This document shows positions 1-64,000 of a DNA stretch of 64,000 nucleotides, in pieces. Position numbers and translations under genes: made by a program. The notes under the pieces are model-generated. The model worked only from the letters and a program-made list of their open reading frames with translations. It was not told the DNA's origin and made no database searches. This DNA is from Nitrospirota bacterium. Its GTDB lineage: Bacteria > Nitrospirota > JACRHJ01. Within the stretch, counting starts at the first letter, position 1. Each line of letters opens with the position of its first letter. Where the stretch lies: assembly GCA_963845245.1 (NCBI GenBank), contig CAWJRJ010000015.1, positions 1 to 64,000 on the forward strand, in the 5' to 3' direction.

Positions 1-394
1 GTCTTGAATGAGAAAAGCTTCATGCCCAAGCTCGAATCACGCGGCTTCCAGCGCGCGATTTTCGCCGAGTCGCCAATCGCCCAGCAGGTGGCGCTTTTCA
101 GGCAGCGGAAATCGTCGTCGCGCCGCACGGGGCAGGCCTCGCCCACATCGCCTGGTGCAAACCGGGCACGAAAATTATTGAGTTCTTCCCGAGCCCCGAT
201 GGACCGCGCGGCCGCGTCCGAAACGCCACATATGATTACTGGCTTCTCTCGCAGCTTCTGGGCCTCGATTATTCATGCCGCCTTGCGGGCCCGATCGAAA
301 CCCGCAATGATGGCTTCAGCATTGGAGAAGATCTGATGACGAGCGCCGTTGAAGAGGCCCTTGCCCGCCCGAAGGTCGAGACCGCGCCGGTTTG

Positions 395-1041
395 ATGCGT
401 TTCATCCGTTCCAATGAGGATCTTGAGTGGCATATCGGAAGCCTGACTGAGGCGCATCCGATGTTCGAGCCGCTCCGCGAAGCGGCCGGCGCCGTGCCCG
501 TGCGCTGGCTCGACCGCGGCTTCAAGGGCCTCGTCTTTGTTGTGACCGGCCAGCAGATCTCGGTTGCGGCCGGGAGGGCGATATATGGCCGGCTCGAAGC
601 GGCGCTCGGCGACATCACAGCCGAAACCGTGGCGGCGGCAAACGATGATGTGTTGCGCGCCGCCGGTTTTTCCGCGCCCAAGATACGCACCTTGCGCGCG
701 CTCCGAGACGCCGCGATGGGCGGCGCCCTCGATCTCGATGCGCTGGAGGAGCAAAGCGCAGAGGAGGCGATCCTTTCGCTATGTACACATCAAGGGGATC
801 GGCCCCTGGACCTGCAGAAGGTCTACCTGCTCTTTGCGGCCGGGCACCCCGACATTTTCCCGGCGGCCGACGTAGCCCTTCAGGAGTCGCGCGGCTCGCC
901 TTTGCGCTCGATGCGCGACCGGCGGCGCGCGATTTCCGCGCGATGTCCGATGCCTGGTCGCCCTGGCGCAGCGCCGCGGCGCGTCTCCTTTGGGCCTACT
1001 ACCGCGTGAGGAAGGGCGGCAAAATGGTCACGCCGGTATAG
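395..1041 (+). CDS. alkA: DNA-3-methyladenine glycosylase 2 (AlkA/HhH-GPD family), apparent indels near 785-900
   Basis: Motifs GQQISVAAG.AIY.RL, LRAAGFS..KIRTL, IKGIGPWT, D.FPAADVALQ and WSPWRSAAARLLWAYY are spread over three overlapping ORF frames. Confidence 0.8.
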
Positions 1042-1508
1042 GACTTCGCTTCTGGAGCGGCGCATCTTGTGCTGTGGGGACGTGATGCAGCTTGAAGGCC
1101 GACTTCAATTCGGATCGCGCAAGCGCGGCCCGATATATCGACGGCATACCTGCAGTGAACCGATAAAGGTTCAGCCGCAAGAACGACATCGGGAGTCTCC
1201 TTGCCGCCAATCCTCAGTCATCTGAACGCCGTTATCGAGGAAGGTCGCCAGCATCTCTCGCGCATTCTCGCCGAAGTCGGCATCGACAATGTCATTGAAT
1301 TGGCGGGTTATGGTCGTGTCGCGCATGAACTTGCCGATGTTCTTCGGCTCGCGCTGCGACTTTTACGATCACGGTACAGGCCGCCAGCGGCGCGTGGTTG
1401 TTGCTTAGTCGCGTGCTGCTCAACTTCCCAAAACGGCAATCCCTCGATTTTGTAAGCAATTTAAATCGTTTTTGTAACTTTGGCAACCTAACTATAATAA
1501 TACTCGTG

Positions 1509-1994
1509 ATGTTTTCAGGAATTGTTGAAGAGCCTGCCAAAGTGGTTGGACTTAAAAAAGGAAAGAGAGAATCTACATATTTCCTTAACCTGTTCTTTTG
1601 TCGAAAGCCTTAAAATTGATCAAAGTATTTCCCATAACGGTGTTTGTTTAACTGTTGTTAAAAAAGAAGGAAATACATATACCGTAACTGCAATAAAAGA
1701 GACCCTTGAAAAATCAAATCTTGGCTTGCTCAAAGTTGGGGATAAGGTAAACCTTGAACGAAGCATGAAAATGGATAGACTTGCTTGATGGTCATCTTGT
1801 ACAAGGCCATGTTGACCAAACAGCGGAGTGTACAGAGGTTAAAGAAGCGGATGGTAGTTGGTATTATACTTTTAAGTACGATCCCAAGGTTGGAAATATA
1901 ACTGTTGAGAAAGGCTCGGTATCGGTTAACGGGGTTAGTCTAACCGTAGTAAATTCACAAGAAGGTTCGTTTCAGGTTGCTATCATCCCTTATA
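1509..1994 (+). CDS. ribE: Riboflavin synthase alpha chain, frameshifted and 3'-truncated fragment
   Basis: Starts MFSGIVEE (MFTGIVE signature), then SISHNGVCLTV, VNLERS, DGHLVQGHVD, KGSVSVNGVSLTV, FQVAIIPY. Sequence switches abruptly after ~1994; AT-rich relative to both flanks. Confidence 0.9.
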
Positions 1995-2848
1995 GTGCCT
2001 GAGGGCGGCATCGTTTGCCGAGGTGATGCTGATGCCGTGCGTATAAAGCTCGCGGCAGTCGCGACGACGATGAAGAACGCGATGAAGTCGGTGAAGAAAG
2101 CCCCGAAGAAGACCTCGGCCTTGGTGTAGCCGTACTCCTCCACCTTCACCCCCTTGTCCGCGACGGCGGACTGGAGGAAGAACTGCATCCACGGTGTGAT
2201 CGTCGTGCCTATGAGCGCGATGGCGAGGTTTATGTAGGACGGGGTCATCTTGAAGGAAGGCGTGACCATGCTCTCCATTACCTGCCCCCAGGGCGGTGAG
2301 GCGAGGAAGCCGGAGATGACGTAGGTGAAGTAGAGGAGGCAGAAGAAAAGGAAGACCCGCTCGACGTGTTTGTAGTTGCCCTTGACGACCAGGAACCATA
2401 CGAAGGCCGCGCCGAGCGGCACGGAGATGAGCTTGCTCACCCCGAACAGCTCCATCGAGGCCGCTACGCCCGCGAACTCCGCTATGGTGCAGGTGAGGTT
2501 CGCTATGATCAGGAGCACCATGCAGAAGAAGGTCAGACGTACGCCGAACCGCTCCCGGATCAGGTCCGCAAGCCCCTTCCCGGTCACCACACCCATGCGC
2601 GCGACCATCTCCTGCACGACCGCGAGGTTGAAGGTGATGAGGAGCAGCAGCCAGAGCAGGCCGTAGCCCTCCTGGGCGCCCGCTATGGCATAGGTCGCTA
2701 TGCCGCCCGCGTCGTTGTCGGCGTTCGCCGTTATGAGGCCCGGGCCCATAAGCGCAAGGAACATGAGCAGGCTGCGCCGGTTGAGCTTTTTCAGGTTCGT
2801 GAATATTGAACGTAGTGACATAATATACTTCTCAGGGCCGTCTTCCAT
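1995..2848 (-). CDS. Nramp-family divalent metal transporter, 3'-truncated
   Basis: GPGLITANADNDAGGIATY, QEMVARMGVVTGKGLADLIRERFG and IGTTITPWMQFF motifs; many TM helices; ends at the junction with the ribE fragment. Confidence 0.88.
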
Positions 2849-2850
2849 AG

Positions 2851-4132
2851 TCAGCCTATCCTGTGCTTTCTGCGCCGCGACTGCGGCGGCAGTACCAGGT
2901 CCACCACGTCGTCCACCGTGACTATGCCAAGGAGTTTTTTGTCCTCGTCCATGACAGGCAGGGACAGCAGGTTGTACTTCGATATGATCTCGCGCGACCT
3001 CCATCTCGTCCTCGTCCGGGGTCGGCGGACTTGATGTCCGTGCGCATTATCTCGGACATCGAGCTTCTTCGGCTGGGCGAGGAGCAGGTCCTTTAAGTAG
3101 CACCTCGCCCAGAAGCCGCTCGTCCGGGTCAGTTATGTAGAGCGACGTAGGCCGAGGACGACTCGATGTCCGGCGCCTCGAGCCGGTACTCCACAAGCGC
3201 TTCCTCGACTGTCATATCCGGGCGGGAACGAGAGGTACTCGGTGGTCATCAAGCCGCCCGCGGTGTCCTCCTCGTGTTCCGAGAAGCTCCTGCACGTCCT
3301 CGGCCTCTTCCGACTCCATGAGCTTCGAGTATGCCGTGCGCCTTGTCTTCGGACAGGTCCGCCATCAGGTCGGCGGCCTCGTCCGGCGGCATCGCCTCAA
3401 GGATGTCCGCGGCCTGTTCCTCGTCCATCTGGGCTATGATGGTCAGCCTGCACGGACGGCTCAAGCTCGTGTATGGTCTCGGCCGCCGTCTCTATGTCCA
3501 GCGACTCGACTATCGCCCTCCTGTCCTTGTGCGAGACCTCGGAGATTATCTGCGCGATGTCGGAGGGGTGCAGCCGGTTCATCTGGCCGCGCGGGACGGT
3601 CAGCGCGAGCTTCGACAGCTTTGGTTCCGAGCGGCTGGAGGAAGTTCCAGCTTATGAGGTCGGTCGTGTGCTTGAAGCCCAGAAGCCTGGCCAGCTTCTC
3701 CCAGCGCCTCTTGAGGCCCAGCCGTGCGGAAAAGCCCGGAAACCCCCACGTCCGCCGCAATAAGGCAGAGGTGGCCCTTTACCTCGCCCAGCTTCAGGTC
3801 GTTCACGCGGACGACTTTGGCCCCGTTTATGTCCACTATCTGCTTGTCGAGCAGGTTTTTGCAGACGAGCATCTCGTCCGGCCCATATGGCGGTCGATGT
3901 ATATGAGTGCGGGAAGCTTCGTGGAGATTACCATCTTGTTGAAGATGGCGACGTCTTCCCAGGGGACCATGTAGCGGGCGCCCTTACGGGTTACGAGCAG
4001 CCCGGATACCCTGGGGAATAGCTCGCCCAGGGATATGGTGAAGTCCGCCAGCCGCCCCACCTCGTCCCCGTGGGGGTCGAGCACCTGCTTGCGCAGGACC
4101 TCGCTGACGTACATGTCTCCTATGAAATGCAT
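2851..4132 (-). CDS. MgtE-like cytosolic protein (PRC-barrel x2, MgtE-N, CBS pair), several indels
   Basis: LLDKQIVDINGAKVVRVNDL, LHPSDIAQII, MPPDEAADL and a C-terminal CBS-like end across frames; directly upstream of the Nramp gene. Confidence 0.78.
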
Positions 4133-4366
4133 GGCGGCCGCCTGTAGTGAGAGGGAAAACCATTAAAAGGCTAACAACTTATAGCTCAATAAGCATGGAT
4201 TGTCAAGCGATTAAGGCCGCGCAAGGCCTCCGATAGGCCTATTATAGAGCATCTGGAAGGGCCGCCGGGTCAGGTCCTGCAGTTGCTTTTTTCAATAACA
4301 TTTCCTAGTCTGTCGTCAAATAAGAGAACCCTAAGTATCCATTAAAAAGTTTAATATTGAAAAGGG

Positions 4367-4396
4367 TTGACAACCTCCCTTTTTAAATGTTAATTT
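4367..4396 (+). promoter_or_regulatory. Candidate sigma70 promoter of the atp operon
   Basis: TTGACA at 4367 followed by TGnTAATTT at an 18-nt spacer, in AT-rich intergenic DNA. Confidence 0.45.
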
Positions 4397-4449
4397 GCAG
4401 CGTTTTCAATAAAAGCCAAAGCTAAAACCATTTGCCGGAGGTACAGGGT

Positions 4450-4876
4450 ATGGTAGATATAAATTACACGATTTTGGTCCAGCTCGCAAACTTCCTCGTC
4501 CTGCTATTCATCCTGAACTTCCTTCTTGTTCAGGCCTGTCCTTAAGCACTTCGCCGACAGGGACGGCAAGATATCCACTTCGCACGAAGAGGCCAGGGCC
4601 AGCGCGGACAAGGCCGAGAACATGCTCGCGGAGTTCGAGCACGAGCTCGCGGCGAGCAGGGTGAAGGCCAACCAGGTCTACCAGGCGCTCCAGCAGGAAG
4701 GCGTATCCGAGCAGAGGGCGAGGCTTTCCGCCGCCAAGGCGAAGGCCCAGGAGATGGTCGACAAGGCCAAGGCCGAGATAGAGTCTGAAGCCGGCAAGGC
4801 GAGGCAGACGCTTAAATCCGAGATGGAGAAGCTGCCCAAGGAGATAGCCTCCAAGCTTCTGGGCAGGGCCGTTTAA
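4450..4876 (+). CDS. atpF: ATP synthase Fo subunit b' (one apparent indel near 4525)
   Basis: MVDINYTILVQLANFLVLLFILNFL then FRPVLKHFADR and a coiled coil ending IASKLLGRAV; first gene of the atp cluster. Confidence 0.88.
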
Positions 4877-5483
4877 TGCTGAGGAATAAAATGAAAATCA
4901 GACCGGAATACAAAAAAGCCGCAAAAACAGCGCTTATAGTCTTTGGAATGGTTGCCCTGACCGCTGCTGTCGCATTTGCTGAGACTGAAGGCGGCGAGGA
5001 TGCGACGACTACCATGGATTGGGTATGGCGCGTCGTAGACTTTGCCATAATAGCCGGAGTGCTCGTTTACTTTGTCTCCAGGCCCTTCAAGAACTTCTTC
5101 AGGAGCAGGGTCGAAGGCATAGAGGCCGCCCTCGCGGAGGCGAAGACCGCCCGCGAGGAGGCCATTGAAGAGGCTTGCCGACGTCGAGGCCAGGCTCAAG
5201 GACAAGGACGCGGAGGTACAGTCCCTCCTGAAGGTGGCCGAGGAGAACGGCCAAAAGGAGAGGGCGCTTCTCCTCAAGGACAGCGAGCAGATGGGCGAAG
5301 ACATACTGGCTTCGGCCAAGGAGAATATAGACGCCGAGCTTCTAAAGGCCAAAGGACGCACTAAGGCGCGAGGCAGCGCTGCTCGCGGTGGAGCTTGCGG
5401 AGAAGATGGTCAAGGAGAACATAAAGAAGGAAGACCAGGCCAGGATCGTCGAGGAATACATAGCCAAGGTTGGGGGTCGATAA
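4876..5483 (+). CDS. atpF: ATP synthase Fo subunit b (indels)
   Basis: WRVVDFAIIAGVLVYFVSRPFKNFFRSRVEGIE TM segment plus a coiled coil continuing in shifted frames. Confidence 0.88.
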
Positions 5484-6033
5484 ATGCTTAAGGACATCAT
5501 AGCCAAGAGGTACGCAAAGGCGCTTCTCTCCCTTGCCGGGCAGTCCGGGCGAGACGGAGGCCGTAAAGAAGGACCTGACCGCGGTGGCGGAGATGTACAG
5601 GACGAGCAAGAACCTCCAGAGCGTCTATCTGAACCCGGTCTTCAGCGCAAAGGACAAGTCGAACGTGATCAATGGCCTGGTAGCGGAGATGAAGCTGACG
5701 TACGGTTTCGCGCACGGTTCCTAGACCTGCTGGTCGAGAAGGGCCGTTTCAGGTATATACGGGAGGTCGCGGCGTCATACTCCGACCTGCTGGACATCGC
5801 TGCAGGGCAGGGTGAAGGCGACGGTCACCGTCCGCCGCAGGCGCTCTCCGACGCAGAGGCTGCAGAAGCTAAAGGAAAGATCAAGGCCATGGTCGGCAAG
5901 GACGTCGAACTGAGCATGGAGGTGGACCCGGCGCTTATCGGCGGGGTGAAGCACGAGGATCGGCAGCACGGTTTACGACGGGAGCCTAAAGAACCAGGTG
6001 AAGCTGGTGCGCGAAGCGCTTTTGAAGGGCTGA
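5484..6033 (+). CDS. atpH: ATP synthase F1 delta subunit (indels)
   Basis: IAKRYAKAL start, FLDLLVEKGR and EVDPALIGG; lies between b and alpha. Confidence 0.9.
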
Positions 6034-6096
6034 TGCAGTCACGGACCAGTACCGGACGAAAAGCAGCCTTTATATAAAATAAGAGCATTACATTAA

Positions 6097-7624
<1,528 letters not shown>

Positions 7625-7633
7625 GGGGATAAA

Positions 7634-8495
7634 ATGGGCTTAAGGGATATCCTTAGAAGGATAAGAAGTGTAAAGAGTACGCAGCAGATCACCAAGGCGA
7701 TGAAGGCCGTTTCGGCCTCAAAGCTTCGGAAGGCTCAGGCTGCGATGATGGCAGCAAGACCGTACGCCAACAAGATGGTCACTGTCCTCGGCAGCCTTGC
7801 CTCAAGGGCTCCCAGGGAGTACCATCCGCTGCTTGCGCACAGGGGTTCGCAGGAGGGTCGAGTTCCTCATCCTTACCTCCGACAGGGGCCTCTGTAGTTC
7901 GTTCAATACGAATGTCATGAAAAAGGCTGTGGTCCTCTTTAACGAAAAGAAGGCCGAGAACTGCGACATAACGCTCAACGTCGTGGGCCGCAAGGGCAGG
8001 GACTTCCTGAAAAGGCGCGGATACGATGTGCGCAAGGACTGGACCGGCATATCGGGCCACCTCAGCTATTCCCATGCGTCCATGATAGCTCAAGAGGTTA
8101 TAGAGAACTACGTGAACGCCGAGGTGGACGAGGTCTACATAATATATAACGAGTTCAAGTCGGCGCTTGCACAGATAGTACAGGCGGAGAAGATACTGCC
8201 GATAGAGCCGCCGGAGACCGCAGTGAGTGGCGAGGCTGGAGATTATATCTATGAGCCCTCGCCGGAGACGGTGCTCGATACCCTGCTCCCGAAGTATGTG
8301 GAGTTCCAGGTTTACCGCGCGCTTCTTGAGTCCGAGGCCTCTGAGCTTGGCGCCAGGATGTCGGCCATGGACTCCGCCTCCAACAATGCCAAGGACATGA
8401 TATCGAAGCTCACGCTTAAATACAACAAGGCACGCCAGGCTGCAATCACCAAGGAGCTGATGGAGATCATCGGCGGCGCAGAGGCCTTGAAGTAA
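7634..8495 (+). CDS. atpG: ATP synthase F1 gamma subunit (one indel near 7850)
   Basis: [24 protein letters not shown] and [22 protein letters not shown]. Confidence 0.97.
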
Positions 8496-8500
8496 TAAAC

Positions 8501-10060
<1,560 letters not shown>

Positions 10061-10063
10061 CCC

Positions 10064-10465
10064 ATGGACAAGCTCATACTTGAGATCGTAACTCCCGAAC
10101 GCAGGGTGGTCAGGGAAGAGGTGGACGAGGTAGTCTGCCCGGGAATAGAAGGCGAGTTCGGCGTGCTGCCGGGCCACACTCCGTTCCTGACTGCGCTGAA
10201 AATCGGTGAGCTGAACTACCGCATCGGCGACCAGAGGAAGTACATTGCAATAACCTGGGGCTATGCGGAGGTCGACCACGACCGCGTTGAAATCCTCGCC
10301 GATATGGCCGAGACTGCGGAAGAGATAGACTTGAGGCGCGCCGAAGAAGCAAAGACGAAAGCAGAGACCAAACTTCGTGGCACACCGGAAGAGGTCGAGT
10401 TCGAACAGGCGCAGGTCTCTCTTGAGAAGGCGGTCATCAGGATTCAGGTGGCTGGAAAAAAATAA
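10064..10465 (+). CDS. atpC: ATP synthase F1 epsilon subunit
   Basis: LEIVTPER and EGEFGVLPGHTPF; last gene of the operon. Confidence 0.98.
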   Translation: MDKLILEIVTPERRVVREEVDEVVCPGIEGEFGVLPGHTPFLTALKIGELNYRIGDQRKYIAITWGYAEVDHDRVEILADMAETAEEIDLRRAEEAKTKAETKLRGTPEEVEFEQAQVSLEKAVIRIQVAGKK

Positions 10466-10505
10466 GGCAAGCCACTCATTCTGAGGGTGGCAGGTGATAT
10501 ATTAT

Positions 10506-10539
10506 AAAAACGGCGTCCGTTATGGACGCCGTTTTTTTT
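10506..10539 (+). terminator. Rho-independent terminator after atpC
   Basis: AAAAACGGCGTCC-gttat-GGACGCCGTTTTTTTT. Confidence 0.9.
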
Positions 10540-10702
10540 GTGAGCCCCACGTAACTTTACCTGAATAGTCCCAGCCGGTTTCCAATCCGATAGAACCCAG
10601 TTGCACTACCCAGCCATATCAGCACTTCTATGTACTTAATTAAAATAATCAATATGGTTGATTCTTGGTATATTCTGGTAAAAAACCCAATTAAAACAGC
10701 CA

Positions 10703-10762
10703 ATTAATTAATTTTAATTAATGGTAATCATTATTGACACTAGGGTATGTAATGTATATACT
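10703..10762 (+). promoter_or_regulatory. 20-bp palindrome plus sigma70 promoter, copy 1
   Basis: ATTAATTAATTTTAATTAAT (10703-10722), 11 nt, TTGACA (10734), N17, TATACT. Confidence 0.8.
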
Positions 10763-10870
10763 CGCTTTAAAGTTTCTAAGGGAGGTGATAAGTGAAGGGT
10801 GAATATTCGTAGTGTAAGGGAGTTCTCAGCTGGAATGTGTGAATATGCAGCAAAGAAGGGAAAAATTATT

Positions 10871-12369
<1,499 letters not shown>

Positions 12370-12396
12370 GTTATAAATTAAGATAATCTGCTTGAT

Positions 12397-12426
12397 AAGG
12401 CGTCTCGAAAGGGACGCCTTTTTTTT
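12397..12426 (+). terminator. Rho-independent terminator
   Basis: AAGGCGTCTC-gaaa-GGGACGCCTT followed by a T-run. Confidence 0.88.
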
Positions 12427-12580
12427 GGCTTGGCTCAATTCTGCGTACCGCCTGTGATGTAATAACGTTGAAATTCAATAGACTGACCTGGTAACTCAAC
12501 TTTATTTTGAATAGTATTATTTAATTAGAATTTTTATCAGTTTAGGTGTTGAATAACAATAAAGCCAATGTAATCAGATA

Positions 12581-12640
12581 ATTAATTAATATTAATTAAT
12601 GGTAACAGTTCTTGACTATGTAAAGGATTATGAATAAACT
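12581..12640 (+). promoter_or_regulatory. 20-bp palindrome plus sigma70 promoter, copy 2
   Basis: Perfect palindrome ATTAATTAATATTAATTAAT (12581-12600), 11 nt, TTGACT, N17, TAAACT. Confidence 0.8.
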
Positions 12641-12748
12641 CATGTTAACTTTTTGAATGGGGGTGATGTAGAGAAAGTGAAAAAGATCAGTGACAGGGTT
12701 TGTTTAATTGTAATGTTCGTATGTGCAGCAAAGAAGGAGAAAAAATTC

Positions 12749-14133
12749 ATGAAGAGAATGATGAAGCATATGTTGATGTCTCTGGCAGCAACGGCTCTTG
12801 TAATGATAGGGGCCACGGCCGGCCATGCCGCATCCCTGGCAGAGGGCACGACCTTGTATAATGCCGATTGTTCCGGATGTCACGGTCCGCTTGCAAGCTC
12901 AGACTGGCTTGGTGCCACCCCTGCGATGATCAGCACGGGCATTAGCACGCAGTCAGGCATGAGTAAGTTTGGCGCAATGGGATCTATGATGTTGACGTCT
13001 GACCAGATACTCTCAATCTCGATAGCGCTTGGCGGTTCGCCGGTTCCGACCCGACACCGACACCGACACCGACACCAACGCCGACACCGGCACCGAGCAT
13101 CACATTGACCTCAAGCGTCTCTGGCGGCACCGTGAACCTAAGCTGGATGATAGCCAACCTTACGGGCGTTTCCTCTTATACCATGCTAAGGAACGGCGTT
13201 AGCGTGGGTACTTCTATGATGGGATCAAGCTACGCCGACATGGGAATGATGAACGGTACCTACAGCTATGAAGTAGATGCAATCGGCAGCACCGGCGCAG
13301 TCCTTGCCAGGAGCAATGTCGTTAGCGTGACCGTGTATGTGGCCCCGACACCGACTCCGACTCCGACTCCGACACCGACTCCGACTCCGACACCGACACC
13401 GACACCGACTCCGACTCCGACTCCGACTCCGACTCCGACTCCGACTCCGACTCCAACACCGACACCAACACCAACACCAACACCAACACCGACTCCAACA
13501 CCAACACCAACACCAACACCAACACCAACACCAACACCAACACCAACACCAACACCTTCGCCTACTCCGACTCCGACCGGAACTGTTGTGATGACTTCAA
13601 GTGTATCGGGCAGCAACGTGACACTCAGATGGACGAAATCCGGTCTCTCTGGTTTTGTGTCGTACAACGTACTGAGAAATGGCACGAAAATCGGTTCTAC
13701 CAGGCACATGGTATACAACAACAAAGGCGTTGCGAACGGGTCATACAGCTATGAGGTGGATGCGGTAGACAGAAACGGAAGCCTCCTTGCCCAAAGCAAC
13801 GCTATCAACGTTACGGTAAATTATGTGCCCAAGTCGGCAATTACGAACGGTGCGAAACTTTACAGTACATATTGCTCCAGCTGCCACAAAACACTCTCAA
13901 GCTCAACCGTGATGGGCAAGTCAGCAAGCGACATAAAGAGCGCTATAGCAGCAAACCTGGGCGGCATGGGTTCTCTCAACCTAACCGACGCGCAGGTCCA
14001 GGCGATAGGTATGACCCTTACATCCGGGTATACCCGTACGGACTGCTCTTCCTGCCATAACGGTGATGGTTCGCTGAAGGAAAGCGAATCGAGCGATAGT
14101 TCCAGCGGATCGGGTAGCACCACCGACTATTAG
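12749..14133 (+). CDS. PgcA-like cytochrome c paralog 2: 3 CxxCH, two Fn3/Ig-like domains, long PT linker (one indel near 13050)
   Basis: Near-identical signal peptide and first heme domain to paralog 1; joins ORFs 12653-13108 and 13105-14133. Confidence 0.85.
13345..13578 (+). repeat. 6-bp coding microsatellite (CCRACW)n encoding ~39 Pro-Thr dipeptides
   Basis: Read directly. Shorter tracts occur at ~11168-11272, 11463-11566, 11741-11800, 13045-13097, 15057-15193 and 15393-15450. Confidence 0.95.
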
Positions 14134-14162
14134 TCTAATTAAACGAAAATAATCTGCTCGAT

Positions 14163-14190
14163 AAGGCGCCCCTCCGGGGGCGCCTTTTTT
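14163..14190 (+). terminator. Rho-independent terminator
   Basis: AAGGCGCCCC-tcc-GGGGGCGCCTT followed by a T-run. Confidence 0.88.
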
Positions 14191-14194
14191 ATTA

Positions 14195-14467
14195 ATGGAA
14201 GGTTTGCTGATGTCCTTGACAGCTGCGGCAGTTGTAATGATGGGAGCTACAGCAGGCCACGCCGCATCCCTGGCGGATAGTAGGACCTTGTACAATGCAC
14301 TCTGTGCCAGATGCCACGGCGTGCTTGCTTTATCAAGGGTTGCCAGAGCAAGCTCCGGTGATATACAGGATGCCATTAATGCCAATAAGTGCGGCATGCG
14401 CTCGATCAGTCTCACCAAGGCTCAGCTCGCAACAGGAGATGGCTCTGGCCCCCAGTTTGTTAAATAA
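14195..14467 (+). pseudogene. Truncated or degenerate monoheme paralog of the PgcA-like genes
   Basis: Same signal core ([23 protein letters not shown]) and one CARCH. Lacks the basic n-region, the RBS and the conserved promoter; starts right at a terminator. Confidence 0.6.
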
Positions 14468-14607
14468 AAAAAAGTTTGATAGGGCGCCCTAATTGTACAC
14501 ACGATGCCTACATGACCACGACAGTCATATATAATTCATGCTTTTAAGCAATTGAAAATTCATAAGAATTGGAATAGGCAAGTCGACAAAGTCAATAAAA
14601 TCAGTCC

Positions 14608-14667
14608 ATTAATTAATTTTAATTAATCGTAACTATTCTTGACAAGAGGTTTAATTATTAATATACT
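14608..14667 (+). promoter_or_regulatory. 20-bp palindrome plus sigma70 promoter, copy 3
   Basis: ATTAATTAATTTTAATTAAT (14608-14627), 11 nt, TTGACA (14639), N17, TATACT. Confidence 0.8.
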
Positions 14668-14775
14668 CATGTTAACATTTTGGCTGGAGGTGATTATAGA
14701 AAAAATGAATAGTCGCAATGTTAAGGTCTTGTTAGTTGTGATACCTGGTCTGCAATGCGTAAGGAGAAAAAATTC

Positions 14776-16275
14776 ATGAAGAAAACTATAAAACATATAT
14801 TGATGTCCCTGGCAGCAACGACGCTTGTAATGTTAGGCGCTACGACTGGTCATGCCGCATCCCTGGCGGATGGCACGACGTTGTATAATGCCAATTGTTC
14901 CGGATGTCATGGCCCGCTTGCAAGTTCAGATTGGCTTGGTGCCACCCCTGCGATGATCTCGACGGGTATTAGCATGCAGTCAGCCATGAAAGGGTTCAGC
15001 ACATTGACCGCTGATCAGATACTCTCGATCTCGATAGCGCTTGGTGGATCGCCGGTCCCGACACCGACTCCGGTCCCGACACCGACACCGACTCCGACTC
15101 CGACTCCGACTCCGACTCCGACTCCGACTCCGACACCGACACCGACTCCGACTCCGACACCGACTCCGACACCGACTCCAACTCCAACGCCTATACCCCC
15201 GGTAATTGATGGCGCAGCCTTGTATAACTCAAACTGCGCTGGTTGTCACGGACCGTTAGCTACTTCCGCCAAGATGGGCAGGACCGCTGCCCAGATCCAG
15301 GCCGCGATCAACAGTGTCAGTGCCATGGGTTCCATGATGTTGACCGGTCCTCAGATTGATGCCATAGCAGCTGTTTTGGCCTCTGCTCCTGCACCGACTC
15401 CAACACCGACTCCGACACCTACGCCAACACCGACTCCTACTCCTACTCCGGCCCCTGTTACGCTTGGCCCCGTGACGCTAAGCGCTAAAGTGAATAAAGA
15501 TGCCGTCACCATCAAATGGACAAAACCCGGCAAGGGCAAATTCACCTACAGTGTACTGATGAACGGCTCAAGCTTGGGTATCACCAAAGGCAAGTCCTTC
15601 AAAAGCAAAGGCATGGCGAACGGCACATACAGTTATGAAGTGGACGCGATGGACGCCACCGGTGCCACAGTTGTCCATAGCAATGTTGTAAGTGCTACGG
15701 TAAATTATGTTCCGAAGCCGAAGAAGGCGCCCAAGCCTACGCCGACTCCTGCACCGGTACCTTCACCAGTTCCGGTCTCAATCGACGGCGCAGCCCTGTA
15801 TAACTCGAACTGCTCGGGTTGTCACGGCCCGCTGGCTTCTTCCAGTAAGAGGGGCAGTAGTGCATCCACGATACAGGGCGCAATCAACGGCGTCGGTTCG
15901 ATGAGCGGGATGAAGTCGCTTACCGCCGCACAGGTTCAGGCAATAGCGACTGCACTGTCGTCGTCACCTGTTCCTACGCCTACACCCACTCCTACGCCTG
16001 CACCGACGATCACTGACGGCGTGTCGCTCTACAACGCGAATTGCGTCAGCTGCCATGGGACGCTTTCGAACTCCACCGTGATGGGCAGGTCTGCAACCGA
16101 CATACAGAGCGCGATTGCAGCCAACAGGGGCGGCATGGGTTCGCTCCAACTCACCACTGCGCAGGTCCAGGCCATAGGCGAGGTCCTTACCTCCGGGTTT
16201 AGTCTTCCGGACTGTGCTACCTGCCATAACGCAAACGGTACGCTGAAGTCAAGCGGATCTGGCGGTAGTGACTAG
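14776..16275 (+). CDS. PgcA-like cytochrome c paralog 4: intact, 5 CxxCH, PT linkers, one Fn3/Ig-like domain
   Basis: CSGCH, CAGCH, CSGCH, CVSCH, CATCH; signal peptide; (PT)n linkers. Confidence 0.9.
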   Translation: MKKTIKHILMSLAATTLVMLGATTGHAASLADGTTLYNANCSGCHGPLASSDWLGATPAMISTGISMQSAMKGFSTLTADQILSISIALGGSPVPTPTPVPTPTPTPTPTPTPTPTPTPTPTPTPTPTPTPTPTPTPTPIPPVIDGAALYNSNCAGCHGPLATSAKMGRTAAQIQAAINSVSAMGSMMLTGPQIDAIAAVLASAPAPTPTPTPTPTPTPTPTPTPAPVTLGPVTLSAKVNKDAVTIKWTKPGKGKFTYSVLMNGSSLGITKGKSFKSKGMANGTYSYEVDAMDATGATVVHSNVVSATVNYVPKPKKAPKPTPTPAPVPSPVPVSIDGAALYNSNCSGCHGPLASSSKRGSSASTIQGAINGVGSMSGMKSLTAAQVQAIATALSSSPVPTPTPTPTPAPTITDGVSLYNANCVSCHGTLSNSTVMGRSATDIQSAIAANRGGMGSLQLTTAQVQAIGEVLTSGFSLPDCATCHNANGTLKSSGSGGSD

Positions 16276-16302
16276 TGGATAGTTTTTAATGATTTGTATT
16301 AT

Positions 16303-16333
16303 AAGGCGTCCCGAAAGGGACGCCTTCTTTTTT
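16303..16333 (+). terminator. Rho-independent terminator
   Basis: AAGGCGTCCC-gaaa-GGGACGCCTT-CTTTTTT. Confidence 0.88.
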
Positions 16334-16382
16334 GCCTGAAGTCTGTATAGGTTTGCTATACTTCTCGAAAGAGGAGGTTCTC

Positions 16383-16868
16383 ATGAAAGTCGTTATGGCA
16401 TGCTTGATAATTATCCTGCTGGGTGTGTCCAGTTGCCTCGCGGCCAGCCCCGACGTATCTACTCCGGGTATGGCGTGGGGCGACATTTTCTTCCCGAAGG
16501 GAAGCGCAGAGATCTCTCCTGAGGCAAGGCAGGATCTCGCGGAGCTATCGGCCTGGCTTAAGAAGCATCCCGGGGCGATGGTACTGCTTGCCGGATATGA
16601 TGACCAGCAAACCCCCGAGAAAGACAGTATAGACCTTGGATGGAAGCGGACGAAGGCGGTCCAGGATTATCTGATATCCCGGGGTGTCGATGCGGCCAAG
16701 GTAAATGCGATAAGCTTCGGCAACACGCGGGGAATCGTGGCCGGGCAGGGCGAGGAGGTCTGGGCGAAAAACCGCAGGGTGCGCTACCGGGCGGTGGAAT
16801 CGGAGCCGGGGACCACTCCCGAGGACAGCATCGGCGGCGGTGTCTGCCAGAAGTGCAAACGGAAGTAG
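16383..16868 (+). CDS. OmpA/Pal-like peptidoglycan-binding domain protein
   Basis: GAGGAGG RBS, signal peptide, DIFF..GSAEI, R..AV..YL...GV, ISFG and WAKNRRV. Confidence 0.88.
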   Translation: MKVVMACLIIILLGVSSCLAASPDVSTPGMAWGDIFFPKGSAEISPEARQDLAELSAWLKKHPGAMVLLAGYDDQQTPEKDSIDLGWKRTKAVQDYLISRGVDAAKVNAISFGNTRGIVAGQGEEVWAKNRRVRYRAVESEPGTTPEDSIGGGVCQKCKRK

Positions 16869-16906
16869 CAAGGCTTTAAATTCATAACGTAAACGCCATT
16901 TTGGGC

Positions 16907-16935
16907 TTGACACCGGGTTTATGCGGTGGTAACAT
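16907..16935 (+). promoter_or_regulatory. Candidate sigma70 promoter of the tRNA
   Basis: TTGACA-N17-TAACAT, 13 nt before the tRNA 5' end. Confidence 0.6.
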
Positions 16936-16948
16936 TGCCACTCTATTT

Positions 16949-17060
16949 GGGGCTGTGGCGCAGCTGGGAGCGCGCTTGACTGGCAGTCAAGAGGTCAGGG
17001 GTTCGATCCCCCTCAGCTGGCAGCAAGAGGTCAGGGGTTCGATCCCCCTCAGCTCCACCA
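16949..17060 (+). tRNA. tRNA-Ala(GGC) containing a tandem duplication of its 3' part
   Basis: GGGGCTG 5' acceptor strand, CTTGA-ctGGCag-TCAAG anticodon arm, GGTTCGATCC T-arm and CAGCTCC-ACCA end. Segment 16980-17016 is repeated at 17017-17052. Confidence 0.92.
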
Positions 17061-17317
17061 AAAGTTCACTGCTAAATCAAGCAGTTATAATCATAAATGG
17101 GCGATTTTCTTTGAGCTATCCCATAGCCATAGGAAAGTCGCCTATTTGTTTTTTCCTTTCCTAAAGAACCTCTCTCTAATATACATACGCATTACTTTAT
17201 TGCAAACTCGATGGATTATTATACGTAATAGCGGAATTATTTTTATTCATTTGATATTAATATCACATCGATTATAATACATTAATAAAATTTAACCTTT
17301 TAAAAGGTAAGGTACTT

Positions 17318-20300
17318 GTGAAAGAGGCTACATTAGCCAAAGTTACAAAACCCACAGTCCGGAATGTTTATCAGCGGGGACGCTTGTTCGACAGGCTTTC
17401 CGATGCAATGCTGAAGCCTTTGACGTGGGTGGCTGCTCCAGCAGGTTCCGGAAAAACCACTGTTGTCACAAGTTACCTGGACAAGAGTAATATTCCATGC
17501 CTCTGGTACCAGGTAGACGAAGGCGACGCCGACGCAGCGAATTTTTTCTATTATATGGGCATTGCGGTAAATGGACTTGCTGGAAAGCAGAAGCCCCTCC
17601 CGGTGCTGACTCCTGAATATCTCGAAACCCTCTCAATTTTTACCCGCCGATACTTTGAAGAACTATTCAGCAGAATTAAACCTCCTTTTACAATAGTATT
17701 TGATAATTACCAGGATGTACCCGAGACCGCCAGGTTTCATGAAATAATCAATACAGGATTATCGGTGATTCCGGAGGGTATAAAAATCATCTGCATAAGC
17801 AGGGTTGCGCCTCATAGTGAATTCGCTCGCATTCGTGCCAACAGCATGATGGGCAGGATCGGCTGGGAAGACCTTCAGTTCAGCATCGACGAAACAGAAG
17901 GCGTGCTGCATACCGGCAAGAAAAGAAAATACAGCAGTGAACATATTTCCACGCTTCAGAGGATTACTGATGGATGGGTGGCAGGCATAGTGCTTTTATC
18001 TGAAGATACGGAAATTGAGAACTTTGCGCCTCGCGAAGACAATATCGGAAGTCTTGGCGTGTTTGATTATTTTGCTACAGAAGTCTTTAAACGAGTGGAT
18101 GATGATACCCGGGCGCTTCTCATAAAAACCGCATTTCTGCCGAATGTTGACCCAAAGACTGCGGAAGAGCTGACAGGGATAAAGACGGCAGGCAAAATAC
18201 TTTCAAGCCTTAGCAGAGAAAACTTCTTCACAACCAATTACCGGCAAAAATCACTTTACCAGTATCATCCGCTGTTTCGAGAGTTTTTGCAGGCCCAGGC
18301 GCGCAGGCTCTTGAGTGACCAGCAGATATTGGAAGTCAAGAAAAACGCGGCAACCCTCCTCCGGGAAGCCGGGAGGTATGAAGATGCAGTGGATATATTC
18401 ATCAGCATCGATGAATGGGCTTCTGCTTCAGAACTCATACAAAACCACGCAGAGGGCCTTCTGTCTCAGGGCAGAAGCGAGACAGTCAGGGGATGGCTTG
18501 ATAGCCTGCCGCCTCAAAGGGTGGAAGATGCACCGTATCTTCTTTACTGGAAGGGTGTTTGCTATTCTTCAGTAAACCCGATTGAGGGTATAGTCCTCTT
18601 TGAACGAGCTTTTAGGCTTTTCATGGCACAAGGTGACCGTATGGGGATGTTTCTTGCCTGGTGCGCGAGCGCCGATCTTTGTCTGCACAGCATGGAATAC
18701 GGCCATATAGAGGGATGGGTAGCCAATCTAAATAACTTGCTCCTGGCTGACAATACGTTCCCTTCGCCAGAAATGGAAGCGAAGGTGACGATGAGCATGT
18801 TCAATGCTTTGTCTCTTCGGCTGCCAGATCACCCTGATATGGAAGCCTGGACGGAGAAAGTATTTTCTATAATTCACCTGCGGGACGACATTGACATAAA
18901 CCTGAGACTGTTGGCCGGGATATATCTCCTGGTATATTCCACCTGGCTCGGGAAGTTGGGACGGGCAAAGGCGGTTATGGATTTATTCGAGAAAACATCC
19001 ATGAAGGGCATATCAGGGCTTGTACAGACGACAATCAAGACGGGAGAAGCCCTCTATTATATGGTGACTTCCTCAAAAGAACTCTGTTTAAGGAAAGTAG
19101 ATGAAGAATTGCGGATTGCTGAAGAAACCGGAGTACATGTATGGGATTCCCATATCATTATGCATGGTATGGCATCCGCATTGAGTGAAGAAGACGGTAA
19201 GGCATTTGAAATGCTATCGAAAAAAATGCCCACAGAATCGAAATTTGCCCGGAGGATGGACCAAGGTTATTATCATATTATATCTAGCTGGAAAGCTCTC
19301 TTGGAGGGGAATAAAGTCGTTGCGGAGCATCACGCCAGATTGGCAATGGATATTATGACGATTATCGGTTTTACGCAAGGGCAAACAATTTGCATGTTCT
19401 CTCTATCTGAGATTCTATATGAAAATGGGAAAATAACCGAGGCGGAATCACAACTTTCGAAGGCGTTAGAGATAGCCTGCAGTATGCGTAGCGGTATATT
19501 CGAGTACCATTGCTACTTGATCAAATCCAGGATTGCATTTGGCTGTGGCGACAATGACGAAGGACTCGATTGCCTGCGGAAAGCTATGTCACTTGCCAGT
19601 GAGGGCGGTTATGTCAACATGCACTGGTGGCGGCGCGACGTTATGCTTGGACACTGTATGAGGGCAATCGATGCAGGCATAGAGGTAGAGTTTGTAAAGA
19701 GGCTAATAAAAAAGCGTGGGCTTGCACCGGCTGAGCCGCCGATCCATCAGGAAGAGTGGCCTTGGCCTCTCAAGATTTACACACTGGGTTGTTTCGAGAT
19801 CCGGAAGGATGATGTACCTCTTGTGTTTTCAGGAAAAACACCACAAATGCCGCTGCTTCTCCTGAAGGCGCTTATCGTGCATGGGGGAGCAGGAGTGCAC
19901 GAGGCCAGTCTGGCCGACATCCTCTGGCCAGATGCGGACGGGGATGCTGCCCATAACACTTTTAAGATTACCCTCCACCGGCTTCGTCAGTTATTGGGAG
20001 TGGAGGGTGCCGTGTTCCTTAAAGAAGGCAAGGTTGGTCTTGACCCAGCCCGAGTATGGGTCGATACATGGGCTTTTCAGGCCTTATGCGCAAAGGCCGA
20101 CGAGCATATTAATAACGGATCCAGTAGTCCTGATGATATGATTGTGCAGAAGGCGATCAGGCTTTATAACGGACATTTTATTCAAGGCGACTCCTATGAT
20201 TGGGCTATAGCCACTCGCGAAAACTTAAGGAGTAATTTTGTAAAGCTGATATTCAAGGCAAGCGAGAGGATGGAATCCTTCGGCAACTACGAGGCCGCTA

Positions 20301-20497
20301 TAAGCCTGTATGAAAAGGGCCTTGAGGCGGATGATCTGATAGAAGAATTTTATCAAAGACTTATGGTTTGCAACGACAGGATTGGACGTCGCTCTGAAGC
20401 TGTCAGGCTTTACAATAAATGCGTTGAAAAGATAAAAAAAGGCTTGGGCCTCGCTCCTTCCTCAAAGACGCAGGCAATCTACCGTACACTCCTTTAG
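17318..20497 (+). CDS. MalT-like STAND ATPase-TPR regulator with C-terminal winged-helix and BTAD domains
   Basis: APAGSGKTT P-loop, LWYQVDEGD, FDNYQD, TDGWVAG, YQYHPLFREFL; C-terminal IYTLG.F, LWPDADGDAA..TF..TLHRLR, WVD..AF and E.FYQRLM. Confidence 0.9.
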   Translation: MKEATLAKVTKPTVRNVYQRGRLFDRLSDAMLKPLTWVAAPAGSGKTTVVTSYLDKSNIPCLWYQVDEGDADAANFFYYMGIAVNGLAGKQKPLPVLTPEYLETLSIFTRRYFEELFSRIKPPFTIVFDNYQDVPETARFHEIINTGLSVIPEGIKIICISRVAPHSEFARIRANSMMGRIGWEDLQFSIDETEGVLHTGKKRKYSSEHISTLQRITDGWVAGIVLLSEDTEIENFAPREDNIGSLGVFDYFATEVFKRVDDDTRALLIKTAFLPNVDPKTAEELTGIKTAGKILSSLSRENFFTTNYRQKSLYQYHPLFREFLQAQARRLLSDQQILEVKKNAATLLREAGRYEDAVDIFISIDEWASASELIQNHAEGLLSQGRSETVRGWLDSLPPQRVEDAPYLLYWKGVCYSSVNPIEGIVLFERAFRLFMAQGDRMGMFLAWCASADLCLHSMEYGHIEGWVANLNNLLLADNTFPSPEMEAKVTMSMFNALSLRLPDHPDMEAWTEKVFSIIHLRDDIDINLRLLAGIYLLVYSTWLGKLGRAKAVMDLFEKTSMKGISGLVQTTIKTGEALYYMVTSSKELCLRKVDEELRIAEETGVHVWDSHIIMHGMASALSEEDGKAFEMLSKKMPTESKFARRMDQGYYHIISSWKALLEGNKVVAEHHARLAMDIMTIIGFTQGQTICMFSLSEILYENGKITEAESQLSKALEIACSMRSGIFEYHCYLIKSRIAFGCGDNDEGLDCLRKAMSLASEGGYVNMHWWRRDVMLGHCMRAIDAGIEVEFVKRLIKKRGLAPAEPPIHQEEWPWPLKIYTLGCFEIRKDDVPLVFSGKTPQMPLLLLKALIVHGGAGVHEASLADILWPDADGDAAHNTFKITLHRLRQLLGVEGAVFLKEGKVGLDPARVWVDTWAFQALCAKADEHINNGSSSPDDMIVQKAIRLYNGHFIQGDSYDWAIATRENLRSNFVKLIFKASERMESFGNYEAAISLYEKGLEADDLIEEFYQRLMVCNDRIGRRSEAVRLYNKCVEKIKKGLGLAPSSKTQAIYRTLL

Positions 20498-20616
20498 GTT
20501 TACATCTACGTTCCGCATTCTGTGAAAAACATCCGCATCTGAATTTTTTTTCATATCTGTATCCTATCTGTAACCTTTCAAAGTTTATTCTCTCCCGTGA
20601 AAGAAAGGGGTGGGCC

Positions 20617-20814
20617 ATGACTACCTTCATCGTGCGCATATACAGGGCCCAGGATGATGCACCGGATAATATCATTGGGGTTGTTGAAGAAGCTGGCGGC
20701 CAGAGAGGCGGCGAAATATTTTACAACAGAGAGGAACTCTGGGCTCTGATGGACCCGTCTACGTCCGTTGGCGGGAACCTTAATGATGGGGTGCGGGGGA
20801 CAAAAGATGAATAA
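20617..20814 (+). CDS. Small hypothetical protein (65 aa)
   Basis: Purine-rich RBS; MTTFIVRIYR...IGVVEE...EELWALM; its end overlaps the start of the next gene. Confidence 0.6.
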   Translation: MTTFIVRIYRAQDDAPDNIIGVVEEAGGQRGGEIFYNREELWALMDPSTSVGGNLNDGVRGTKDE

Positions 20815-21577
20815 CGCGCCTGAAAAGATTAAAGAATCAAAGGGAATAAAAGGGATGGGTTCCACTGCACAAGAAGTGCCACAGGGATCTTGCGATGCGG
20901 CAGCCCTTCCGAACACCTGCTCTATGCTTGCCCACGACCTGCGGTCCGGATTGGCGCTTATTCTCGGATATTCTGAGCTGCTCCCCCAAATGGAGGGGGA
21001 ACAGACGAAACAAGTATATGATGGGATGCAAAAATGCAGCCGTAGGCTTGTCAGGATGCTCGACAACCTGCTGGTGTCCGAGGAGCTTGGAGCCAACGGG
21101 CGCGGCCTGAGACTTGAGAGCGTTGACGCAGTAGAAGAGGTCATGAAAGTTGCTTCGGAGTTCGCAGCTAAAGCTAAGGCGCAAGACGTTTCCCTGTCAG
21201 TACATGTAGGTAGCCGGCTGCAAAATGCCATCTTTGACAGAGACCTGCTGGAGAGAGCGGCCGCAAACCTGGTGGACAACGCCATCAATCACTCGCCTCC
21301 TGGCGCCGCCATCTCAGTGGGTATCGAGGATTGTATGCGCGCGGGCCGCAAATACCTTGCCGTTACGGTCTCTGATGAGGGACCCGGCATCCCGCTTGAG
21401 GAGCAGGCGCACGTCTTCGATAAGTATTACCGTTCCAGCTCAGCATCGCGCATGAAGGGCAGCGGACTTGGCCTTGCCATTGTAAAGGCTGTTGCAGAGG
21501 CGCATGGCGGGTTTGTGGAGCTTGAGAGCAATGTGGGGAAGGGGAGCAAGTTCATTGTTTTTTTACTGTTGGATTGA
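20807..21577 (+). CDS. Cytosolic histidine kinase (HisKA + HATPase), no sensor domain
   Basis: LAHDLRS H-box, NLVDNAI, DEGPGIP, VFDKYYR and GSGLGLAIVK boxes. Confidence 0.9.
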   Translation: MNNAPEKIKESKGIKGMGSTAQEVPQGSCDAAALPNTCSMLAHDLRSGLALILGYSELLPQMEGEQTKQVYDGMQKCSRRLVRMLDNLLVSEELGANGRGLRLESVDAVEEVMKVASEFAAKAKAQDVSLSVHVGSRLQNAIFDRDLLERAAANLVDNAINHSPPGAAISVGIEDCMRAGRKYLAVTVSDEGPGIPLEEQAHVFDKYYRSSSASRMKGSGLGLAIVKAVAEAHGGFVELESNVGKGSKFIVFLLLD

Positions 21578-21761
21578 TAAAAATACGCATGTTCTTTTAT
21601 TTAGGATATAAATTAGCAAAACGGTAGCTACTATTAATAAATTAAAATTTCGCTATTTTGAGCGATTTCGCTATAAATAACTGAGCTAATATGCGCGCAA
21701 CGTGAAGCTTGTATGATATTAAACTATTGTTTTATTATGACAATATGTTATTGGTGTGTCT

Positions 21762-21777
21762 TGGCATAACATTTGCT
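21762..21777 (+). promoter_or_regulatory. Sigma54 -24/-12 promoter candidate
   Basis: TGGCATAACATTTGCT (GG-N10-GC), ~190 nt upstream of the 1837-aa gene. Confidence 0.7.
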
Positions 21778-21968
21778 AGTCCAATAACAGACTTCCATAA
21801 GTTATTTTGTCAGGATATCTACCTGACGACTAAAGCACTTCTCAGCTATCAAAGTACTTCCCGTAATTGCAATATCTACTAAGTACGTCTCATCGACCAG
21901 TGCACTTCTCGTGAATTGAAATACCTGCGTTCTTCATTTCTATAACTTTAGTTATATCCGGAGGGAAC

Positions 21969-24900
21969 ATGGAAAATTTCACGACGAGGTTTTTGGCGGT
22001 TGTATTTGTAATTCTACTGGTTGGATCGGGGCTTGTGGGAAATGCGGCAAGGCACATGGCCGTGAAGTTATTGGTGGTATTATCAATCATCTCGTTTTTC
22101 GTTCTTGGTGCGGCAACTGGCGCACTCGCCTCGAGACCGTATGCATATATTCCAAATTCGGGTGATAATAACGTTTCGGTCATAGACGCCTCTACGAATT
22201 CCGTCGTTACCACGGTAGGTGTCGGTTCGTCTCCTCAAGGCGTTGCGGTCAACCCGACGGGCACAAGGGTTTATGTTACAAACCATAACAGCAATAATGT
22301 TTCGGTTATTGATACCTCGACGGATATTGTCGTCGCCACGATAGGGGTCGGAACTAATCCTGTCGGAGTTGCGGTCAACCCGACCGGCACAAGAGCCTAT
22401 GTTGCTAATTTTGGCAGCGGGAACATTTCAGTGATTGACACATCCACGAATTCAGTCATTACCACTATAAGCGTTGGGGACTGTTTTGGTGTCGCGTTCA
22501 ACCCGGCGGGTACACTTGCCTATGTGACTACCCGGGGTAGCAATTCCGTTGTGATTATCAACACCTCAACGAATTCCATCGTCGGCACGGTTGGAAACAT
22601 ACCCCCCGACCCCTCCGGCGTCGCGTTTAACTCGTCCGGCACAAGGGCTTATGTGACTATCAATGGTTGGTCCCAACCTACAGTTTCGGTTATCGACACA
22701 TCCACAAATTCTGTCATCGCTAATGTAGGAGCCGGAGTAAAAAGCTGGGGATGGGTTGCAGTCAACCCTTCTGACACAAGGGTCTATGCGGCTAACACGG
22801 GAACTAACAATGCAGAGGTTATAAATACCTCGACCAATACCATCATAACCACGATACCAGTCGGGTCAACACCCTGCGGTATTGCGGTCACCCCAGACGG
22901 CACGAAGGTTTATGTGACGAGCGTAGACAACAACAATGTTTCGGTCATAAACACCTCGACGAATACCGTCGTTGCCACTATAGGAGTTGGGTTGAATCCG
23001 TATGCCTATGGCCAGTTCATAACAAACGTTCCCGACAAAGTGCCTACTTTCACAGGCACTCCCGCGATAAGCGGGACGCCGAAGGTGGGCTACACGCTGA
23101 GCCTGACCGGCACCGGCACGAACGACTTGGACGGTGATACTGTAACGCTCAGCTACCAGTGGAAGTCTGGCGATTCGAACATCTCCGGGGCTACGTCCTC
23201 GACGCTCCTGCTTGCGTCCGAGCAGGAGGGCACAACCGTCACCTGCGTGATAACGGCGAACGACGGGCATAGCGGGACCGCAACCGCGACCACCGCGGGG
23301 GTTCTCGTTGACAGCATCCCGCCGGTCGTGAACGCGGGCGGGAACAAATCTACCAATATACAGTACACGCAGACTGCGACCGCGACGGATGTGAATACCA
23401 TGACATATTCATGGAGCAAGGTATCCGGGCCAGGGACGATAACCTTTGGTACTCCTACTGCGCTTTCCACGACGGTATCCGCAAGCTTAGACGGGGCGTA
23501 TGTGATAGGTATCACCGCCATAGACGCAGCTGGCAATTCCGCCTCCTCGTCCATGACTCTGACGTGGGATACCACCGCGCCTTCCTCGGCAAGCACCGCG
23601 CCCGCCGATGGTGCTTACATCAAAGGCACGAGTGCTGCAATCGCAGGCACGGCTTCTGACAACCTGTCCGGCGTGCAGAAGGTCGAGGTAGGGATCACCC
23701 CGAATGGCGGGACGACTACATGGCATGACGCCTCTGGCTGGGAGAGGACAACCGTTGACAGCGCTGGGGATGTGGGTGGATCAAACTCCATGGTGATAGA
23801 CTCAAACAACAAGACGCACATAAGCTACTATAACGCTACAAACGGCGACCTCAAGTATGCCACAAACGCAAGCGGGTCGTGGGTCACGACCACAGTTGTC
23901 GGCACCGGTAATGTCGGTAAAGGCACAAACGGGACAGATGGTGGGTTGGGCACTTCAATCGCCCTCGACGCATCCGGCAAGGTGCATATAAGTTACTATG
24001 ACAATACCGACCAAGCCCTCAAGTACGTTACTAACACAACCGGGGCGTGGGTTGTTGACACGGTTGACTCCGGTGGTTATAACAACTCTCTGGCTATTGA
24101 TGGCAATAACAAGGCGCACATAAGCTATTCTGTCAACGTCTCCGGTGTGCATACTCTTAAATATGCCACGAACGCAATGGGTGATTGGGGTACCACTACC
24201 GTGGATTCACACGGCGGTGACTGGGGTACCTCCATTGCCGTAGACAGTAACAACTACGCGCACATAAGCTACTACAGCTATACTGCCTATACCTACAATG
24301 GTCACCCTGTGTATGCAACAAATGCCTCAGGCGTGTGGGTTACAACTCCGGTTGACAACACTGGTGGAGAAGTGGGGGGGCAGGGTTCCGCCATAGCATT
24401 AGACACTAATAACAATGCCCATATAAGCTACTATGGCATCAATGGCCTAATATATGCCACCAATTCGTCAGGGACGTGGGCCACTACCACAGTGGACAGC
24501 GGTGTTTGGGCAAATTACGCCAATACGTCCATCGCCCTCGACGCAACAGGCAAGGTTTACATTACTTATTATAACCAACCAACCCAAACCCTAAAATATG
24601 CCACCAATGCATCAGGTACATGGGCTACTACCACAGTGGATAACACGGGCGTCATAGGGTCGAATACTACAATTAAGCTAGATTCCAATAACAAGACATG
24701 TATAAGTTACTACGATACTACCAACCATGACCTAAAGTATGCGACCAGTTCCCTCTTGTCTGCATGGACATATTTCTGGACCTTGCCTGCCGACGGAAGC
24801 TACACCATAACGACTCGCGCCACGGACGTCGCGACCAACGTGGAGACGCCCGGTACGGGCGTAACTGTGACGGTGGATAATACCCCGCCCTCTTCAACTA

Positions 24901-27482
24901 TCACCGCGCCGACTGCTGGCGCGTTGTTAACCGTCAAGGGCACGACCATCACCGGTACAGCATACGATCGCACAGGCTCCGGCGTGCAGAACGTCGAAGT
25001 GGGCATCACACCCAGTGGCGGTTCTACCATTTGGTATTTGGCCACCGGCACCACAAGTTGGAGCTTCTCCTGGACCCTTCCCACCGAAGGGAGCAACTAC
25101 ACCATAACAACACGCGCCACGGACAACGCAGGCAACGTCGAGACTCCTGGCGCAGGGGTTTCCGTGACCATAGGCAGAAGCACTGTCTGGGACTGGGGCT
25201 GGAATAATTATGGCCAGCTTGGCGACCTCACTACTACCGACAGTTATACCCCTGTGCATGTCGTTGGCCTGAGTCACATCACTGCAATCGCGGGCGGATT
25301 TGAACACAGCACAGCCCTGAAGTCTGACGGTACTGTCTGGGCTTGGGGTAATAATGAAAAAGGAGGGCTTGGTGACGGCACTACTTCTCTGAGTACTACA
25401 CCTGTGCAGGCCATTGGCCTGACTGGAGTCACGGCGATAGCAGCCGGAGGATATCACGGCATAGCTCTGAAGTCTGACGGCACTGTCTGGTCCTGGGGTG
25501 ATAATGGCTACGGTCAGCTTGGCGACGGCACTACGATATCGAGAAGCACCCCGGTACAGGTCATCGGCCTGACGGGGGTCACGGCGATATCAGGTGGACA
25601 TTATCATAGCATAGCCCTGAAGTCTGACGGCACGGTTTGGGCCTGGGGTGAAAATGGTTTCGGAGAGCTTGGCGACGGTACCACGATATCGAGAAGCACC
25701 CCGGTGCAAGTCATCGGACTGACCGGAGTCACAAAAATTGCATGCGGGGCGTGGCACAACATAGCCGTGAAGTCTGACGGTACTGTCTGGGCATGGGGTT
25801 GGAATTATAATTGTCAGCTTGGCGACGGTACTACGATATCGAGAAGCACCCCGATACAGGTCATTGGCCTGACGGGAGTCACAAAAGTTGCGTGCGGGGC
25901 GTGGCACAACATAGCCATGAAGTCTGACGGCACTGTCTGGTCCTGGGGTGATAATGGCTATGGGGAGCTTGGCGACGGCACTACGACGTCGAGAAATGCT
26001 CCGATACAGGTCATTGGCCTTACGGGAGTCACAGAAATTGCGTGCGGGGCGTGGCACAGCATAACCCTGAAGAGTGACGGCACCGTCTGGGCCTGGGGTT
26101 ATAATAGTTTCGGAGAGCTTGGTGACGGTACAACGGCACAAAAAAATATACCTGTACAGGTCGTTGGTTTAAGCGGCGTCACCGCAATCGGAGGTGGAGG
26201 GCTACACACTATAGCCCTGCGTAGTTCTATCGATATTCCGCCACCCACGTCTGTTATCACATTCCCCACTAACGGGGCGAACCTTACTGTTGCTAACACC
26301 ACCATCACTGGCAAAGCATGGGATTCAGGTTTAGGAGTCAAATCTATAGAGGTTTCTACTAACGGCGGTAGTTCATGGGCTAATGCAAGCGGGACTACCT
26401 CATGGAGCTACAACTGGAATATTGGATCGGTTGGCTCGTACAATATAAAGAGCCGCGCGACGGACAACTCGGGCTATGTAGAGGTGCCAGGCGCTGGTAT
26501 AACAGTTAATGTTTCAGCTATGGGCAGATCTGAACTCCAACACTACAACTGGAACGCGGTATTATCCGGTGGTAACTGCAACGCTTGCCATACGACTGCG
26601 AGCACATTCCTTTCGCCCAGTTTCCGAAATGATAATTCATTCTGCTACTCCTGCCACAACCCGGCCGGGGTGTCGCACAATCAGGCCCTGTATGGCAAGA
26701 ACCATTCAGTCATGGTGAACGCTTCTTCTGGCGGCGCAAAGATTCCAATATACGGAAACATTACCACAGGCGAGTACAACAATCAGCCCTTCTCACGGTT
26801 GGACGCGGGTAAGGTCGTCTGCGTCACATGCCATAACCCGATGCAGAAGTCTGAGGACATGGGTAGGACGTGGGAGTACACGACAACCTTAGATCAGAAA
26901 ACATATACCATGCAGAACGGAGGCTGGGCGGGATACAAGAACCTAGTCCCAAAAGTATACAGGGACACAACCCTTTGGTCCGGGCCAACATACTCCAAGA
27001 TTAAAAAGAACTACCTGGTAGATCCTGCGGAATACAACTACAACGAGACTAATGGAACGGTTACGTTCCAAGTAGCACAGGCCCCGACTTCTTACATATA
27101 CGTCTCGCTTGATTATCAGTACCTGCGGGCTTCTAATGCGAACAACGCACTCTGCGCCGACTGCCACACGCAGATAACGCACAAAGGAGAGAACTGCCAG
27201 ACCTGTCATACAGCGCACAACACCGCTAACATAAAGGGCATATGGGAGTCATTGAGAGCTCCCAACCGTACATCGATAGCAGTGAAGTTCCTGCGGTATA
27301 CAGGATTTGGTTCCTTCGCTGACGGAGACGCAATTTATAACGGCATTTGTGAGGTCTGCCACGCGCAGACGAAGTATTACAGGAGAGACGGCTCAGGCTT
27401 TGTGAACCATTCTGGCGGCGTAAACTATGACAGGAAGGATTGCACTGCCTGTCACAGCCACTCGACCGGGTTTGCGAGATAA
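21969..27482 (+). CDS. Large exported mosaic protein: YVTN beta-propeller, Ig-like domains, second propeller, RCC1 repeats, C-terminal 7-CxxCH cytochrome domain
   Basis: GTRVYVTN..SNNVSVIDT repeats; SIALD...HISYYD...LKYAT repeats; DGTVWAWG.N..G.LGDG repeats; CNACH, CYSCH, CVTCH, CADCH, CQTCH, CEVCH, CTACH. Confidence 0.92.
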   Translation: MENFTTRFLAVVFVILLVGSGLVGNAARHMAVKLLVVLSIISFFVLGAATGALASRPYAYIPNSGDNNVSVIDASTNSVVTTVGVGSSPQGVAVNPTGTRVYVTNHNSNNVSVIDTSTDIVVATIGVGTNPVGVAVNPTGTRAYVANFGSGNISVIDTSTNSVITTISVGDCFGVAFNPAGTLAYVTTRGSNSVVIINTSTNSIVGTVGNIPPDPSGVAFNSSGTRAYVTINGWSQPTVSVIDTSTNSVIANVGAGVKSWGWVAVNPSDTRVYAANTGTNNAEVINTSTNTIITTIPVGSTPCGIAVTPDGTKVYVTSVDNNNVSVINTSTNTVVATIGVGLNPYAYGQFITNVPDKVPTFTGTPAISGTPKVGYTLSLTGTGTNDLDGDTVTLSYQWKSGDSNISGATSSTLLLASEQEGTTVTCVITANDGHSGTATATTAGVLVDSIPPVVNAGGNKSTNIQYTQTATATDVNTMTYSWSKVSGPGTITFGTPTALSTTVSASLDGAYVIGITAIDAAGNSASSSMTLTWDTTAPSSASTAPADGAYIKGTSAAIAGTASDNLSGVQKVEVGITPNGGTTTWHDASGWERTTVDSAGDVGGSNSMVIDSNNKTHISYYNATNGDLKYATNASGSWVTTTVVGTGNVGKGTNGTDGGLGTSIALDASGKVHISYYDNTDQALKYVTNTTGAWVVDTVDSGGYNNSLAIDGNNKAHISYSVNVSGVHTLKYATNAMGDWGTTTVDSHGGDWGTSIAVDSNNYAHISYYSYTAYTYNGHPVYATNASGVWVTTPVDNTGGEVGGQGSAIALDTNNNAHISYYGINGLIYATNSSGTWATTTVDSGVWANYANTSIALDATGKVYITYYNQPTQTLKYATNASGTWATTTVDNTGVIGSNTTIKLDSNNKTCISYYDTTNHDLKYATSSLLSAWTYFWTLPADGSYTITTRATDVATNVETPGTGVTVTVDNTPPSSTITAPTAGALLTVKGTTITGTAYDRTGSGVQNVEVGITPSGGSTIWYLATGTTSWSFSWTLPTEGSNYTITTRATDNAGNVETPGAGVSVTIGRSTVWDWGWNNYGQLGDLTTTDSYTPVHVVGLSHITAIAGGFEHSTALKSDGTVWAWGNNEKGGLGDGTTSLSTTPVQAIGLTGVTAIAAGGYHGIALKSDGTVWSWGDNGYGQLGDGTTISRSTPVQVIGLTGVTAISGGHYHSIALKSDGTVWAWGENGFGELGDGTTISRSTPVQVIGLTGVTKIACGAWHNIAVKSDGTVWAWGWNYNCQLGDGTTISRSTPIQVIGLTGVTKVACGAWHNIAMKSDGTVWSWGDNGYGELGDGTTTSRNAPIQVIGLTGVTEIACGAWHSITLKSDGTVWAWGYNSFGELGDGTTAQKNIPVQVVGLSGVTAIGGGGLHTIALRSSIDIPPPTSVITFPTNGANLTVANTTITGKAWDSGLGVKSIEVSTNGGSSWANASGTTSWSYNWNIGSVGSYNIKSRATDNSGYVEVPGAGITVNVSAMGRSELQHYNWNAVLSGGNCNACHTTASTFLSPSFRNDNSFCYSCHNPAGVSHNQALYGKNHSVMVNASSGGAKIPIYGNITTGEYNNQPFSRLDAGKVVCVTCHNPMQKSEDMGRTWEYTTTLDQKTYTMQNGGWAGYKNLVPKVYRDTTLWSGPTYSKIKKNYLVDPAEYNYNETNGTVTFQVAQAPTSYIYVSLDYQYLRASNANNALCADCHTQITHKGENCQTCHTAHNTANIKGIWESLRAPNRTSIAVKFLRYTGFGSFADGDAIYNGICEVCHAQTKYYRRDGSGFVNHSGGVNYDRKDCTACHSHSTGFAR
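25180..26225 (+). repeat. Seven 150-bp coding tandem repeats (RCC1 blades)
   Basis: AAGTCTGACGGNACNGTNTGG-like motif recurs near 25321, 25471, 25621, 25771, 25921 and 26071. Confidence 0.92.
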
Positions 27483-27933
27483 TTAAATAGCTTCATTAAC
27501 ACTTTGTTAAAAGGAAAGCTTGGGATGAATGGTTTTTTTTATTCTGGTAAGTTTGTTGAATTGGGACGTATGGGCCGCAAAAAACTTGATTGGCCGGGTT
27601 GCCACAAGTCCCGTGAGATGACCGAGGAATTGTGCCTGGAATCAATGAATGTTCTGGCTGAATGCTCTTTATGCAATGTAAGAAGGAGAGAACTTGCACG
27701 CATATATAGGGCTCGGGCTAGAGCCAGGGCCAGGAAAACCGGTGAGGTTGATTTAAAAGCATAGTATCGGCACCTCTTGGGCCAATACGTACAGTGAAAC
27801 GTACACTAGAGAATAAAATTCTTACTAGTCTACACAATGGAACAATGGGTGAGTGAGTTTCCTTATCGTTGATTTACAAATAGAAACAAAGAGACACAAT
27901 GGAACTCAATTAATCCAAGAGCTTGGCATTGCT

Positions 27934-28011
27934 CTGGCAGTCAAGAGGTCAGGGGTTCGATCCCCCTCAGCTCCACCAAAAGTTCACTGCTAAATCAAGC
28001 AGTTAAAATCA
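27934..28011 (+). repeat. attR-like copy of the tRNA-Ala 3' half plus downstream sequence
   Basis: CTGGCAGTCAAGAGGTCAGGGGTTCGATCCCCCTCAGCTCCACCA followed by AAAGTTCACTGCTAAATCAAGCAGTTA, as after the tRNA. Confidence 0.93.
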
Positions 28012-28391
28012 CGAGATAGGCGGCTTTCCCCAGACTTTCCCCAAAGGTCTCTGCGGTGGCCGCCTTTCTTGTTTTATGCCGCTACGCAAAGTCTTCACCG
28101 AAGTACCCCCGGATTTTATCGTTGTCGGTCTCCACGCCTGGTATGTAGCTTCCGTAGACTTCGAAAACCATCTGTTTGGAGCCGTTCCCCACCCTTAATA
28201 CCAGCCTGTTTGGTCAAAACTACGGGCCAAGTCCGTAGGTCTAACTGCAGAATTTTGAGCATTAACACTCAGGAAAGGCTATCTTTTGAGCGTAAATAAT
28301 ACGCTTGAGCAGGTCGTATACATGACAAGGTTTATTAGATTTACCCTATAAGATGTTGTTATTTTTAAGGTAAGGTGTTTACTGTATGGCA

Positions 28392-28407
28392 TGGTACAAT
28401 ATTTGCA
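28392..28407 (+). promoter_or_regulatory. Sigma54 -24/-12 promoter candidate
   Basis: TGGTACAATATTTGCA (GG-N10-GC), ~165 nt upstream of the 1875-aa gene. Confidence 0.65.
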
Positions 28408-28571
28408 TGAAAAAATAGGTATAAGGCTGTATTCTAATCAAAACTTTAACTATTCTTTACAGGGGGCTTGACGCCTTTCTCAAAAATCGGTAGTGCATCA
28501 CAGGAGAAGGGCATTATACATATAGGACTACGAAATACCTCCCGATAGCCCGCTAATTAGCAGGTGGCTTA

Positions 28572-31500
28572 ATGAGCAGGAAAGCCATAATAGCAAGCGG
28601 CATTATAGCGTTGTTGCTGGCAGGCAACACGGTTTGGGCGGTAACGGTAAACTCGGTCCATACAAACTACAGACCGGGTTACACATCAGGGTGCAGCACC
28701 AGCACTGCATGTCATACGATATTTCAGGGTAGCTTCCTTCCAGCACAACTCGGCACTTACTCCAATAGAGCGGACTATACGGCTTTCTGCCTTTCATGCC
28801 ACAACCCGTCGGGCGAGGCTCATGAAAAGTCAGCCGGGTCCCCTTCCTCGATAGGCTACAAAAACCTTACCGGTTTCAGGATCAATACAAGCTACAGAGG
28901 GGTATCCCATAGCTGGACCGGCAAGATCGGCAACGCCGGCACCCGCACCCCGACGGCTACGGGTTTCGGAGGCACGACCTACATGCCGGACCAGAAGGTA
29001 GTCTGCCAGACCTGCCACGGCGCCATGGGGAAAACGACGGTCGACAACGTCCCCCTCGCGTCATCAAGCCGTCCGGTGGTCGACACTACAACAGATGCCG
29101 ACAGGAGGAAGTACCGGCTGTTCGGCAACTATGCGCCTACCGGGCAGTACCTCAACCAGTACACCAAAGTTTACAGGGACAACGGCTACTGGCAGAATGT
29201 GGAAGAGCCGCGCAAGAGAAAACAGTACCTGGTGAACCCGTCCGAGTATGTCTACAACAACCTCAGCGGGACGGTAACATTCAATGTAGCACAGCCCTCC
29301 TCGGCCTATATCTATGTTGAGATACCGGAGCCGTACCTGCGTGTCGGGAATTCCGCCAACCAGGTATGCGTTGACTGCCACAACGATCGAAGCGGAGGCA
29401 TGGTCAACCACCCCGGTGATATCCTGAAAAGATCCCAGCACCCGGTAGGCGTCCCGTTCGGGCACGTCAACGGTACTGGCGAGACACTCCGCAACATCAC
29501 AACAATAAAGCTGTATATGGAAGATGGGAAAGTGCTGTGCACCTCCTGCCATGACCCGCATAATGCAAAAAGCAACGACGGTAAACTGCTTCGCGAGCCG
29601 GAATCAGCGCTGCTGTGCCTTGACTGCCACGACAGCTCGAAAGTAAGCCTGCATAAAGGTAAAAAACATCCCAGATACCTGAACACAACAAGCGTAAAGG
29701 CGACGGTATGCACCGACTGCCACGGCCCGCATAATTCCGGGAACCTGTACCTTGTCAGGGACAAGGTGAATACGCCGTCGCGGGGTGTCAGGGAGGCCGA
29801 CTTCAAAAGTTTTACCGGGGCGGAGAGCTTCGGCGCAGACAGCGGCAACTCGATCTGCGAGGTCTGCCATACCGCCACGGACTACCACAGGGCGGACGGC
29901 TCCGTAAAGGGCCACAACCCGGGCAAGAAATGCATTACATGTCATCTGCACAAAAAGGGCTTCAGCCCGAGCGGTGGGACCGCCCCGTGTTATGGTTGCC
30001 ATGCGCCGGCCAAGGGCTCAAAGGACATCAAGAGCCTGATGGGCCTTGGAACGAGCTTTGCCGAAGGCGGGAAGACGTCGAGACATAAAATCATGTACGA
30101 CAACATAAGCGGCAGCAGCTGCCTTTCGTTGTGCCACGTCAGCGGACATAACACCGGTTCTCCCAACCTCAAGGTGGATAACGAACTGTCGCTCTGCAGC
30201 GGTTGCCACCTCAACGGCCCCGGACTCACAAGCTCAGGCAGGAGCATAAACGCTATCAATTACTATGCCGGATCGCAACACAACTACTCTGCGACTGTGC
30301 CGGACGAGTTCGGTTCATTCAGTTATACAGGAAACTGCACAAAGTGCCACCTGCCTCACGGCTCTGACAGCTACCCCAACCTAAGGCAGAGCATAAACGG
30401 CAAACCGACCGGCGGCAACACCGAGGAGCTCTGTTTCGGCTGCCATGACGGCACGAACGTGAAGGCCGCGGACATAAAGACGCCCTGGAAGGGAAACCCT
30501 GCCAACCACGGCCATTTCGACTATGCAAACAACACGCAGATGGCATGCGTGAAATGCCACGGCCCGCATGGTACACAAAACGACAAGATGATGCAGGACA
30601 GCCTTGGTGGGCCGTCACAAGGCCAGCCGATGCTCGCCAGAGACGGGATATGCCGTACCTGCCACAGCGGAAACGGCGGAAGCGTGTACAACGTGATGGG
30701 CACCGAGCCCGGCTCGTACGGCCCGGACTTCAGCGCAAGGTCGGTGCACGACTTCGGCCTGGACGTGGCAATGGGAGGACGCACGGTGGACCTCACCTGC
30801 GCCGGATGCCACGACCCGCACAACACGCTAAATGCAAGGCTTATACGCGACAGGATAGTCTTCAACGGTGTTACAGGGGGAGTGCGTTCGGTGCAGGTAA
30901 GGGTGGCCGCAAACATTCAGCAGGGGGACGGTATCAAGGAATATATAAGCGGCTGGAAAGACTACTGTGTCACATGCCATACCTCGATGGAAATCACGGG
31001 CGGCCAGTCTCCCTACAGGCGTCATCCGGTAGGTATCCCTCCGGGAGTTTTCTATCCGCACACCTCAGGGCTTGGCATGAAGAAGCTGCCTATGGAGTCG
31101 GGTAATATTACATGCGTAAGCTGCCACTACACCCACGGCTCGCCCAAACCATCGCTTCTCAGGTTTGAATCGGCCGATACCCCCGAGAACATGATGTGCC
31201 TGCAGTGTCACGACAAAGACAAGTTCCTGGAGGGCGGCGCGGGTTCGCACGGCGGGTTCATGCAGAACCAGGGCCGGTGTGCCGATTGCCACGATATGCA
31301 TTCCAAGGCGAACAGGATGCTACTGACGGACGCGACCGAAAGCGTGCTCTGCCTGAAATGCCACGGCGGCGGGAGCCTTTCGAAATACAACGTGTGGAGA
31401 GATATAACGACCACGAGGGACGCCTCGGCGCTTAAGGGTACGGGAGGTACTTTCGGGACGTATTCGGAACTCAGGGGCGGCACGTCCCACAGCCTGCACT

Positions 31501-34199
31501 CCGTCAACGACGAAGCGAACCCGGCTCCCGGCGGCATTACGACAAAGCACCGCTGCGGCACCTGCCACAACCCGCATGGGAGCAAAAACTACAGGGTGCT
31601 CCGTACGGCCGTGAACAACATAACCGGCATCTACGTGACGGCCAGGACTGACGTAGACGGGAACTTTGTAAACTACTCGACAGGGCTGGTCAAATTCTGC
31701 TCTGCATGCCATACGGACTACAGGACGACGGACGACGGGAACGGGAACTGGATAAGACACCCTGTAGGCATAAGGCTTACCGACTATCCAGCGGAGTACT
31801 ACAACTTCTGGACGAACACCAGCTACACGCCGAAGGTTGAGCTAGAGACAAACGAGACCATCTCCTGCGTGAGCTGCCATTTCGCGCACGGCTCGGCGGA
31901 ACCGGCAAACCTGAAGTTCCCGGGCGGCAGGTCGGTCAACGCGTGCAAGACATGTCACAACAAGGGCACGTTTGATGCAGGGACGCCCGGCTCGCATGCG
32001 GGTTTTGCCGGTAACGACGGCACGTGCTCAGACTGCCACAGCATGCACGCCGAAGGAAACGCAAAGCTCCTAAAGGCGGACGCGGAGACGGCTATTTGCG
32101 TCAGTTGCCACGACAACCCCGGCACCAGCACCAACAAGAACGCAAGCCATCTGGACGTCTGGAAGGGCAACGTCTTTGGTTCTCCCACATCATGGTTTGG
32201 CACCGCGGGTTCGTTCGGCTCATACGACCCGGTAAACGGCGGCAACGCGCCTTCGATGCACCCGGTAAACAGCGACGCGAGGATAGCGCCTGGCGATTCG
32301 GCAACGGTAGTCCACTGCGGCACATGCCATGACGGCCACGGCAGCACCAACTACCGCCTGCTCAAGACCACCCTTAACGGCAAGGCGAACATAGTGGTTT
32401 CAGCCAACGTGGACGCGAACGGTCATACGGTATCTTATAACGGCGGGATGTCCGGATTATGCACCGCATGCCACAAGTCGTATATTAACTGCGGGAGCGC
32501 CGCCGGATACACCCGCCACCCGGTGGATGTGGCGCTCACGGCGCAGGAGATGGCCAACTACGCACACGCGCAGGGGCAGAAATACCTGCCTCTTGAGGCG
32601 GGGAACAGGATCACCTGCACCACCTGCCACTTCGCGCACGGCTCGCCGTATCCGAATATGCTGAGGCTGCCTGGCAACCAGACCTGCCAGACCTGCCACG
32701 CCAAGGGCCTGGACAGCGCAAACGGCTACAGGGACGTCCAATATACGCACGGCGGTTTCAACGGGAATGGCGGCAACTGCTCGGTCTGCCACAGCATGCA
32801 TACCGCCAACCACAGGAAGCTGCTTCTGGCTGCGGAAGAATCAGAACTCTGTTACGGCTGCCATGCCCCGGATGGGAGTATGAGGTCTGACCACCAGACC
32901 GCCCAGCTGGTGTGGGCAGGGGACAAGCCGGCAACCCCTGACGGCTGGGACGGGACGGGCGGCTCGTTCGGCGCATTTTATAACAGCACCACGGGCGGTT
33001 CATCAAAAAGCCACCACGACATAAACAAGACCGACTCCCAGGCGCCTGGCGGGACTACTACGGAACACCGCTGCGGCACATGCCACAACCCACACGGGAA
33101 CAACAACTACAGGATATTAAGGGACGACGTGAACGGCAGGAGCGGAATAATAGTAAGAGCCGGGGCCATGGGCAATTACTCAAGCGGCATGACCGCGTTC
33201 TGCACGGCCTGCCATTCGGTTTATTCTCAGACCGGCTCCGGCGTAGACGGCTACCGCCGCCACCCGGTCGGACTTACCTTGACAAAGCAGGAGCAGTCGA
33301 ACCTCTCCAGCTTCGAGGGCGCGCCCAGGGCGCAGGTGGAGTCGGCGAAGGTGATGTGCCTGTCATGCCACTTTGCTCACGGCTCGGCCAGCTATGCCAT
33401 GCTCCGTATGCCGAATTTCACGTCGAGTGAAAGCGCGCTTTGCCAGCAATGTCACAAGAAGGGTTACAACGCCTCCGGCATCCAGTATAAGAACACGCAC
33501 GGAGGTTTCAACGGGAATAACGCGAACTGCGGTGTATGCCACAGCGTCCATGCAAAGAACAACAAGAAGCTGCTTATGGAGGCGAAGGAATCACAGCTGT
33601 GTGACAACTGCCATTCCGGTATCAAGAATTTCACGGAGTTCAAGTCGAATGACCCGGAAGTGAAGATAAATGCGCCCAGCCGCTTCAACGTATTTTCCTC
33701 GATAGGCAACTCCTTCGGCAACTATTCCGTCGGTGGCGGCGACGTGCAGTCATGGCACGAGGTTGACGGCACGCATACGGCGCCTGGCGGCAAGACGCTG
33801 GAACTGCGGTGCGGCAAGTGTCACAACACCCACGGCGGCGACAACTTCGCGATGCTCAGGGAGACCATAGAGAACGTAACCGGGATTCGGGTGTTCGGCC
33901 ACTTAAGCTCGACCGGTCCGAACAATACTTATACGTCCGGCTTCGGGAAGTTCTGCTCCTCTTGCCATACAAAGCTGAACAGGTGCGGAGGCAATCCGTG
34001 GACGAGGCATCCTGTCGATTTCAGGCTCACGGACAGGGAGTACCGGAACTGGTCAGGCTCGGCGTTGACGCCGAGGGTGCCGCTGGAGGAGGGTGACATG
34101 GTCACCTGTATCACATGCCACTCAAGCCATGGTTCGAAGAACTATTCGCTGCAGAGGCAGGGCGGTAACAGGATGTGCCAGCAGTGCCATAAAAGATAG
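28572..34199 (+). CDS. Giant secreted multiheme cytochrome c (~42 CxxCH plus CX5CH and CX3CH variants)
   Basis: Sec signal peptide ending VWA; motifs counted by hand; many CxxCHxxH (CHxPHG) doubled-motif units. Confidence 0.95.
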   Translation: MSRKAIIASGIIALLLAGNTVWAVTVNSVHTNYRPGYTSGCSTSTACHTIFQGSFLPAQLGTYSNRADYTAFCLSCHNPSGEAHEKSAGSPSSIGYKNLTGFRINTSYRGVSHSWTGKIGNAGTRTPTATGFGGTTYMPDQKVVCQTCHGAMGKTTVDNVPLASSSRPVVDTTTDADRRKYRLFGNYAPTGQYLNQYTKVYRDNGYWQNVEEPRKRKQYLVNPSEYVYNNLSGTVTFNVAQPSSAYIYVEIPEPYLRVGNSANQVCVDCHNDRSGGMVNHPGDILKRSQHPVGVPFGHVNGTGETLRNITTIKLYMEDGKVLCTSCHDPHNAKSNDGKLLREPESALLCLDCHDSSKVSLHKGKKHPRYLNTTSVKATVCTDCHGPHNSGNLYLVRDKVNTPSRGVREADFKSFTGAESFGADSGNSICEVCHTATDYHRADGSVKGHNPGKKCITCHLHKKGFSPSGGTAPCYGCHAPAKGSKDIKSLMGLGTSFAEGGKTSRHKIMYDNISGSSCLSLCHVSGHNTGSPNLKVDNELSLCSGCHLNGPGLTSSGRSINAINYYAGSQHNYSATVPDEFGSFSYTGNCTKCHLPHGSDSYPNLRQSINGKPTGGNTEELCFGCHDGTNVKAADIKTPWKGNPANHGHFDYANNTQMACVKCHGPHGTQNDKMMQDSLGGPSQGQPMLARDGICRTCHSGNGGSVYNVMGTEPGSYGPDFSARSVHDFGLDVAMGGRTVDLTCAGCHDPHNTLNARLIRDRIVFNGVTGGVRSVQVRVAANIQQGDGIKEYISGWKDYCVTCHTSMEITGGQSPYRRHPVGIPPGVFYPHTSGLGMKKLPMESGNITCVSCHYTHGSPKPSLLRFESADTPENMMCLQCHDKDKFLEGGAGSHGGFMQNQGRCADCHDMHSKANRMLLTDATESVLCLKCHGGGSLSKYNVWRDITTTRDASALKGTGGTFGTYSELRGGTSHSLHSVNDEANPAPGGITTKHRCGTCHNPHGSKNYRVLRTAVNNITGIYVTARTDVDGNFVNYSTGLVKFCSACHTDYRTTDDGNGNWIRHPVGIRLTDYPAEYYNFWTNTSYTPKVELETNETISCVSCHFAHGSAEPANLKFPGGRSVNACKTCHNKGTFDAGTPGSHAGFAGNDGTCSDCHSMHAEGNAKLLKADAETAICVSCHDNPGTSTNKNASHLDVWKGNVFGSPTSWFGTAGSFGSYDPVNGGNAPSMHPVNSDARIAPGDSATVVHCGTCHDGHGSTNYRLLKTTLNGKANIVVSANVDANGHTVSYNGGMSGLCTACHKSYINCGSAAGYTRHPVDVALTAQEMANYAHAQGQKYLPLEAGNRITCTTCHFAHGSPYPNMLRLPGNQTCQTCHAKGLDSANGYRDVQYTHGGFNGNGGNCSVCHSMHTANHRKLLLAAEESELCYGCHAPDGSMRSDHQTAQLVWAGDKPATPDGWDGTGGSFGAFYNSTTGGSSKSHHDINKTDSQAPGGTTTEHRCGTCHNPHGNNNYRILRDDVNGRSGIIVRAGAMGNYSSGMTAFCTACHSVYSQTGSGVDGYRRHPVGLTLTKQEQSNLSSFEGAPRAQVESAKVMCLSCHFAHGSASYAMLRMPNFTSSESALCQQCHKKGYNASGIQYKNTHGGFNGNNANCGVCHSVHAKNNKKLLMEAKESQLCDNCHSGIKNFTEFKSNDPEVKINAPSRFNVFSSIGNSFGNYSVGGGDVQSWHEVDGTHTAPGGKTLELRCGKCHNTHGGDNFAMLRETIENVTGIRVFGHLSSTGPNNTYTSGFGKFCSSCHTKLNRCGGNPWTRHPVDFRLTDREYRNWSGSALTPRVPLEEGDMVTCITCHSSHGSKNYSLQRQGGNRMCQQCHKR

Positions 34200-34237
34200 A
34201 GAGCATCATATGTTTTGGCCCTCATGAGGAAGTTCCT

Positions 34238-37200
34238 ATGATACGTAGATTTTTAATATCGATGCTGTCCCTGGCTATCGTCGCCGGGCTGGCTCTGAGC
34301 GGCACGCAATCCATGGCGGACGTGACGGGCAGGCCGCACGACCTGAGCATAGACAACGACGAGGGCCACTGCATCAACTGCCACGACCTGCACCAGGTAA
34401 ACCTGGGCGAGGGCTACCCTCACAACCTGAAGCGCGGCAACGAGATAAAGGTATGCTACCAGTGCCATGCAGGCGCATTCAGCGACTACAGCAGCATAGA
34501 CCCGTCGCTTGAAAACAGCGCCAGCCTGCTCAGCCACTACGACATACGTGCGGAGTTCAGCCAGCCTCATATCCATTTCCCGAGGTATGGCATGGACGGC
34601 GAGATAAACAAGTGCTCCTTCTGCCACAACCCGCACGGCGTCTTCAACCAGGGTTCCACGACCCGCAAGCCGAAGCTCCTCTCAGCCGGGCCTGATGCGG
34701 TGACTGACACGGACGAGTACTGCTTCGTATGCCATAACAGCGACCCCAACCCGCCGCATGCAAAGTTCTCGAACGTTTCGGTGGGCAACCAGTACAAGCT
34801 GTCAAGGAACACGTACAGGCAGATGACGCACTCGACCTTCTACCGCGCAACGACGGTTACCGAGCCGGTGCCGGACTCGGCACTGAACTACGACGACAAC
34901 CCGTACGGCAAGGGTAAGGACATCTCCTGCCTCACATGCCACAGGCCGCATGGCTCACCCAACGACCATATGCTGAAGGCGGCCGACAACCAGGATTTCT
35001 GCCTCTCCTGCCACAACGGGACAAAGGCACCGGACCTCAGCTCGTTCAACGCCACCGGCCACGGGAAGCCGGGCGCTGCCAGGATCTGCCAGGACTGCCA
35101 TTTCCCGCACGGCACCGGCCAGAAGGCGGCCATCAAGACCACCATCACCGACCCGCACACCGGCACGGCCAATCAGGCTGCGGTCAACGCCTCGGGCGTC
35201 AACGAGGCCTGCTTTGCCTGCCATGTTACGGTGTCTGCCCCTGTTGCAAGCTACAGCTTCGACAGCAGCCTGTCCGGCTGGAGCACGGGCGGTCTTACCC
35301 AGACGCTTGATACGGCGGTCTACTACCTGGGTGGCGGCTCCATGAAGCAATACCGCACTCCGGCTGCCTCGACCTATTCCTACTCCCCGCTCTGGCAGGT
35401 ATCGCCCAATACCCAGTACACATTCACGGTGTTCCGCTACATCCCGGCAGCGATCACCGACGGCGCGGCCTATGTCAGCCTGTACGAATTCACGAGCGCG
35501 GGCTCCAGTGTAAAGAGTGTCAACGTGGGGACGTCTTCTGCGGCTACCTCAAGGTGGGATAGGGTCACCTATACGTTCACGACTTCCTCGACAACGGGGC
35601 AGATCAGGATATATCTGTTCCTGTCCGGCTCCGGCACGGTATACTGGGACGAACTCAGGCTGGGCACTTCCTCCTCTATCAGCTATTACCAGGGCAAGAC
35701 GGCCTACAATTCCGGCATCCACAAGACGAGCGTAAATGCACTTAACCCCGGCGGCACGCACGGGGAGGCGGCAGGGGACTGCGACAACTGCCATAACCCG
35801 CACGGCAGGGGCTATGACAAGATGCTCGTGGATACGCGCGACCAGAAGCTATGTTACGACTGCCATAACGAGATAACGCCTAACACAAAGAGCGGCAGGG
35901 ACGTTAAGGCCGACTTCCAGATGGTGTCCCGCCACGACCTGGCCAAGGTCGCTTGCGTCAACTGCCACAACGTGCACAAGGCCACCCAGTCGCAGGTGAT
36001 GATGGACCCGCAGGACGCGAGCCAGTATATGACGGATAAGACCGTATTCTGCCTTTCCTGCCATTCGGGCGTTATGCCCGCAGGCGTCACAGGCGCGCCG
36101 AACATTAACACGGAGTGGTCCGGAGGCGGGCATGACAATACACACTCCCTTACATGCTCTGACTGCCATGAGAGCCACAGCTCGCAAAACACCAAGAACC
36201 TCAACTATACAGCCAGGGCATATAACGGGTATACCGCACGGTTCCTTGCAGGGATGAGTTTCGGCTCACGCGCGTTCTGCGAGGCATGCCACAACCGCAC
36301 GAGGGCGGGGTACAAGGGCGCAAAGATAATACCTACAGGAAGCGGTTACGTGGGCCAGCATGGGCAGTCCGACCAGACTCCTTGTTCCAGTTGCCACACA
36401 AGGAAACATAACCCGGCTATTGCAAACTACACGGGCAGTTCCAGCTATTATACATCCAGATGCCTTGACTGTCACACACAGGGTACCGGCAACCCCTACC
36501 CCAACCCGGACGCCGATTTCAACACCCCGCGAAATGGTGCCGACCCTGACACACGGGCCTCGATACACAATATAAACTATAATCCTCCGACGTCGGTAGA
36601 CTGCATAAAATGTCACGGGTCCAGGCATGAGATCAACCACAGTCCGGCAAGTAAGGTATTCGATCCGGACACTTCGCACGGCTCTTCCGGCCCGTTCGAT
36701 GTCTCTTCCTCGTCCGCGTTCTGCCTTGAATGCCACGACCAGACGCCTGTCAGTATCGGCGGCAGGACTCCGCAGAACATTCTAGACACGTATACCTCTG
36801 CGGGACACGGCTCGACACACGGAGGACAGGTGGTGTGTTCGGCATGCCACACACACCACGGCTCAACCAAGATAAAACTGATAAAGGATACGATAAACGC
36901 AAAGCCTGTACTGGGTACATATTCCGGGGACAACGTAACCGTATGCACCGCATGCCACTACGGCACCGATGCGCGCCTCCCGCAGTGGGGCGGTTACCAG
37001 GTGTATTCAGGCTCGGTGCACGCCTTCGGCAACAGGTCCACCGGCAGGTATGTCACGGACGGCAGACACGGAAGAGGTACCTGCGTAAACTGCCACAACC
37101 CGCACGGCTCGCGCGTGGGCGGCAAGACCGTCCCGAGCATGCTGTATAAGAAGGAGGAGGAAGTCTGCTACACATGCCATAACTCGGTTACGCCCAATAC

Positions 37201-40200
37201 CGCGAGCGGCGAGGACGTTCAGGCCAGGTTCAAGATGCTTACCCACCACAACATCTCGGACGCAGACCAGCTGGGGCCGGACGGGATCGCCGGGACCGCG
37301 GACGATTCAAAGATCGAGTGCGAAGACTGCCACGACCCGCACACGATAACCGAACGGCTTATGGCATTCAAGAACGTGAGCGACGCCGGTGGCCGGCATA
37401 CGATGTCTATCGAGGCCGACCAGGACTTCTGCGTAAAGTGCCACAGCCCGAACCCGCCGGCAAGGGTAAAGTATCCGGCAGAGGGCGTTTGGGACAAGTC
37501 GAAGTATGACCAGTCCGCGCACGGCAACCACCTCAAGCGGAGGAAAGGGTTCGGCAACTATTCAAACGGCATAACCTATCCGTGCAAGGTCTGCCATAAC
37601 CCGCATGGCTCGAACCAGGCCGGCCAGCAGAGGGAATCGTGGGATATAAACCGTGACGGCATCCCTGACGATATCGACGGCGACGGGATACTCGACTCGT
37701 CCGACACGGTCGGGTTCATAGGCTACTCCACCGGCACCCACAGGGTCATGCTCGTGTCCAGCATATCGGGCATACCTTCCAGGGCCAGCTTCAAGAGGAT
37801 ATCGACGACCATACCGTATCAGGCGAATGGCAGCATTGACGTCGAGATATGCCTGAACTGCCACGACGGCTCACCCGCCTACGACGTTGAGACGGACATC
37901 AAAAAACGTTCACACCACCCGGTCGAGTATTCCCAGCAGGTAGGGCTCGGCGGCGCCAAGATCGAATGCTACAACTGCCATGACCAGCACCGCGCCCAGG
38001 CCACAAATGAAGCGGCTGGCGAGTACGCCACTACAAACCCGGACGCACCGAGGGAGCCCATGCCGGGTGACGCGTCGTTCTGCCTCAGGTGCCACGACAA
38101 CACCCTCCCGCCGGGGGTATCGTTTGGGAGCAGACACCTCAAGAACATAAAGCTGAGCTACAACCCTCGCGACCACAGGGATACGAAGGGCTACGATGTT
38201 ATAACCACCTTCATGGGCCATTATGTCCAGGCTACCGGCCGTCCGATGATGTGCCGCGACTGCCACAACCAGCACGGCAGCAACTATACAAACATGCTTC
38301 GGGACAACACCGAGCCGGGCAAGCCGGGGTATGACCCCGCACAGCCCGTACAGCTGATGCAGCCGGTCGCGCTTGGATTGACCGACCCGATGGGCGGAGG
38401 AGACAACGAGCCGCTTACCTCTACCACCGAACACTGCCTCGCATGCCACAGCGGGGTCACGACATATAACGGCAACAGGATCCCGCTTCCGCCTCCTCCA
38501 GACGCCTTCGAGAGGGGCCTGACGGTCTCGTCGGTCGGCAAGCACCCCGACCTCAAGCCGGACGTGACTGTTGCGGACGAAGCCGGTGGGCATTTATACA
38601 AGGGCACGTTCGCCCTGGTGACGACTCCCGGGAGCGTGAAAGAGGAGTGTACCCAGTGCCACGATTCGCACAACCCGTTCATCGCGACGGTGGATGGCCA
38701 GTTGACCAACTGCTACCAGTGCCATAACGAGAACACATCGCTTCCCGATACCCAGTCGGAGTTCAACGACAACCCGACAAACCCGACGAGGTCGAACTCG
38801 ATACATCCAATAAAGTTCGACCCCAGGGCCGCCGGGCCGTCAGCGGTGGAATGCCTGAAATGCCACGACCAGTCCAGGCACATGCAGGGCAAGGTACGCC
38901 TGAGGAAGAACCCTGGCACGTTCATAAACTACAGCTCGGATTCCAGTGTCTGGGCAGACCCGGTCGCCGCACGCACGATAAACAGTTTCTGCCTCGAGTG
39001 CCATGGCCCGGACACCACAGTCGCAACCAGCTTCTGGCGCGGCGGGGTCGAGCATGTGCCGCCAAGGCTCCCGGCCGGCCATGTCGGCGGCGCGCACTTT
39101 GTAAACGCGAACCTGTTATGCACCGACTGCCACGAGTACCATGGCTCGAAGAACAAGGGCCTCAGGAAGAATGCGAAGGGGGACGAAGAGACGTTCTGTT
39201 ACAACTGCCACAGCGACCCGGCAAAGAGCAGGAACGGCATCGACATACAGGCGAAGTTCGAAGGTACTGCAAGCCACCACATAATAAATGCGGCGGAACA
39301 GTCGGCCAAGGGCGCAAAGCTTGAGTGCGAGGACTGCCACAACCCGCATGTCGTCACCCGCACGGCCCCTGTAGTGAAGGCGGACGACAGTTCCACTGCG
39401 GCCGTCTCTGACACGTCATTCTGCATCTCCTGCCACGACTCAAACGGCGCGCCCGGCGTGAAGTTCCCCGGCTACTCCACCGGCACATCCGGGGCCGAGT
39501 GGGACCCCGCCACAGGGAAGTGGAATAAATGGAACAAGGCCGCATACGCAGGCTCCCAGCATGACGCCGCCGGAAACATCTCGTGCAAGAAATGTCACGA
39601 CCCGCACGGCAGCCCGAACACAGCGACGCTGCTCCAGAACATAAGCAGCACCTCGGGCATAAGCGTAAGCTTCGGCGCGCATTCCACCATTCGCGGTAAA
39701 CGCATGGAAGAGCTTGGGGTAAACAAGGTATGCTCCGCATGCCACAAGTCGTCCATGGGGGTGTACAACGGATATGCCGGCTATACGGGCCTCACGTTCG
39801 GCAAGAAGCACGGGGTGGACAAGAACTGCACATACTGCCATAACCCGCACGGGACCGGGGCTGCCAATCTGGTAAGGTCTACGATGCCACTCTACATGAA
39901 CATGACGTCGCCAAAGTTCGGGAGCGTCTACAACTTCAAGGGGTTCGGCAACCCGACTACCGGCAAGCCGTTCTACGTATTCTGCAGCAGCGCCGGCTGC
40001 CATGCGAGCGAGAGGGCCCAGATCGACACGTTCGACATGGACCTTGCCCCCGATAACTTCACCCGTAACGTCGCGTCCAGCTCGCACCACCCGATGAAGG
40101 AAGGCGTGATGGGCTGCACAGCCTGTCACAAGGAACACGGCTCAGGCTTCGCGCCGGACCTGCGGGCGGCTTACTTCAGGGAGAGCAACTGGCCGAAACT

Positions 40201-43200
40201 CTACCACAGCGGGCGCGGCGTCTATTCCGTCCAGCACGGTGGCGGCTGCGGCGACCCTGACCCGTTCGACGGCAGCGACTTTTTCGAGGACGGCACGCGC
40301 AGGGGCCAGGTCACGTCGGTCAACCCGCCCTCAAACGCCAACGACCTTTGCTTCATGTGTCACCAGGTGGACGATATCATAGGCACGGCTTCCGGCGGCA
40401 TGGCTGCCGCTAATACGAAGTTCCTGGGCCACGAGGCCGTGAAGGGCGGCGCAACCATAAGCCACAACATCTCGAAAAACGGCAACGGCGTGGGGAGCGA
40501 CTACCACAATTTCTCGTGTTCCGCATGCCACTTCCCGCACAGCTCCAGCATGAACAAACTCCTGAAGCAGGGCTGCATGAGCCAGGCGGACGCGACCCAG
40601 GACCCGAACCCCTCATATGGCAGCATTTTCCAGTGCCACTCCTACACGAAGGTTTGGTCAGGTGGCTATCAGGGCTGGAGGAACCTCACTACCGCCAAGG
40701 CCGACTTCAAAAGGCCGCCCAACCCGGTAACTAACCTGGCGGTCTCGCAGGACCCGGACCTCACTATCCACCTGTCATGGACGGCCGTTGCCGACGCACC
40801 CGGCCAGGGCGCACACCATTACAACGTCTACAGGTCTAGCCAGCCTATCATGCAGGATACCAAGGCTGCGGCCGCCAGGATATCAAACAAGGCGCTTTCA
40901 GGCGGGGTGCCGGGTTCGGGCATGGCCTATGACGACAGGACCTGCCAGCCTAACACCACCTATTACTACGCGGTGGTGGCCTGCGACCCGGAGAACAACG
41001 AGTCGTTCGTGTCAAACTGTGTGATGGCAGCCATGGGCGCCGACACCTATGCCCCGGCTACAATTGCCGACCAGACTACCGCACAGGTAGACGGCACATA
41101 CAACGTAAAGCTGACATGGCACGACCCGGGTGACAACGTGAACGTTACGCAGTACAAGGTCTACAGAAAGTCTGGCCTTGTCACTTTGGCGAACGACGAT
41201 ATCGTTTCAGGCAATTTCCTTGGCGTCGCCGGTAACCCGGTAACCGACACCAGCCTCAGCGCAGACGGTAGCGCGGACACCAATAGTTACACGTTCACCG
41301 ATGCCACTACCCAGCTCGGGCAGGATTACTCCTATGCCGTTGTCGCATTGGATGCGGCAGGCAACGTATCCCCGGTACCTGCCGGGACCAGCTTCAGCGT
41401 GAGTATAATCGATCCGGCCCCGGCTGCCTTGACTACGCTTACCGCAAAGCCGGTGTCCAAAGAAATGCACGCCCAACTTACCTGGACCGCGCCGGGTAAC
41501 CAGGGAAACATATCAGGATACAAAGTCTACAGGAAGTCGGGTCCGGCGTTTGTACAGGCAGACCTTGTCCCTGGCAACCTTCTAACGACTGTAACAACTC
41601 TCAGCTATACGGCGGATATCCCAGCGGCCGGTACGGATTTCTACTTCGCGGTCACCGCGCTGGACCAGTCTTCCGGCAGGGAATCTAAGCTCGGCAACAA
41701 CGCCCTGATCAACGTGCCGCAGCCGCCGTCAGACCTGTCTTCCGCAAGGCTTTTCAACAGCGGCTTGAAGCTGAGCTGGACCGCACCGTCTTATACCGCC
41801 GACTTCAGGAGCTACAAACTTTATGTCAGACGCAACTCAGGTGCCTGGGCGCAGATGAACCCGGTGGACAACCTGGTGTCAAACGGAAGCTTCGAGGTCG
41901 ACCTCACAGGCTGGACGGCAAGCTCGCTGACGGCCGCAAGGGATTACTCCAGTTCAGCGGATGGCGTGTCCTGCGCAGTGCTCACCGGCACATATGCCGG
42001 CGACAAGTTCCTTGGGTCTGGCATGGTGGCGGTTGCGCCGTCTATAGCCTACACCTATTCAGGCTATGTAAAAGTACCCATCGCCCTGGCGGGCGGCACG
42101 ACCGCGCTCAAGGTCATAGAATACAACTCATCCGGAGGCTACGTAACCGAGCATACCGCTACGGGGGTGTCGGTCACATCCGGCTGGCAGAAACTTACCG
42201 ATATGTGGACAACATCCGCCACCACTACGCAGGTCAAACTAAAGCTTCAGATGTCGGGTACAGGGACCGCATACTGGGACGACGTCCGGCTTGGCTCATC
42301 GGTATCCGTCGGGACCTCAGCCAGGCTTGATTTTACAGGGCTTGAGCCCGGCAACTACGAAGTAGCGGTAACCGCCAACTACGGGACATACGGCGGCAGC
42401 ACCCCTTACGAGTCCATACCTTCGGCGTCCGTGCCATGCGTCATTGACGATACGTCCACGCCGGTTGACATTACAGTCTCGGGAGCCCTCACCCCTGCCT
42501 CGAACTATACGACGCCCAGCCTGTCATGGAATGCGCCGGCGGACAGAAACTTCACGGGCTACACGCCTTCCGGGCTGTCCTCTTACCGGATACAGTCCTC
42601 CCGCGACCAGGGCAAGACCTGGCTGACCGTGCACCGCAGCAGGCTCACAAACCCGGGGTTTGAAACCCATGGCGGAATAGCCGACGATGCCAACACCGAC
42701 ACTTTTACCGGATGGGGCGCGAGCAACATAAATATGTTTGCTGTCACGGACGCGATATTCGACAACAGGGCGTTAAAGATCAGGTATGCCGGTTCAGGCG
42801 ACACGTATGTCAATTCGGCAGAGCCGACCACTGGACAGTCGGTGGCTGGCAAGGCATACTCGATGTCGTTCTGGGCGAAGGCCAGCAAGCCCGCCACCTT
42901 CCAGTATTTCATACAGGCGAACGGCGGGAACTACGAATCCATCGGTACGGTTTCTCCATCGATCGGTACGGAATGGACGATGTTCACTACTTCCGGTTCG
43001 TTCAGCAGCAGCGCAACCGCCTCCGGCGCAAGGGTCATCATCCGGCCATCGTCCGACACATCCGTCGATATAACATTGGACGGGGTAAGGCTTGACGCAG
43101 GCAACGGCGCGCTCCTGGCAAACGACGGCAGTTTTTATCAGCCTGCGAACTACGGCGTCCCAGGCAGTGCCCAGGGCTTTGACGACCCGACCCCGCTGGT

Positions 43201-46114
43201 CGCCGGGACGTCCGCAAGATACCGCATACAGGCGGTCGACGCGAAAGGCAACATATCCGGTACTGCTGCCAGCACCGTGTTCGCGAAACCGGCGGCAATA
43301 ACCGACCTTACAGCCACTAGCTCGCAGACAAGCTCCGCAAACGTCCTGATGTTCAGTGCGCCCGTCACCCTTGCCGGCCTCTCCAGCTATAAGGTATACG
43401 GGAAAGAGCAGGGGACGGCGCTGGTGAACCTCAACGGCGCGACCTTGCTTGGTACAGTTACACCGGCCATAAACCACGGGGGGAACATCGCGGCCGAGTC
43501 CACGCCATCGGCAAGCCACGTCTACTCAACCGGGACAAATTACGCTGCGTCAAATGTCGTCGACGGGAACACCTCCACCTACTGGTACGGCAAAAACGGC
43601 GTCGGGCCGAACTACCTCACGCTTGCCTTTGGTTCACCCATACCGGTTTACAAGGTGTCGTTGTCCTTCTATAGTTCTACATCTTACTGCCCGAAGGATT
43701 ACCTTATACAGACATACGACGGCTCAGCATGGGTGACGCGAGTCACGGTGACGAACGATACTTCCATGGCCCCTACCTATACTCTCTCCGAACCGGTGAA
43801 CGCGAGCCAGGTAAGGATATACATCACGGAGACACGCGGCGGCATGGCGTCATACTTCCCGATAATAGGGGAGTTCATGGTATATCCGGGCGAGAAGTTC
43901 ACGCACAACCTCCAGAACACGGCTCTGAAGGCCGAAGTCGGCCATACCTATGCATATGCCGTCATCGCCGAGGACGTGAATGCGGTCAGTTCCGACATCT
44001 CCAGCGGCCCGGCCACAGTAAGGGCCGTACAAGACAAGGACGGCCCCGACAAGGTGACCGACTTGAGCGTAACGAGCCCGGTGGGCACAACCCAGGTCAT
44101 GCTCAACTGGAGCACGCCGCTCGACAACCTCGGGCGCGGGAGCACGGGGGCGACAGGCTACGAGATATACAGGCTGCCTACCGGCCTCTCAGGCACGCCG
44201 ATGCCGGTTACCGACAGCAACTTCAACACTGCGAGCCTCGTCTACAGCGGCACCTACGCATCTAGCCAGGCCGGCACCCAAAACAGCTATACCGCGACAT
44301 GGTATGACCACGAAGGGGTCAATTACGCGGTACGCTCAAAGGATTCCATCGGCAACTGGTCGCCAATATCCAACAGCCCGTTCATAGTAGTGGGCAAGGA
44401 TACGCAGGCCCCGTCTCCTCCGGTGATCACCGAGTGCATCCCGGTCGATTCGCCTGAGGTGGACGTATACTGGAACGCGGCTGCCGACAACATCGGCGTA
44501 AACGGATACAGGTTGTACCGCGCCGACGTGAACGTCGAACCTTTCCTGACCGATAAATGCATCACCGAGAACAACATCGGCAGCGCTCAGGTAGCTGTGA
44601 ACCTTATATCCTATTATATGAACAGCGCGGCGGATGAAGGCGGGACGCCCGGAAATACATATTACTATGCGCTTCGGGCCTGGGACGACGAGAACAACAT
44701 GTCGAACATATCGAACTGCGCCGTCGCAACCGTCAGGACTACCGAGCAGGACACAACGTCTCCGACATGGAGGGGGGCGTCTCTTACGGCGATACAGCAG
44801 CCCTACCCCGACATAGACCTGATATGGACATCGGCTGCCGACCTGAACGACTCCGGTGGCGCGGGTAGCATAGACCATTACGAGGTATACAGAAGCCAGA
44901 CAAGCTTCAGCTCGACCACAGACCCCGGCGTGTCCATGATCGCGACCGTATCCGGCATAAGGAACTCATATTCTGACAGGACCGGCGACCACGAGGCGAC
45001 GTATTACTACGCGCTGGTGGCGGTGGATGCAGCGACGGCGCACAACAGGAGCGCGATCTCAAACGTAGCGTCTGCACAGGTGGCGCCTGCCCCGTCGCCT
45101 GACAATGCGCCGCCCTCGATACCCGGCTCACTTGCGGTATCTACCGGCGTCTACCCGGACATCAACATATACTGGACGGCCTCGACTGACGTGGACGATT
45201 CGGGCACGGGCCAACAGCTCCTGTACTACAAGCTCTACCGGTCCCGCTATCCGCTCGACATAACCGAAGCCAACAAGCAGAACCCCGCCGAGGTTGATAC
45301 GGTCATGATAGCGTGCGATGCCACCAGCTATACCGCAAGGGGCATCGGAGGGACGCAGTACAACTACAGGCTCGAGGCGTTCGACATGGCAGGAAACGGG
45401 TCGGGACTGAGCGTTCAGCTTATGGGACAGGTGGCGCCTGCCCCGTGCGTGGATTCCACCCCGCCGCGCGCCCCTGCCGACCTGAACGCGACAATAGGCC
45501 CCTCGCCCGATATAGACCTTTCATGGACCGCATCCATAGACGACGGAGGCGTCTGCTCCGGGCAGATCGACCATTACCTTCTCTACAAGGCCAATTACGA
45601 GATAAAGGCCGACACGGACCTGCGGTCGCTTCCGCATATCTATGTAGGCGGGAAGGGCACCTCGTATACCGATTCCACAGGCATACCCAACACGCAATAC
45701 TGGTATGTCCTGACCGCTGTGGACACCTCGGCAAACGAGTCGGCCAGCTCCAACATCATAACGGGGACTACAGGGGCGGACACGATGGCGCCCGCGTCGG
45801 TTACCGACCTGAAGGCTACCCCGGGCACGGGCGAGATAAATCTTACCTGGTGCAGGCCTTCGGACAACGTCGGTATCCACCATTATGAGATCTACAGGAA
45901 AGAACAGGGTACTATCATGACGGACGCGGATATAACGCTGGCGAACAAGTTGACCTGCTTCGCGAATGGCGGTGTCTGCCTGTCATGCAACGATGCGGCC
46001 GTCCTGGCCGGCCATACTTACAGCTATGCGGTCATCGCGGTGGACGGTTCAGGCAACCGTTCGACGATCAGCAGAGGGCAGCACGACGGCGATACCGTCG
46101 GGATAATGCCATGA
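34238..46114 (+). CDS. Giant secreted multiheme cytochrome c (~44 CxxCH plus a CX4CH) with CBM-like domains, Fn3 repeats and an F5/8-type C-like domain
   Basis: Signal peptide; heme motifs to ~40640; then repeated L.W.A..D......Y.VYR...Y.Y.V.A.D..GN.S Fn3 units, NGSFE/NPGFE CBM-like domains and an ASNVVDGNTSTYW discoidin-like domain. Confidence 0.95.
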   Translation: MIRRFLISMLSLAIVAGLALSGTQSMADVTGRPHDLSIDNDEGHCINCHDLHQVNLGEGYPHNLKRGNEIKVCYQCHAGAFSDYSSIDPSLENSASLLSHYDIRAEFSQPHIHFPRYGMDGEINKCSFCHNPHGVFNQGSTTRKPKLLSAGPDAVTDTDEYCFVCHNSDPNPPHAKFSNVSVGNQYKLSRNTYRQMTHSTFYRATTVTEPVPDSALNYDDNPYGKGKDISCLTCHRPHGSPNDHMLKAADNQDFCLSCHNGTKAPDLSSFNATGHGKPGAARICQDCHFPHGTGQKAAIKTTITDPHTGTANQAAVNASGVNEACFACHVTVSAPVASYSFDSSLSGWSTGGLTQTLDTAVYYLGGGSMKQYRTPAASTYSYSPLWQVSPNTQYTFTVFRYIPAAITDGAAYVSLYEFTSAGSSVKSVNVGTSSAATSRWDRVTYTFTTSSTTGQIRIYLFLSGSGTVYWDELRLGTSSSISYYQGKTAYNSGIHKTSVNALNPGGTHGEAAGDCDNCHNPHGRGYDKMLVDTRDQKLCYDCHNEITPNTKSGRDVKADFQMVSRHDLAKVACVNCHNVHKATQSQVMMDPQDASQYMTDKTVFCLSCHSGVMPAGVTGAPNINTEWSGGGHDNTHSLTCSDCHESHSSQNTKNLNYTARAYNGYTARFLAGMSFGSRAFCEACHNRTRAGYKGAKIIPTGSGYVGQHGQSDQTPCSSCHTRKHNPAIANYTGSSSYYTSRCLDCHTQGTGNPYPNPDADFNTPRNGADPDTRASIHNINYNPPTSVDCIKCHGSRHEINHSPASKVFDPDTSHGSSGPFDVSSSSAFCLECHDQTPVSIGGRTPQNILDTYTSAGHGSTHGGQVVCSACHTHHGSTKIKLIKDTINAKPVLGTYSGDNVTVCTACHYGTDARLPQWGGYQVYSGSVHAFGNRSTGRYVTDGRHGRGTCVNCHNPHGSRVGGKTVPSMLYKKEEEVCYTCHNSVTPNTASGEDVQARFKMLTHHNISDADQLGPDGIAGTADDSKIECEDCHDPHTITERLMAFKNVSDAGGRHTMSIEADQDFCVKCHSPNPPARVKYPAEGVWDKSKYDQSAHGNHLKRRKGFGNYSNGITYPCKVCHNPHGSNQAGQQRESWDINRDGIPDDIDGDGILDSSDTVGFIGYSTGTHRVMLVSSISGIPSRASFKRISTTIPYQANGSIDVEICLNCHDGSPAYDVETDIKKRSHHPVEYSQQVGLGGAKIECYNCHDQHRAQATNEAAGEYATTNPDAPREPMPGDASFCLRCHDNTLPPGVSFGSRHLKNIKLSYNPRDHRDTKGYDVITTFMGHYVQATGRPMMCRDCHNQHGSNYTNMLRDNTEPGKPGYDPAQPVQLMQPVALGLTDPMGGGDNEPLTSTTEHCLACHSGVTTYNGNRIPLPPPPDAFERGLTVSSVGKHPDLKPDVTVADEAGGHLYKGTFALVTTPGSVKEECTQCHDSHNPFIATVDGQLTNCYQCHNENTSLPDTQSEFNDNPTNPTRSNSIHPIKFDPRAAGPSAVECLKCHDQSRHMQGKVRLRKNPGTFINYSSDSSVWADPVAARTINSFCLECHGPDTTVATSFWRGGVEHVPPRLPAGHVGGAHFVNANLLCTDCHEYHGSKNKGLRKNAKGDEETFCYNCHSDPAKSRNGIDIQAKFEGTASHHIINAAEQSAKGAKLECEDCHNPHVVTRTAPVVKADDSSTAAVSDTSFCISCHDSNGAPGVKFPGYSTGTSGAEWDPATGKWNKWNKAAYAGSQHDAAGNISCKKCHDPHGSPNTATLLQNISSTSGISVSFGAHSTIRGKRMEELGVNKVCSACHKSSMGVYNGYAGYTGLTFGKKHGVDKNCTYCHNPHGTGAANLVRSTMPLYMNMTSPKFGSVYNFKGFGNPTTGKPFYVFCSSAGCHASERAQIDTFDMDLAPDNFTRNVASSSHHPMKEGVMGCTACHKEHGSGFAPDLRAAYFRESNWPKLYHSGRGVYSVQHGGGCGDPDPFDGSDFFEDGTRRGQVTSVNPPSNANDLCFMCHQVDDIIGTASGGMAAANTKFLGHEAVKGGATISHNISKNGNGVGSDYHNFSCSACHFPHSSSMNKLLKQGCMSQADATQDPNPSYGSIFQCHSYTKVWSGGYQGWRNLTTAKADFKRPPNPVTNLAVSQDPDLTIHLSWTAVADAPGQGAHHYNVYRSSQPIMQDTKAAAARISNKALSGGVPGSGMAYDDRTCQPNTTYYYAVVACDPENNESFVSNCVMAAMGADTYAPATIADQTTAQVDGTYNVKLTWHDPGDNVNVTQYKVYRKSGLVTLANDDIVSGNFLGVAGNPVTDTSLSADGSADTNSYTFTDATTQLGQDYSYAVVALDAAGNVSPVPAGTSFSVSIIDPAPAALTTLTAKPVSKEMHAQLTWTAPGNQGNISGYKVYRKSGPAFVQADLVPGNLLTTVTTLSYTADIPAAGTDFYFAVTALDQSSGRESKLGNNALINVPQPPSDLSSARLFNSGLKLSWTAPSYTADFRSYKLYVRRNSGAWAQMNPVDNLVSNGSFEVDLTGWTASSLTAARDYSSSADGVSCAVLTGTYAGDKFLGSGMVAVAPSIAYTYSGYVKVPIALAGGTTALKVIEYNSSGGYVTEHTATGVSVTSGWQKLTDMWTTSATTTQVKLKLQMSGTGTAYWDDVRLGSSVSVGTSARLDFTGLEPGNYEVAVTANYGTYGGSTPYESIPSASVPCVIDDTSTPVDITVSGALTPASNYTTPSLSWNAPADRNFTGYTPSGLSSYRIQSSRDQGKTWLTVHRSRLTNPGFETHGGIADDANTDTFTGWGASNINMFAVTDAIFDNRALKIRYAGSGDTYVNSAEPTTGQSVAGKAYSMSFWAKASKPATFQYFIQANGGNYESIGTVSPSIGTEWTMFTTSGSFSSSATASGARVIIRPSSDTSVDITLDGVRLDAGNGALLANDGSFYQPANYGVPGSAQGFDDPTPLVAGTSARYRIQAVDAKGNISGTAASTVFAKPAAITDLTATSSQTSSANVLMFSAPVTLAGLSSYKVYGKEQGTALVNLNGATLLGTVTPAINHGGNIAAESTPSASHVYSTGTNYAASNVVDGNTSTYWYGKNGVGPNYLTLAFGSPIPVYKVSLSFYSSTSYCPKDYLIQTYDGSAWVTRVTVTNDTSMAPTYTLSEPVNASQVRIYITETRGGMASYFPIIGEFMVYPGEKFTHNLQNTALKAEVGHTYAYAVIAEDVNAVSSDISSGPATVRAVQDKDGPDKVTDLSVTSPVGTTQVMLNWSTPLDNLGRGSTGATGYEIYRLPTGLSGTPMPVTDSNFNTASLVYSGTYASSQAGTQNSYTATWYDHEGVNYAVRSKDSIGNWSPISNSPFIVVGKDTQAPSPPVITECIPVDSPEVDVYWNAAADNIGVNGYRLYRADVNVEPFLTDKCITENNIGSAQVAVNLISYYMNSAADEGGTPGNTYYYALRAWDDENNMSNISNCAVATVRTTEQDTTSPTWRGASLTAIQQPYPDIDLIWTSAADLNDSGGAGSIDHYEVYRSQTSFSSTTDPGVSMIATVSGIRNSYSDRTGDHEATYYYALVAVDAATAHNRSAISNVASAQVAPAPSPDNAPPSIPGSLAVSTGVYPDINIYWTASTDVDDSGTGQQLLYYKLYRSRYPLDITEANKQNPAEVDTVMIACDATSYTARGIGGTQYNYRLEAFDMAGNGSGLSVQLMGQVAPAPCVDSTPPRAPADLNATIGPSPDIDLSWTASIDDGGVCSGQIDHYLLYKANYEIKADTDLRSLPHIYVGGKGTSYTDSTGIPNTQYWYVLTAVDTSANESASSNIITGTTGADTMAPASVTDLKATPGTGEINLTWCRPSDNVGIHHYEIYRKEQGTIMTDADITLANKLTCFANGGVCLSCNDAAVLAGHTYSYAVIAVDGSGNRSTISRGQHDGDTVGIMP

Positions 46115-46941
46115 AAAACTTTAATCGGCTTGTAACGGTTTTATTGTCTCTTGCTCTGACGGCGGTCTTTGCCGCATCGTCACGCGCGTCGGTAGATACT
46201 CCGCCGGGTGTCTATTTCGGGGAGACCATCTTTGAGGTAAAAGACGGTTCGATCATAGCTCCCAGGGCAAGGCATCTGCCATTTGAGCCCCCAAAAGAAT
46301 TCGGGCGGTTGAAGGCCGGCTGGACCCCGATGAAGGATGGCGAATATGTAGCGTATGATACCGACGGGATATTAGACACGGAGCAGGGGACATTCGAGGT
46401 TGACCTGGTGCTTCTGGGGGATGAAGGGAAACCCTTGATAACGCACAATTACGTTCAAGCGCTCATCACCTTGTATGACGGCAGGGAAAAGGCCTTCTTT
46501 ACCATAGGCATAAACAACACCGACCTGGTGATAGGCAGTTTCCCGATCCACCCGATGCTGATGGAGGATGCGTTCGGCGGGGCCAGCTTCCCTTACCTGT
46601 CCAAGCTCGACGGCCCGCTCAGAGAAGGGACGGAGTTGAAAGTCACTGTAACCTGGGGACCTGGCCCCTCGGATGGCCGTGTCTATGTCAACGGCAGATA
46701 CATGGGCCTGGATTCAAGGAGGGGGCCGAAGGGCCGCGGCGCGCCGCCGGGGTATCAGCCGACAGCCTCATTCAGTTCGTTCCTCAAAGGCTTTGAAGGG
46801 TTTACGGGTGGTCCGGTAGGGCCGCCAAAGACGCTCACCATAGGCAGGATAGGTACCGACAGGAAGATAAACAGGACGGGCTCTCCCATGACGGTGGCTA
46901 TTAAAAGCGTCAGGCTGTCGGGACGGGCGGAGGTCCCGTAG
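46111..46941 (+). CDS. Exported hypothetical protein, possibly LamG/ConA-like beta-sandwich
   Basis: ATG overlaps the stop of the giant cytochrome (ATGA); signal peptide; QGTFEV, VTVTW...VYVNG and LTIG strands. Confidence 0.7.
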   Translation: MKNFNRLVTVLLSLALTAVFAASSRASVDTPPGVYFGETIFEVKDGSIIAPRARHLPFEPPKEFGRLKAGWTPMKDGEYVAYDTDGILDTEQGTFEVDLVLLGDEGKPLITHNYVQALITLYDGREKAFFTIGINNTDLVIGSFPIHPMLMEDAFGGASFPYLSKLDGPLREGTELKVTVTWGPGPSDGRVYVNGRYMGLDSRRGPKGRGAPPGYQPTASFSSFLKGFEGFTGGPVGPPKTLTIGRIGTDRKINRTGSPMTVAIKSVRLSGRAEVP

Positions 46942-46965
46942 GTCGGGGGTCAGGTTGTTTGTATC

Positions 46966-49516
46966 TCAGTACTTCTCTTCCAGGAAGTTCCGTGCATAAT
47001 GCTCCACAGCCTCGTCGGTGTGGAGCATCGCGTCCATCTGCCGGGTATACGATATCAGCCTTCCGAGCTGGTCGAGTATGGGCTCCATCCCATCCTTTGA
47101 GAGGTTCGAGAGTTTTGCTATTATCAGGTCGCCCTTTTCTGTCACATTGAAACCGAAATTCCCCAGAATTATGGAGATCAGATGTATCCTGCGCGAGCGT
47201 TTCGTTATATCGGTCGCACCGCCGGTAAACCTGAAATAGATATGGTTGTTCCTTGCCGTCTCGCTCATGTAGCAGTCGAGCATGTTGAAGTGGTAGCCGA
47301 ACTTCAGGCTCAGGTTGACGTACTCAGCCGATACCACAGCTACGTTATATCCCGCATATTCCCCGGCGTTGGCTGTTATGTCCGGCATCCGCATCATGCT
47401 CGACAGGAAGTCGCCCGCGGATAGGGCTACAATGTCTGAGTGCCAGACCCCTTCATGTGTCATGCCACCCAATATGGCCCGAAGCGGCATGGAGGATACG
47501 TCGTCCACTGTGGCAGTGGCTTTGCCCTTGTCCGTGCCGAGGCCGCCGCCGATGTCTATCACCATTATCCCTGCCGGTATAGGAAGCTCCAGTTTTACAG
47601 GTGCCCGGCCCTTCGCCTGCTCGCCCCACTGCCTGGCGTTCTCCACAAGCTCGGCCACTGATTTCTCGTGGATGAACCTGAGGATGTCGTGCAGTGTCCT
47701 GCAGCCTTCCGGAGAGAAGTCCTCCCTCAGGGGGTCGATCAGGTTCAAAGGAGCTATGTGTCGGAGGATCCGCCGTTTCTTCCTGTATTCGCCCACGCCC
47801 TCCATCCCGAACACCTTGGCCTGTGCGTACTCGACAAGCTCCCTCAGCACTCCTTCATACACGACGGGGCTTCCGTCTTCGTCAATGTACAGCGTCACAG
47901 GCTGGCCATCCGTAAGCGTCCTGGTTGCGTTACCGGTGTTGACAAGCGTAGGAAGGCGGAACTCCCTGCACACCGATGCCATGTGGCTGGTCAGGCCGCC
48001 GACGTCGGTGATTATAGCCGAGAGGCGGTGCATGGCCTTGGTGATATTTGATGAGTCGGTGTGCGCTACAAGCACCGCGCCGTCCGGGACCCTGTCCAGG
48101 TCGTCTTCATGCTTCAGTATGAAAACCTTGCCCGCACCTGCCCCGTACTGTACCGGCATGCCCTTGCCGGACATCAGCACCGGGGCGTCGGGCGATACTG
48201 TATGCGCCACTTTTTTCTCTGGAGCCCCTTCCGAGACCTTCAGGGGTCTTGCCTGTAGTATGTATATTACGCCGTCGTTTCCTATGGCCCATTCTATGTC
48301 CTGCGGCCCGCCCAGATGTTTCTCTATCCTGACGGCCTGCTTCGCGAGTTCCAGTACCTGTCCGTCGGTTAGGCAAAAGGTGTCGGTCTTCTCGACCGGG
48401 ACAGGCAGACTCTCGGTGCCGCCTCCCTGCCGGAGGACTCACCATGCGGTCCTTCTTTCCGGCCTTCTTGTCACGGATCGCCGGTAGCTCCTCGTTTGTG
48501 GCGGGCTTACCTACAGTGTACAGGTCGGCGTCTACACTGCCTTCAACGACGCTGACGCCAAGGCCCCAGGAGGCGGTCATCAGGAGCGCATTCCGGTCCC
48601 CGCCCGGGCTGGCGGTATAGATCACGCCGCTCGATGCGGCGTCCACCATTATGATACAGCCAACAGCCATCTTCATTAGTCCCGCATCGAAGCCGAGACG
48701 CCTCTGGTACGCCACCGAGCCGGGCGAGTAGAGACTGGCTATAACTTTCTTATATGCCTCTTCTAGTGCAGCCGAAGATGCCGGTACGTTTAATACCGTT
48801 TCGAACTGGCCCGCGAAGGAGAACTCTCCGTCCTCTTCCTCGGAACTGCTCCTCACGGCAAGAAAGAATTCGGCCTTCTGCCGCTCTCTCATCTCTTTAA
48901 TGGCGGCATCCATGGCAATGCTCAGTTCGGCCGGGACCTCGGCCGCTTCTATCGTGGCCCGTAAGGTCTTAAGCCCGTTCTCCTCGTCTGCGCCGCCTAT
49001 GGTCTCCTTGACCTTTGCGTCGAGGCCGTTATGCCTCATGAACAGGTCGAAGGCCCGCGTGGTTATGGCAAGCCCGTCCGGTACGTTGGATGTCCCGTGG
49101 TTCTTCAGTTCGGCGAGCACGGCGTTCTTGCCGCCTACTTCCCGTGCGGCATCCGTGGAGATATCTTTGTAGGGGATTATCAAGCTAGCGGAAGTATTGA
49201 CCGGCCCTTCGATCTCTGCCGTTATCAAGGCGTCGATGCGGCGGAACGCTTCGCCCAGGTGCGAATATTTTCCCTGCGTAAGTTCCTCGAACCCGGAGAG
49301 GGATGTCCCCATCGCGGCGGCAAGGTTTGAGTGGGCCTCCCTGACGTAGACTACGTCGAATATGTAGTCCCCGCCAAGCTTCTCGCCCATGTCCGTGATC
49401 ACCTCGAGAGCGTGGTTGTTGCTGTCCAGCACGCCCTTGAAAAGGCCGAACACGTCCTTCAACGGCAGCCTTTTCTTGAACAGCCGTCCAGTTAGGAAAC
49501 CGCGGAGGTTCAGCAT
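46966..49516 (-). CDS. PEP synthase/dikinase-like protein (ATP-grasp plus phospho-His swivel domain, non-canonical C terminus); one indel near 48437
   Basis: VGGKNA.L, AVRSS..EED..SFAGQFET.LNV, ASWGLG..VVEG, PQDIEWA and GGLTSHMASVCRE; C terminus SLKFGYHF...Y.RF.GGA is not the PEP-binding barrel. Confidence 0.9.
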
Positions 49517-49529
49517 GGAGTTTAAGACC

Positions 49530-49895
49530 TCACTTGTTCAGTGCGCGTGCGATCGAGGCCTTCAGTTCTTTTATCTTGACCGGCTTTGGGAAGAAGTCAT
49601 GGACCTCGTTCCGAAGCGCCTCGATAGCAGCGTCCAGGTTGGCGAAGGCCGTTATCATTATGACCTTAGTGTCGGGGTAGCGGGACTTGACGGTCCTCAG
49701 CACCTCCATGCCGTCTATGCCCTTCATCTTGAGGTCGGTCACCACCACGTCGAAACGCTCGGTTTCCAGCCTCTTGAGAGCGGGTTCGGCGTTGAGGAAG
49801 GTCTCCACCTGATAACCTTCCTGTTCCAGCGACAACTTGGCCATGTCCCCGACGATCTTTTCGTCGTCTATCACCATTACCCTATAAGTGCTCAT
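49530..49895 (-). CDS. Single-domain response regulator
   Basis: VIDDE, VVTDLKM.GIDG, ITAF and KP; 121 aa with no output domain. Confidence 0.95.
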   Translation of the reverse strand: MSTYRVMVIDDEKIVGDMAKLSLEQEGYQVETFLNAEPALKRLETERFDVVVTDLKMKGIDGMEVLRTVKSRYPDTKVIMITAFANLDAAIEALRNEVHDFFPKPVKIKELKASIARALNK

Positions 49896-51300
49896 CCGAT
49901 GTTTTGACTCCTTTGCTTATTGGAAGTTCGACAATGAACATAGTCCCTGCCCCCACCTGGCTTTCAACCCTTATATTGCCCTTGTGGTTCTTGATTATAC
50001 CATAGCTGACGGAAAGGCCTAGCCCGGTGCCATCGACACCCTTCGTGCTGAAGAACGGGTCGAATATGTGCGGCAGGAGGTCCGGCGGAATGCCGTTCCC
50101 CGTGTCGGTAACGTCTATCTCCACAAACTCGTTCCCGGCACCCGCGCGTGTAGTGATCGAAAGCATGCCGCCTTCGGACATCGCCTGGATCGAGTTCACG
50201 ATCAGGTTTACAAGGACCTGCTCTATCTGGTGCTCGTCCACCATTATATGCGGGAGCCCCTCTCCGAGGTTCAGCCTGGTATCGATGTTCGAGATATCCA
50301 GCATGTTTTGCACCAGGGTGAGGGTCTTTTGCACGACGTTGTTCACGTCGGCATCCCTGAGGTCGGCATCCTTTGGTTTTGAGAAGTCCAGGAGGTTCCT
50401 TACGATAGTCTTTATCCTCTCGGTCTCGCCATCCACCTTGCTCATGAACTCCAACCTCTGCTCGCGGCTCAGGTTGTCGTACAGCTCATCATAGGTCTGC
50501 GCAATCATCGATATGTTGTTCAACGGGTTTGTAAGTTCGTGCGCGACCCCGGCGGTTAGGGTGCCGATGGACGCGAGCTTCTTGGCCTGTATTATCTCCT
50601 CTTCCCTGTTCCTGAGTTCCACGGACATGGTGTTGAATGCGTTCACGACCGACCCAAGCTCGTCTTTCGACTTTACGCCTTCGATCTTGCTGAACCTGCC
50701 GCCGGATATGGCTTTGGCCGCCCTCTCGATCTTTCTGAGCGACTCCAGTATCCTGTGCGACGCAAACTGGCTGACCGCGATCGCCAGCAGGAAAACCGCG
50801 CACAACATATAGAATAGCAGCTTTTGAGATTCGGATATTATCTCGTTGACGCGCGCCCTCTCAAGGAGCGTAATATGTTCGGAAAACTCCTTGAGCTGCT
50901 TGCCCTGAGCACGCAGCTTTGCTTCGAGGCGGCTGTCCAGCCGTCCGCCACGGCGTGCCTCCTCCACGGCATCTGAATAGCCCCTCATGTAGTACAAGAG
51001 CGAGTCAAGGTCTTTTTTGCCGACCGCGCGGATTATGTCTTCCCTTTCGTTGCCGATGGACTTGCTCGTCTCGTCTATCTTATCCTTTATCGCAATCAGG
51101 GCTGACTCGTCTTTGTAGAGGTAGAAGTTCTTCTCCGAGAGCCTCATTTCCAGGAAGGAGGCGTTGAGGTCGTCGGCTATTTCCACGAACCGCAGCTTGG
51201 TAAGCACGAGGTTCAGGTTCTGATAGGCGAAGAAGCCTATAAGAACTATGAGGGTGAGGTTGAATAAGTTGGAGAGTATCGTCTTGTGCTTGATCTTCAT
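49882..51300 (-). CDS. Membrane sensor histidine kinase (TM, periplasmic helical domain, TM, HAMP, HisKA, HATPase)
   Basis: DELG...AFN.M HAMP, AGVAHELTNPL, VNLIVNS, DTGNGI, FDPFFSTK and GTGLGLSVSYGII; ATG at 51300 overlaps the upstream stop. Confidence 0.95.
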   Translation of the reverse strand: MKIKHKTILSNLFNLTLIVLIGFFAYQNLNLVLTKLRFVEIADDLNASFLEMRLSEKNFYLYKDESALIAIKDKIDETSKSIGNEREDIIRAVGKKDLDSLLYYMRGYSDAVEEARRGGRLDSRLEAKLRAQGKQLKEFSEHITLLERARVNEIISESQKLLFYMLCAVFLLAIAVSQFASHRILESLRKIERAAKAISGGRFSKIEGVKSKDELGSVVNAFNTMSVELRNREEEIIQAKKLASIGTLTAGVAHELTNPLNNISMIAQTYDELYDNLSREQRLEFMSKVDGETERIKTIVRNLLDFSKPKDADLRDADVNNVVQKTLTLVQNMLDISNIDTRLNLGEGLPHIMVDEHQIEQVLVNLIVNSIQAMSEGGMLSITTRAGAGNEFVEIDVTDTGNGIPPDLLPHIFDPFFSTKGVDGTGLGLSVSYGIIKNHKGNIRVESQVGAGTMFIVELPISKGVKTSDEHL

Positions 51301-52514
51301 TGTTGCTCTTCTCTGACGGGACACCGGATAAGGCCGGCCTGTTCCCTCCGGACCGGCATGTACCACAGCACACCGTCAGCGATCATGAAAAGCCCCGCAG
51401 CGAAGAGCGCAAGGTCCACAATCGAAACGATGCTCACGCCGAAATACACCGTAAGGCCAAGCCCGAGACTTGTGAAGGCCACGCCTGTCCTTATGAAAGC
51501 CAGCCCTGTCCGGGCACGCGCATAAATGGTCCTGTAGCAGGCGTCGATGGTGCGCTGAGAGGCAAGCACGTTCCGCTCTCGCGCAAGGTGGGTGCGTTCC
51601 TTGCTTGCCGGTGATGGAAAGAGGATGGTGGAAAACGGCGCGAGGAAATCTCCAAGGCGCGCCAGCATCGTCTTCTTGGTCGGCGCAGCAACGCTTGCGC
51701 CTTCTATGAAGTGGTAGCCTTCAAGGAAGCAAATTGTTGCGGCGGTCACTTCGACCAGCGTATGGTGGCCGGGCTGCCGCATCTTGCGTCTTCTGATATT
51801 CAAGTACCCGCTCAACCCGTACACGGCTACTATAAGCCCTGACAGAAGCACCGCCCAGTGGAAGACGGCGTGCTTTCCAAGCTTGTCAGCCCGTATCAAT
51901 GCATCGGAGATAGCCACAAGCCCGAGCCCTCCACGTAAAGAGGCGAGGTCAGTCCTTGCGAGCGCAAGGTCCGTCCTGTAGCAGGCGAGCCTTGTGCGCC
52001 ACTGGGCCATTATATTCCTCCAGTACGCATGCCCCGTCCTTTCCGTGCCTATAAGACGGCCCGGCACGCTGTGCAGGAAGTCCTGGATGTACCAGCGTAT
52101 GTCCTCTGAAAGCGCCACCATGAACTCGACGTTCATACCCTTGAAGGCCTTCCCCGTCTCTTCGCGGACGCCGGGGTCGGCTGGGTTTCTTGCGGCGACT
52201 ATCACGGTGTCACCGTCCTTTATTACCGGGAACCACCTGCTGTAGAACAGGCCATCGCTGTCAAGCCCTTCGAGCAGTTCAGGGGGTATGGGCATCCGTT
52301 CGTCGTACTTCACCGAGGGTATTCCATAATATTCGGAGAGCGCCTTCAGCAACGCCTCCTTTGGCACACGTTTTTCCCTCAACAACACCGTCTCGAGGTC
52401 GAGGCCCCGTGCGACCGCAGACACCTGGGCGGCTTTAAGCTCCGCCTCGGGTATGAGGTTGCTTCCCGTCAGGGCAGCATACAGGTGGTCGCTGGTGCCC
52501 TCAGATATCATCAT
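51297..52514 (-). CDS. Membrane protein: GspE/PilB N-terminal-like domain plus two DUF202-like modules
   Basis: N-terminal LLKALSEYYGIP.V...FPV......VAA.NP; two runs of RTxLAxx heptads, each followed by a hydrophobic helix pair. Confidence 0.85.
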   Translation of the reverse strand: MMISEGTSDHLYAALTGSNLIPEAELKAAQVSAVARGLDLETVLLREKRVPKEALLKALSEYYGIPSVKYDERMPIPPELLEGLDSDGLFYSRWFPVIKDGDTVIVAARNPADPGVREETGKAFKGMNVEFMVALSEDIRWYIQDFLHSVPGRLIGTERTGHAYWRNIMAQWRTRLACYRTDLALARTDLASLRGGLGLVAISDALIRADKLGKHAVFHWAVLLSGLIVAVYGLSGYLNIRRRKMRQPGHHTLVEVTAATICFLEGYHFIEGASVAAPTKKTMLARLGDFLAPFSTILFPSPASKERTHLARERNVLASQRTIDACYRTIYARARTGLAFIRTGVAFTSLGLGLTVYFGVSIVSIVDLALFAAGLFMIADGVLWYMPVRREQAGLIRCPVREEQQ

Positions 52515-54138
52515 GGCTGAAGACCGCCTTTTTCCACTGCCTTACGGGCTTTCCGTAATCGGGGACCGTTATTTCCATGTCTGCGAAGCAGTAAGGGAAC
52601 TGTTTACGGGTATTGTTGGCGGGTATGTGCCAGTACAGCCCGTCGCCTATTATGGCAAACCCCGAGGTTATCATGAGCACGTCGAAGACCGTCCATGCGA
52701 TGCTTCCTGCCCCGAAGTAGACCAGCAGGCCTATGCCGACTGATGATATGCTCATGCCTGTCCGTATGAATGCCATGCCCGTCCGTGAACGTGCCATCAC
52801 CGTACGAAGCCTCGCCATAACGCCGCGCCTGTCCGCAAGCACGGTCCTCTCAAGCGCCAGCCCGGTCGTGGCCCAAATGCCCGATGCCTGGCCTTCCCTT
52901 ATGGGCAGGGGCTTGGAGAAGAAGTCCTCCGGGTCCGGCCCCTTGTGCCTGGGCGGGAACACGAAGTCCCATATGGTGTCCCTGCCCTCGGCGGTCTTTA
53001 TGGAGGCGAGGCCCTCCACGCCCGCGCTTCGTCCAGGGATGTACCAGTAAAAGCCCTCCAGGGCCATCAGTACGCCGGTAAATATGAGCAACGAGTCAAA
53101 AACCGTCCAAGGCCCAGTATGGAAGGACCGTATGAATGCGATGCCAAGGCCTACGAAGGCAATGCCGGTGCGCGCGAAGGCCAGACCGGTGCGCGCCTTG
53201 GCCATGGACGTCCTGTAGCAGGCAAGCGTCGTCCTCTCCTCGGCCATGTCAGTCCTGTCGCTCGCAAGGAACCTCCGCCTCATTACAGGCGAGAGGCTTT
53301 CCCAGTCTTCCCTGAGCGTTGCGGCCGTCTCGACCATCGCCGTGCGCATGAAGACAGGGTTGACGCCGGGGTTTGACGCTTCGAGGTTTGTCGTACCCCA
53401 GGTCGGTTCCGTGGAGCTGCAGTCGAGCCGGATCTTCCCGTATTGCCTGGTCGGGAAATACCACATAAGGCCATCAACCGCCGCCGCCGCGCCAAGCAAC
53501 AGCAGACCCGCTTCGGCTATTCCCAGATATCCCAACCCGAATATCCTGTATAAAAGGACAGCTATAGTGATGAACGAGATCCCGGTCCGCATGAAGGCCA
53601 GGCCCGTCCTTCCCTTGGCCAGCTCTGTCCGGAAGAATGCGAGCTGTGTGCGCCTGTTGGCAAGGAACGTCCTTACCTTTGCGAGAGGCGTCCTGCCCGA
53701 TGTGTTGGGTAGCCTGGGGTTTATGTCCTGATGGTTCTCTATGATCCTGACGAGGTCTGACGGGAGGGCGACCATGAACCGGATATTGTCCACGCCGAGC
53801 GTCTTTTTTACATCCTCGACGGTGGCGGGGGATTCCGGGTCGTACGCTATTACCTCGGCAGCGCCATGCCCCACTGATACGGGTATCCAGAGAGCGGTCT
53901 TGAACCTTTCAAGGTCCATCCCCCGCGTAACGGTCTGTGAGATGACTACTTCCTCGTCGTATTCGACAAACGGGCGGCCGTAGTGTTCCGAAAGGGAGAG
54001 TAGCACCTCGTGCCTTGGGACGCCCTTCAGGATCAAAATCTCTTCGATGGCATTCCCCGAACGCCTGGACTCCTCCTCGGCTTCGTGAAGCCCGGTCTCA
54101 GTCACAAACCCCCGCTGGATCAGCCTTTTGTGTTTCAT
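52501..54138 (-). CDS. Membrane protein: GspE/PilB N-terminal-like domain plus three DUF202-like modules
   Basis: N-terminal VLLSLSEHYGRPFV...WIPV.....VIAYDP; three runs of RTxLAxx heptads, each followed by a hydrophobic helix pair; paralog of the next gene. Confidence 0.85.
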   Translation of the reverse strand: MKHKRLIQRGFVTETGLHEAEEESRRSGNAIEEILILKGVPRHEVLLSLSEHYGRPFVEYDEEVVISQTVTRGMDLERFKTALWIPVSVGHGAAEVIAYDPESPATVEDVKKTLGVDNIRFMVALPSDLVRIIENHQDINPRLPNTSGRTPLAKVRTFLANRRTQLAFFRTELAKGRTGLAFMRTGISFITIAVLLYRIFGLGYLGIAEAGLLLLGAAAAVDGLMWYFPTRQYGKIRLDCSSTEPTWGTTNLEASNPGVNPVFMRTAMVETAATLREDWESLSPVMRRRFLASDRTDMAEERTTLACYRTSMAKARTGLAFARTGIAFVGLGIAFIRSFHTGPWTVFDSLLIFTGVLMALEGFYWYIPGRSAGVEGLASIKTAEGRDTIWDFVFPPRHKGPDPEDFFSKPLPIREGQASGIWATTGLALERTVLADRRGVMARLRTVMARSRTGMAFIRTGMSISSVGIGLLVYFGAGSIAWTVFDVLMITSGFAIIGDGLYWHIPANNTRKQFPYCFADMEITVPDYGKPVRQWKKAVFSHDDI

Positions 54139-54409
54139 GGGTTTAGTCCGGGGATGTTGAGGGCATCGATTTCGACTTCGTATGTCTTTGACGGGTGTGC
54201 ATGTAAAGCGTTGACCTGTATGTGTTTGACACAATGATAATTTTTTCATTATAATCTTCCTTCGCAACCAATGTCAATAAAGATGTATTTTAAGAATACG
54301 GGCGGCCCTTGCATCCCCGTTTATCCATGAAAGAGGTATACTGATTAATATAAATCCAGCAAGTAAAAGTTCCGGTGGCTGCAATTATTATCCCTCACGG
54401 AGGCTCATC

Positions 54410-54553
54410 ATGAACAAATTCTTTAGGGTGGGGTTGGGGTTGGCGTTTGGCGTGGCGGCGGGCATTGCCGTATACGAGATAATCAAGAGGCAGAGGGTAA
54501 CGTTTGAAGCCAGGCCGCCGTTTGCGGAAGCCGCCGAAAACGACGAGACCTAG
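54410..54553 (+). CDS. Small single-TM protein (47 aa), absent from the ORF track
   Basis: GGAGG RBS; MNKFFRVGLGLAFGVAAGIAVYEIIKRQRVTFEARPPFAEAAENDET. Confidence 0.6.
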   Translation: MNKFFRVGLGLAFGVAAGIAVYEIIKRQRVTFEARPPFAEAAENDET

Positions 54554-54693
54554 CAGCCTGCGCCGCTTTTGCGAAAGGTGCATTAAAGGAAAATCCTGAA
54601 TACCTTGTTTTATAATGCTTTGGGGTGATTGACAATCTAGGTAAGTCGTTTTATCATGAATCATCATTCAATGTACATTCAGGAGCAGACACC

Positions 54694-55413
54694 ATGCCTG
54701 AAAAGAAGAGCATCCTAATAGTCGATGACAGCCAGGCATACCTCTTGAACCTATGTACGCTCATGAGTCGGATGGGTTTTGGCGTTATCCCCGCCGAGAA
54801 CGGTCTTGAAGCAATGAAACTCCTCAAAATCAAGACGCCCGACCTCGTCCTTCTAGACGTCAATATGCCGATGGTTGACGGTATCAAAACCCTCCAGCAC
54901 ATAAAAGATACTACACCGAACATCCCTGTAGTGATGCTCTCGGCCGTCAATAACAGCGCAATGGTCGCGCGGTGCAAGGAACTCGGCTGTTCCGACTACC
55001 TCCCCAAGCCGTTCCATGTCCGCGAACTCCACGGCGTGCTCCAGGAATGGATATATCATCCTGTCGGCGGGAAGCGGAAGCACCTGCGGGTGGATATCGC
55101 AGCCACCGTTCATGTGCTTTTCAACGGGATGTTATACGGGCTGCTGTCCGAGACGCTGTCCGAAGGTGGCATATACGTCAAAATGGAAGTTCCTCTTCCT
55201 GCCGGTTCCCATGTCAGGATAACTCTAGAGGTGAGAAACGGGAAGGTACTGCTCCTGAACGGCCACGTGATATATACACGTGGCTTCAAAAATTACGCAA
55301 CGGACATTTCACCCGGCATGGCTATCGAGTTCACGGACATGAACGATGACGACGCGGCGGAGTTAAGCCAGTATGTCATTAGTCTCGTAAACGACAACCT
55401 GACGTACAACTAA
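54694..55413 (+). CDS. Response regulator receiver fused to a PilZ domain
   Basis: ILIVDDS, LLDVNMP and KP; then RKHLR (RxxxR), LSEGG and GMAIEF. Confidence 0.9.
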   Translation: MPEKKSILIVDDSQAYLLNLCTLMSRMGFGVIPAENGLEAMKLLKIKTPDLVLLDVNMPMVDGIKTLQHIKDTTPNIPVVMLSAVNNSAMVARCKELGCSDYLPKPFHVRELHGVLQEWIYHPVGGKRKHLRVDIAATVHVLFNGMLYGLLSETLSEGGIYVKMEVPLPAGSHVRITLEVRNGKVLLLNGHVIYTRGFKNYATDISPGMAIEFTDMNDDDAAELSQYVISLVNDNLTYN

Positions 55414-55415
55414 AT

Positions 55416-55955
55416 TTACTTACCGCTCTTCACGAACTTCAAAGCCGCGGAATTCAGGCAATAGCGAAGTCCGGTCGGCTTTGGGCCGTCGTCGAACAGG
55501 TGCCCGATGTGTCCTTCACACCTTGCGCAGAGCACCTCGGTGCGCGTCAGGAAGAAGCTCCTGTCCACACGGGTGATTACGTTCTCTTTTGCTATGGGCT
55601 GCCAGAAGCTGGGCCAGCCGGTGCCCGATTCGTACTTGGCGTCCGAGCTGAACAGGTCCAGGCCGCAGGCGGCACACTTGTATACACCCTTCTCGTGGTT
55701 GTCCCAGTATGCGTTTTCGTACGCACGCTCCGTTCCATCCTCACGCAAGACATCGTACTGCTCGGGCGTTAGCAGTTTTTTCCACTCGTCATTGGTCTTG
55801 ATCACCTTCTCGCTCATGATATACCCCTTCTTTTCCACCGAGTAGACCTTGATCATCTGTGCATGGCTTACGGGCGGTTTGGTCTCGGCGGCAGATGCGC
55901 TGAGCAAAACCAGACACAGGAAGGCCAAAATCCCGGGAAATATCAGTCTGAGCAT
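55416..55955 (-). CDS. msrB: Peptide-methionine (R)-S-oxide reductase with signal peptide
   Basis: [39 protein letters not shown]. Confidence 0.97.
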
Positions 55956-56048
55956 GTCATTTCTCCTTTTTTTTGATATTGTATATATTATACCAATAAT
56001 GGATTAAGCCTGCGGGTTGGACGTAAAACACTGATTAGGAAAAAGTCA

Positions 56049-56915
56049 TTGGAAACAGTCAAAGCGGGTTTCGGGCATATCGGCCCGGTGATAATCCTGT
56101 CGGCCTATCTGGTACTCCTCATTTTCGAGACCGCCTTCCCGCTCCGGGCAAGGAAGCTGCCCAGGGCAGGACGTTTCGCGGTCAATGCCGTTATGACCCT
56201 GCCCGTATTTCTTATAGGAGGTTCGATAGTCCGAACCGTCGGCCTGTCCCTCGCGGCGTGGAGTGAATCAACACGCTTTGGGGTCCTTCAACTGGTGACG
56301 CTGCCTTCTTCCGCACGTCTCGTGCTGGGGTTCCTGCTCATGGACCTCTCCTTCTACTACTGGCACCGGATAAACCACGAATGGCCCCTGCTCTGGCGGT
56401 TCCATAACGTGCATCACTGCGACCCGGACATGGACGTAACCACGTCGTTCCGGTTCCATTTCATGGAGGTGCTGTACTCCACCGGTTTCCGGGCGGTGCA
56501 GGTGCTCCTCATCGGGGTTTCACCCGTCACCTATGCGGTCTATGAAATATGTTTTTCTTGCGAGACAGTCTTCCACCACAGCAACCTGCGGCTACCGGTG
56601 GCGGTCGAGCGTATGCTAAACAAGGTTATAGTTACCCCCAGGATGCATGGCATTCACCATTCGTTCGTTACGGAAGAGACAAACTCGAACTACTCGACTA
56701 TATTCAGGTGGTGGGATTCCATCCACGGGAGCCTGAACCTGGGCATAAGCCAGTCGGAGGTAACGATTGGCGTCCCGGGCTATAGCCTGCCAGACGACAA
56801 CAGTGTCCTAGCCCTTACCGCCATGCCTTTTAAAAGTCAACGGGATTACTGGAAGACGCCGGACGGAACTCGTCCGGTGCGCCCCGCACACGACAAAAAA
56901 CAGATGATGGAGTAA
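56049..56915 (+). CDS. Sterol desaturase / fatty acid hydroxylase family membrane protein
   Basis: His boxes YYWHR..H, FHNVHH, FHHSN and HGIHHS, followed by NSNYS. Confidence 0.92.
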   Translation: METVKAGFGHIGPVIILSAYLVLLIFETAFPLRARKLPRAGRFAVNAVMTLPVFLIGGSIVRTVGLSLAAWSESTRFGVLQLVTLPSSARLVLGFLLMDLSFYYWHRINHEWPLLWRFHNVHHCDPDMDVTTSFRFHFMEVLYSTGFRAVQVLLIGVSPVTYAVYEICFSCETVFHHSNLRLPVAVERMLNKVIVTPRMHGIHHSFVTEETNSNYSTIFRWWDSIHGSLNLGISQSEVTIGVPGYSLPDDNSVLALTAMPFKSQRDYWKTPDGTRPVRPAHDKKQMME

Positions 56916-56921
56916 AAGAAT

Positions 56922-57875
56922 ATGAGGACGTTTGAAGAAAATGTAGCGGAATGCTCAGGAGGTGCGCTTTACTGCCGTGATATCGGTACGCTTCAGGTCA
57001 ACCTCGGGTTCAGATGCAACCAGCAGTGTGCACACTGTCACGTATCGGCATCACCTGCGCGGACAGAGGCTATGGAGTTGCATACCATGGAGTCTGTACT
57101 TGCGGCGGCCCGTAGTACGCGGCCGAAGCTTGTCGACCTCACCGGAGGCGCACCTGAGTTGAACCCGCATTTCATAAAGTTCGTAGAGGCTCTCAGGACT
57201 TCCGGACACGAGGTGCAGGTACGCACCAACCTTACGGCCCTTCTTGAGCCGGGCCTTGAGGGCACTGCGCAGTTCCTGGCGGATTTCAATGTCGGGCTTG
57301 TGGCGTCCATGCCGTGCTATCTTGAAGAGAACGTGCGAAAACAGCGCGGGGCAGGCGTCTACGAGAAGAGCGTAGCGGCCATGAAGATGCTGAATGAACT
57401 GGGCTACGGCGTCAATCCGGAACTGAGGCTCGACCTGGTTTACAACCCCGGAGGGGCGTTCCTGCCGCCTGCACAGGCAGCGCTTGAGGTGGACTACCGA
57501 AGGGAGCTTTTCTCGCGGTTCGGGCTCGTGTTCTCAAACCTGCTCACAATCACGAACATGCCGCTTGGCCGTTTCTGGTCGGACATCAAAAGGATGAAAA
57601 AGGACGACGAGTATCTTGAGCTTCTTGGTGGTTCGTTCAACCCGGCCACCATCGAGGGGCTGATGTGCAGGCACCAGGTGAGCGTGGGCTGGGACGGCAG
57701 GCTGTACGATTGCGACTTCAACCTCGCGCTCGGCCTGCCAGTGAATGAGTCCGCACCGCAGACGATAGATGAGTTTGATGTATCGAGGCTCACAAAACGG
57801 AGAGTAGTGACCGGCCTGCACTGCTACGGCTGCACGGCCGGCTGCGGCTCGTCGTGCAAAGGCGTGCTGGTATGA
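56922..57875 (+). CDS. arsS: ArsS-like radical SAM/Cys-rich protein (arsenosugar biosynthesis family)
   Basis: TLQVNLG..CNQQCAHCHV, DLTGGAPELNP, MCRHQVSVGWDG.LYDCDFN and a C-terminal HCYGCTAGCGSSC. Confidence 0.9.
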   Translation: MRTFEENVAECSGGALYCRDIGTLQVNLGFRCNQQCAHCHVSASPARTEAMELHTMESVLAAARSTRPKLVDLTGGAPELNPHFIKFVEALRTSGHEVQVRTNLTALLEPGLEGTAQFLADFNVGLVASMPCYLEENVRKQRGAGVYEKSVAAMKMLNELGYGVNPELRLDLVYNPGGAFLPPAQAALEVDYRRELFSRFGLVFSNLLTITNMPLGRFWSDIKRMKKDDEYLELLGGSFNPATIEGLMCRHQVSVGWDGRLYDCDFNLALGLPVNESAPQTIDEFDVSRLTKRRVVTGLHCYGCTAGCGSSCKGVLV

Positions 57876-58549
57876 GAGGCCCGAATCCGCCCTGGCGACC
57901 CATTGCCCTTGTTGTCCTCATCGTGGTCCTCTTTGGGCTTTCCCTGCATTTCAATGTCGGCGGCAGGATAGGCGAGGCGCGCGACTGGATAGGCTCATTC
58001 GGGACCTGGGGACCGCTGGTATTCGGCATTATATATATCATAGCGGTCGTGGCGGCGGTGCCAGCCTCGGCGCTGACCATAGCCGCAGGCGCGCTGTTTG
58101 GCACCGTTACCGGCGTGATACTCGTAAGCATATCGGCAACGGCTGGTGCGGGGCTTGCCTTCCTGATTTCCCGCTACCTTGCGCGTGAATCCGTGCAGGG
58201 CTGGCTTTCAAAGAACGAGAAACTGAAACGGCTTGACCGCATGACCGAAGAGCACGGCGCGGTCATCGTCGCGCTGACGAGGCTGGTCCCAATATTTCCG
58301 TTCAACCTCCTGAATTACGGCTTCGGCCTGACCCGAGTGCGCTTTTGGACGTACCTGTTCTGGTCGTGGCTCTGCATGCTGCCGGGCACCGTCCTTTATG
58401 TTGCCGGTACTGACGTCGTCGTGCGCGCCGTAAAGGACAGGAAGGCCTCGTGGCCCGTCATAGCAGCCTTCGTCGCGGCGCTTGTACTGCTCGTGTTTCT
58501 TGTACGATTTGCCAAAAGAAGGATAAAGGCGGGGCCTCAGTCTTTGTAG
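57872..58549 (+). CDS. TVP38/TMEM64 (VTT/DedA-like) membrane protein
   Basis: P...LTIAAGALFG, AFLISRYLAR, RLVPIFPFNLLNYGFGLT; start overlaps the arsS stop. Confidence 0.92.
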   Translation: MRGPNPPWRPIALVVLIVVLFGLSLHFNVGGRIGEARDWIGSFGTWGPLVFGIIYIIAVVAAVPASALTIAAGALFGTVTGVILVSISATAGAGLAFLISRYLARESVQGWLSKNEKLKRLDRMTEEHGAVIVALTRLVPIFPFNLLNYGFGLTRVRFWTYLFWSWLCMLPGTVLYVAGTDVVVRAVKDRKASWPVIAAFVAALVLLVFLVRFAKRRIKAGPQSL

Positions 58550-59835
58550 TAGATTTCAGCCAACGTTTCGGGTTTGATACCCAACTTATAGAGTATTCTC
58601 AGGATCTGGTTTCTTATTACAGAATATAACGGCCCGTCCTTGATGTATTTCCTCGCGGATGTAATTGCTGTCTCCCTCAGTATGCATATCCTGTCGCTCC
58701 TCCTTTTTATCCTGCCCATCAGCTCCACGTCTTCCATCAAAGAAATTTCCTTGTAGCCGCCTATCGCGTTGAAGTACTCCCTGTTGATGAATATCGCCTG
58801 GTCGCCGAAAGGGATGCGTGTCATGCGCGACTTCAGGCTCCCGCATAATGTGATCAGTCTTATGTCGGGGCGGCTTGAATCGAGCATCAGGTCGAAGGCC
58901 CCGCCGACGTATTTGCCGTCTTCCAATGCGCCGGATATCAGTTCTAACGCGTTTTCCGGCAGGCGCGTGTCGGCATGCAGGAACAGCAGGGTCTCGCCGG
59001 CTGCAACCCCAGCGCCTGCGTTCATCTGCCTTGCGCGTCCAGACTCCGACTCAAGCTTTATCACCCCGCCGTCCCGTATGGCGTTCAAGGTATCGGCCTC
59101 AACACTGCCATCCACAACTATTATCTCACAGGCGTCCGCGCCATCTATTGAACGGACGTGTCCGATGACGGTATTAATGTCTTCCGCCTCATGAAGCACC
59201 GGGATTATTATAGACAGTTTCTTGGTCAGGAGCCCGTCCGGGAGGTATTCGAGGTCTTCAGGACTGTCGATGTCCCGGAGCCTTGGCAGGACGCTTACCT
59301 TGGCAACGCATCTTGCTAAAACATCCATCGTCTCGTCGAAAACGGTACCAGTGCTCCACACCATGCCCCTGAAAATTTCCGGTGTAAACTTTCCCGCATT
59401 GAACCCTATCAGGCAGTAGCCGCCGTCGAAGGTGGGGACGATCACAGCATCATGTTCATCCAGAGCGGCGAACGCCTCGTCCACAACCACTCTATCAAGG
59501 CCGGGTATGTCGCTCCCTATCAGCACGGTCTTTCCTGCCCCACCCGAGAAGGCATCCCTGAATGCGTTCTCCATCCGCTCGCCCAGGTCGCTGCCGCGTT
59601 GCTGAAAGTAAGAAAGTCCATCTCCAAGCCAGTCCGAGACCATCTCTTTCGCGTCAGGCGGATAAAAGCCGACCTTCAAGGTGTAAGTGCCGTCTTTTAC
59701 TGCGTTCAATGTGCGGACTGCAAGCGCCTTATGGATATTTAATGCGCGGTCCTCCCCGATGCCTGCTGCGAGGCGGGTCTTCACCGTTCCCCTGATCGGG
59801 GCCTTCACAAAGTATATGAGGCAGTAGTCGTGCAT
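58537..59835 (-). CDS. Fusion of a TIGR04282-like (DUF2064) transferase and a TIGR04283-like GT2 glycosyltransferase
   Basis: N half KAP..GTVKTRLA, Q.GSDLGERM, LIGSDIP, DGGY.LIG; C half LSIIIPVL.E, GRARQMNAGA, FLHADT, FGDQAIF, MEDVEL. Confidence 0.92.
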   Translation of the reverse strand: MHDYCLIYFVKAPIRGTVKTRLAAGIGEDRALNIHKALAVRTLNAVKDGTYTLKVGFYPPDAKEMVSDWLGDGLSYFQQRGSDLGERMENAFRDAFSGGAGKTVLIGSDIPGLDRVVVDEAFAALDEHDAVIVPTFDGGYCLIGFNAGKFTPEIFRGMVWSTGTVFDETMDVLARCVAKVSVLPRLRDIDSPEDLEYLPDGLLTKKLSIIIPVLHEAEDINTVIGHVRSIDGADACEIIVVDGSVEADTLNAIRDGGVIKLESESGRARQMNAGAGVAAGETLLFLHADTRLPENALELISGALEDGKYVGGAFDLMLDSSRPDIRLITLCGSLKSRMTRIPFGDQAIFINREYFNAIGGYKEISLMEDVELMGRIKRRSDRICILRETAITSARKYIKDGPLYSVIRNQILRILYKLGIKPETLAEIYYKD

Positions 59836-59933
59836 AATCAATGATATTGCTATTGTGCCTTTGGCGTCAAGGGGTTTGGATGATGTTATAATTATATTAA
59901 GATTTGCTTAGTTGTACGTACGAGGTGAGTCCC

Positions 59934-60552
59934 ATGTTTAAAATAACGCTTACATCGATTGCTTTTATGTTGATTGTGTGCGGCGGCCAGGATGTCTTGG
60001 CCGTTTCAAATACTTCATCTGGTGTGCCCAGATACGAGACGGCCATATTCGCCGGGGGCTGCTTCTGGTGCATGGTCCCGCCTTTTGAAAAAATGCCAGG
60101 TGTCAAGGAAGTCATATCCGGATACATCGGCGGACGCACGAAGAACCCGACCTACGAGGATTACGCGGAAGGGGGCCATGTCGAGGCGGTGGAGATAATA
60201 TACGACCCGGCGAAGGTCACATACGCCCAGCTTCTTAGCGTCTTCTGGAGACAGATAAACCCGACCGACCCGGGCGGGCAGTTCGTAGACCGCGGGCCGC
60301 AGTACCGCTCGGCGATATTTTATCTGAACGACAAGCAAAAGGCATTGGCCGAAAAGTCAAAGAAAGAGCTTGCACTGATCCGGCAGGTTTAAAAGGCCAA
60401 TCGTCACCGAGATAATCAAGGCCCCCACGTTTTACAGGGCGGAAGAATACCATCAGGACTACTACAAGAAGAACCCTATAAGGTACAAGTTCTACAGGTA
60501 CAACGCGGGCCGCGACCAGTTCCTCGATAAGGTATGGGGAAAAAACAGATAG
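59934..60552 (+). CDS. msrA: Peptide-methionine (S)-S-oxide reductase with signal peptide (indel near 60375)
   Basis: [13 protein letters not shown]...[19 protein letters not shown], then [16 protein letters not shown] in the shifted frame. Confidence 0.95.
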
Positions 60553-60555
60553 GAC

Positions 60556-61277
60556 CTAGTATACCTCGATGAAATCAACATAGGACACGGAGCGCTCTCC
60601 GGTGTTGTCCGAGTCGTTCATTATGGCGAGGCTAGCCTCGGCAGGAGGATCCTCGCCGAACGCGGCCCTGTAGTCGTTCAGAATGTTGGCCTCCTCGGTC
60701 TCCCACTTCCCGACCTCAGCAGGCCCGCTCTTTATTATCATTCTCGACTTGTCCGTATACGGGCTGGGGAACACCTTTCGCGCGTTCTCCCTGTTCGCCC
60801 ATATGTAGTTCAGCGAACTCTTTGGCGGGTACTCGCCGTAGATGAACTTCAGGATGTTGTATTTCACCCTTTCGCCGACGCCTGCCTTGTCCGGGTCGTA
60901 CCTGAATATTACGTACACCCTGATCGGGTAGTCGTCGCCTGCTTTCGACTCCCCGCCGTCTCCCTTTTTGTAGACGTTATCCGCCTTCCAGCGCCACCTG
61001 ATATTGGGGTGTTTGTAGACGTTGAATGACGATTTGTATACGATGGCCGAGGCCGAGGCGTCGCTTTCCGCCTTCAGTATATCCTTGCCTTCGCCCGGGA
61101 CTATCGAGTAGGTGGTATGTCTTTTTATCTTCGGGAAATAGAGCGGCTTCCAGTTGGCCAGGCTTTTGAACTCCTCGCGGAACAGGACCCCGCCAGCCTG
61201 TGCGGCGAAGACAGACGAGGCAAGTATGACCGAATCAGAAAAAGCAGCCCCGTTATGGTTTTTCCTGCGCGCCGCAT
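60556..61277 (-). CDS. DUF3047 family exported protein (indel near 61235)
   Basis: Signal peptide, then WKPLYFPKI, SLNYIWAN and LAIMNDSDNTGE. Confidence 0.82.
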
Positions 61278-62718
61278 GCCCTGCCCTTCAGGTGGAAGAA
61301 GAACTGAAGCCCCTTCCGTACCTTGTCGCTGAAAAGCTTCTGGGAGAGAAGCGACCCGGCCACCTTTCTGTTTATCTCGCCGAGGGTGGGGTAGGGGTGC
61401 ACGGCGGACGCGAGTGTCGAGAGCCTGACGCCACCGTTCATCGCCGCTGACCCATTCGGATATCAGCTCGCCCGCGTGCGGCCCGAATATCTGCACGCCG
61501 ATGGGTTTTTCGTCCTCGCCCAGTATCATCTTTATCCTGCCGGTATGTTCTCCTTCCGCAAGGCTTCGGTCGTTGTCCCTGAACTCCTCAGTCCATACGG
61601 AGTATTTTATTCCTGCCTGCTTAGCGGCCGTCTCGTTCATGCCGATGCTTGCAAGCTCCGGGTCGGTATAGGTGCACCAGGGCAGGAGGGTGTAGTCTGT
61701 CTTGCGCGGCAGATGGAATATAGCGTTGGCGATGACCACGCTGCCCTCGTACCCGGCCGCGTGTGTGAACTGGTATTTCCCGGTAACGTCTCCTGCCGCG
61801 TATATGTGCTTCTGTGTGGTGCGGAGCCTCTCGTCCACCTTGACGCCCCGCCTGTCAAACTCCACGCCGATGCTTTCCAGGCCCAAGCCCGAGACGTTGG
61901 CGGCCCTGCCCGTGGCGACAAGGATAGTGTCGGCCTTAAGCTTGAGTGTACTTCCGTCCGCCGCCTTTACGGCTACCTCCCGCTCGTTGCCCAGGTCTCT
62001 CACGCCAGTGACCGCTGCTCCGAGGTGAAAATTTACGCCCTCAGCCTCTAGGACTCCCATCGCCGCCACCGGCCATGTCCGGGTCTTCCTTGCCGAGTAT
62101 CTGCTTGCCGTACTCCACCACTGTCACGGATGTGCCGAGGCGCGAGAATGCCTGCGCCATCTCTATTGCTATGGGGCCACCGCCGATGCATATCATCGAT
62201 TTCGGCAGGCTGTCTCAGGAAAATATCTCGCGGTTGGTGATATACGGCGTCTTGTCGAGGCCGTCGATGGGCGGGACCATTGCAGAGGACCCGGTGGCGA
62301 TTACCCAGTTCTTCGCGCTTAGAGTCCTGCCGTTTATCCTGATGGAATGTTCGTCCGTAAACTGCGCATCGCCGAACTCCACCTTTACGCCAAGGCCGCA
62401 GAAACGCTCCTCGGAGTCGTGAGGCTGGATCTCCTCTATGACTGACTTAATCCTTGCCGCGACGTCCCGGAAATCCACCGCCTGTGGCGTGACATCCGGC
62501 AGGCCGAACCTGCGTGCGTTCCTCATTAGGTGGTAGACCTGCGCCGTCCTGATGAGGGTCTTGCTCGGGACACAGCCGTAGTGCAGGCAGTCGCCGCCCA
62601 GCCTGGGTTCCTTCTCCACCAGCAGCGTCCTGGCCCCGAGCTGCGCCGCTCCCGCCGCGACAGTCAGCCCCGCCGAGCCCCCGCCCAGTATCCCTATGTC
62701 AAAGTCGAATTTCGGCAT
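61253..62718 (-). CDS. Pyridine nucleotide-disulfide oxidoreductase (MerA/LpdA-like); indels and one in-frame TGA
   Basis: GGGSAG, GGDCLHYGCVPSK redox disulfide, ATGR.AN, IYAAGDV, TYTDPELASIG and HPYPTLGE. Confidence 0.92.
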
Positions 62719-62832
62719 AACCCTCTCGTAAATGGGTAGTTACTTAAATATAGCATACCGGGTCTGCATTGCGGCCGGGAGGTCTTTAAAAGTTGTTGAT
62801 TTCGTGGTATATTTTATATAGAGGTGATGTAA

Positions 62833-63090
62833 ATGAAACACAACATGGGGATACTGGAAAGAGTGCTCCGGCTGGTTTATGGGGCAGGCCTGTTTGTTTT
62901 GGGCTGGGTGTTGTTTAACACCGCCGACCTGTTCAGGGGCGGTGTAAGGGTTGAAACGATAATCGGGCTGATAGTCTCGATAATAGGCATTGCGGCGCTT
63001 GTGACGGGTGTGGTTGCGTACTGCCCTATAAACGCCCTGATACATGCCAACTCATGCAGAAACGAGACGCACTCACATAAGCCCGTTTAA
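62833..63090 (+). CDS. DUF2892 (YgaP-like) membrane protein
   Basis: MKHNMG..ER.LR..G; TG...YCPINAL....SC. Confidence 0.85.
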   Translation: MKHNMGILERVLRLVYGAGLFVLGWVLFNTADLFRGGVRVETIIGLIVSIIGIAALVTGVVAYCPINALIHANSCRNETHSHKPV

Positions 63091-63118
63091 GGTACTGGAA
63101 GGCAGACGATATGTTTTG

Positions 63119-63143
63119 ACGGCCGTTCGTGGCCGTTTTTTTT
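63119..63143 (+). terminator. Candidate terminator between convergent genes
   Basis: ACGGCC-gttcgt-GGCCGT followed by a T-run. Confidence 0.55.
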
Positions 63144-63158
63144 GTTCATGGTAGACGG

Positions 63159-64000
63159 CTACTCAAGCGTGATATCGACGATCTCGGGCGTGTTGCCGGT
63201 GCGCATCGGCGGGCCCCAGGTCCCTACGCCGCTGCTGGTATAGATGGAGTAGTCGCCGAGGTGATGCAGGCCGTAAACGTATTCTTTAAAGATACGCCGG
63301 GAAATATACTCGATCGGAAAAAGCTGGCCCTTGTGCGTATGGCCCGACAACTGCAACCCCACCCCGGCGTCCCTCGCCTCGTTGATAAAAACCGGAGCAT
63401 GAAAGAGCAGCACCGTGGGCTTGCCGGGGACGAAGCCGGGAAGCGTCTTTAATACCTTGCCCGGAATTTTTGGTTCACGTCTGCCCCTTTCGGGATAACC
63501 GATGCCAATGAGTTGAAGCCCGTCGATATCCCTTACCTCGTCGTTCAATATCGTCACCCCGGTCTTTTTCAAAACGGAAAACGCCTTCTCGACTCCCAGG
63601 TAGGTCTCGTGGTTGCCCGTGACGAAATAGACCCCCTCTGGGGCGTGCAGGTCGCTTAACGGCCCGGCCAGCTCGGACAGATCCCCGTCCATGCCGTCGA
63701 ACAGGTCCCCGGTTATCACTACCATGTCGGGGTGCAGGCCGTTGACCTTTGCCACGACCTTTGACAGAAAACACGCCCGGTATACAAAGCCAAGATGTAC
63801 GTCGGTGAGCTGTACGATCGTCCTGCCCTTCCAGTTGTCGGGCAGGCCTTTAATCGAAACCCGGACGTCCGTTACCTGCGGGTTGGATGCGTTCCATGCT
63901 CCGTAGACCGAATATGCAAACGCGATAAAGAAAAACAGGACGCCGGTTATCACGGTATTTAGCCTGCGTCCTGCCAACCGGGCCATGCCCAGTATAAGCC
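63159..64000 (-). CDS. Membrane-anchored metallophosphoesterase (YkuE/YaeI-like), 5' end outside the window
   Basis: DVHLG, TGDLFDG, TGNHE, LSGHTHKGQ and SGVGTWGPPMR. Confidence 0.93.
   Translation of the reverse strand, partial: LILGMARLAGRRLNTVITGVLFFFIAFAYSVYGAWNASNPQVTDVRVSIKGLPDNWKGRTIVQLTDVHLGFVYRACFLSKVVAKVNGLHPDMVVITGDLFDGMDGDLSELAGPLSDLHAPEGVYFVTGNHETYLGVEKAFSVLKKTGVTILNDEVRDIDGLQLIGIGYPERGRREPKIPGKVLKTLPGFVPGKPTVLLFHAPVFINEARDAGVGLQLSGHTHKGQLFPIEYISRRIFKEYVYGLHHLGDYSIYTSSGVGTWGPPMRTGNTPEIVDITLE

What the first reader, a model, noticed from the sequence alone, without database searches (positions are those of the whole stretch)
28572..46941. Operon of two giant secreted multiheme cytochromes (~86 canonical hemes) plus an accessory protein
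Seen: 1875 aa (~42 CxxCH) and 3958 aa (~44 CxxCH), 38 nt apart, both with Sec signals and no obvious lipobox or TM anchor, followed by an overlapping exported beta-rich gene; the frames are uninterrupted over 18 kb. Known: well-characterised extracellular electron transfer cytochromes are much smaller (MtrC 10, OmcS 6, OmcZ 8 hemes). Inference: single-chain extracellular wires, the larger one tethered by adhesin domains. No porin or maturation gene is adjacent in this window.
Basis: partly seen in the sequence, partly recalled or inferred. Interest (0 to 1): 0.85.

Follow-up and report, generated by a model that had tools for sequence, protein, structure and literature searches.

The report
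Giant 42- and 44-heme cytochrome cassette
Three neighbouring genes of an uncultured groundwater Nitrospirota bacterium encode two enormous exported proteins with 42 and 44 heme sites plus a small sugar-binding-like partner, probably a long electron cable at the cell surface; such giants are already known from genome mining, but none has been tested.

Summary
Window 28572-34199 encodes 1875 aa with 42 CxxCH. Window 34238-46114 encodes 3958 aa with 44 CxxCH, all within the first 2100 aa. A 276-aa exported gene follows, its ATG overlapping the stop (ATGA). Shuffled sequences give about 0.2 motifs.

B is an all-heme protein: an N-terminal module followed by 4.3 tandem copies of a ~250-aa hexaheme unit. 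Each unit has six invariant extra histidines. C carries a ~1800-aa tail of fn3-like, CBM4_9 and discoidin domains. D looks like a LamG-type lectin jellyroll (weak model).

B-C-D is a conserved cassette. It occurs in 2 of 12 genomes of the family and in about a dozen metagenome contigs. D was found in 2 of 401 Nitrospirota genomes, always beside B-C.

The genome has System II heme attachment, MtrAB-type porin-cytochrome pairs, secretin systems and DsrAB.

Extracellular location and wire function remain inferred. Giant cytochromes with 40 to over 100 motifs are already reported from genome mining, so this is an uncharacterised variant of a known kind. Interest 0.45.

The parts
28572..34199 (+). 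Gene B: 1875-aa all-heme cytochrome with 42 CxxCH, one Cx3CH (C517-H522) and a near-invariant Cx5CH-like site (C41-H48)
   Evidence: All 42 CxxCH are invariant in 12 orthologues. Pfam Paired_CXXCH_1 E 5e-118. NCBIfam TIGR01905 and TIGR03508.
28572..28640 (+). B signal peptide (aa 1-23, ...TVWA|V), no lipobox
   Evidence: Sequence; the only hydrophobic segment. No SignalP was run.
28641..30236 (+). B N-terminal module (aa 24-555). It is homologous to ~700-aa 12-heme cytochromes elsewhere in the genome and family, and to the 7-heme C-terminus of gene A
   Evidence: 43-46% identity to C24:145484-147574 and C21:60502-62607.
30237..30962 (+). B diverged repeat R0 (aa 556-797)
30963..33947 (+). B tandem hexaheme modules R1-R4 (aa 798-1039, 1040-1295, 1296-1542, 1543-1792). 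Each has 6 CxxCH plus 6 invariant further His
   Evidence: 35-42% identity between repeats. Alignments, the latter covering 20 repeats from 5 proteins.
33948..34196 (+). B partial fifth module (aa 1793-1875, 3 CxxCH)
34238..46114 (+). Gene C: 3958-aa cytochrome-adhesin fusion with 44 CxxCH plus one Cx4CH (residue 1916)
   Evidence: The nine listed orthologues of 3965-4206 aa with 49-69% identity have 44 CxxCH each; P0078 (57%) has 50.
34238..34318 (+). C signal peptide (aa 1-27, ...QSMA|D)
34319..40687 (+). C heme region (aa 28-2150), 48.9 aa per CxxCH
35249..35632 (+). CBM_4_9-like beta-sandwich inserted between hemes 8 and 9 (aa ~338-465). The Pfam score is below the cut-off
   Evidence: 22.5 bits against a cut-off of 25.9. 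32% identical to the tail CBM.
40688..46111 (+). C non-heme tail (aa 2151-3958) with several fn3-like repeats
41870..42253 (+). CBM_4_9 domain 1 (aa 2545-2672)
   Evidence: 29.1 bits
42647..43045 (+). CBM_4_9 domain 2 (aa 2804-2936)
43520..43852 (+). F5/8 type C (discoidin) domain (aa 3095-3205)
   Evidence: E 1e-14
46111..46941 (+). Gene D: 276-aa exported, beta-rich protein, probably a LamG/ConA-like jellyroll. Its start overlaps the stop of C (ATGA)
46932..46951 (+). Terminator-like hairpin at the stop of D. The next gene is on the opposite strand
21969..27482 (+). Gene A (context, not part of the cassette): 1837-aa beta-propeller/RCC1/Ig protein with a 7-heme C-terminus related to the N-terminal module of B
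27934..28011 (+). Direct-repeat copy of the 3' end of tRNA-Ala. It lies between A and B and closes a ~10.9-kb island-like segment that starts at 16980

Best explanation
B-C-D is a conserved three-gene cassette for a long-range electron conduit at or beyond the outer face of the cell envelope of a Dsr-carrying, uncultured Nitrospirota bacterium.

Shown:
- Both large genes encode Sec-type exported proteins packed with conserved c-type heme sites.
- B is heme-only. It grew by tandem duplication of a ~250-aa hexaheme unit, and each unit has six invariant extra histidines, enough for bis-His ligation of every heme.
- C joins a 44-45-heme region to a ~1800-aa tail of fn3-like, CBM4_9 and discoidin domains.
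- D is a small exported protein found only beside B-C.
- The genome supplies System II heme attachment, two MtrA/MtrB-type porin-cytochrome pairs and secretin-based export systems.

Inferred:
- After heme attachment in the periplasm, C is exported and held on polysaccharide or another surface by its lectin-like tail and by D.
- B either extends the heme chain outside the cell or bridges the periplasm to an MtrB-type porin.
- Together they carry electrons over tens of nanometres between the cell and a mineral, an electrode-like surface or a partner cell. At roughly 1 nm per heme (figure recalled from solved linear cytochromes, not computed here) this would be about 35-45 nm per chain.
- The direction of electron flow is open.
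For: - Motif counts and chance control.
- Conservation: all 42 CxxCH of B are invariant in 12 orthologues of 61-88% identity. The nine listed C orthologues of 3965-4206 aa with 49-69% identity have 44 CxxCH each.
- Repeat structure of B. The 20-repeat alignment has 6 invariant CxxCH and 6 invariant further His.
- Signal peptides, with no other hydrophobic segment and no lipobox.
- Tail domains typical of surface proteins.
- D co-occurs with B-C. It was found in 2 of 401 Nitrospirota genomes sampled (G000 and G002), adjacent to C in both. It has 10 homologues among 5.8 billion clusters; two sit on contigs whose lengths (32790 and 50563) equal those of contigs bearing B and C homologues.
- D as a LamG-type jellyroll: atlas score 0.97. 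The listed Foldseek matches are lectin-type jellyrolls.
- Other giant cytochromes carry a fused Laminin_G_3 domain: P0085, P0087 and P0089.
- B-C adjacency holds in G002/L020, L021 and L022, although the upstream genes differ.
- ResB plus CcsA at three loci.
- MtrA-like decaheme plus MtrB/PioB porin at C11:187397-190410 (315 bits), and a weaker pair on C16.
- The MtrB family is in 11 of 12 genomes of the family.
- Secretin systems are present. One lies directly beside the paralogous giant-cytochrome cluster on C24.
- The heme units resemble MtrA/DmsE and doubled-CXXCH units.
Against: - Nothing here tests localisation, heme loading or conduction.
- No porin, inner-membrane quinol oxidoreductase or export gene lies in the cassette or the window, and neighbours upstream are not conserved.
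- Export of a folded holo-protein of about 435 kDa plus its hemes through a secretin has no precedent that I know of.
- Heme density (44.6 and 48.9 aa per CxxCH) is lower than the 22-25 reported for PCC3-type wires (passages in PMC7399161 and PMC5566968).
- The structure prediction of two B modules failed (pLDDT 33), so a linear heme chain is not shown.
- The D model is weak (pLDDT 56) and Pfam and NCBIfam give no hit.
- The bin is 90% complete with 5.2% contamination, and it holds two contigs that are ~90% identical over 14 kb. Partner genes elsewhere in the bin may therefore belong to a close relative.
Confidence: 0.6

Rival explanations
1. Periplasm-confined role. B and C stay between the membranes as electron stores (capacitors) or as wires bridging the inner membrane to MtrAB-type porins. 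The fn3, CBM and discoidin domains would then bind peptidoglycan or periplasmic glycans.
For: - They have Sec signals only, and no export gene lies in the cassette.
- The heme units are MtrA/DmsE-like.
- In PCC3 clusters a large periplasmic cytochrome (median 21 hemes) is proposed to span the periplasm, and a capacitor role has been proposed for large cytochromes (passages in PMC5566968 and PMC7399161).
- The proteins are very large for a secretin.
Against: - At roughly 1 nm per heme (recalled) and ~4 nm per fn3 (recalled), each protein would exceed the width of a periplasm.
- CBM4_9, discoidin and long fn3 arrays are typical of surface and secreted proteins (established knowledge, not tested here).
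- Gram-positive-type lineages carry similar cytochrome-fn3 fusions of ~3050-3100 aa with 42 CxxCH.
Confidence: 0.22
2. Extracellular or surface redox enzyme or scavenger rather than a wire. The heme array would reduce or oxidise soluble or colloidal substrates bound by the lectin-like domains, such as metals, humics, sulfur species or oxygen radicals.
For: - Substrate-binding-like modules, one of them inserted inside the heme region.
- Odd sites (Cx3CH, Cx4CH, Cx5CH-like) that could hold special hemes.
- The genome carries DsrAB and a heme-copper oxidase.
Against: - No CxxCK or other known catalytic motif.
- Every module has one extra invariant His per heme, as expected for six-coordinate transfer hemes.
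- No match to any catalytic multiheme family above its cut-off.
Confidence: 0.13
3. Assembly artefact or decaying genes with no function.
For: - The assembly has many split housekeeping genes: ATP synthase alpha, PPDK, Pyr_redox, COX1 and a stop inside dsrA.
- The paralogue of C on C18 is broken into at least four frames.
Against: - 18 kb of open frame.
- Full-length orthologues on independent contigs with every heme motif kept.
- Gene order is conserved.
Confidence: 0.02

Closest known systems
PCC3 porin-cytochrome clusters of Proteobacteria (He et al. 2017, PMC5566968, passages read) and the 24- plus 49-heme pair before a porin in Burkholderiales (Arbour et al. 2020, PMC7399161, passages read)
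   Same: - Two adjacent very large repeat-built multiheme cytochromes, proposed to act as molecular wires across and beyond the envelope.
- Distant sequence relation: ~1050-aa proteins with 42 CxxCH match B at 22-25% identity. An earlier scan note, not checked here, calls one 42-heme chain PCC3-type.
   Different: - No porin and no five-helix inner-membrane protein in the cassette.
- About twice as many residues per heme.
- A large lectin/fn3 tail and a LamG-like partner.
- The host is Nitrospirota.
MtrCAB / MtoAB / DmsE-family decaheme systems (PDB 6R2Q chain A; NCBIfam TIGR03508; Pfam PF22113, PF11854)
   Same: - The heme units of B and C score against the DmsE/MtrA family model (272 and 213 bits, summed over 9-10 partial stretches) and weakly against MtrC/MtrF pentaheme domains.
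- The only solved sequence matches are 6r2q_A and NrfB. That 6R2Q is the MtrCAB complex with chain A = MtrA is recalled; the tool's own label for the chain differs.
- The genome has MtrA/MtrB-like pairs.
   Different: - Four times as many hemes per chain.
- No lipobox.
- Not adjacent to the porin.
- The matches are partial and repeated, not full length.
Giant multiheme cytochromes reported from genome mining in Desulfuromonadia, Methanoperedenaceae and others (PMC11492766 and bioRxiv 10.1101/2025.05.29.656830, passages read)
   Same: Single chains with tens of heme motifs (69, 53, up to 75, over 100), mostly predicted extracellular, built from repeated modules, and never characterised. The largest solved structure is the 16-heme HmcA.
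   Different: - Not members of the Geobacter-type CxxxxCH/CxxCH family: no TIGR01904 hit.
- The complete hexaheme unit of B is matched over its full length by only two clusters, both of the B family, among the 150 best of 6337 hits in 1.84 billion representatives.
Polymerising cytochrome nanowires OmcS/OmcE/OmcZ (recalled, apart from mentions in PMC11492766)
   Same: The proposed job is the same: micrometre- to nanometre-scale extracellular heme chains.
   Different: Those are filaments of small 4-8-heme subunits. Here length would come from one polypeptide. No sequence similarity was found.

Membership tests
Multiheme c-type cytochrome (general) | Several CxxCH heme-attachment motifs | tested here: met
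   42 and 44 motifs against ~0.2 in shuffles; conserved in orthologues.
Multiheme c-type cytochrome (general) | Export signal, and a heme-attachment system in the genome | tested here: met
   Signal-like N-termini. ResB and CcsA-type genes at three loci. No CcmE, so System II.
Multiheme c-type cytochrome (general) | A distal ligand for each heme | tested here: met
   Six invariant non-motif His per hexaheme unit in 20 repeats. 63 and 80 non-motif His overall. Actual ligation is not testable here.
MtrA/DmsE decaheme family (TIGR03508) | Full-length match to a ~300-aa decaheme | tested here: not met
   The score passes the cut-off only as a sum of 9-10 partial stretches covering model positions ~93-224 of 258. 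The proteins are 1875 and 3958 aa.
MtrA/DmsE decaheme family (TIGR03508) | Gene next to an MtrB/PioB-type porin | tested here: not met
   No such gene in the window. The porins lie on contigs C11 and C16.
MtrC/OmcA outer-surface decahemes | Lipoprotein signal (lipobox Cys) | tested here: not met
   No Cys at or near the cleavage region.
MtrC/OmcA outer-surface decahemes | Pentaheme domains II/IV (PF22113) | tested here: inconclusive
   C gives E 1e-49 over 9 stretches, but single windows score only 24-47 bits around the 30-bit cut-off, in B as well.
PCC3 cluster | Porin plus a conserved five-helix inner-membrane protein in the same cluster | tested here: not met
   Only B, C and D lie between 28.5 and 47 kb. 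None has a membrane segment beyond the signal. D is a ~250-aa jellyroll-like protein.
PCC3 cluster | Very low residues-per-heme ratio (about 22-25) | tested here: not met
   44.6 (B) and 48.9 (C heme region).
Geobacter-type CxxxxCH/CxxCH giants (TIGR01904 / PF09698) | Match to the family model | tested here: not met
   Absent from the NCBIfam and Pfam hit lists at E up to 0.01.
Polymerising nanowire cytochromes (OmcS/OmcE/OmcZ) | Sequence or fold similarity; filament formation | tested here: not met
   No match among solved chains. Filament formation is not testable with these tools.
LamG / concanavalin A-like jellyroll (gene D) | Match to a family model or a confident fold match | tested here: inconclusive
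   No Pfam or NCBIfam hit. Atlas features 0.97 to Laminin_G_3 clusters. The listed Foldseek matches are lectin-type jellyrolls, but TM is 0.3-0.5 on a pLDDT-56 model.

The most novel reading that the evidence does not exclude
B and C dock end to end into one non-polymeric heme cable of 86-89 hemes and about 100 nm, fixed by the lectin-like tail and by D to the surface of a partner cell or a mineral. Through it, this Dsr-carrying Nitrospirota lineage would exchange electrons directly with other organisms or solids in groundwater. This would be a way to build a 'nanowire' by lengthening one polypeptide instead of polymerising small subunits.
Probability: 0.15. Interest if true: 0.8.

Novelty: new variant of a known kind. 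Interest (0 to 1): 0.45.

Why it matters
- The largest multiheme cytochrome with a solved structure has 16 hemes (passage in bioRxiv 10.1101/2025.05.29.656830). Why some microbes build chains of 40 and more hemes instead of filaments of small subunits is an open question (discussion passage in PMC11492766).
- This cassette is a clean test case: a heme-only rod made of four near-regular hexaheme units, a partner that couples hemes to binding domains, and a dedicated small lectin-like protein, all conserved.
- It also suggests that a Dsr-carrying groundwater Nitrospirota family combines MtrAB-type porins, present in 11 of 12 genomes searched, with optional giant extensions. This bears on mineral and interspecies electron transfer in aquifers.

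Tried and rejected
- **Structure of two B modules** (aa 1040-1541, 14-row alignment): failed, pLDDT 33 and pTM 0.18. No fold search or length estimate was made from it.
- **RNA evidence:** no RNA holder listed. One DNA run holds 6% of the words.
- **Metagenome locus search with the B alignment:** the patterns chosen were generic CxxCH peptides. Only 2 of 76 loci (L021, L022) were true orthologues.
- **tmRNA remnant between A and B:** a weak hit of 18 bits was rejected. The sequence is a repeat of the 3' end of tRNA-Ala, and the real tmRNA is on C21.
- **Division of labour 'B = poly-MtrA, C = poly-MtrC':** rejected. Both give similar weak PF22113 and TIGR03508 signals.
- **Gene A as part of the operon:** rejected. 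It is separated by 1090 nt holding the tRNA repeat. It is absent upstream of B in G002, L021, L022 and on C18.
- **D as a porin:** rejected.
- **CcmE (System I):** not found in a 90% complete genome.
- **ATP-citrate lyase search:** uninformative, because the control genomes did not ring either.
- **Literature:** the phrase 'giant multiheme cytochrome' found 0 papers. Among the 15 listed of 202 papers holding two of 'multiheme', 'discoidin' and 'CXXCH', none held 'discoidin'. Of 'multiheme cytochrome', 'fibronectin type III', 'CXXCH' and 'Nitrospirae', only PMC5566968 held three. I therefore found no description of this family in these searches. Supplements were not opened.
- **Earlier scan notes** by place and by sequence: nothing.
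- **Complex prediction:** not used. Heme-free models of these proteins are too poor for a pass or fail to change my odds.
Full report
**1. The observation**

The three frames are as described:
- B: 28572-34199, 1875 aa.
- C: 34238-46114, 3958 aa, starting 38 nt after B.
- A third frame ending at 46941.

B has 42 CxxCH plus one Cx3CH. C has 44 CxxCH plus one Cx4CH, all within residues 45-2094. Shuffled copies of the proteins give 0.2-0.3 motifs, with a maximum of 2.

Each protein has one hydrophobic segment, at the N-terminus. It is followed by an Ala-x-Ala-type site and no lipobox cysteine. No signal-peptide program was available.

D most likely starts at the ATG at 46111, which overlaps the stop of C as ATGA. 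Its ten homologues align from there. A terminator-like hairpin sits at the stop of D, and the next gene is on the other strand.

**2. Anatomy of B**

B is heme from end to end, at 44.6 aa per motif.
- Residues 24-555 form an N-terminal module. It recurs as ~700-aa 12-heme cytochromes in this genome (C24:145484-147574 and C21:60502-62607, 43-46% identity). ORFs of ~690-900 aa matching it at 40-47% identity lie in five further genomes of the family (G001, G002, G003, G005, G007).
- It also recurs as the 7-heme C-terminus of gene A and its paralogues.
- Next come a diverged repeat (556-797), four regular repeats (798-1039, 1040-1295, 1296-1542, 1543-1792) and a partial fifth (1793-1875). The repeats are 35-42% identical to one another.

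In 20 repeats taken from five proteins, six CxxCH and six further histidines are invariant. The further histidines sit in the contexts RHP, CxxCH..HGS, H.GF, CxxCH..H, S.H and CxxCH..HG. That is one candidate distal ligand per heme.

All 42 motifs are invariant in 12 orthologues.

A profile of the unit searched against 1.84 billion cluster representatives found 6337 proteins. Among the 150 best listed, only two clusters, both of the B family, match the unit over its full length. The others match mainly the central part, about positions 40-150, some from its start but none to its end. That part is the widespread doubled-CXXCH block.

**3. Anatomy of C**

- After the signal come eight hemes.
- A beta-sandwich resembling CBM_4_9 is inserted at ~338-465. 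It scores 22.5 bits, below the Pfam cut-off, and is 32% identical to a CBM in the tail.
- Thirty-six more hemes follow, up to residue 2094.
- The tail runs from 2151 to 3958. It holds fn3-like repeats, two CBM_4_9 domains (2545-2672 and 2804-2936) and one F5/8 type C domain (3095-3205).
- There is no C-terminal hydrophobic sorting segment.

**4. Gene D**

D has no Pfam or NCBIfam match and only ten homologues among 5.8 billion clusters.

The language-model atlas puts it with Laminin_G_3 (LamG-like) jellyroll clusters at 0.97. An AlphaFold2 model is weak (pLDDT 56, pTM 0.61) and mostly beta. The Foldseek matches listed are lectin-type jellyrolls: CBM40, sialidase lectin domains, pentraxin, LamG/TSPN, and the lectin-like domains of clostridial neurotoxin binding parts. 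E-values are 2e-5 and weaker, and TM-scores are only 0.3-0.5.

Three other giant cytochromes in my hit list carry a fused Laminin_G_3 domain (P0085, P0087, P0089). This supports a working link between such a domain and giant cytochromes.

**5. Conservation and distribution**

- B has 14 homologues with 59-88% identity, ten of them covering the whole protein.
- C has nine listed orthologues of 3965-4206 aa with 49-69% identity and 44 CxxCH each, plus P0078 (57%) with 50.
- One C orthologue is in NCBI as 'discoidin domain-containing protein [Nitrospirae bacterium]'. The matching genome record is a groundwater Nitrospirae MAG.
- B-C adjacency is seen in G002/L020, L021 and L022. The genes upstream differ in each, and also at the second copy on contig C18.
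- D was found in 2 of 401 Nitrospirota genomes sampled: G000 with two copies, and G002. In both genomes it lies next to C.
- Of 12 genomes of the family, 2 have full-length B.

The cassette is therefore a rare accessory unit that sits in varying contexts.

**6. Genome context**

- The bin is 2.88 Mb in 37 contigs, 90% complete with 5.2% contamination.
- It holds six frames with 41-50 CxxCH. They are B and C; a paralogous pair on C18 (66% and 58% identical, its C copy broken into several frames); and two proteins of another architecture on C21 and C24, with a non-heme N-terminus of ~750 aa and no similarity to C beyond single motifs.
- It has ResB/CcsA System II genes at three loci and no CcmE.
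- It has an MtrA-like decaheme with an MtrB/PioB porin (315 bits) on C11, and a weaker pair on C16.
- It has three secretin systems. One is a pseudopilin/PilMNO/secretin/T2SSE/T2SSF cluster directly beside the C24 giant-cytochrome cluster.
- It has a heme-copper oxidase and DsrA (571 bits) next to a DsrB-like frame.
- MtrB-family porins occur in 11 of 12 genomes of the family.
- Caution: contigs C4 and C28 are ~90% identical over 14 kb, so the bin may mix two close relatives.

**7. What it is like**

NCBIfam gives the doubled-CXXCH domain (TIGR01905) and the DmsE/MtrA decaheme family (TIGR03508). The latter match is a sum of partial hits. There is no match to the Geobacter-type CxxxxCH/CxxCH family TIGR01904.

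MtrC/MtrF pentaheme-domain hits are weak, and they occur in both proteins.

Among solved structures, only 6r2q chain A and NrfB match faintly. I recall 6R2Q as the MtrCAB complex with chain A as MtrA.

From the literature (passages read):
- PCC3 clusters pair a periplasmic and an extracellular giant cytochrome (medians 21 and 34 hemes, up to 63) with a porin and an inner-membrane protein. They are read as molecular wires (PMC5566968).
- A 24- plus 49-heme pair precedes a porin in Burkholderiales (PMC7399161).
- Desulfuromonadia have chains with 53, 69 and up to 75 motifs (PMC11492766).
- More than 100 motifs have been mined, while the largest solved structure has 16 hemes (bioRxiv 10.1101/2025.05.29.656830).

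My own hit lists hold chains with 60-75 CxxCH and ~3050-3100-aa cytochrome-fn3 fusions with 42 CxxCH, one of them labelled Firmicutes.

Earlier notes of this scan describe similar giants in Nitrospirae and Thermodesulfovibrionia and judged them members of known kinds. I tested the family they named (TIGR01904), and it does not fit here.

**8. Mechanism**

Shown:
- export signals;
- dense, conserved heme sites with matching histidines;
- growth of B by duplication of a module;
- binding-type domains on C;
- a dedicated lectin-like partner;
- the maturation system, trans-outer-membrane conduits and secretins elsewhere in the genome.

Inferred:
- C, and perhaps B, reach the cell surface.
- They take electrons from, or give them to, the MtrAB-type conduits.
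- The heme files run lengthwise, which would give tens of nanometres per chain.

Whether B works outside the cell or bridges the periplasm is open, and so is the direction of electron flow.

I put 0.6 on a cell-surface or extracellular conduit, 0.22 on a periplasm-confined wire or store, 0.13 on a surface redox enzyme or scavenger, and 0.02 on an artefact.

**9. Verdict**

The cassette is an uncharacterised, narrowly distributed variant of a known kind: giant repeat-built multiheme cytochromes predicted to act in extracellular electron transfer.

Its particular features are:
- the regular hexaheme unit of B;
- the cytochrome-lectin fusion of C;
- the strictly linked LamG-like gene D;
- the lack of a porin in the cassette.

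Interest 0.45.

Noticed in passing
window 16980-17093 and 27934-28011: The 3' end of tRNA-Ala(GGC) (gene at 16949-21) is repeated in tandem just after the gene, and again 10,918 bp downstream (39 nt at 100%, 70 nt at 99%). The repeats frame an island-like segment that holds a BTAD/TPR regulator, a histidine-kinase fragment and gene A. No integrase was seen.
   Followed up: partly
window 21969-27482: Gene A is 1837 aa: YVTN beta-propeller, PKD, RCC1 propeller and Ig-like domains, then a 7-heme C-terminus related to the N-terminal module of B. At least six further frames in the genome (C7, C13, C17, C18, C29, C30) share this heme end (41-59% identity) behind different N-terminal parts.
   Followed up: partly
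G000 contigs C24:129612-147574 and C21:60502-80501: A second kind of giant-cytochrome cluster: a 12-heme B-like protein, 8-heme proteins and a 3697-3838-aa protein with 41-42 CxxCH behind a ~750-aa non-heme N-terminus. On C24 it lies directly beside a sigma-54 regulator, a kinase, pseudopilins, PilMNO, a frameshifted secretin, and T2SSE (with receiver and MshEN domains) and T2SSF genes.
   Followed up: partly
G000 contig C10:14087-14896: A second copy of gene D (42% identical) sits at the very end of a contig, so its upstream giant gene is not assembled. The C paralogue on C18 has no D after it.
   Followed up: no
window 6737-7643, 46966-49516, 61125-62718; also C18:44511-45834 and C17:132499-133671: Many housekeeping genes are split or carry a stop: ATP synthase alpha, a PEP-utilising enzyme, a pyridine nucleotide-disulphide oxidoreductase, COX1 and dsrA. 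This points to indel errors in the assembly rather than real decay.
   Followed up: no
G000 contigs C4 and C28: About 14 kb including groEL/groES is present twice at ~90% nucleotide identity, so the bin probably mixes two related populations.
   Followed up: no
window 10799-16275: A row of five genes for class I (cbb3-type domain) c-type cytochromes, the last with 5 CxxCH and a proline-rich linker, followed by an OmpA-family gene (16332-16868).
   Followed up: no
window 51297-55413: Two adjacent genes combine an MshEN (c-di-GMP-binding) domain with DUF202 membrane segments. They lie next to a receiver-PilZ protein and a HAMP histidine kinase. No secretion ATPase domain is attached.
   Followed up: no
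B residues 41-48 (window ~28692-28715): A C-x5-CH site (GCSTSTACH) is kept in at least 90% of 12 orthologues. It could be a further, non-canonical heme site.
   Followed up: no

Follow-up and report, generated by a model that had tools for sequence, protein, structure and literature searches.

Paired Nitrospirota membrane proteins carrying three and two arginine-ladder DUF202 modules: a candidate five-module ring for anions

In a 64,000-nucleotide window of a Nitrospirota bacterium (contig CAWJRJ010000015.1, positions 1 to 64,000), two overlapping genes, here called A and B, encode membrane proteins that each join an N-terminal MshEN-fold domain to tandem modules of the DUF202 family, three in A and two in B (Table 1). 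In every module, five to six RTxLAxx heptads lead into a hairpin of two membrane helices. The domain make-up, the heptads and their invariance, the 3+2 count and the gene linkage are evident from the sequences themselves, and structure prediction points to a heterodimer. We give about an even chance to the reading that A and B form one 1:1 membrane complex in which the five modules stand in a pseudo-five-fold, anion-conducting or anion-holding ring. An earlier note on this DNA had proposed a five-module, arginine-lined polyanion channel, and our results support that interpretation in part.

Table 1. Features of the A/B locus (heptads from an Arg-Thr scan; helices from AF2 models; Arg conservation in 62 A sequences or 60 B homologues)
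Feature	Positions	Strand	Residues	Description	Conserved Arg
Gene A	52501..54138	-	545 aa	MshEN-fold N-domain + three arginine-ladder DUF202 modules
A N-domain	53719..54138	-	1-140	MshEN/GSPII fold; PF05157 34.4 bits; without c-di-GMP motif
A module 1	53443..53706	-	145-232	six heptads 149-190 + two-helix membrane hairpin; helices 149-200 (unbroken), 206-234	R149/156/163/170/177/184 invariant
A module 2	53035..53268	-	291-368	five heptads 295-329 + hairpin; helices 284-338, 344-385	R302/316/323 invariant; R295/309 at least 90%
A module 3	52624..52860	-	427-505	five heptads 431-465 (one RRGVMAR) + hairpin; helices 421-475, 480-513	R431/438/445/452/459 invariant
Gene B	51297..52514	-	405 aa	MshEN-fold N-domain + two arginine-ladder DUF202 modules
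B N-domain	52065..52514	-	1-150	MshEN/GSPII fold; PF05157 42.9 bits; without c-di-GMP motif
B module 1	51789..52052	-	155-242	six Arg in heptad register 159-200 (Thr replaced in two) + hairpin; helices 155-209, 216-244	R159/166/173/180/194 invariant; R187 at least 90%
B module 2	51351..51608	-	303-388	six heptads 307-348 + hairpin; helices 303-358, 364-394	R307/314/321/328/335/342 invariant
Sensor histidine kinase	49882..51366	-		HAMP, HisKA, HATPase_c
Receiver-only response regulator	49530..49895	-	121 aa
PEP-synthase-like phospho-histidine enzyme	46966..49516	-		PPDK_N ATP-grasp, swivel His domain, unnamed C-terminal domain

The open reading frame of A spans 52501-54267(-), its likely ATG lying at 54138, and A and B overlap by 14 nt. 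The heptad scan places the modules where the earlier note had seen them (~53695, ~53280 and ~52870 upstream; ~52045 and ~51600 downstream), and its assignment to DUF202 (PF02656, cut-off 23.4) holds above the Pfam threshold in both proteins: at 53.6 bits over three stretches in A, the best being residues 445-497 in module 3, and at 27.5 bits over a single stretch of B (328-385, module 2). B module 1, the most degenerate of the five, falls under this threshold yet aligns with the other four; all five are mutually alignable, with 38-44% identity to the first and 15 invariant columns, of which five are Arg. MshEN (cut-off 23.1) and DUF202 occur together in 118 of the best 120 of 1,263 A homologues, and these 120 are 470-589 residues long. 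A has three runs of at least five Arg at spacing seven and B has two. Shuffling gave such a run in 30 of 20,000 versions of A and 26 of 20,000 versions of B; at other spacings from 3 to 11, no Arg run in either protein is longer than three. Mean conservation is highest at heptad position a (0.98), followed by b (0.92), e (0.90) and c, d, f and g (0.75-0.78). In the AF2 models (pLDDT 81.3 for A and 79.3 for B), a single unbroken helix spans the heptads and first membrane segment of every module.

Ordinary DUF202/YidH proteins share with A and B the (E)RTxLAxxRT motif where the first membrane helix begins. They are, however, single small proteins with two heptads, whereas A and B have tandem modules of five to six heptads behind a fused N-domain, and each comes with a fixed partner gene. 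The ordinary DUF202 gene of the same genome has two RT heptads ahead of its first membrane helix; the earlier remark that about two heptads are usual holds for this gene and for yeast Vtc1, with K24 and R31 (from excerpts of PMC9911596).

Across 67 related loci, the 3+2 module count is kept in 55, as the earlier note had anticipated for homologous pairs. Of the 12 exceptions, eight lie at contig ends, where the genes are truncated or degraded, and two are split genes whose modules still total five; the others, which speak against the proposed assembly, are A-A-B (3+3+2, locus L011) and, in locus L022, an A gene preceding a fusion of a B-like start with the kinase. B directly follows A, and in 59 of 60 loci the two overlap or are at most 40 nt apart. 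The longer proteins searched include no A-B fusion, a weak point against a joint complex. The earlier note had counted single homologues of freely varying module number against its proposal; single-module relatives with 5 to 20 heptads do exist among database sequences and bear on this point, although homopentamers of them would suit the same logic.

Complex prediction for A:B yields ipSAE values of 0.69, 0.56 and 0.69, against 0.00 for the best of three controls. At least 75% of contacts are shared between runs, and confidence in the placed partner is moderate (pLDDT 58-59). In calibration, the mark was reached by 116 of 157 complexes with solved structures and by 2 of 215 mismatched pairs, counts that hold only roughly with the alignments used here; moreover, part of the pass may reflect memory of the fold, because a solved VTC structure exists. 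Module 1 of A (149-199) is predicted to contact module 2 of B (306-356), and module 3 of A (427-474) to contact module 1 of B (156-206), with no predicted contact between A module 2 and B. The prediction pairs the g,a,d,e face of one module with the a,b,e,f face of the next, so that positions a and e lie in both interfaces, as closure of a ring with Arg and Ala near its axis predicts. As modeled, no arrangement other than a closed A1-A2-A3-B1-B2 ring, in which Arg and Ala come closest to the axis, accommodates these contacts; the order comes from one prediction tool and the inward direction of Arg from its contact lists only. The prediction thus agrees with the five-helix bundle of the earlier proposal. 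These results also bear on whether A and B could instead form separate homo-oligomers, the 3+2 count being an accident of one duplication, which we regard as very unlikely. Single-module relatives must homo-oligomerize if they form rings at all, and L011 carries an extra copy of A. Nevertheless, the two genes are co-inherited and translationally coupled in nearly all loci, second matches in the genome search are adjacent, the module count is fixed, the heterodimer prediction stands apart from its controls with a ring-closing contact pattern, and chains of three or two modules cannot tile a five-fold ring alone.

We propose that A and B assemble 1:1 and that their DUF202 modules close as a ring in the predicted order. 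Each module would contribute one continuous helix of ~50-55 residues, the last third of which would be the pore-side transmembrane helix, equivalent to TM1 of VTC, while the first two thirds would project ~5 nm into the cytoplasm. The second helix would return through the membrane, leaving the start and end of each module cytoplasmic and thereby making tandem stringing possible. The invariant Arg (a), with Ala (e) and Thr (b), would lie at or beside the bundle axis, so that five to six five-arginine rings would be stacked ahead of a transmembrane stretch with a Gly, Ala and Ser lining. Such a path would extend the pair of basic rings found at the mouth of the yeast VTC polyphosphate channel, from which we infer that conducting or holding an anion is the most likely role of the complex. 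By contrast, 25 to 30 arginines on one axis would need counter-ions, which would count against a pore, and the Arg stripe might serve instead as a surface that binds anions or proteins.

The neighboring genes suggest how such a complex may be controlled. Among 36 loci with at least 6 kb of downstream sequence, a histidine kinase lies beside the pair in 34, a receiver-only regulator (62-87% identity) is found in 35, and the phospho-histidine enzyme is adjacent in 25. In the window, a kinase ATG 22 codons into its reading frame would overlap the stop codon of B, and the enzyme is split into two reading frames, with the frame change between 48440 and 48474. An orthologue of this enzyme occurs in 43 of 47 genomes carrying A; across 251 genomes, 43 have both, four A only, four the enzyme only and 200 neither, counts that overstate the support because related genomes are not independent. 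Its closest relatives are dikinases of the PpsA and rifampicin phosphotransferase type, which share the order of ATP-grasp PPDK_N and swivel phospho-histidine domain with a TSH motif. Unlike in these dikinases, the match ends near position 469 of the PpsA model (798 positions), no NCBIfam score reaches its cut-off, and the C-terminal domain (~285-290 residues) belongs to no named family. We propose that the A/B system works with this co-inherited enzyme under the control of its own sensor kinase and receiver-only regulator, with phosphorylation as the probable means of regulation. A receiver-PilZ gene lies divergently upstream in the window and is not conserved there in other loci.

According to excerpts of PMC9911596, VTC is a 3:1:1 pentamer of Vtc1, Vtc3 or Vtc2, and Vtc4, in which five TM1 helices form a channel ringed by Arg at its narrowest point, and the basic residues K24/R31 of Vtc1 and K622/R629 of Vtc4 are each seven apart; the VTC facts quoted in the earlier note agree with these excerpts. 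Like A/B, VTC belongs to the DUF202 Pfam family and has an unequal subunit set rather than a homopentamer. By our model, A/B would also share five units round one pore, lined by the first helix of each unit, with basic residues seven apart facing the pore mouth. In contrast to the excerpted VTC description, the A/B units lie on two chains instead of five, have two membrane helices instead of three, and would present five to six basic rings reaching ~5 nm into the cytoplasm instead of about two. Moreover, Pfam searches find neither the TTM polymerase nor the SPX domain of VTC in A/B, which has the MshEN-fold domains, the two-component pair and the PpsA-like enzyme. Foldseek and VIA-align returned no VTC chain for the membrane part, and the module profile found no VTC sequence among PDB sequences.

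It is quite improbable, in our judgment, that the pair is a true bacterial VTC counterpart, with the stalk taking up polyphosphate, or a different phosphate polymer, for passage across the inner membrane. The shared family, the five-fold logic and the heptad-spaced basic residues as in the VTC channel would suit this role, as would a co-inherited ATP-using phospho-histidine enzyme whose TSH motif is kept in 19 of 22 orthologues. However, in this phylum's sample PPK1 occurs in 1 of 47 carrier genomes and PPK2 in none, the window's own genome (90% complete) yielded neither, TTM and SPX are missing from A/B, and we know of no polyphosphate chemistry among PpsA-like enzymes. Ordinary polyphosphate is an unlikely cargo because 46 of the 47 carriers lack PPK1 and all lack PPK2. 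Our guess is that the cargo is phosphate-based or a sulfur oxyanion.

The N-domains share fold (Z 12-15) and Pfam family with those of MshE, PilB/PilF and GspE/XpsE (excerpts of PMC5013675; PDB 5htl, 8pdk, 2d28, 7lko). Foldseek matches the A domain to PilF GSPII-B and MshE-N (TMt 0.63-0.71), and VIA-align matches the B domain to MshE-N (5htl_B, Z 14.7) and XpsE-N (2d28_C, Z 14.3). In contrast to the secretion and pilus ATPases, the domains in A/B precede no ATPase domain and are joined to a membrane protein. They also lack the MshE-type pair of 24-residue c-di-GMP motifs, taken from excerpts of Wang et al. 2016: neither the strict nor the relaxed form occurs in any of 62 A or 60 B homologues (122 checked). 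The scan against PF05157 suggested earlier gives a match above the cut-off, without the c-di-GMP motif of that domain. We therefore give hardly any credence to a c-di-GMP-gated channel, in which these domains would bind the nucleotide as in MshE and open the pore. The PF05157 match, the resemblance to c-di-GMP-bound MshE and PilF domains and the nearby receiver-PilZ gene might suggest such gating, but that gene is not retained at the same place elsewhere, the NF053729 score of A is 18.5 (cut-off 38) while B has no match, and the first ~30 residues are missing in some orthologues. With the c-di-GMP site lost, the N-domains probably serve as docking modules.

Alternatively, A/B could be an anion-sensing or scaffolding stalk rather than a transporter, with the Arg-lined bundle binding an anion or phosphorylated partner in the cytoplasm, the signal passing to kinase, receiver and dikinase, and the membrane hairpins acting as mere anchors. 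We consider this unlikely, although several observations are in keeping with it: the tight linkage of the two-component pair, a receiver fusion to a heptad-expanded single-module relative (P0149), the protein-docking role of the N-domain fold in secretion ATPases, EpsE-N:EpsL and PilB-N:PilZ entries among the fold matches, and small residues at transmembrane a and e positions, perhaps just tight packing. Against a mere stalk stand the DUF202 relatives of known role, whose heptad-spaced basic residues, the same as here, serve a channel in the VTC excerpts, two modules with a near-invariant Arg where TM1 ends on the outer side (R198 and R337, each 98%), and a fusion of a heptad-expanded DUF202 relative to an SBF transporter domain (P0234).

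More broadly, long-ladder single-module proteins such as P0143 and P0149, which have 8-20 Arg heptads, share with A and B the heptad, the two-helix hairpin and a DGxxWY-type ending, and some carry a receiver domain. They differ in having one module per chain, so that any ring would be homomeric, and in having far longer stalks without the MshEN-fold domain. A point in favor of the five-module ring is an unrelated chain of 476 residues (P0213) that contains five DUF202-like modules. The earlier note knew of no described system with the A/B architecture, and the literature searched likewise held no published account of the pair. The A/B pair is an unstudied system of sulfur-cycling anaerobes.

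The arginine-ladder gene pair, encoding protein A with three DUF202 modules and its partner B with two, represents a real, strongly conserved and apparently undescribed system; our full-text searches found no literature account of an architecture combining MshEN domains with DUF202 arginine ladders. The two ORFs overlap by 14 nt, and the 545-residue length assigned to A is that of an identical protein in the protein collection, with the start at 54138 common to most homologues. Both Pfam families to which the earlier note had pointed (PF02656 and PF05157) exceed their cut-offs in both proteins: MshEN scores 34.4 bits in A and 42.9 bits in B (cut-off 23.1), and DUF202 scores 53.6 bits over three stretches in A and 27.5 bits over one stretch in B (cut-off 23.4). 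No other Pfam family reaches its gathering cut-off in either protein, and B has two sub-threshold matches, NEDD4_Bsd2 and TMEM100. In a genome-wide DUF202 scan, three of the four DNA-level matches in the window exceed the cut-off, and the only other DUF202 gene of the genome has the ordinary two heptads.

Just ahead of the first membrane helix, all five modules carry the (E)RTxLAxxRT signature, lengthened to five to six heptads. The modules can be aligned over ~86 positions, with 38-44% identity to the first module and 15 invariant columns, 5 of them arginine. Runs of at least five arginines at a spacing of seven arise in 30 of 20,000 shuffled versions of A and 26 of 20,000 of B, where the real proteins have three and two such runs, respectively; at the other spacings between 3 and 11, no arginine run in A or B is longer than three. 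Taken together, the ORFs, Pfam matches, heptad runs, shuffled sequences and two-heptad ordinary DUF202 gene bear out the heptad modules and the coordinates originally described for them.

Positions of A, B and other genes discussed in the text (nucleotides of the window, or residues where marked aa)
Feature	Position	Strand	Remarks
ORF of A	52501-54267	-	ATG at 54138, giving 545 aa
ORF of B	51297-52514	-	405 aa
Arg-Thr heptads of A	aa 149-190, 295-329, 431-465		each run followed by two hydrophobic helices
Arg-Thr heptads of B	aa 159-200, 307-348		each run followed by two hydrophobic helices
PEP-synthase-like enzyme gene	46966-49516	-	one frame change at 48440-48474, giving two overlapping ORFs
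Receiver-PilZ gene	54625-55413	+	divergent, upstream of A
Giant gene	21969-27482	+	1837 aa
Giant gene	28572-34199	+	1875 aa
Giant gene	34238-46114	+	3958 aa
Fatty-acid-hydroxylase-family membrane protein gene	56049-56915	+	
Radical SAM/DUF3641 gene	56922-57875	+	adjoins the preceding gene

Homologues of A are numerous, with 1263 proteins at E <= 0.001 among 7999 scored candidates of a clustered protein collection. The best 120 of these are 470-589 aa long and 59-100% identical, 118 of them carrying both Pfam families, and those with a source name point to Nitrospirota/Thermodesulfovibrionales, Dissulfurispiraceae, Dissulfurimicrobium and Desulfobacteraceae. One genome per species was scanned for related loci, giving 68, in 67 of which a module HMM made from the window's five modules detects modules. 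The earlier note had looked to homologous pairs for a conserved total of five modules, and the count is indeed 3+2 in 55 of these 67 loci. Among the exceptions, seven are cut by a contig end within A or B (L023, L034, L046, L052, L054, L063 and L066), one is a degraded short contig (L014), and two contain a split gene with the total still at five (L015, 3+1+1; L064, 1+2+2). In a Nitrospirota genome, two tandem A-type genes precede a B-type gene (L011:7624-12279; 3+3+2), and at another locus (L022:9568-12186) an 872-aa ORF opens like B, with an N-domain and one module, and continues in frame into a histidine kinase, which may be a genuine fusion or the product of a deletion or of chimeric assembly. 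In 59 of 60 loci, the start of B either falls inside the end of A or is no more than 40 nt away, the arrangement expected of translationally coupled partners. No fused A-B form occurs among B relatives of 710-2025 aa at E <= 1e-10, which counts as weak evidence.

The arginine ladder itself is among the best-preserved features of the pair. Aligning 62 sequences of A and 60 of B shows 28 ladder arginines, counted over all five modules, that are either invariant or conserved to at least 90%. Mean conservation across the first six heptads of every module is 0.98 at position a (Arg), 0.92 at b (Thr) and 0.90 at e (Ala), compared with 0.75-0.78 at c, d, f and g; positions a, b and e share one face of the helix. 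Within the membrane stretch, positions a and e are mostly Gly, Ala or Ser, and two modules have an extra in-register arginine where the membrane helix ends on its outer side (R198 and R337, each 98% conserved).

Sequence data and structure prediction agree well with a candidate ring of five modules on two chains, in which the arginine ladder would be lengthened. In AF2 models of A (pLDDT 81.3, pTM 0.69) and B (pLDDT 79.3, pTM 0.57), every module forms one unbroken helix of 52-56 residues, spanning the heptads and the first membrane segment, followed by a return helix. When the membrane parts (A 140-545 and B 150-405, each with its own alignment) are predicted as a complex, ipSAE values are 0.69, 0.56 and 0.69 versus 0.00 in all three controls, with partner pLDDT of at least 58 and contact agreement between runs of at least 75%. 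The mark applied is reached by 116 of 157 solved complexes and 2 of 215 mismatched pairs, a calibration that is only rough for chains with their own alignments, and a pass may reflect resemblance to solved structures. Module 1 of A (149-199) is predicted to contact module 2 of B (306-356) along ~50 residues, and module 3 of A (427-474) to contact module 1 of B (156-206); module 2 of A has no predicted contacts with B. A3 and B2 (modules named by chain and order) use positions g, a, d and e, and B1 and A1 use a, b, e and f, a pattern that corresponds in the prediction to a closed, same-handed ring in the order A1-A2-A3-B1-B2. Because positions a and e are common to both interfaces, they should lie nearest the ring axis; we infer inward-facing arginines, and any pore size, from this predicted contact list. 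A channel function of the putative A/B pore, as the earlier note had proposed, is likely.

Arginine-ladder modules also occur well beyond the pair. A profile built from the five modules matches 1566 representatives at E <= 0.001 and 135 at E <= 1e-10, and the best 150 matches comprise three-module A-type proteins, two-module B-type proteins and many single-module proteins with 5-20 arginine heptads. Four single-module DUF202 proteins have uninterrupted runs of 9-20 heptads: P0143, with 20; P0149, with twelve and a receiver domain; P0148, a cut sequence that by eye has a similar receiver fusion; and P0234, with nine and an SBF (sodium/bile-acid-type) transporter domain. By their domain content, these relatives appear to tie the family to signalling and transport. 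Tandem copies of ordinary DUF202-like modules are found in P0213 (476 aa; five in one chain by the module HMM, four by Pfam) and P0269 (531 aa; four by HMM, three by Pfam, plus one degenerate copy by eye). Three further matches (P0221, P0249 and P0215) were discarded as unrelated repeat proteins. Homologues that occur singly with freely varying module number had been named as a finding that would speak against a five-module channel. Intact pairs mostly keep the 3+2 count, but single-module relatives do exist, and module number per chain is thus not fixed in the wider family; homopentamers of such relatives would fit the same five-fold logic.

Comparison with VTC, the yeast polyphosphate polymerase complex, reveals both shared principles and substantial differences. 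In the available text of PMC9911596, VTC is described as a pentamer of Vtc1, Vtc3 and Vtc4 at 3:1:1 with three membrane helices per subunit, fifteen in total, and a channel formed by the five TM1 helices. The upper channel wall presents K24/R31 of Vtc1 and K622/R629 of Vtc4, each pair seven residues apart, together with basic Vtc3 residues, and the narrowest point is an arginine ring at which phosphate ions are located (PMC9911596, same text). As far as that description goes, A/B resembles VTC in family, in its predicted five-fold logic and in the heptad spacing of basic residues, but distributes its units over two chains rather than five, has two membrane helices per module rather than three per subunit, and would stack five to six basic rings instead of about two. 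With two membrane helices in each unit, successive units of a tandem chain can share a single orientation. A/B also lacks the TTM polymerase and SPX sensor domains of VTC. No VTC chain was returned by Foldseek, by VIA-align wide or by a profile search of PDB sequences, although whole-chain queries with long helices are poor probes: Foldseek with model A and VIA-align wide with model B matched only N-domain relatives and generic helical bundles, and the module profile gave a single chance match, to a TetR protein (E 0.4).

The N-domains of A and B adopt an MshEN/GSPII fold, with structural matches to MshE-N (5htl_B, Z 14.7, rmsd 3.5 over 139 residues), XpsE-N (2d28_C, Z 14.3) and, by Foldseek, the GSPII-B domain of PilF (TMt ~0.65). 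Because MshEN domains can bind c-di-GMP through two 24-residue motifs, as defined in the available portion of Wang et al. 2016 (PMC5013675), gating by this nucleotide was considered. Searches with strict and relaxed forms of the motifs, as given there, find neither in any of 62 A or 60 B homologues, and with the motif absent from 122 of 122 sequences we reject c-di-GMP gating of A/B. The NCBIfam motif model NF053729 reaches 18.5 in A against a cut-off of 38 and matches nothing in B. Moreover, A orthologues of the Desulfobulbales/cable-bacteria type (L037-L042, L058 and L065; ~506-527 aa) start ~18-34 residues later, so that their N-domains are missing one or more of the initial helices. These three observations suggest that the N-domains are docking modules rather than c-di-GMP sensors. 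Neither protein has a Pfam match to the T2SSE ATPase domain, and TIGR02538 is matched only by A 4-140 and B 12-148, at 21 and 29 bits against a cut-off of 675. A receiver-PilZ gene lies divergently upstream of A, and solved PilB-N:PilZ complexes are among the fold matches of the N-domain; the position of this gene is not kept in other loci.

Directly downstream of B are genes for a HAMP histidine kinase, a 121-aa receiver-only regulator and a PEP-synthase-like enzyme, present in 34, 35 and 25, respectively, of the 36 loci with at least 6 kb of sequence downstream of B. Loci without an adjacent dikinase show no alternative recurrent neighbour. In Pfam, the enzyme combines a PPDK_N (ATP-grasp) domain with a PEP-utilizers swivelling His domain; a TSH motif is shared by the window copy and 19 of 22 orthologues. 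It matches the PEP synthase model only over positions 5-469 of 798 (340.7 bits, cut-off 598); the C-terminal PEP/pyruvate-binding domain of PEP synthase is not matched, and the enzyme's C-terminal 285 residues belong to no named family in the Atlas. Orthologues are single ORFs of ~860-880 aa, and the frame change in the window copy may be an assembly error or mark a real pseudogene. In a 251-genome sample of the window's phylum, 47 genomes encode A and 47 the enzyme's C-terminal domain in its orthologous form (E <= 1e-98); 43 have both, 4 only A, 4 only the enzyme and 200 neither. In some of the 43, for example G008 and G009, the two lie on different contigs. Because the genomes are related and non-independent, we take this co-occurrence as support and not as a statistic. 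Additional PpsA-like genes (~850-930 aa, 39-42% identical) lie upstream of A at five loci (L038, L047, L049, L050 and L062), each paired with a small receiver gene, which suggests a recurrent dikinase-receiver module in these bacteria.

What might pass through such a pore? Polyphosphate would be a candidate by analogy with VTC, but the genome of the window (90% complete) gives no match to either PPK1 or PPK2. Across the 251 sampled genomes of the phylum, 37 contain PPK1 and 74 contain PPK2; of the 47 A carriers, a single one (G157) has PPK1 and none has PPK2. Non-carriers from the same families likewise lack both kinases, which makes this absence a lineage trait and not a within-family contrast. 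For the Nitrospirota carriers that it covers, the census argues against ordinary polyphosphate as cargo in these hosts, and is compatible with an anion based on phosphate or sulfur that the linked enzyme would handle. One speculative model would treat the five genes as an analogue of VTC assembled from different parts. The phospho-histidine of the PEP-synthase-like enzyme could build or load a phosphate-based polyanion, conceivably polyphosphate produced without PPK1 or PPK2; the enzyme, docked on the MshEN-fold domains, would pass its product directly on to a stalk, 5 nm long and lined with arginine, and to the pore, the two being made up of a single A and a single B; and the sensor kinase and receiver would switch the process on and off. 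Taken as a whole, we consider this scheme improbable.

Elsewhere in the window, three giant genes look like extracellular electron-transfer equipment: the 1875- and 3958-aa proteins are multihaem cytochromes, rich in paired CXXCH motifs and containing domains that resemble MtrC/MtrF, and the 1837-aa protein combines RCC1 propellers with cytochrome domains. The adjoining radical SAM/DUF3641 and hydroxylase-family genes, followed by genes for a VTT-domain protein and a DUF2064/glycosyltransferase, are probably unrelated to A/B.

More broadly, DUF202/YidH is a large bacterial family for which we know of no established function, and to our knowledge its only understood members are those that form the eukaryotic polyphosphate channel. 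A/B provides a concrete bacterial model, in which a five-unit pore would be built from two chains and the arginine motif of a pore mouth repeated to form an extended charged tunnel. A five-helix coiled coil with arginine in a core position would also be an unusual protein architecture. The dedicated kinase, regulator and enzyme that travel with A/B could lead to its cargo. Carriers are sulfate-reducing and sulfur-disproportionating Nitrospirota and Desulfobacterota, including relatives of cable bacteria, and because the usual polyphosphate kinases are missing from the carrier lineages sampled in Nitrospirota, the answer would bear on how these organisms handle anions and phosphate.
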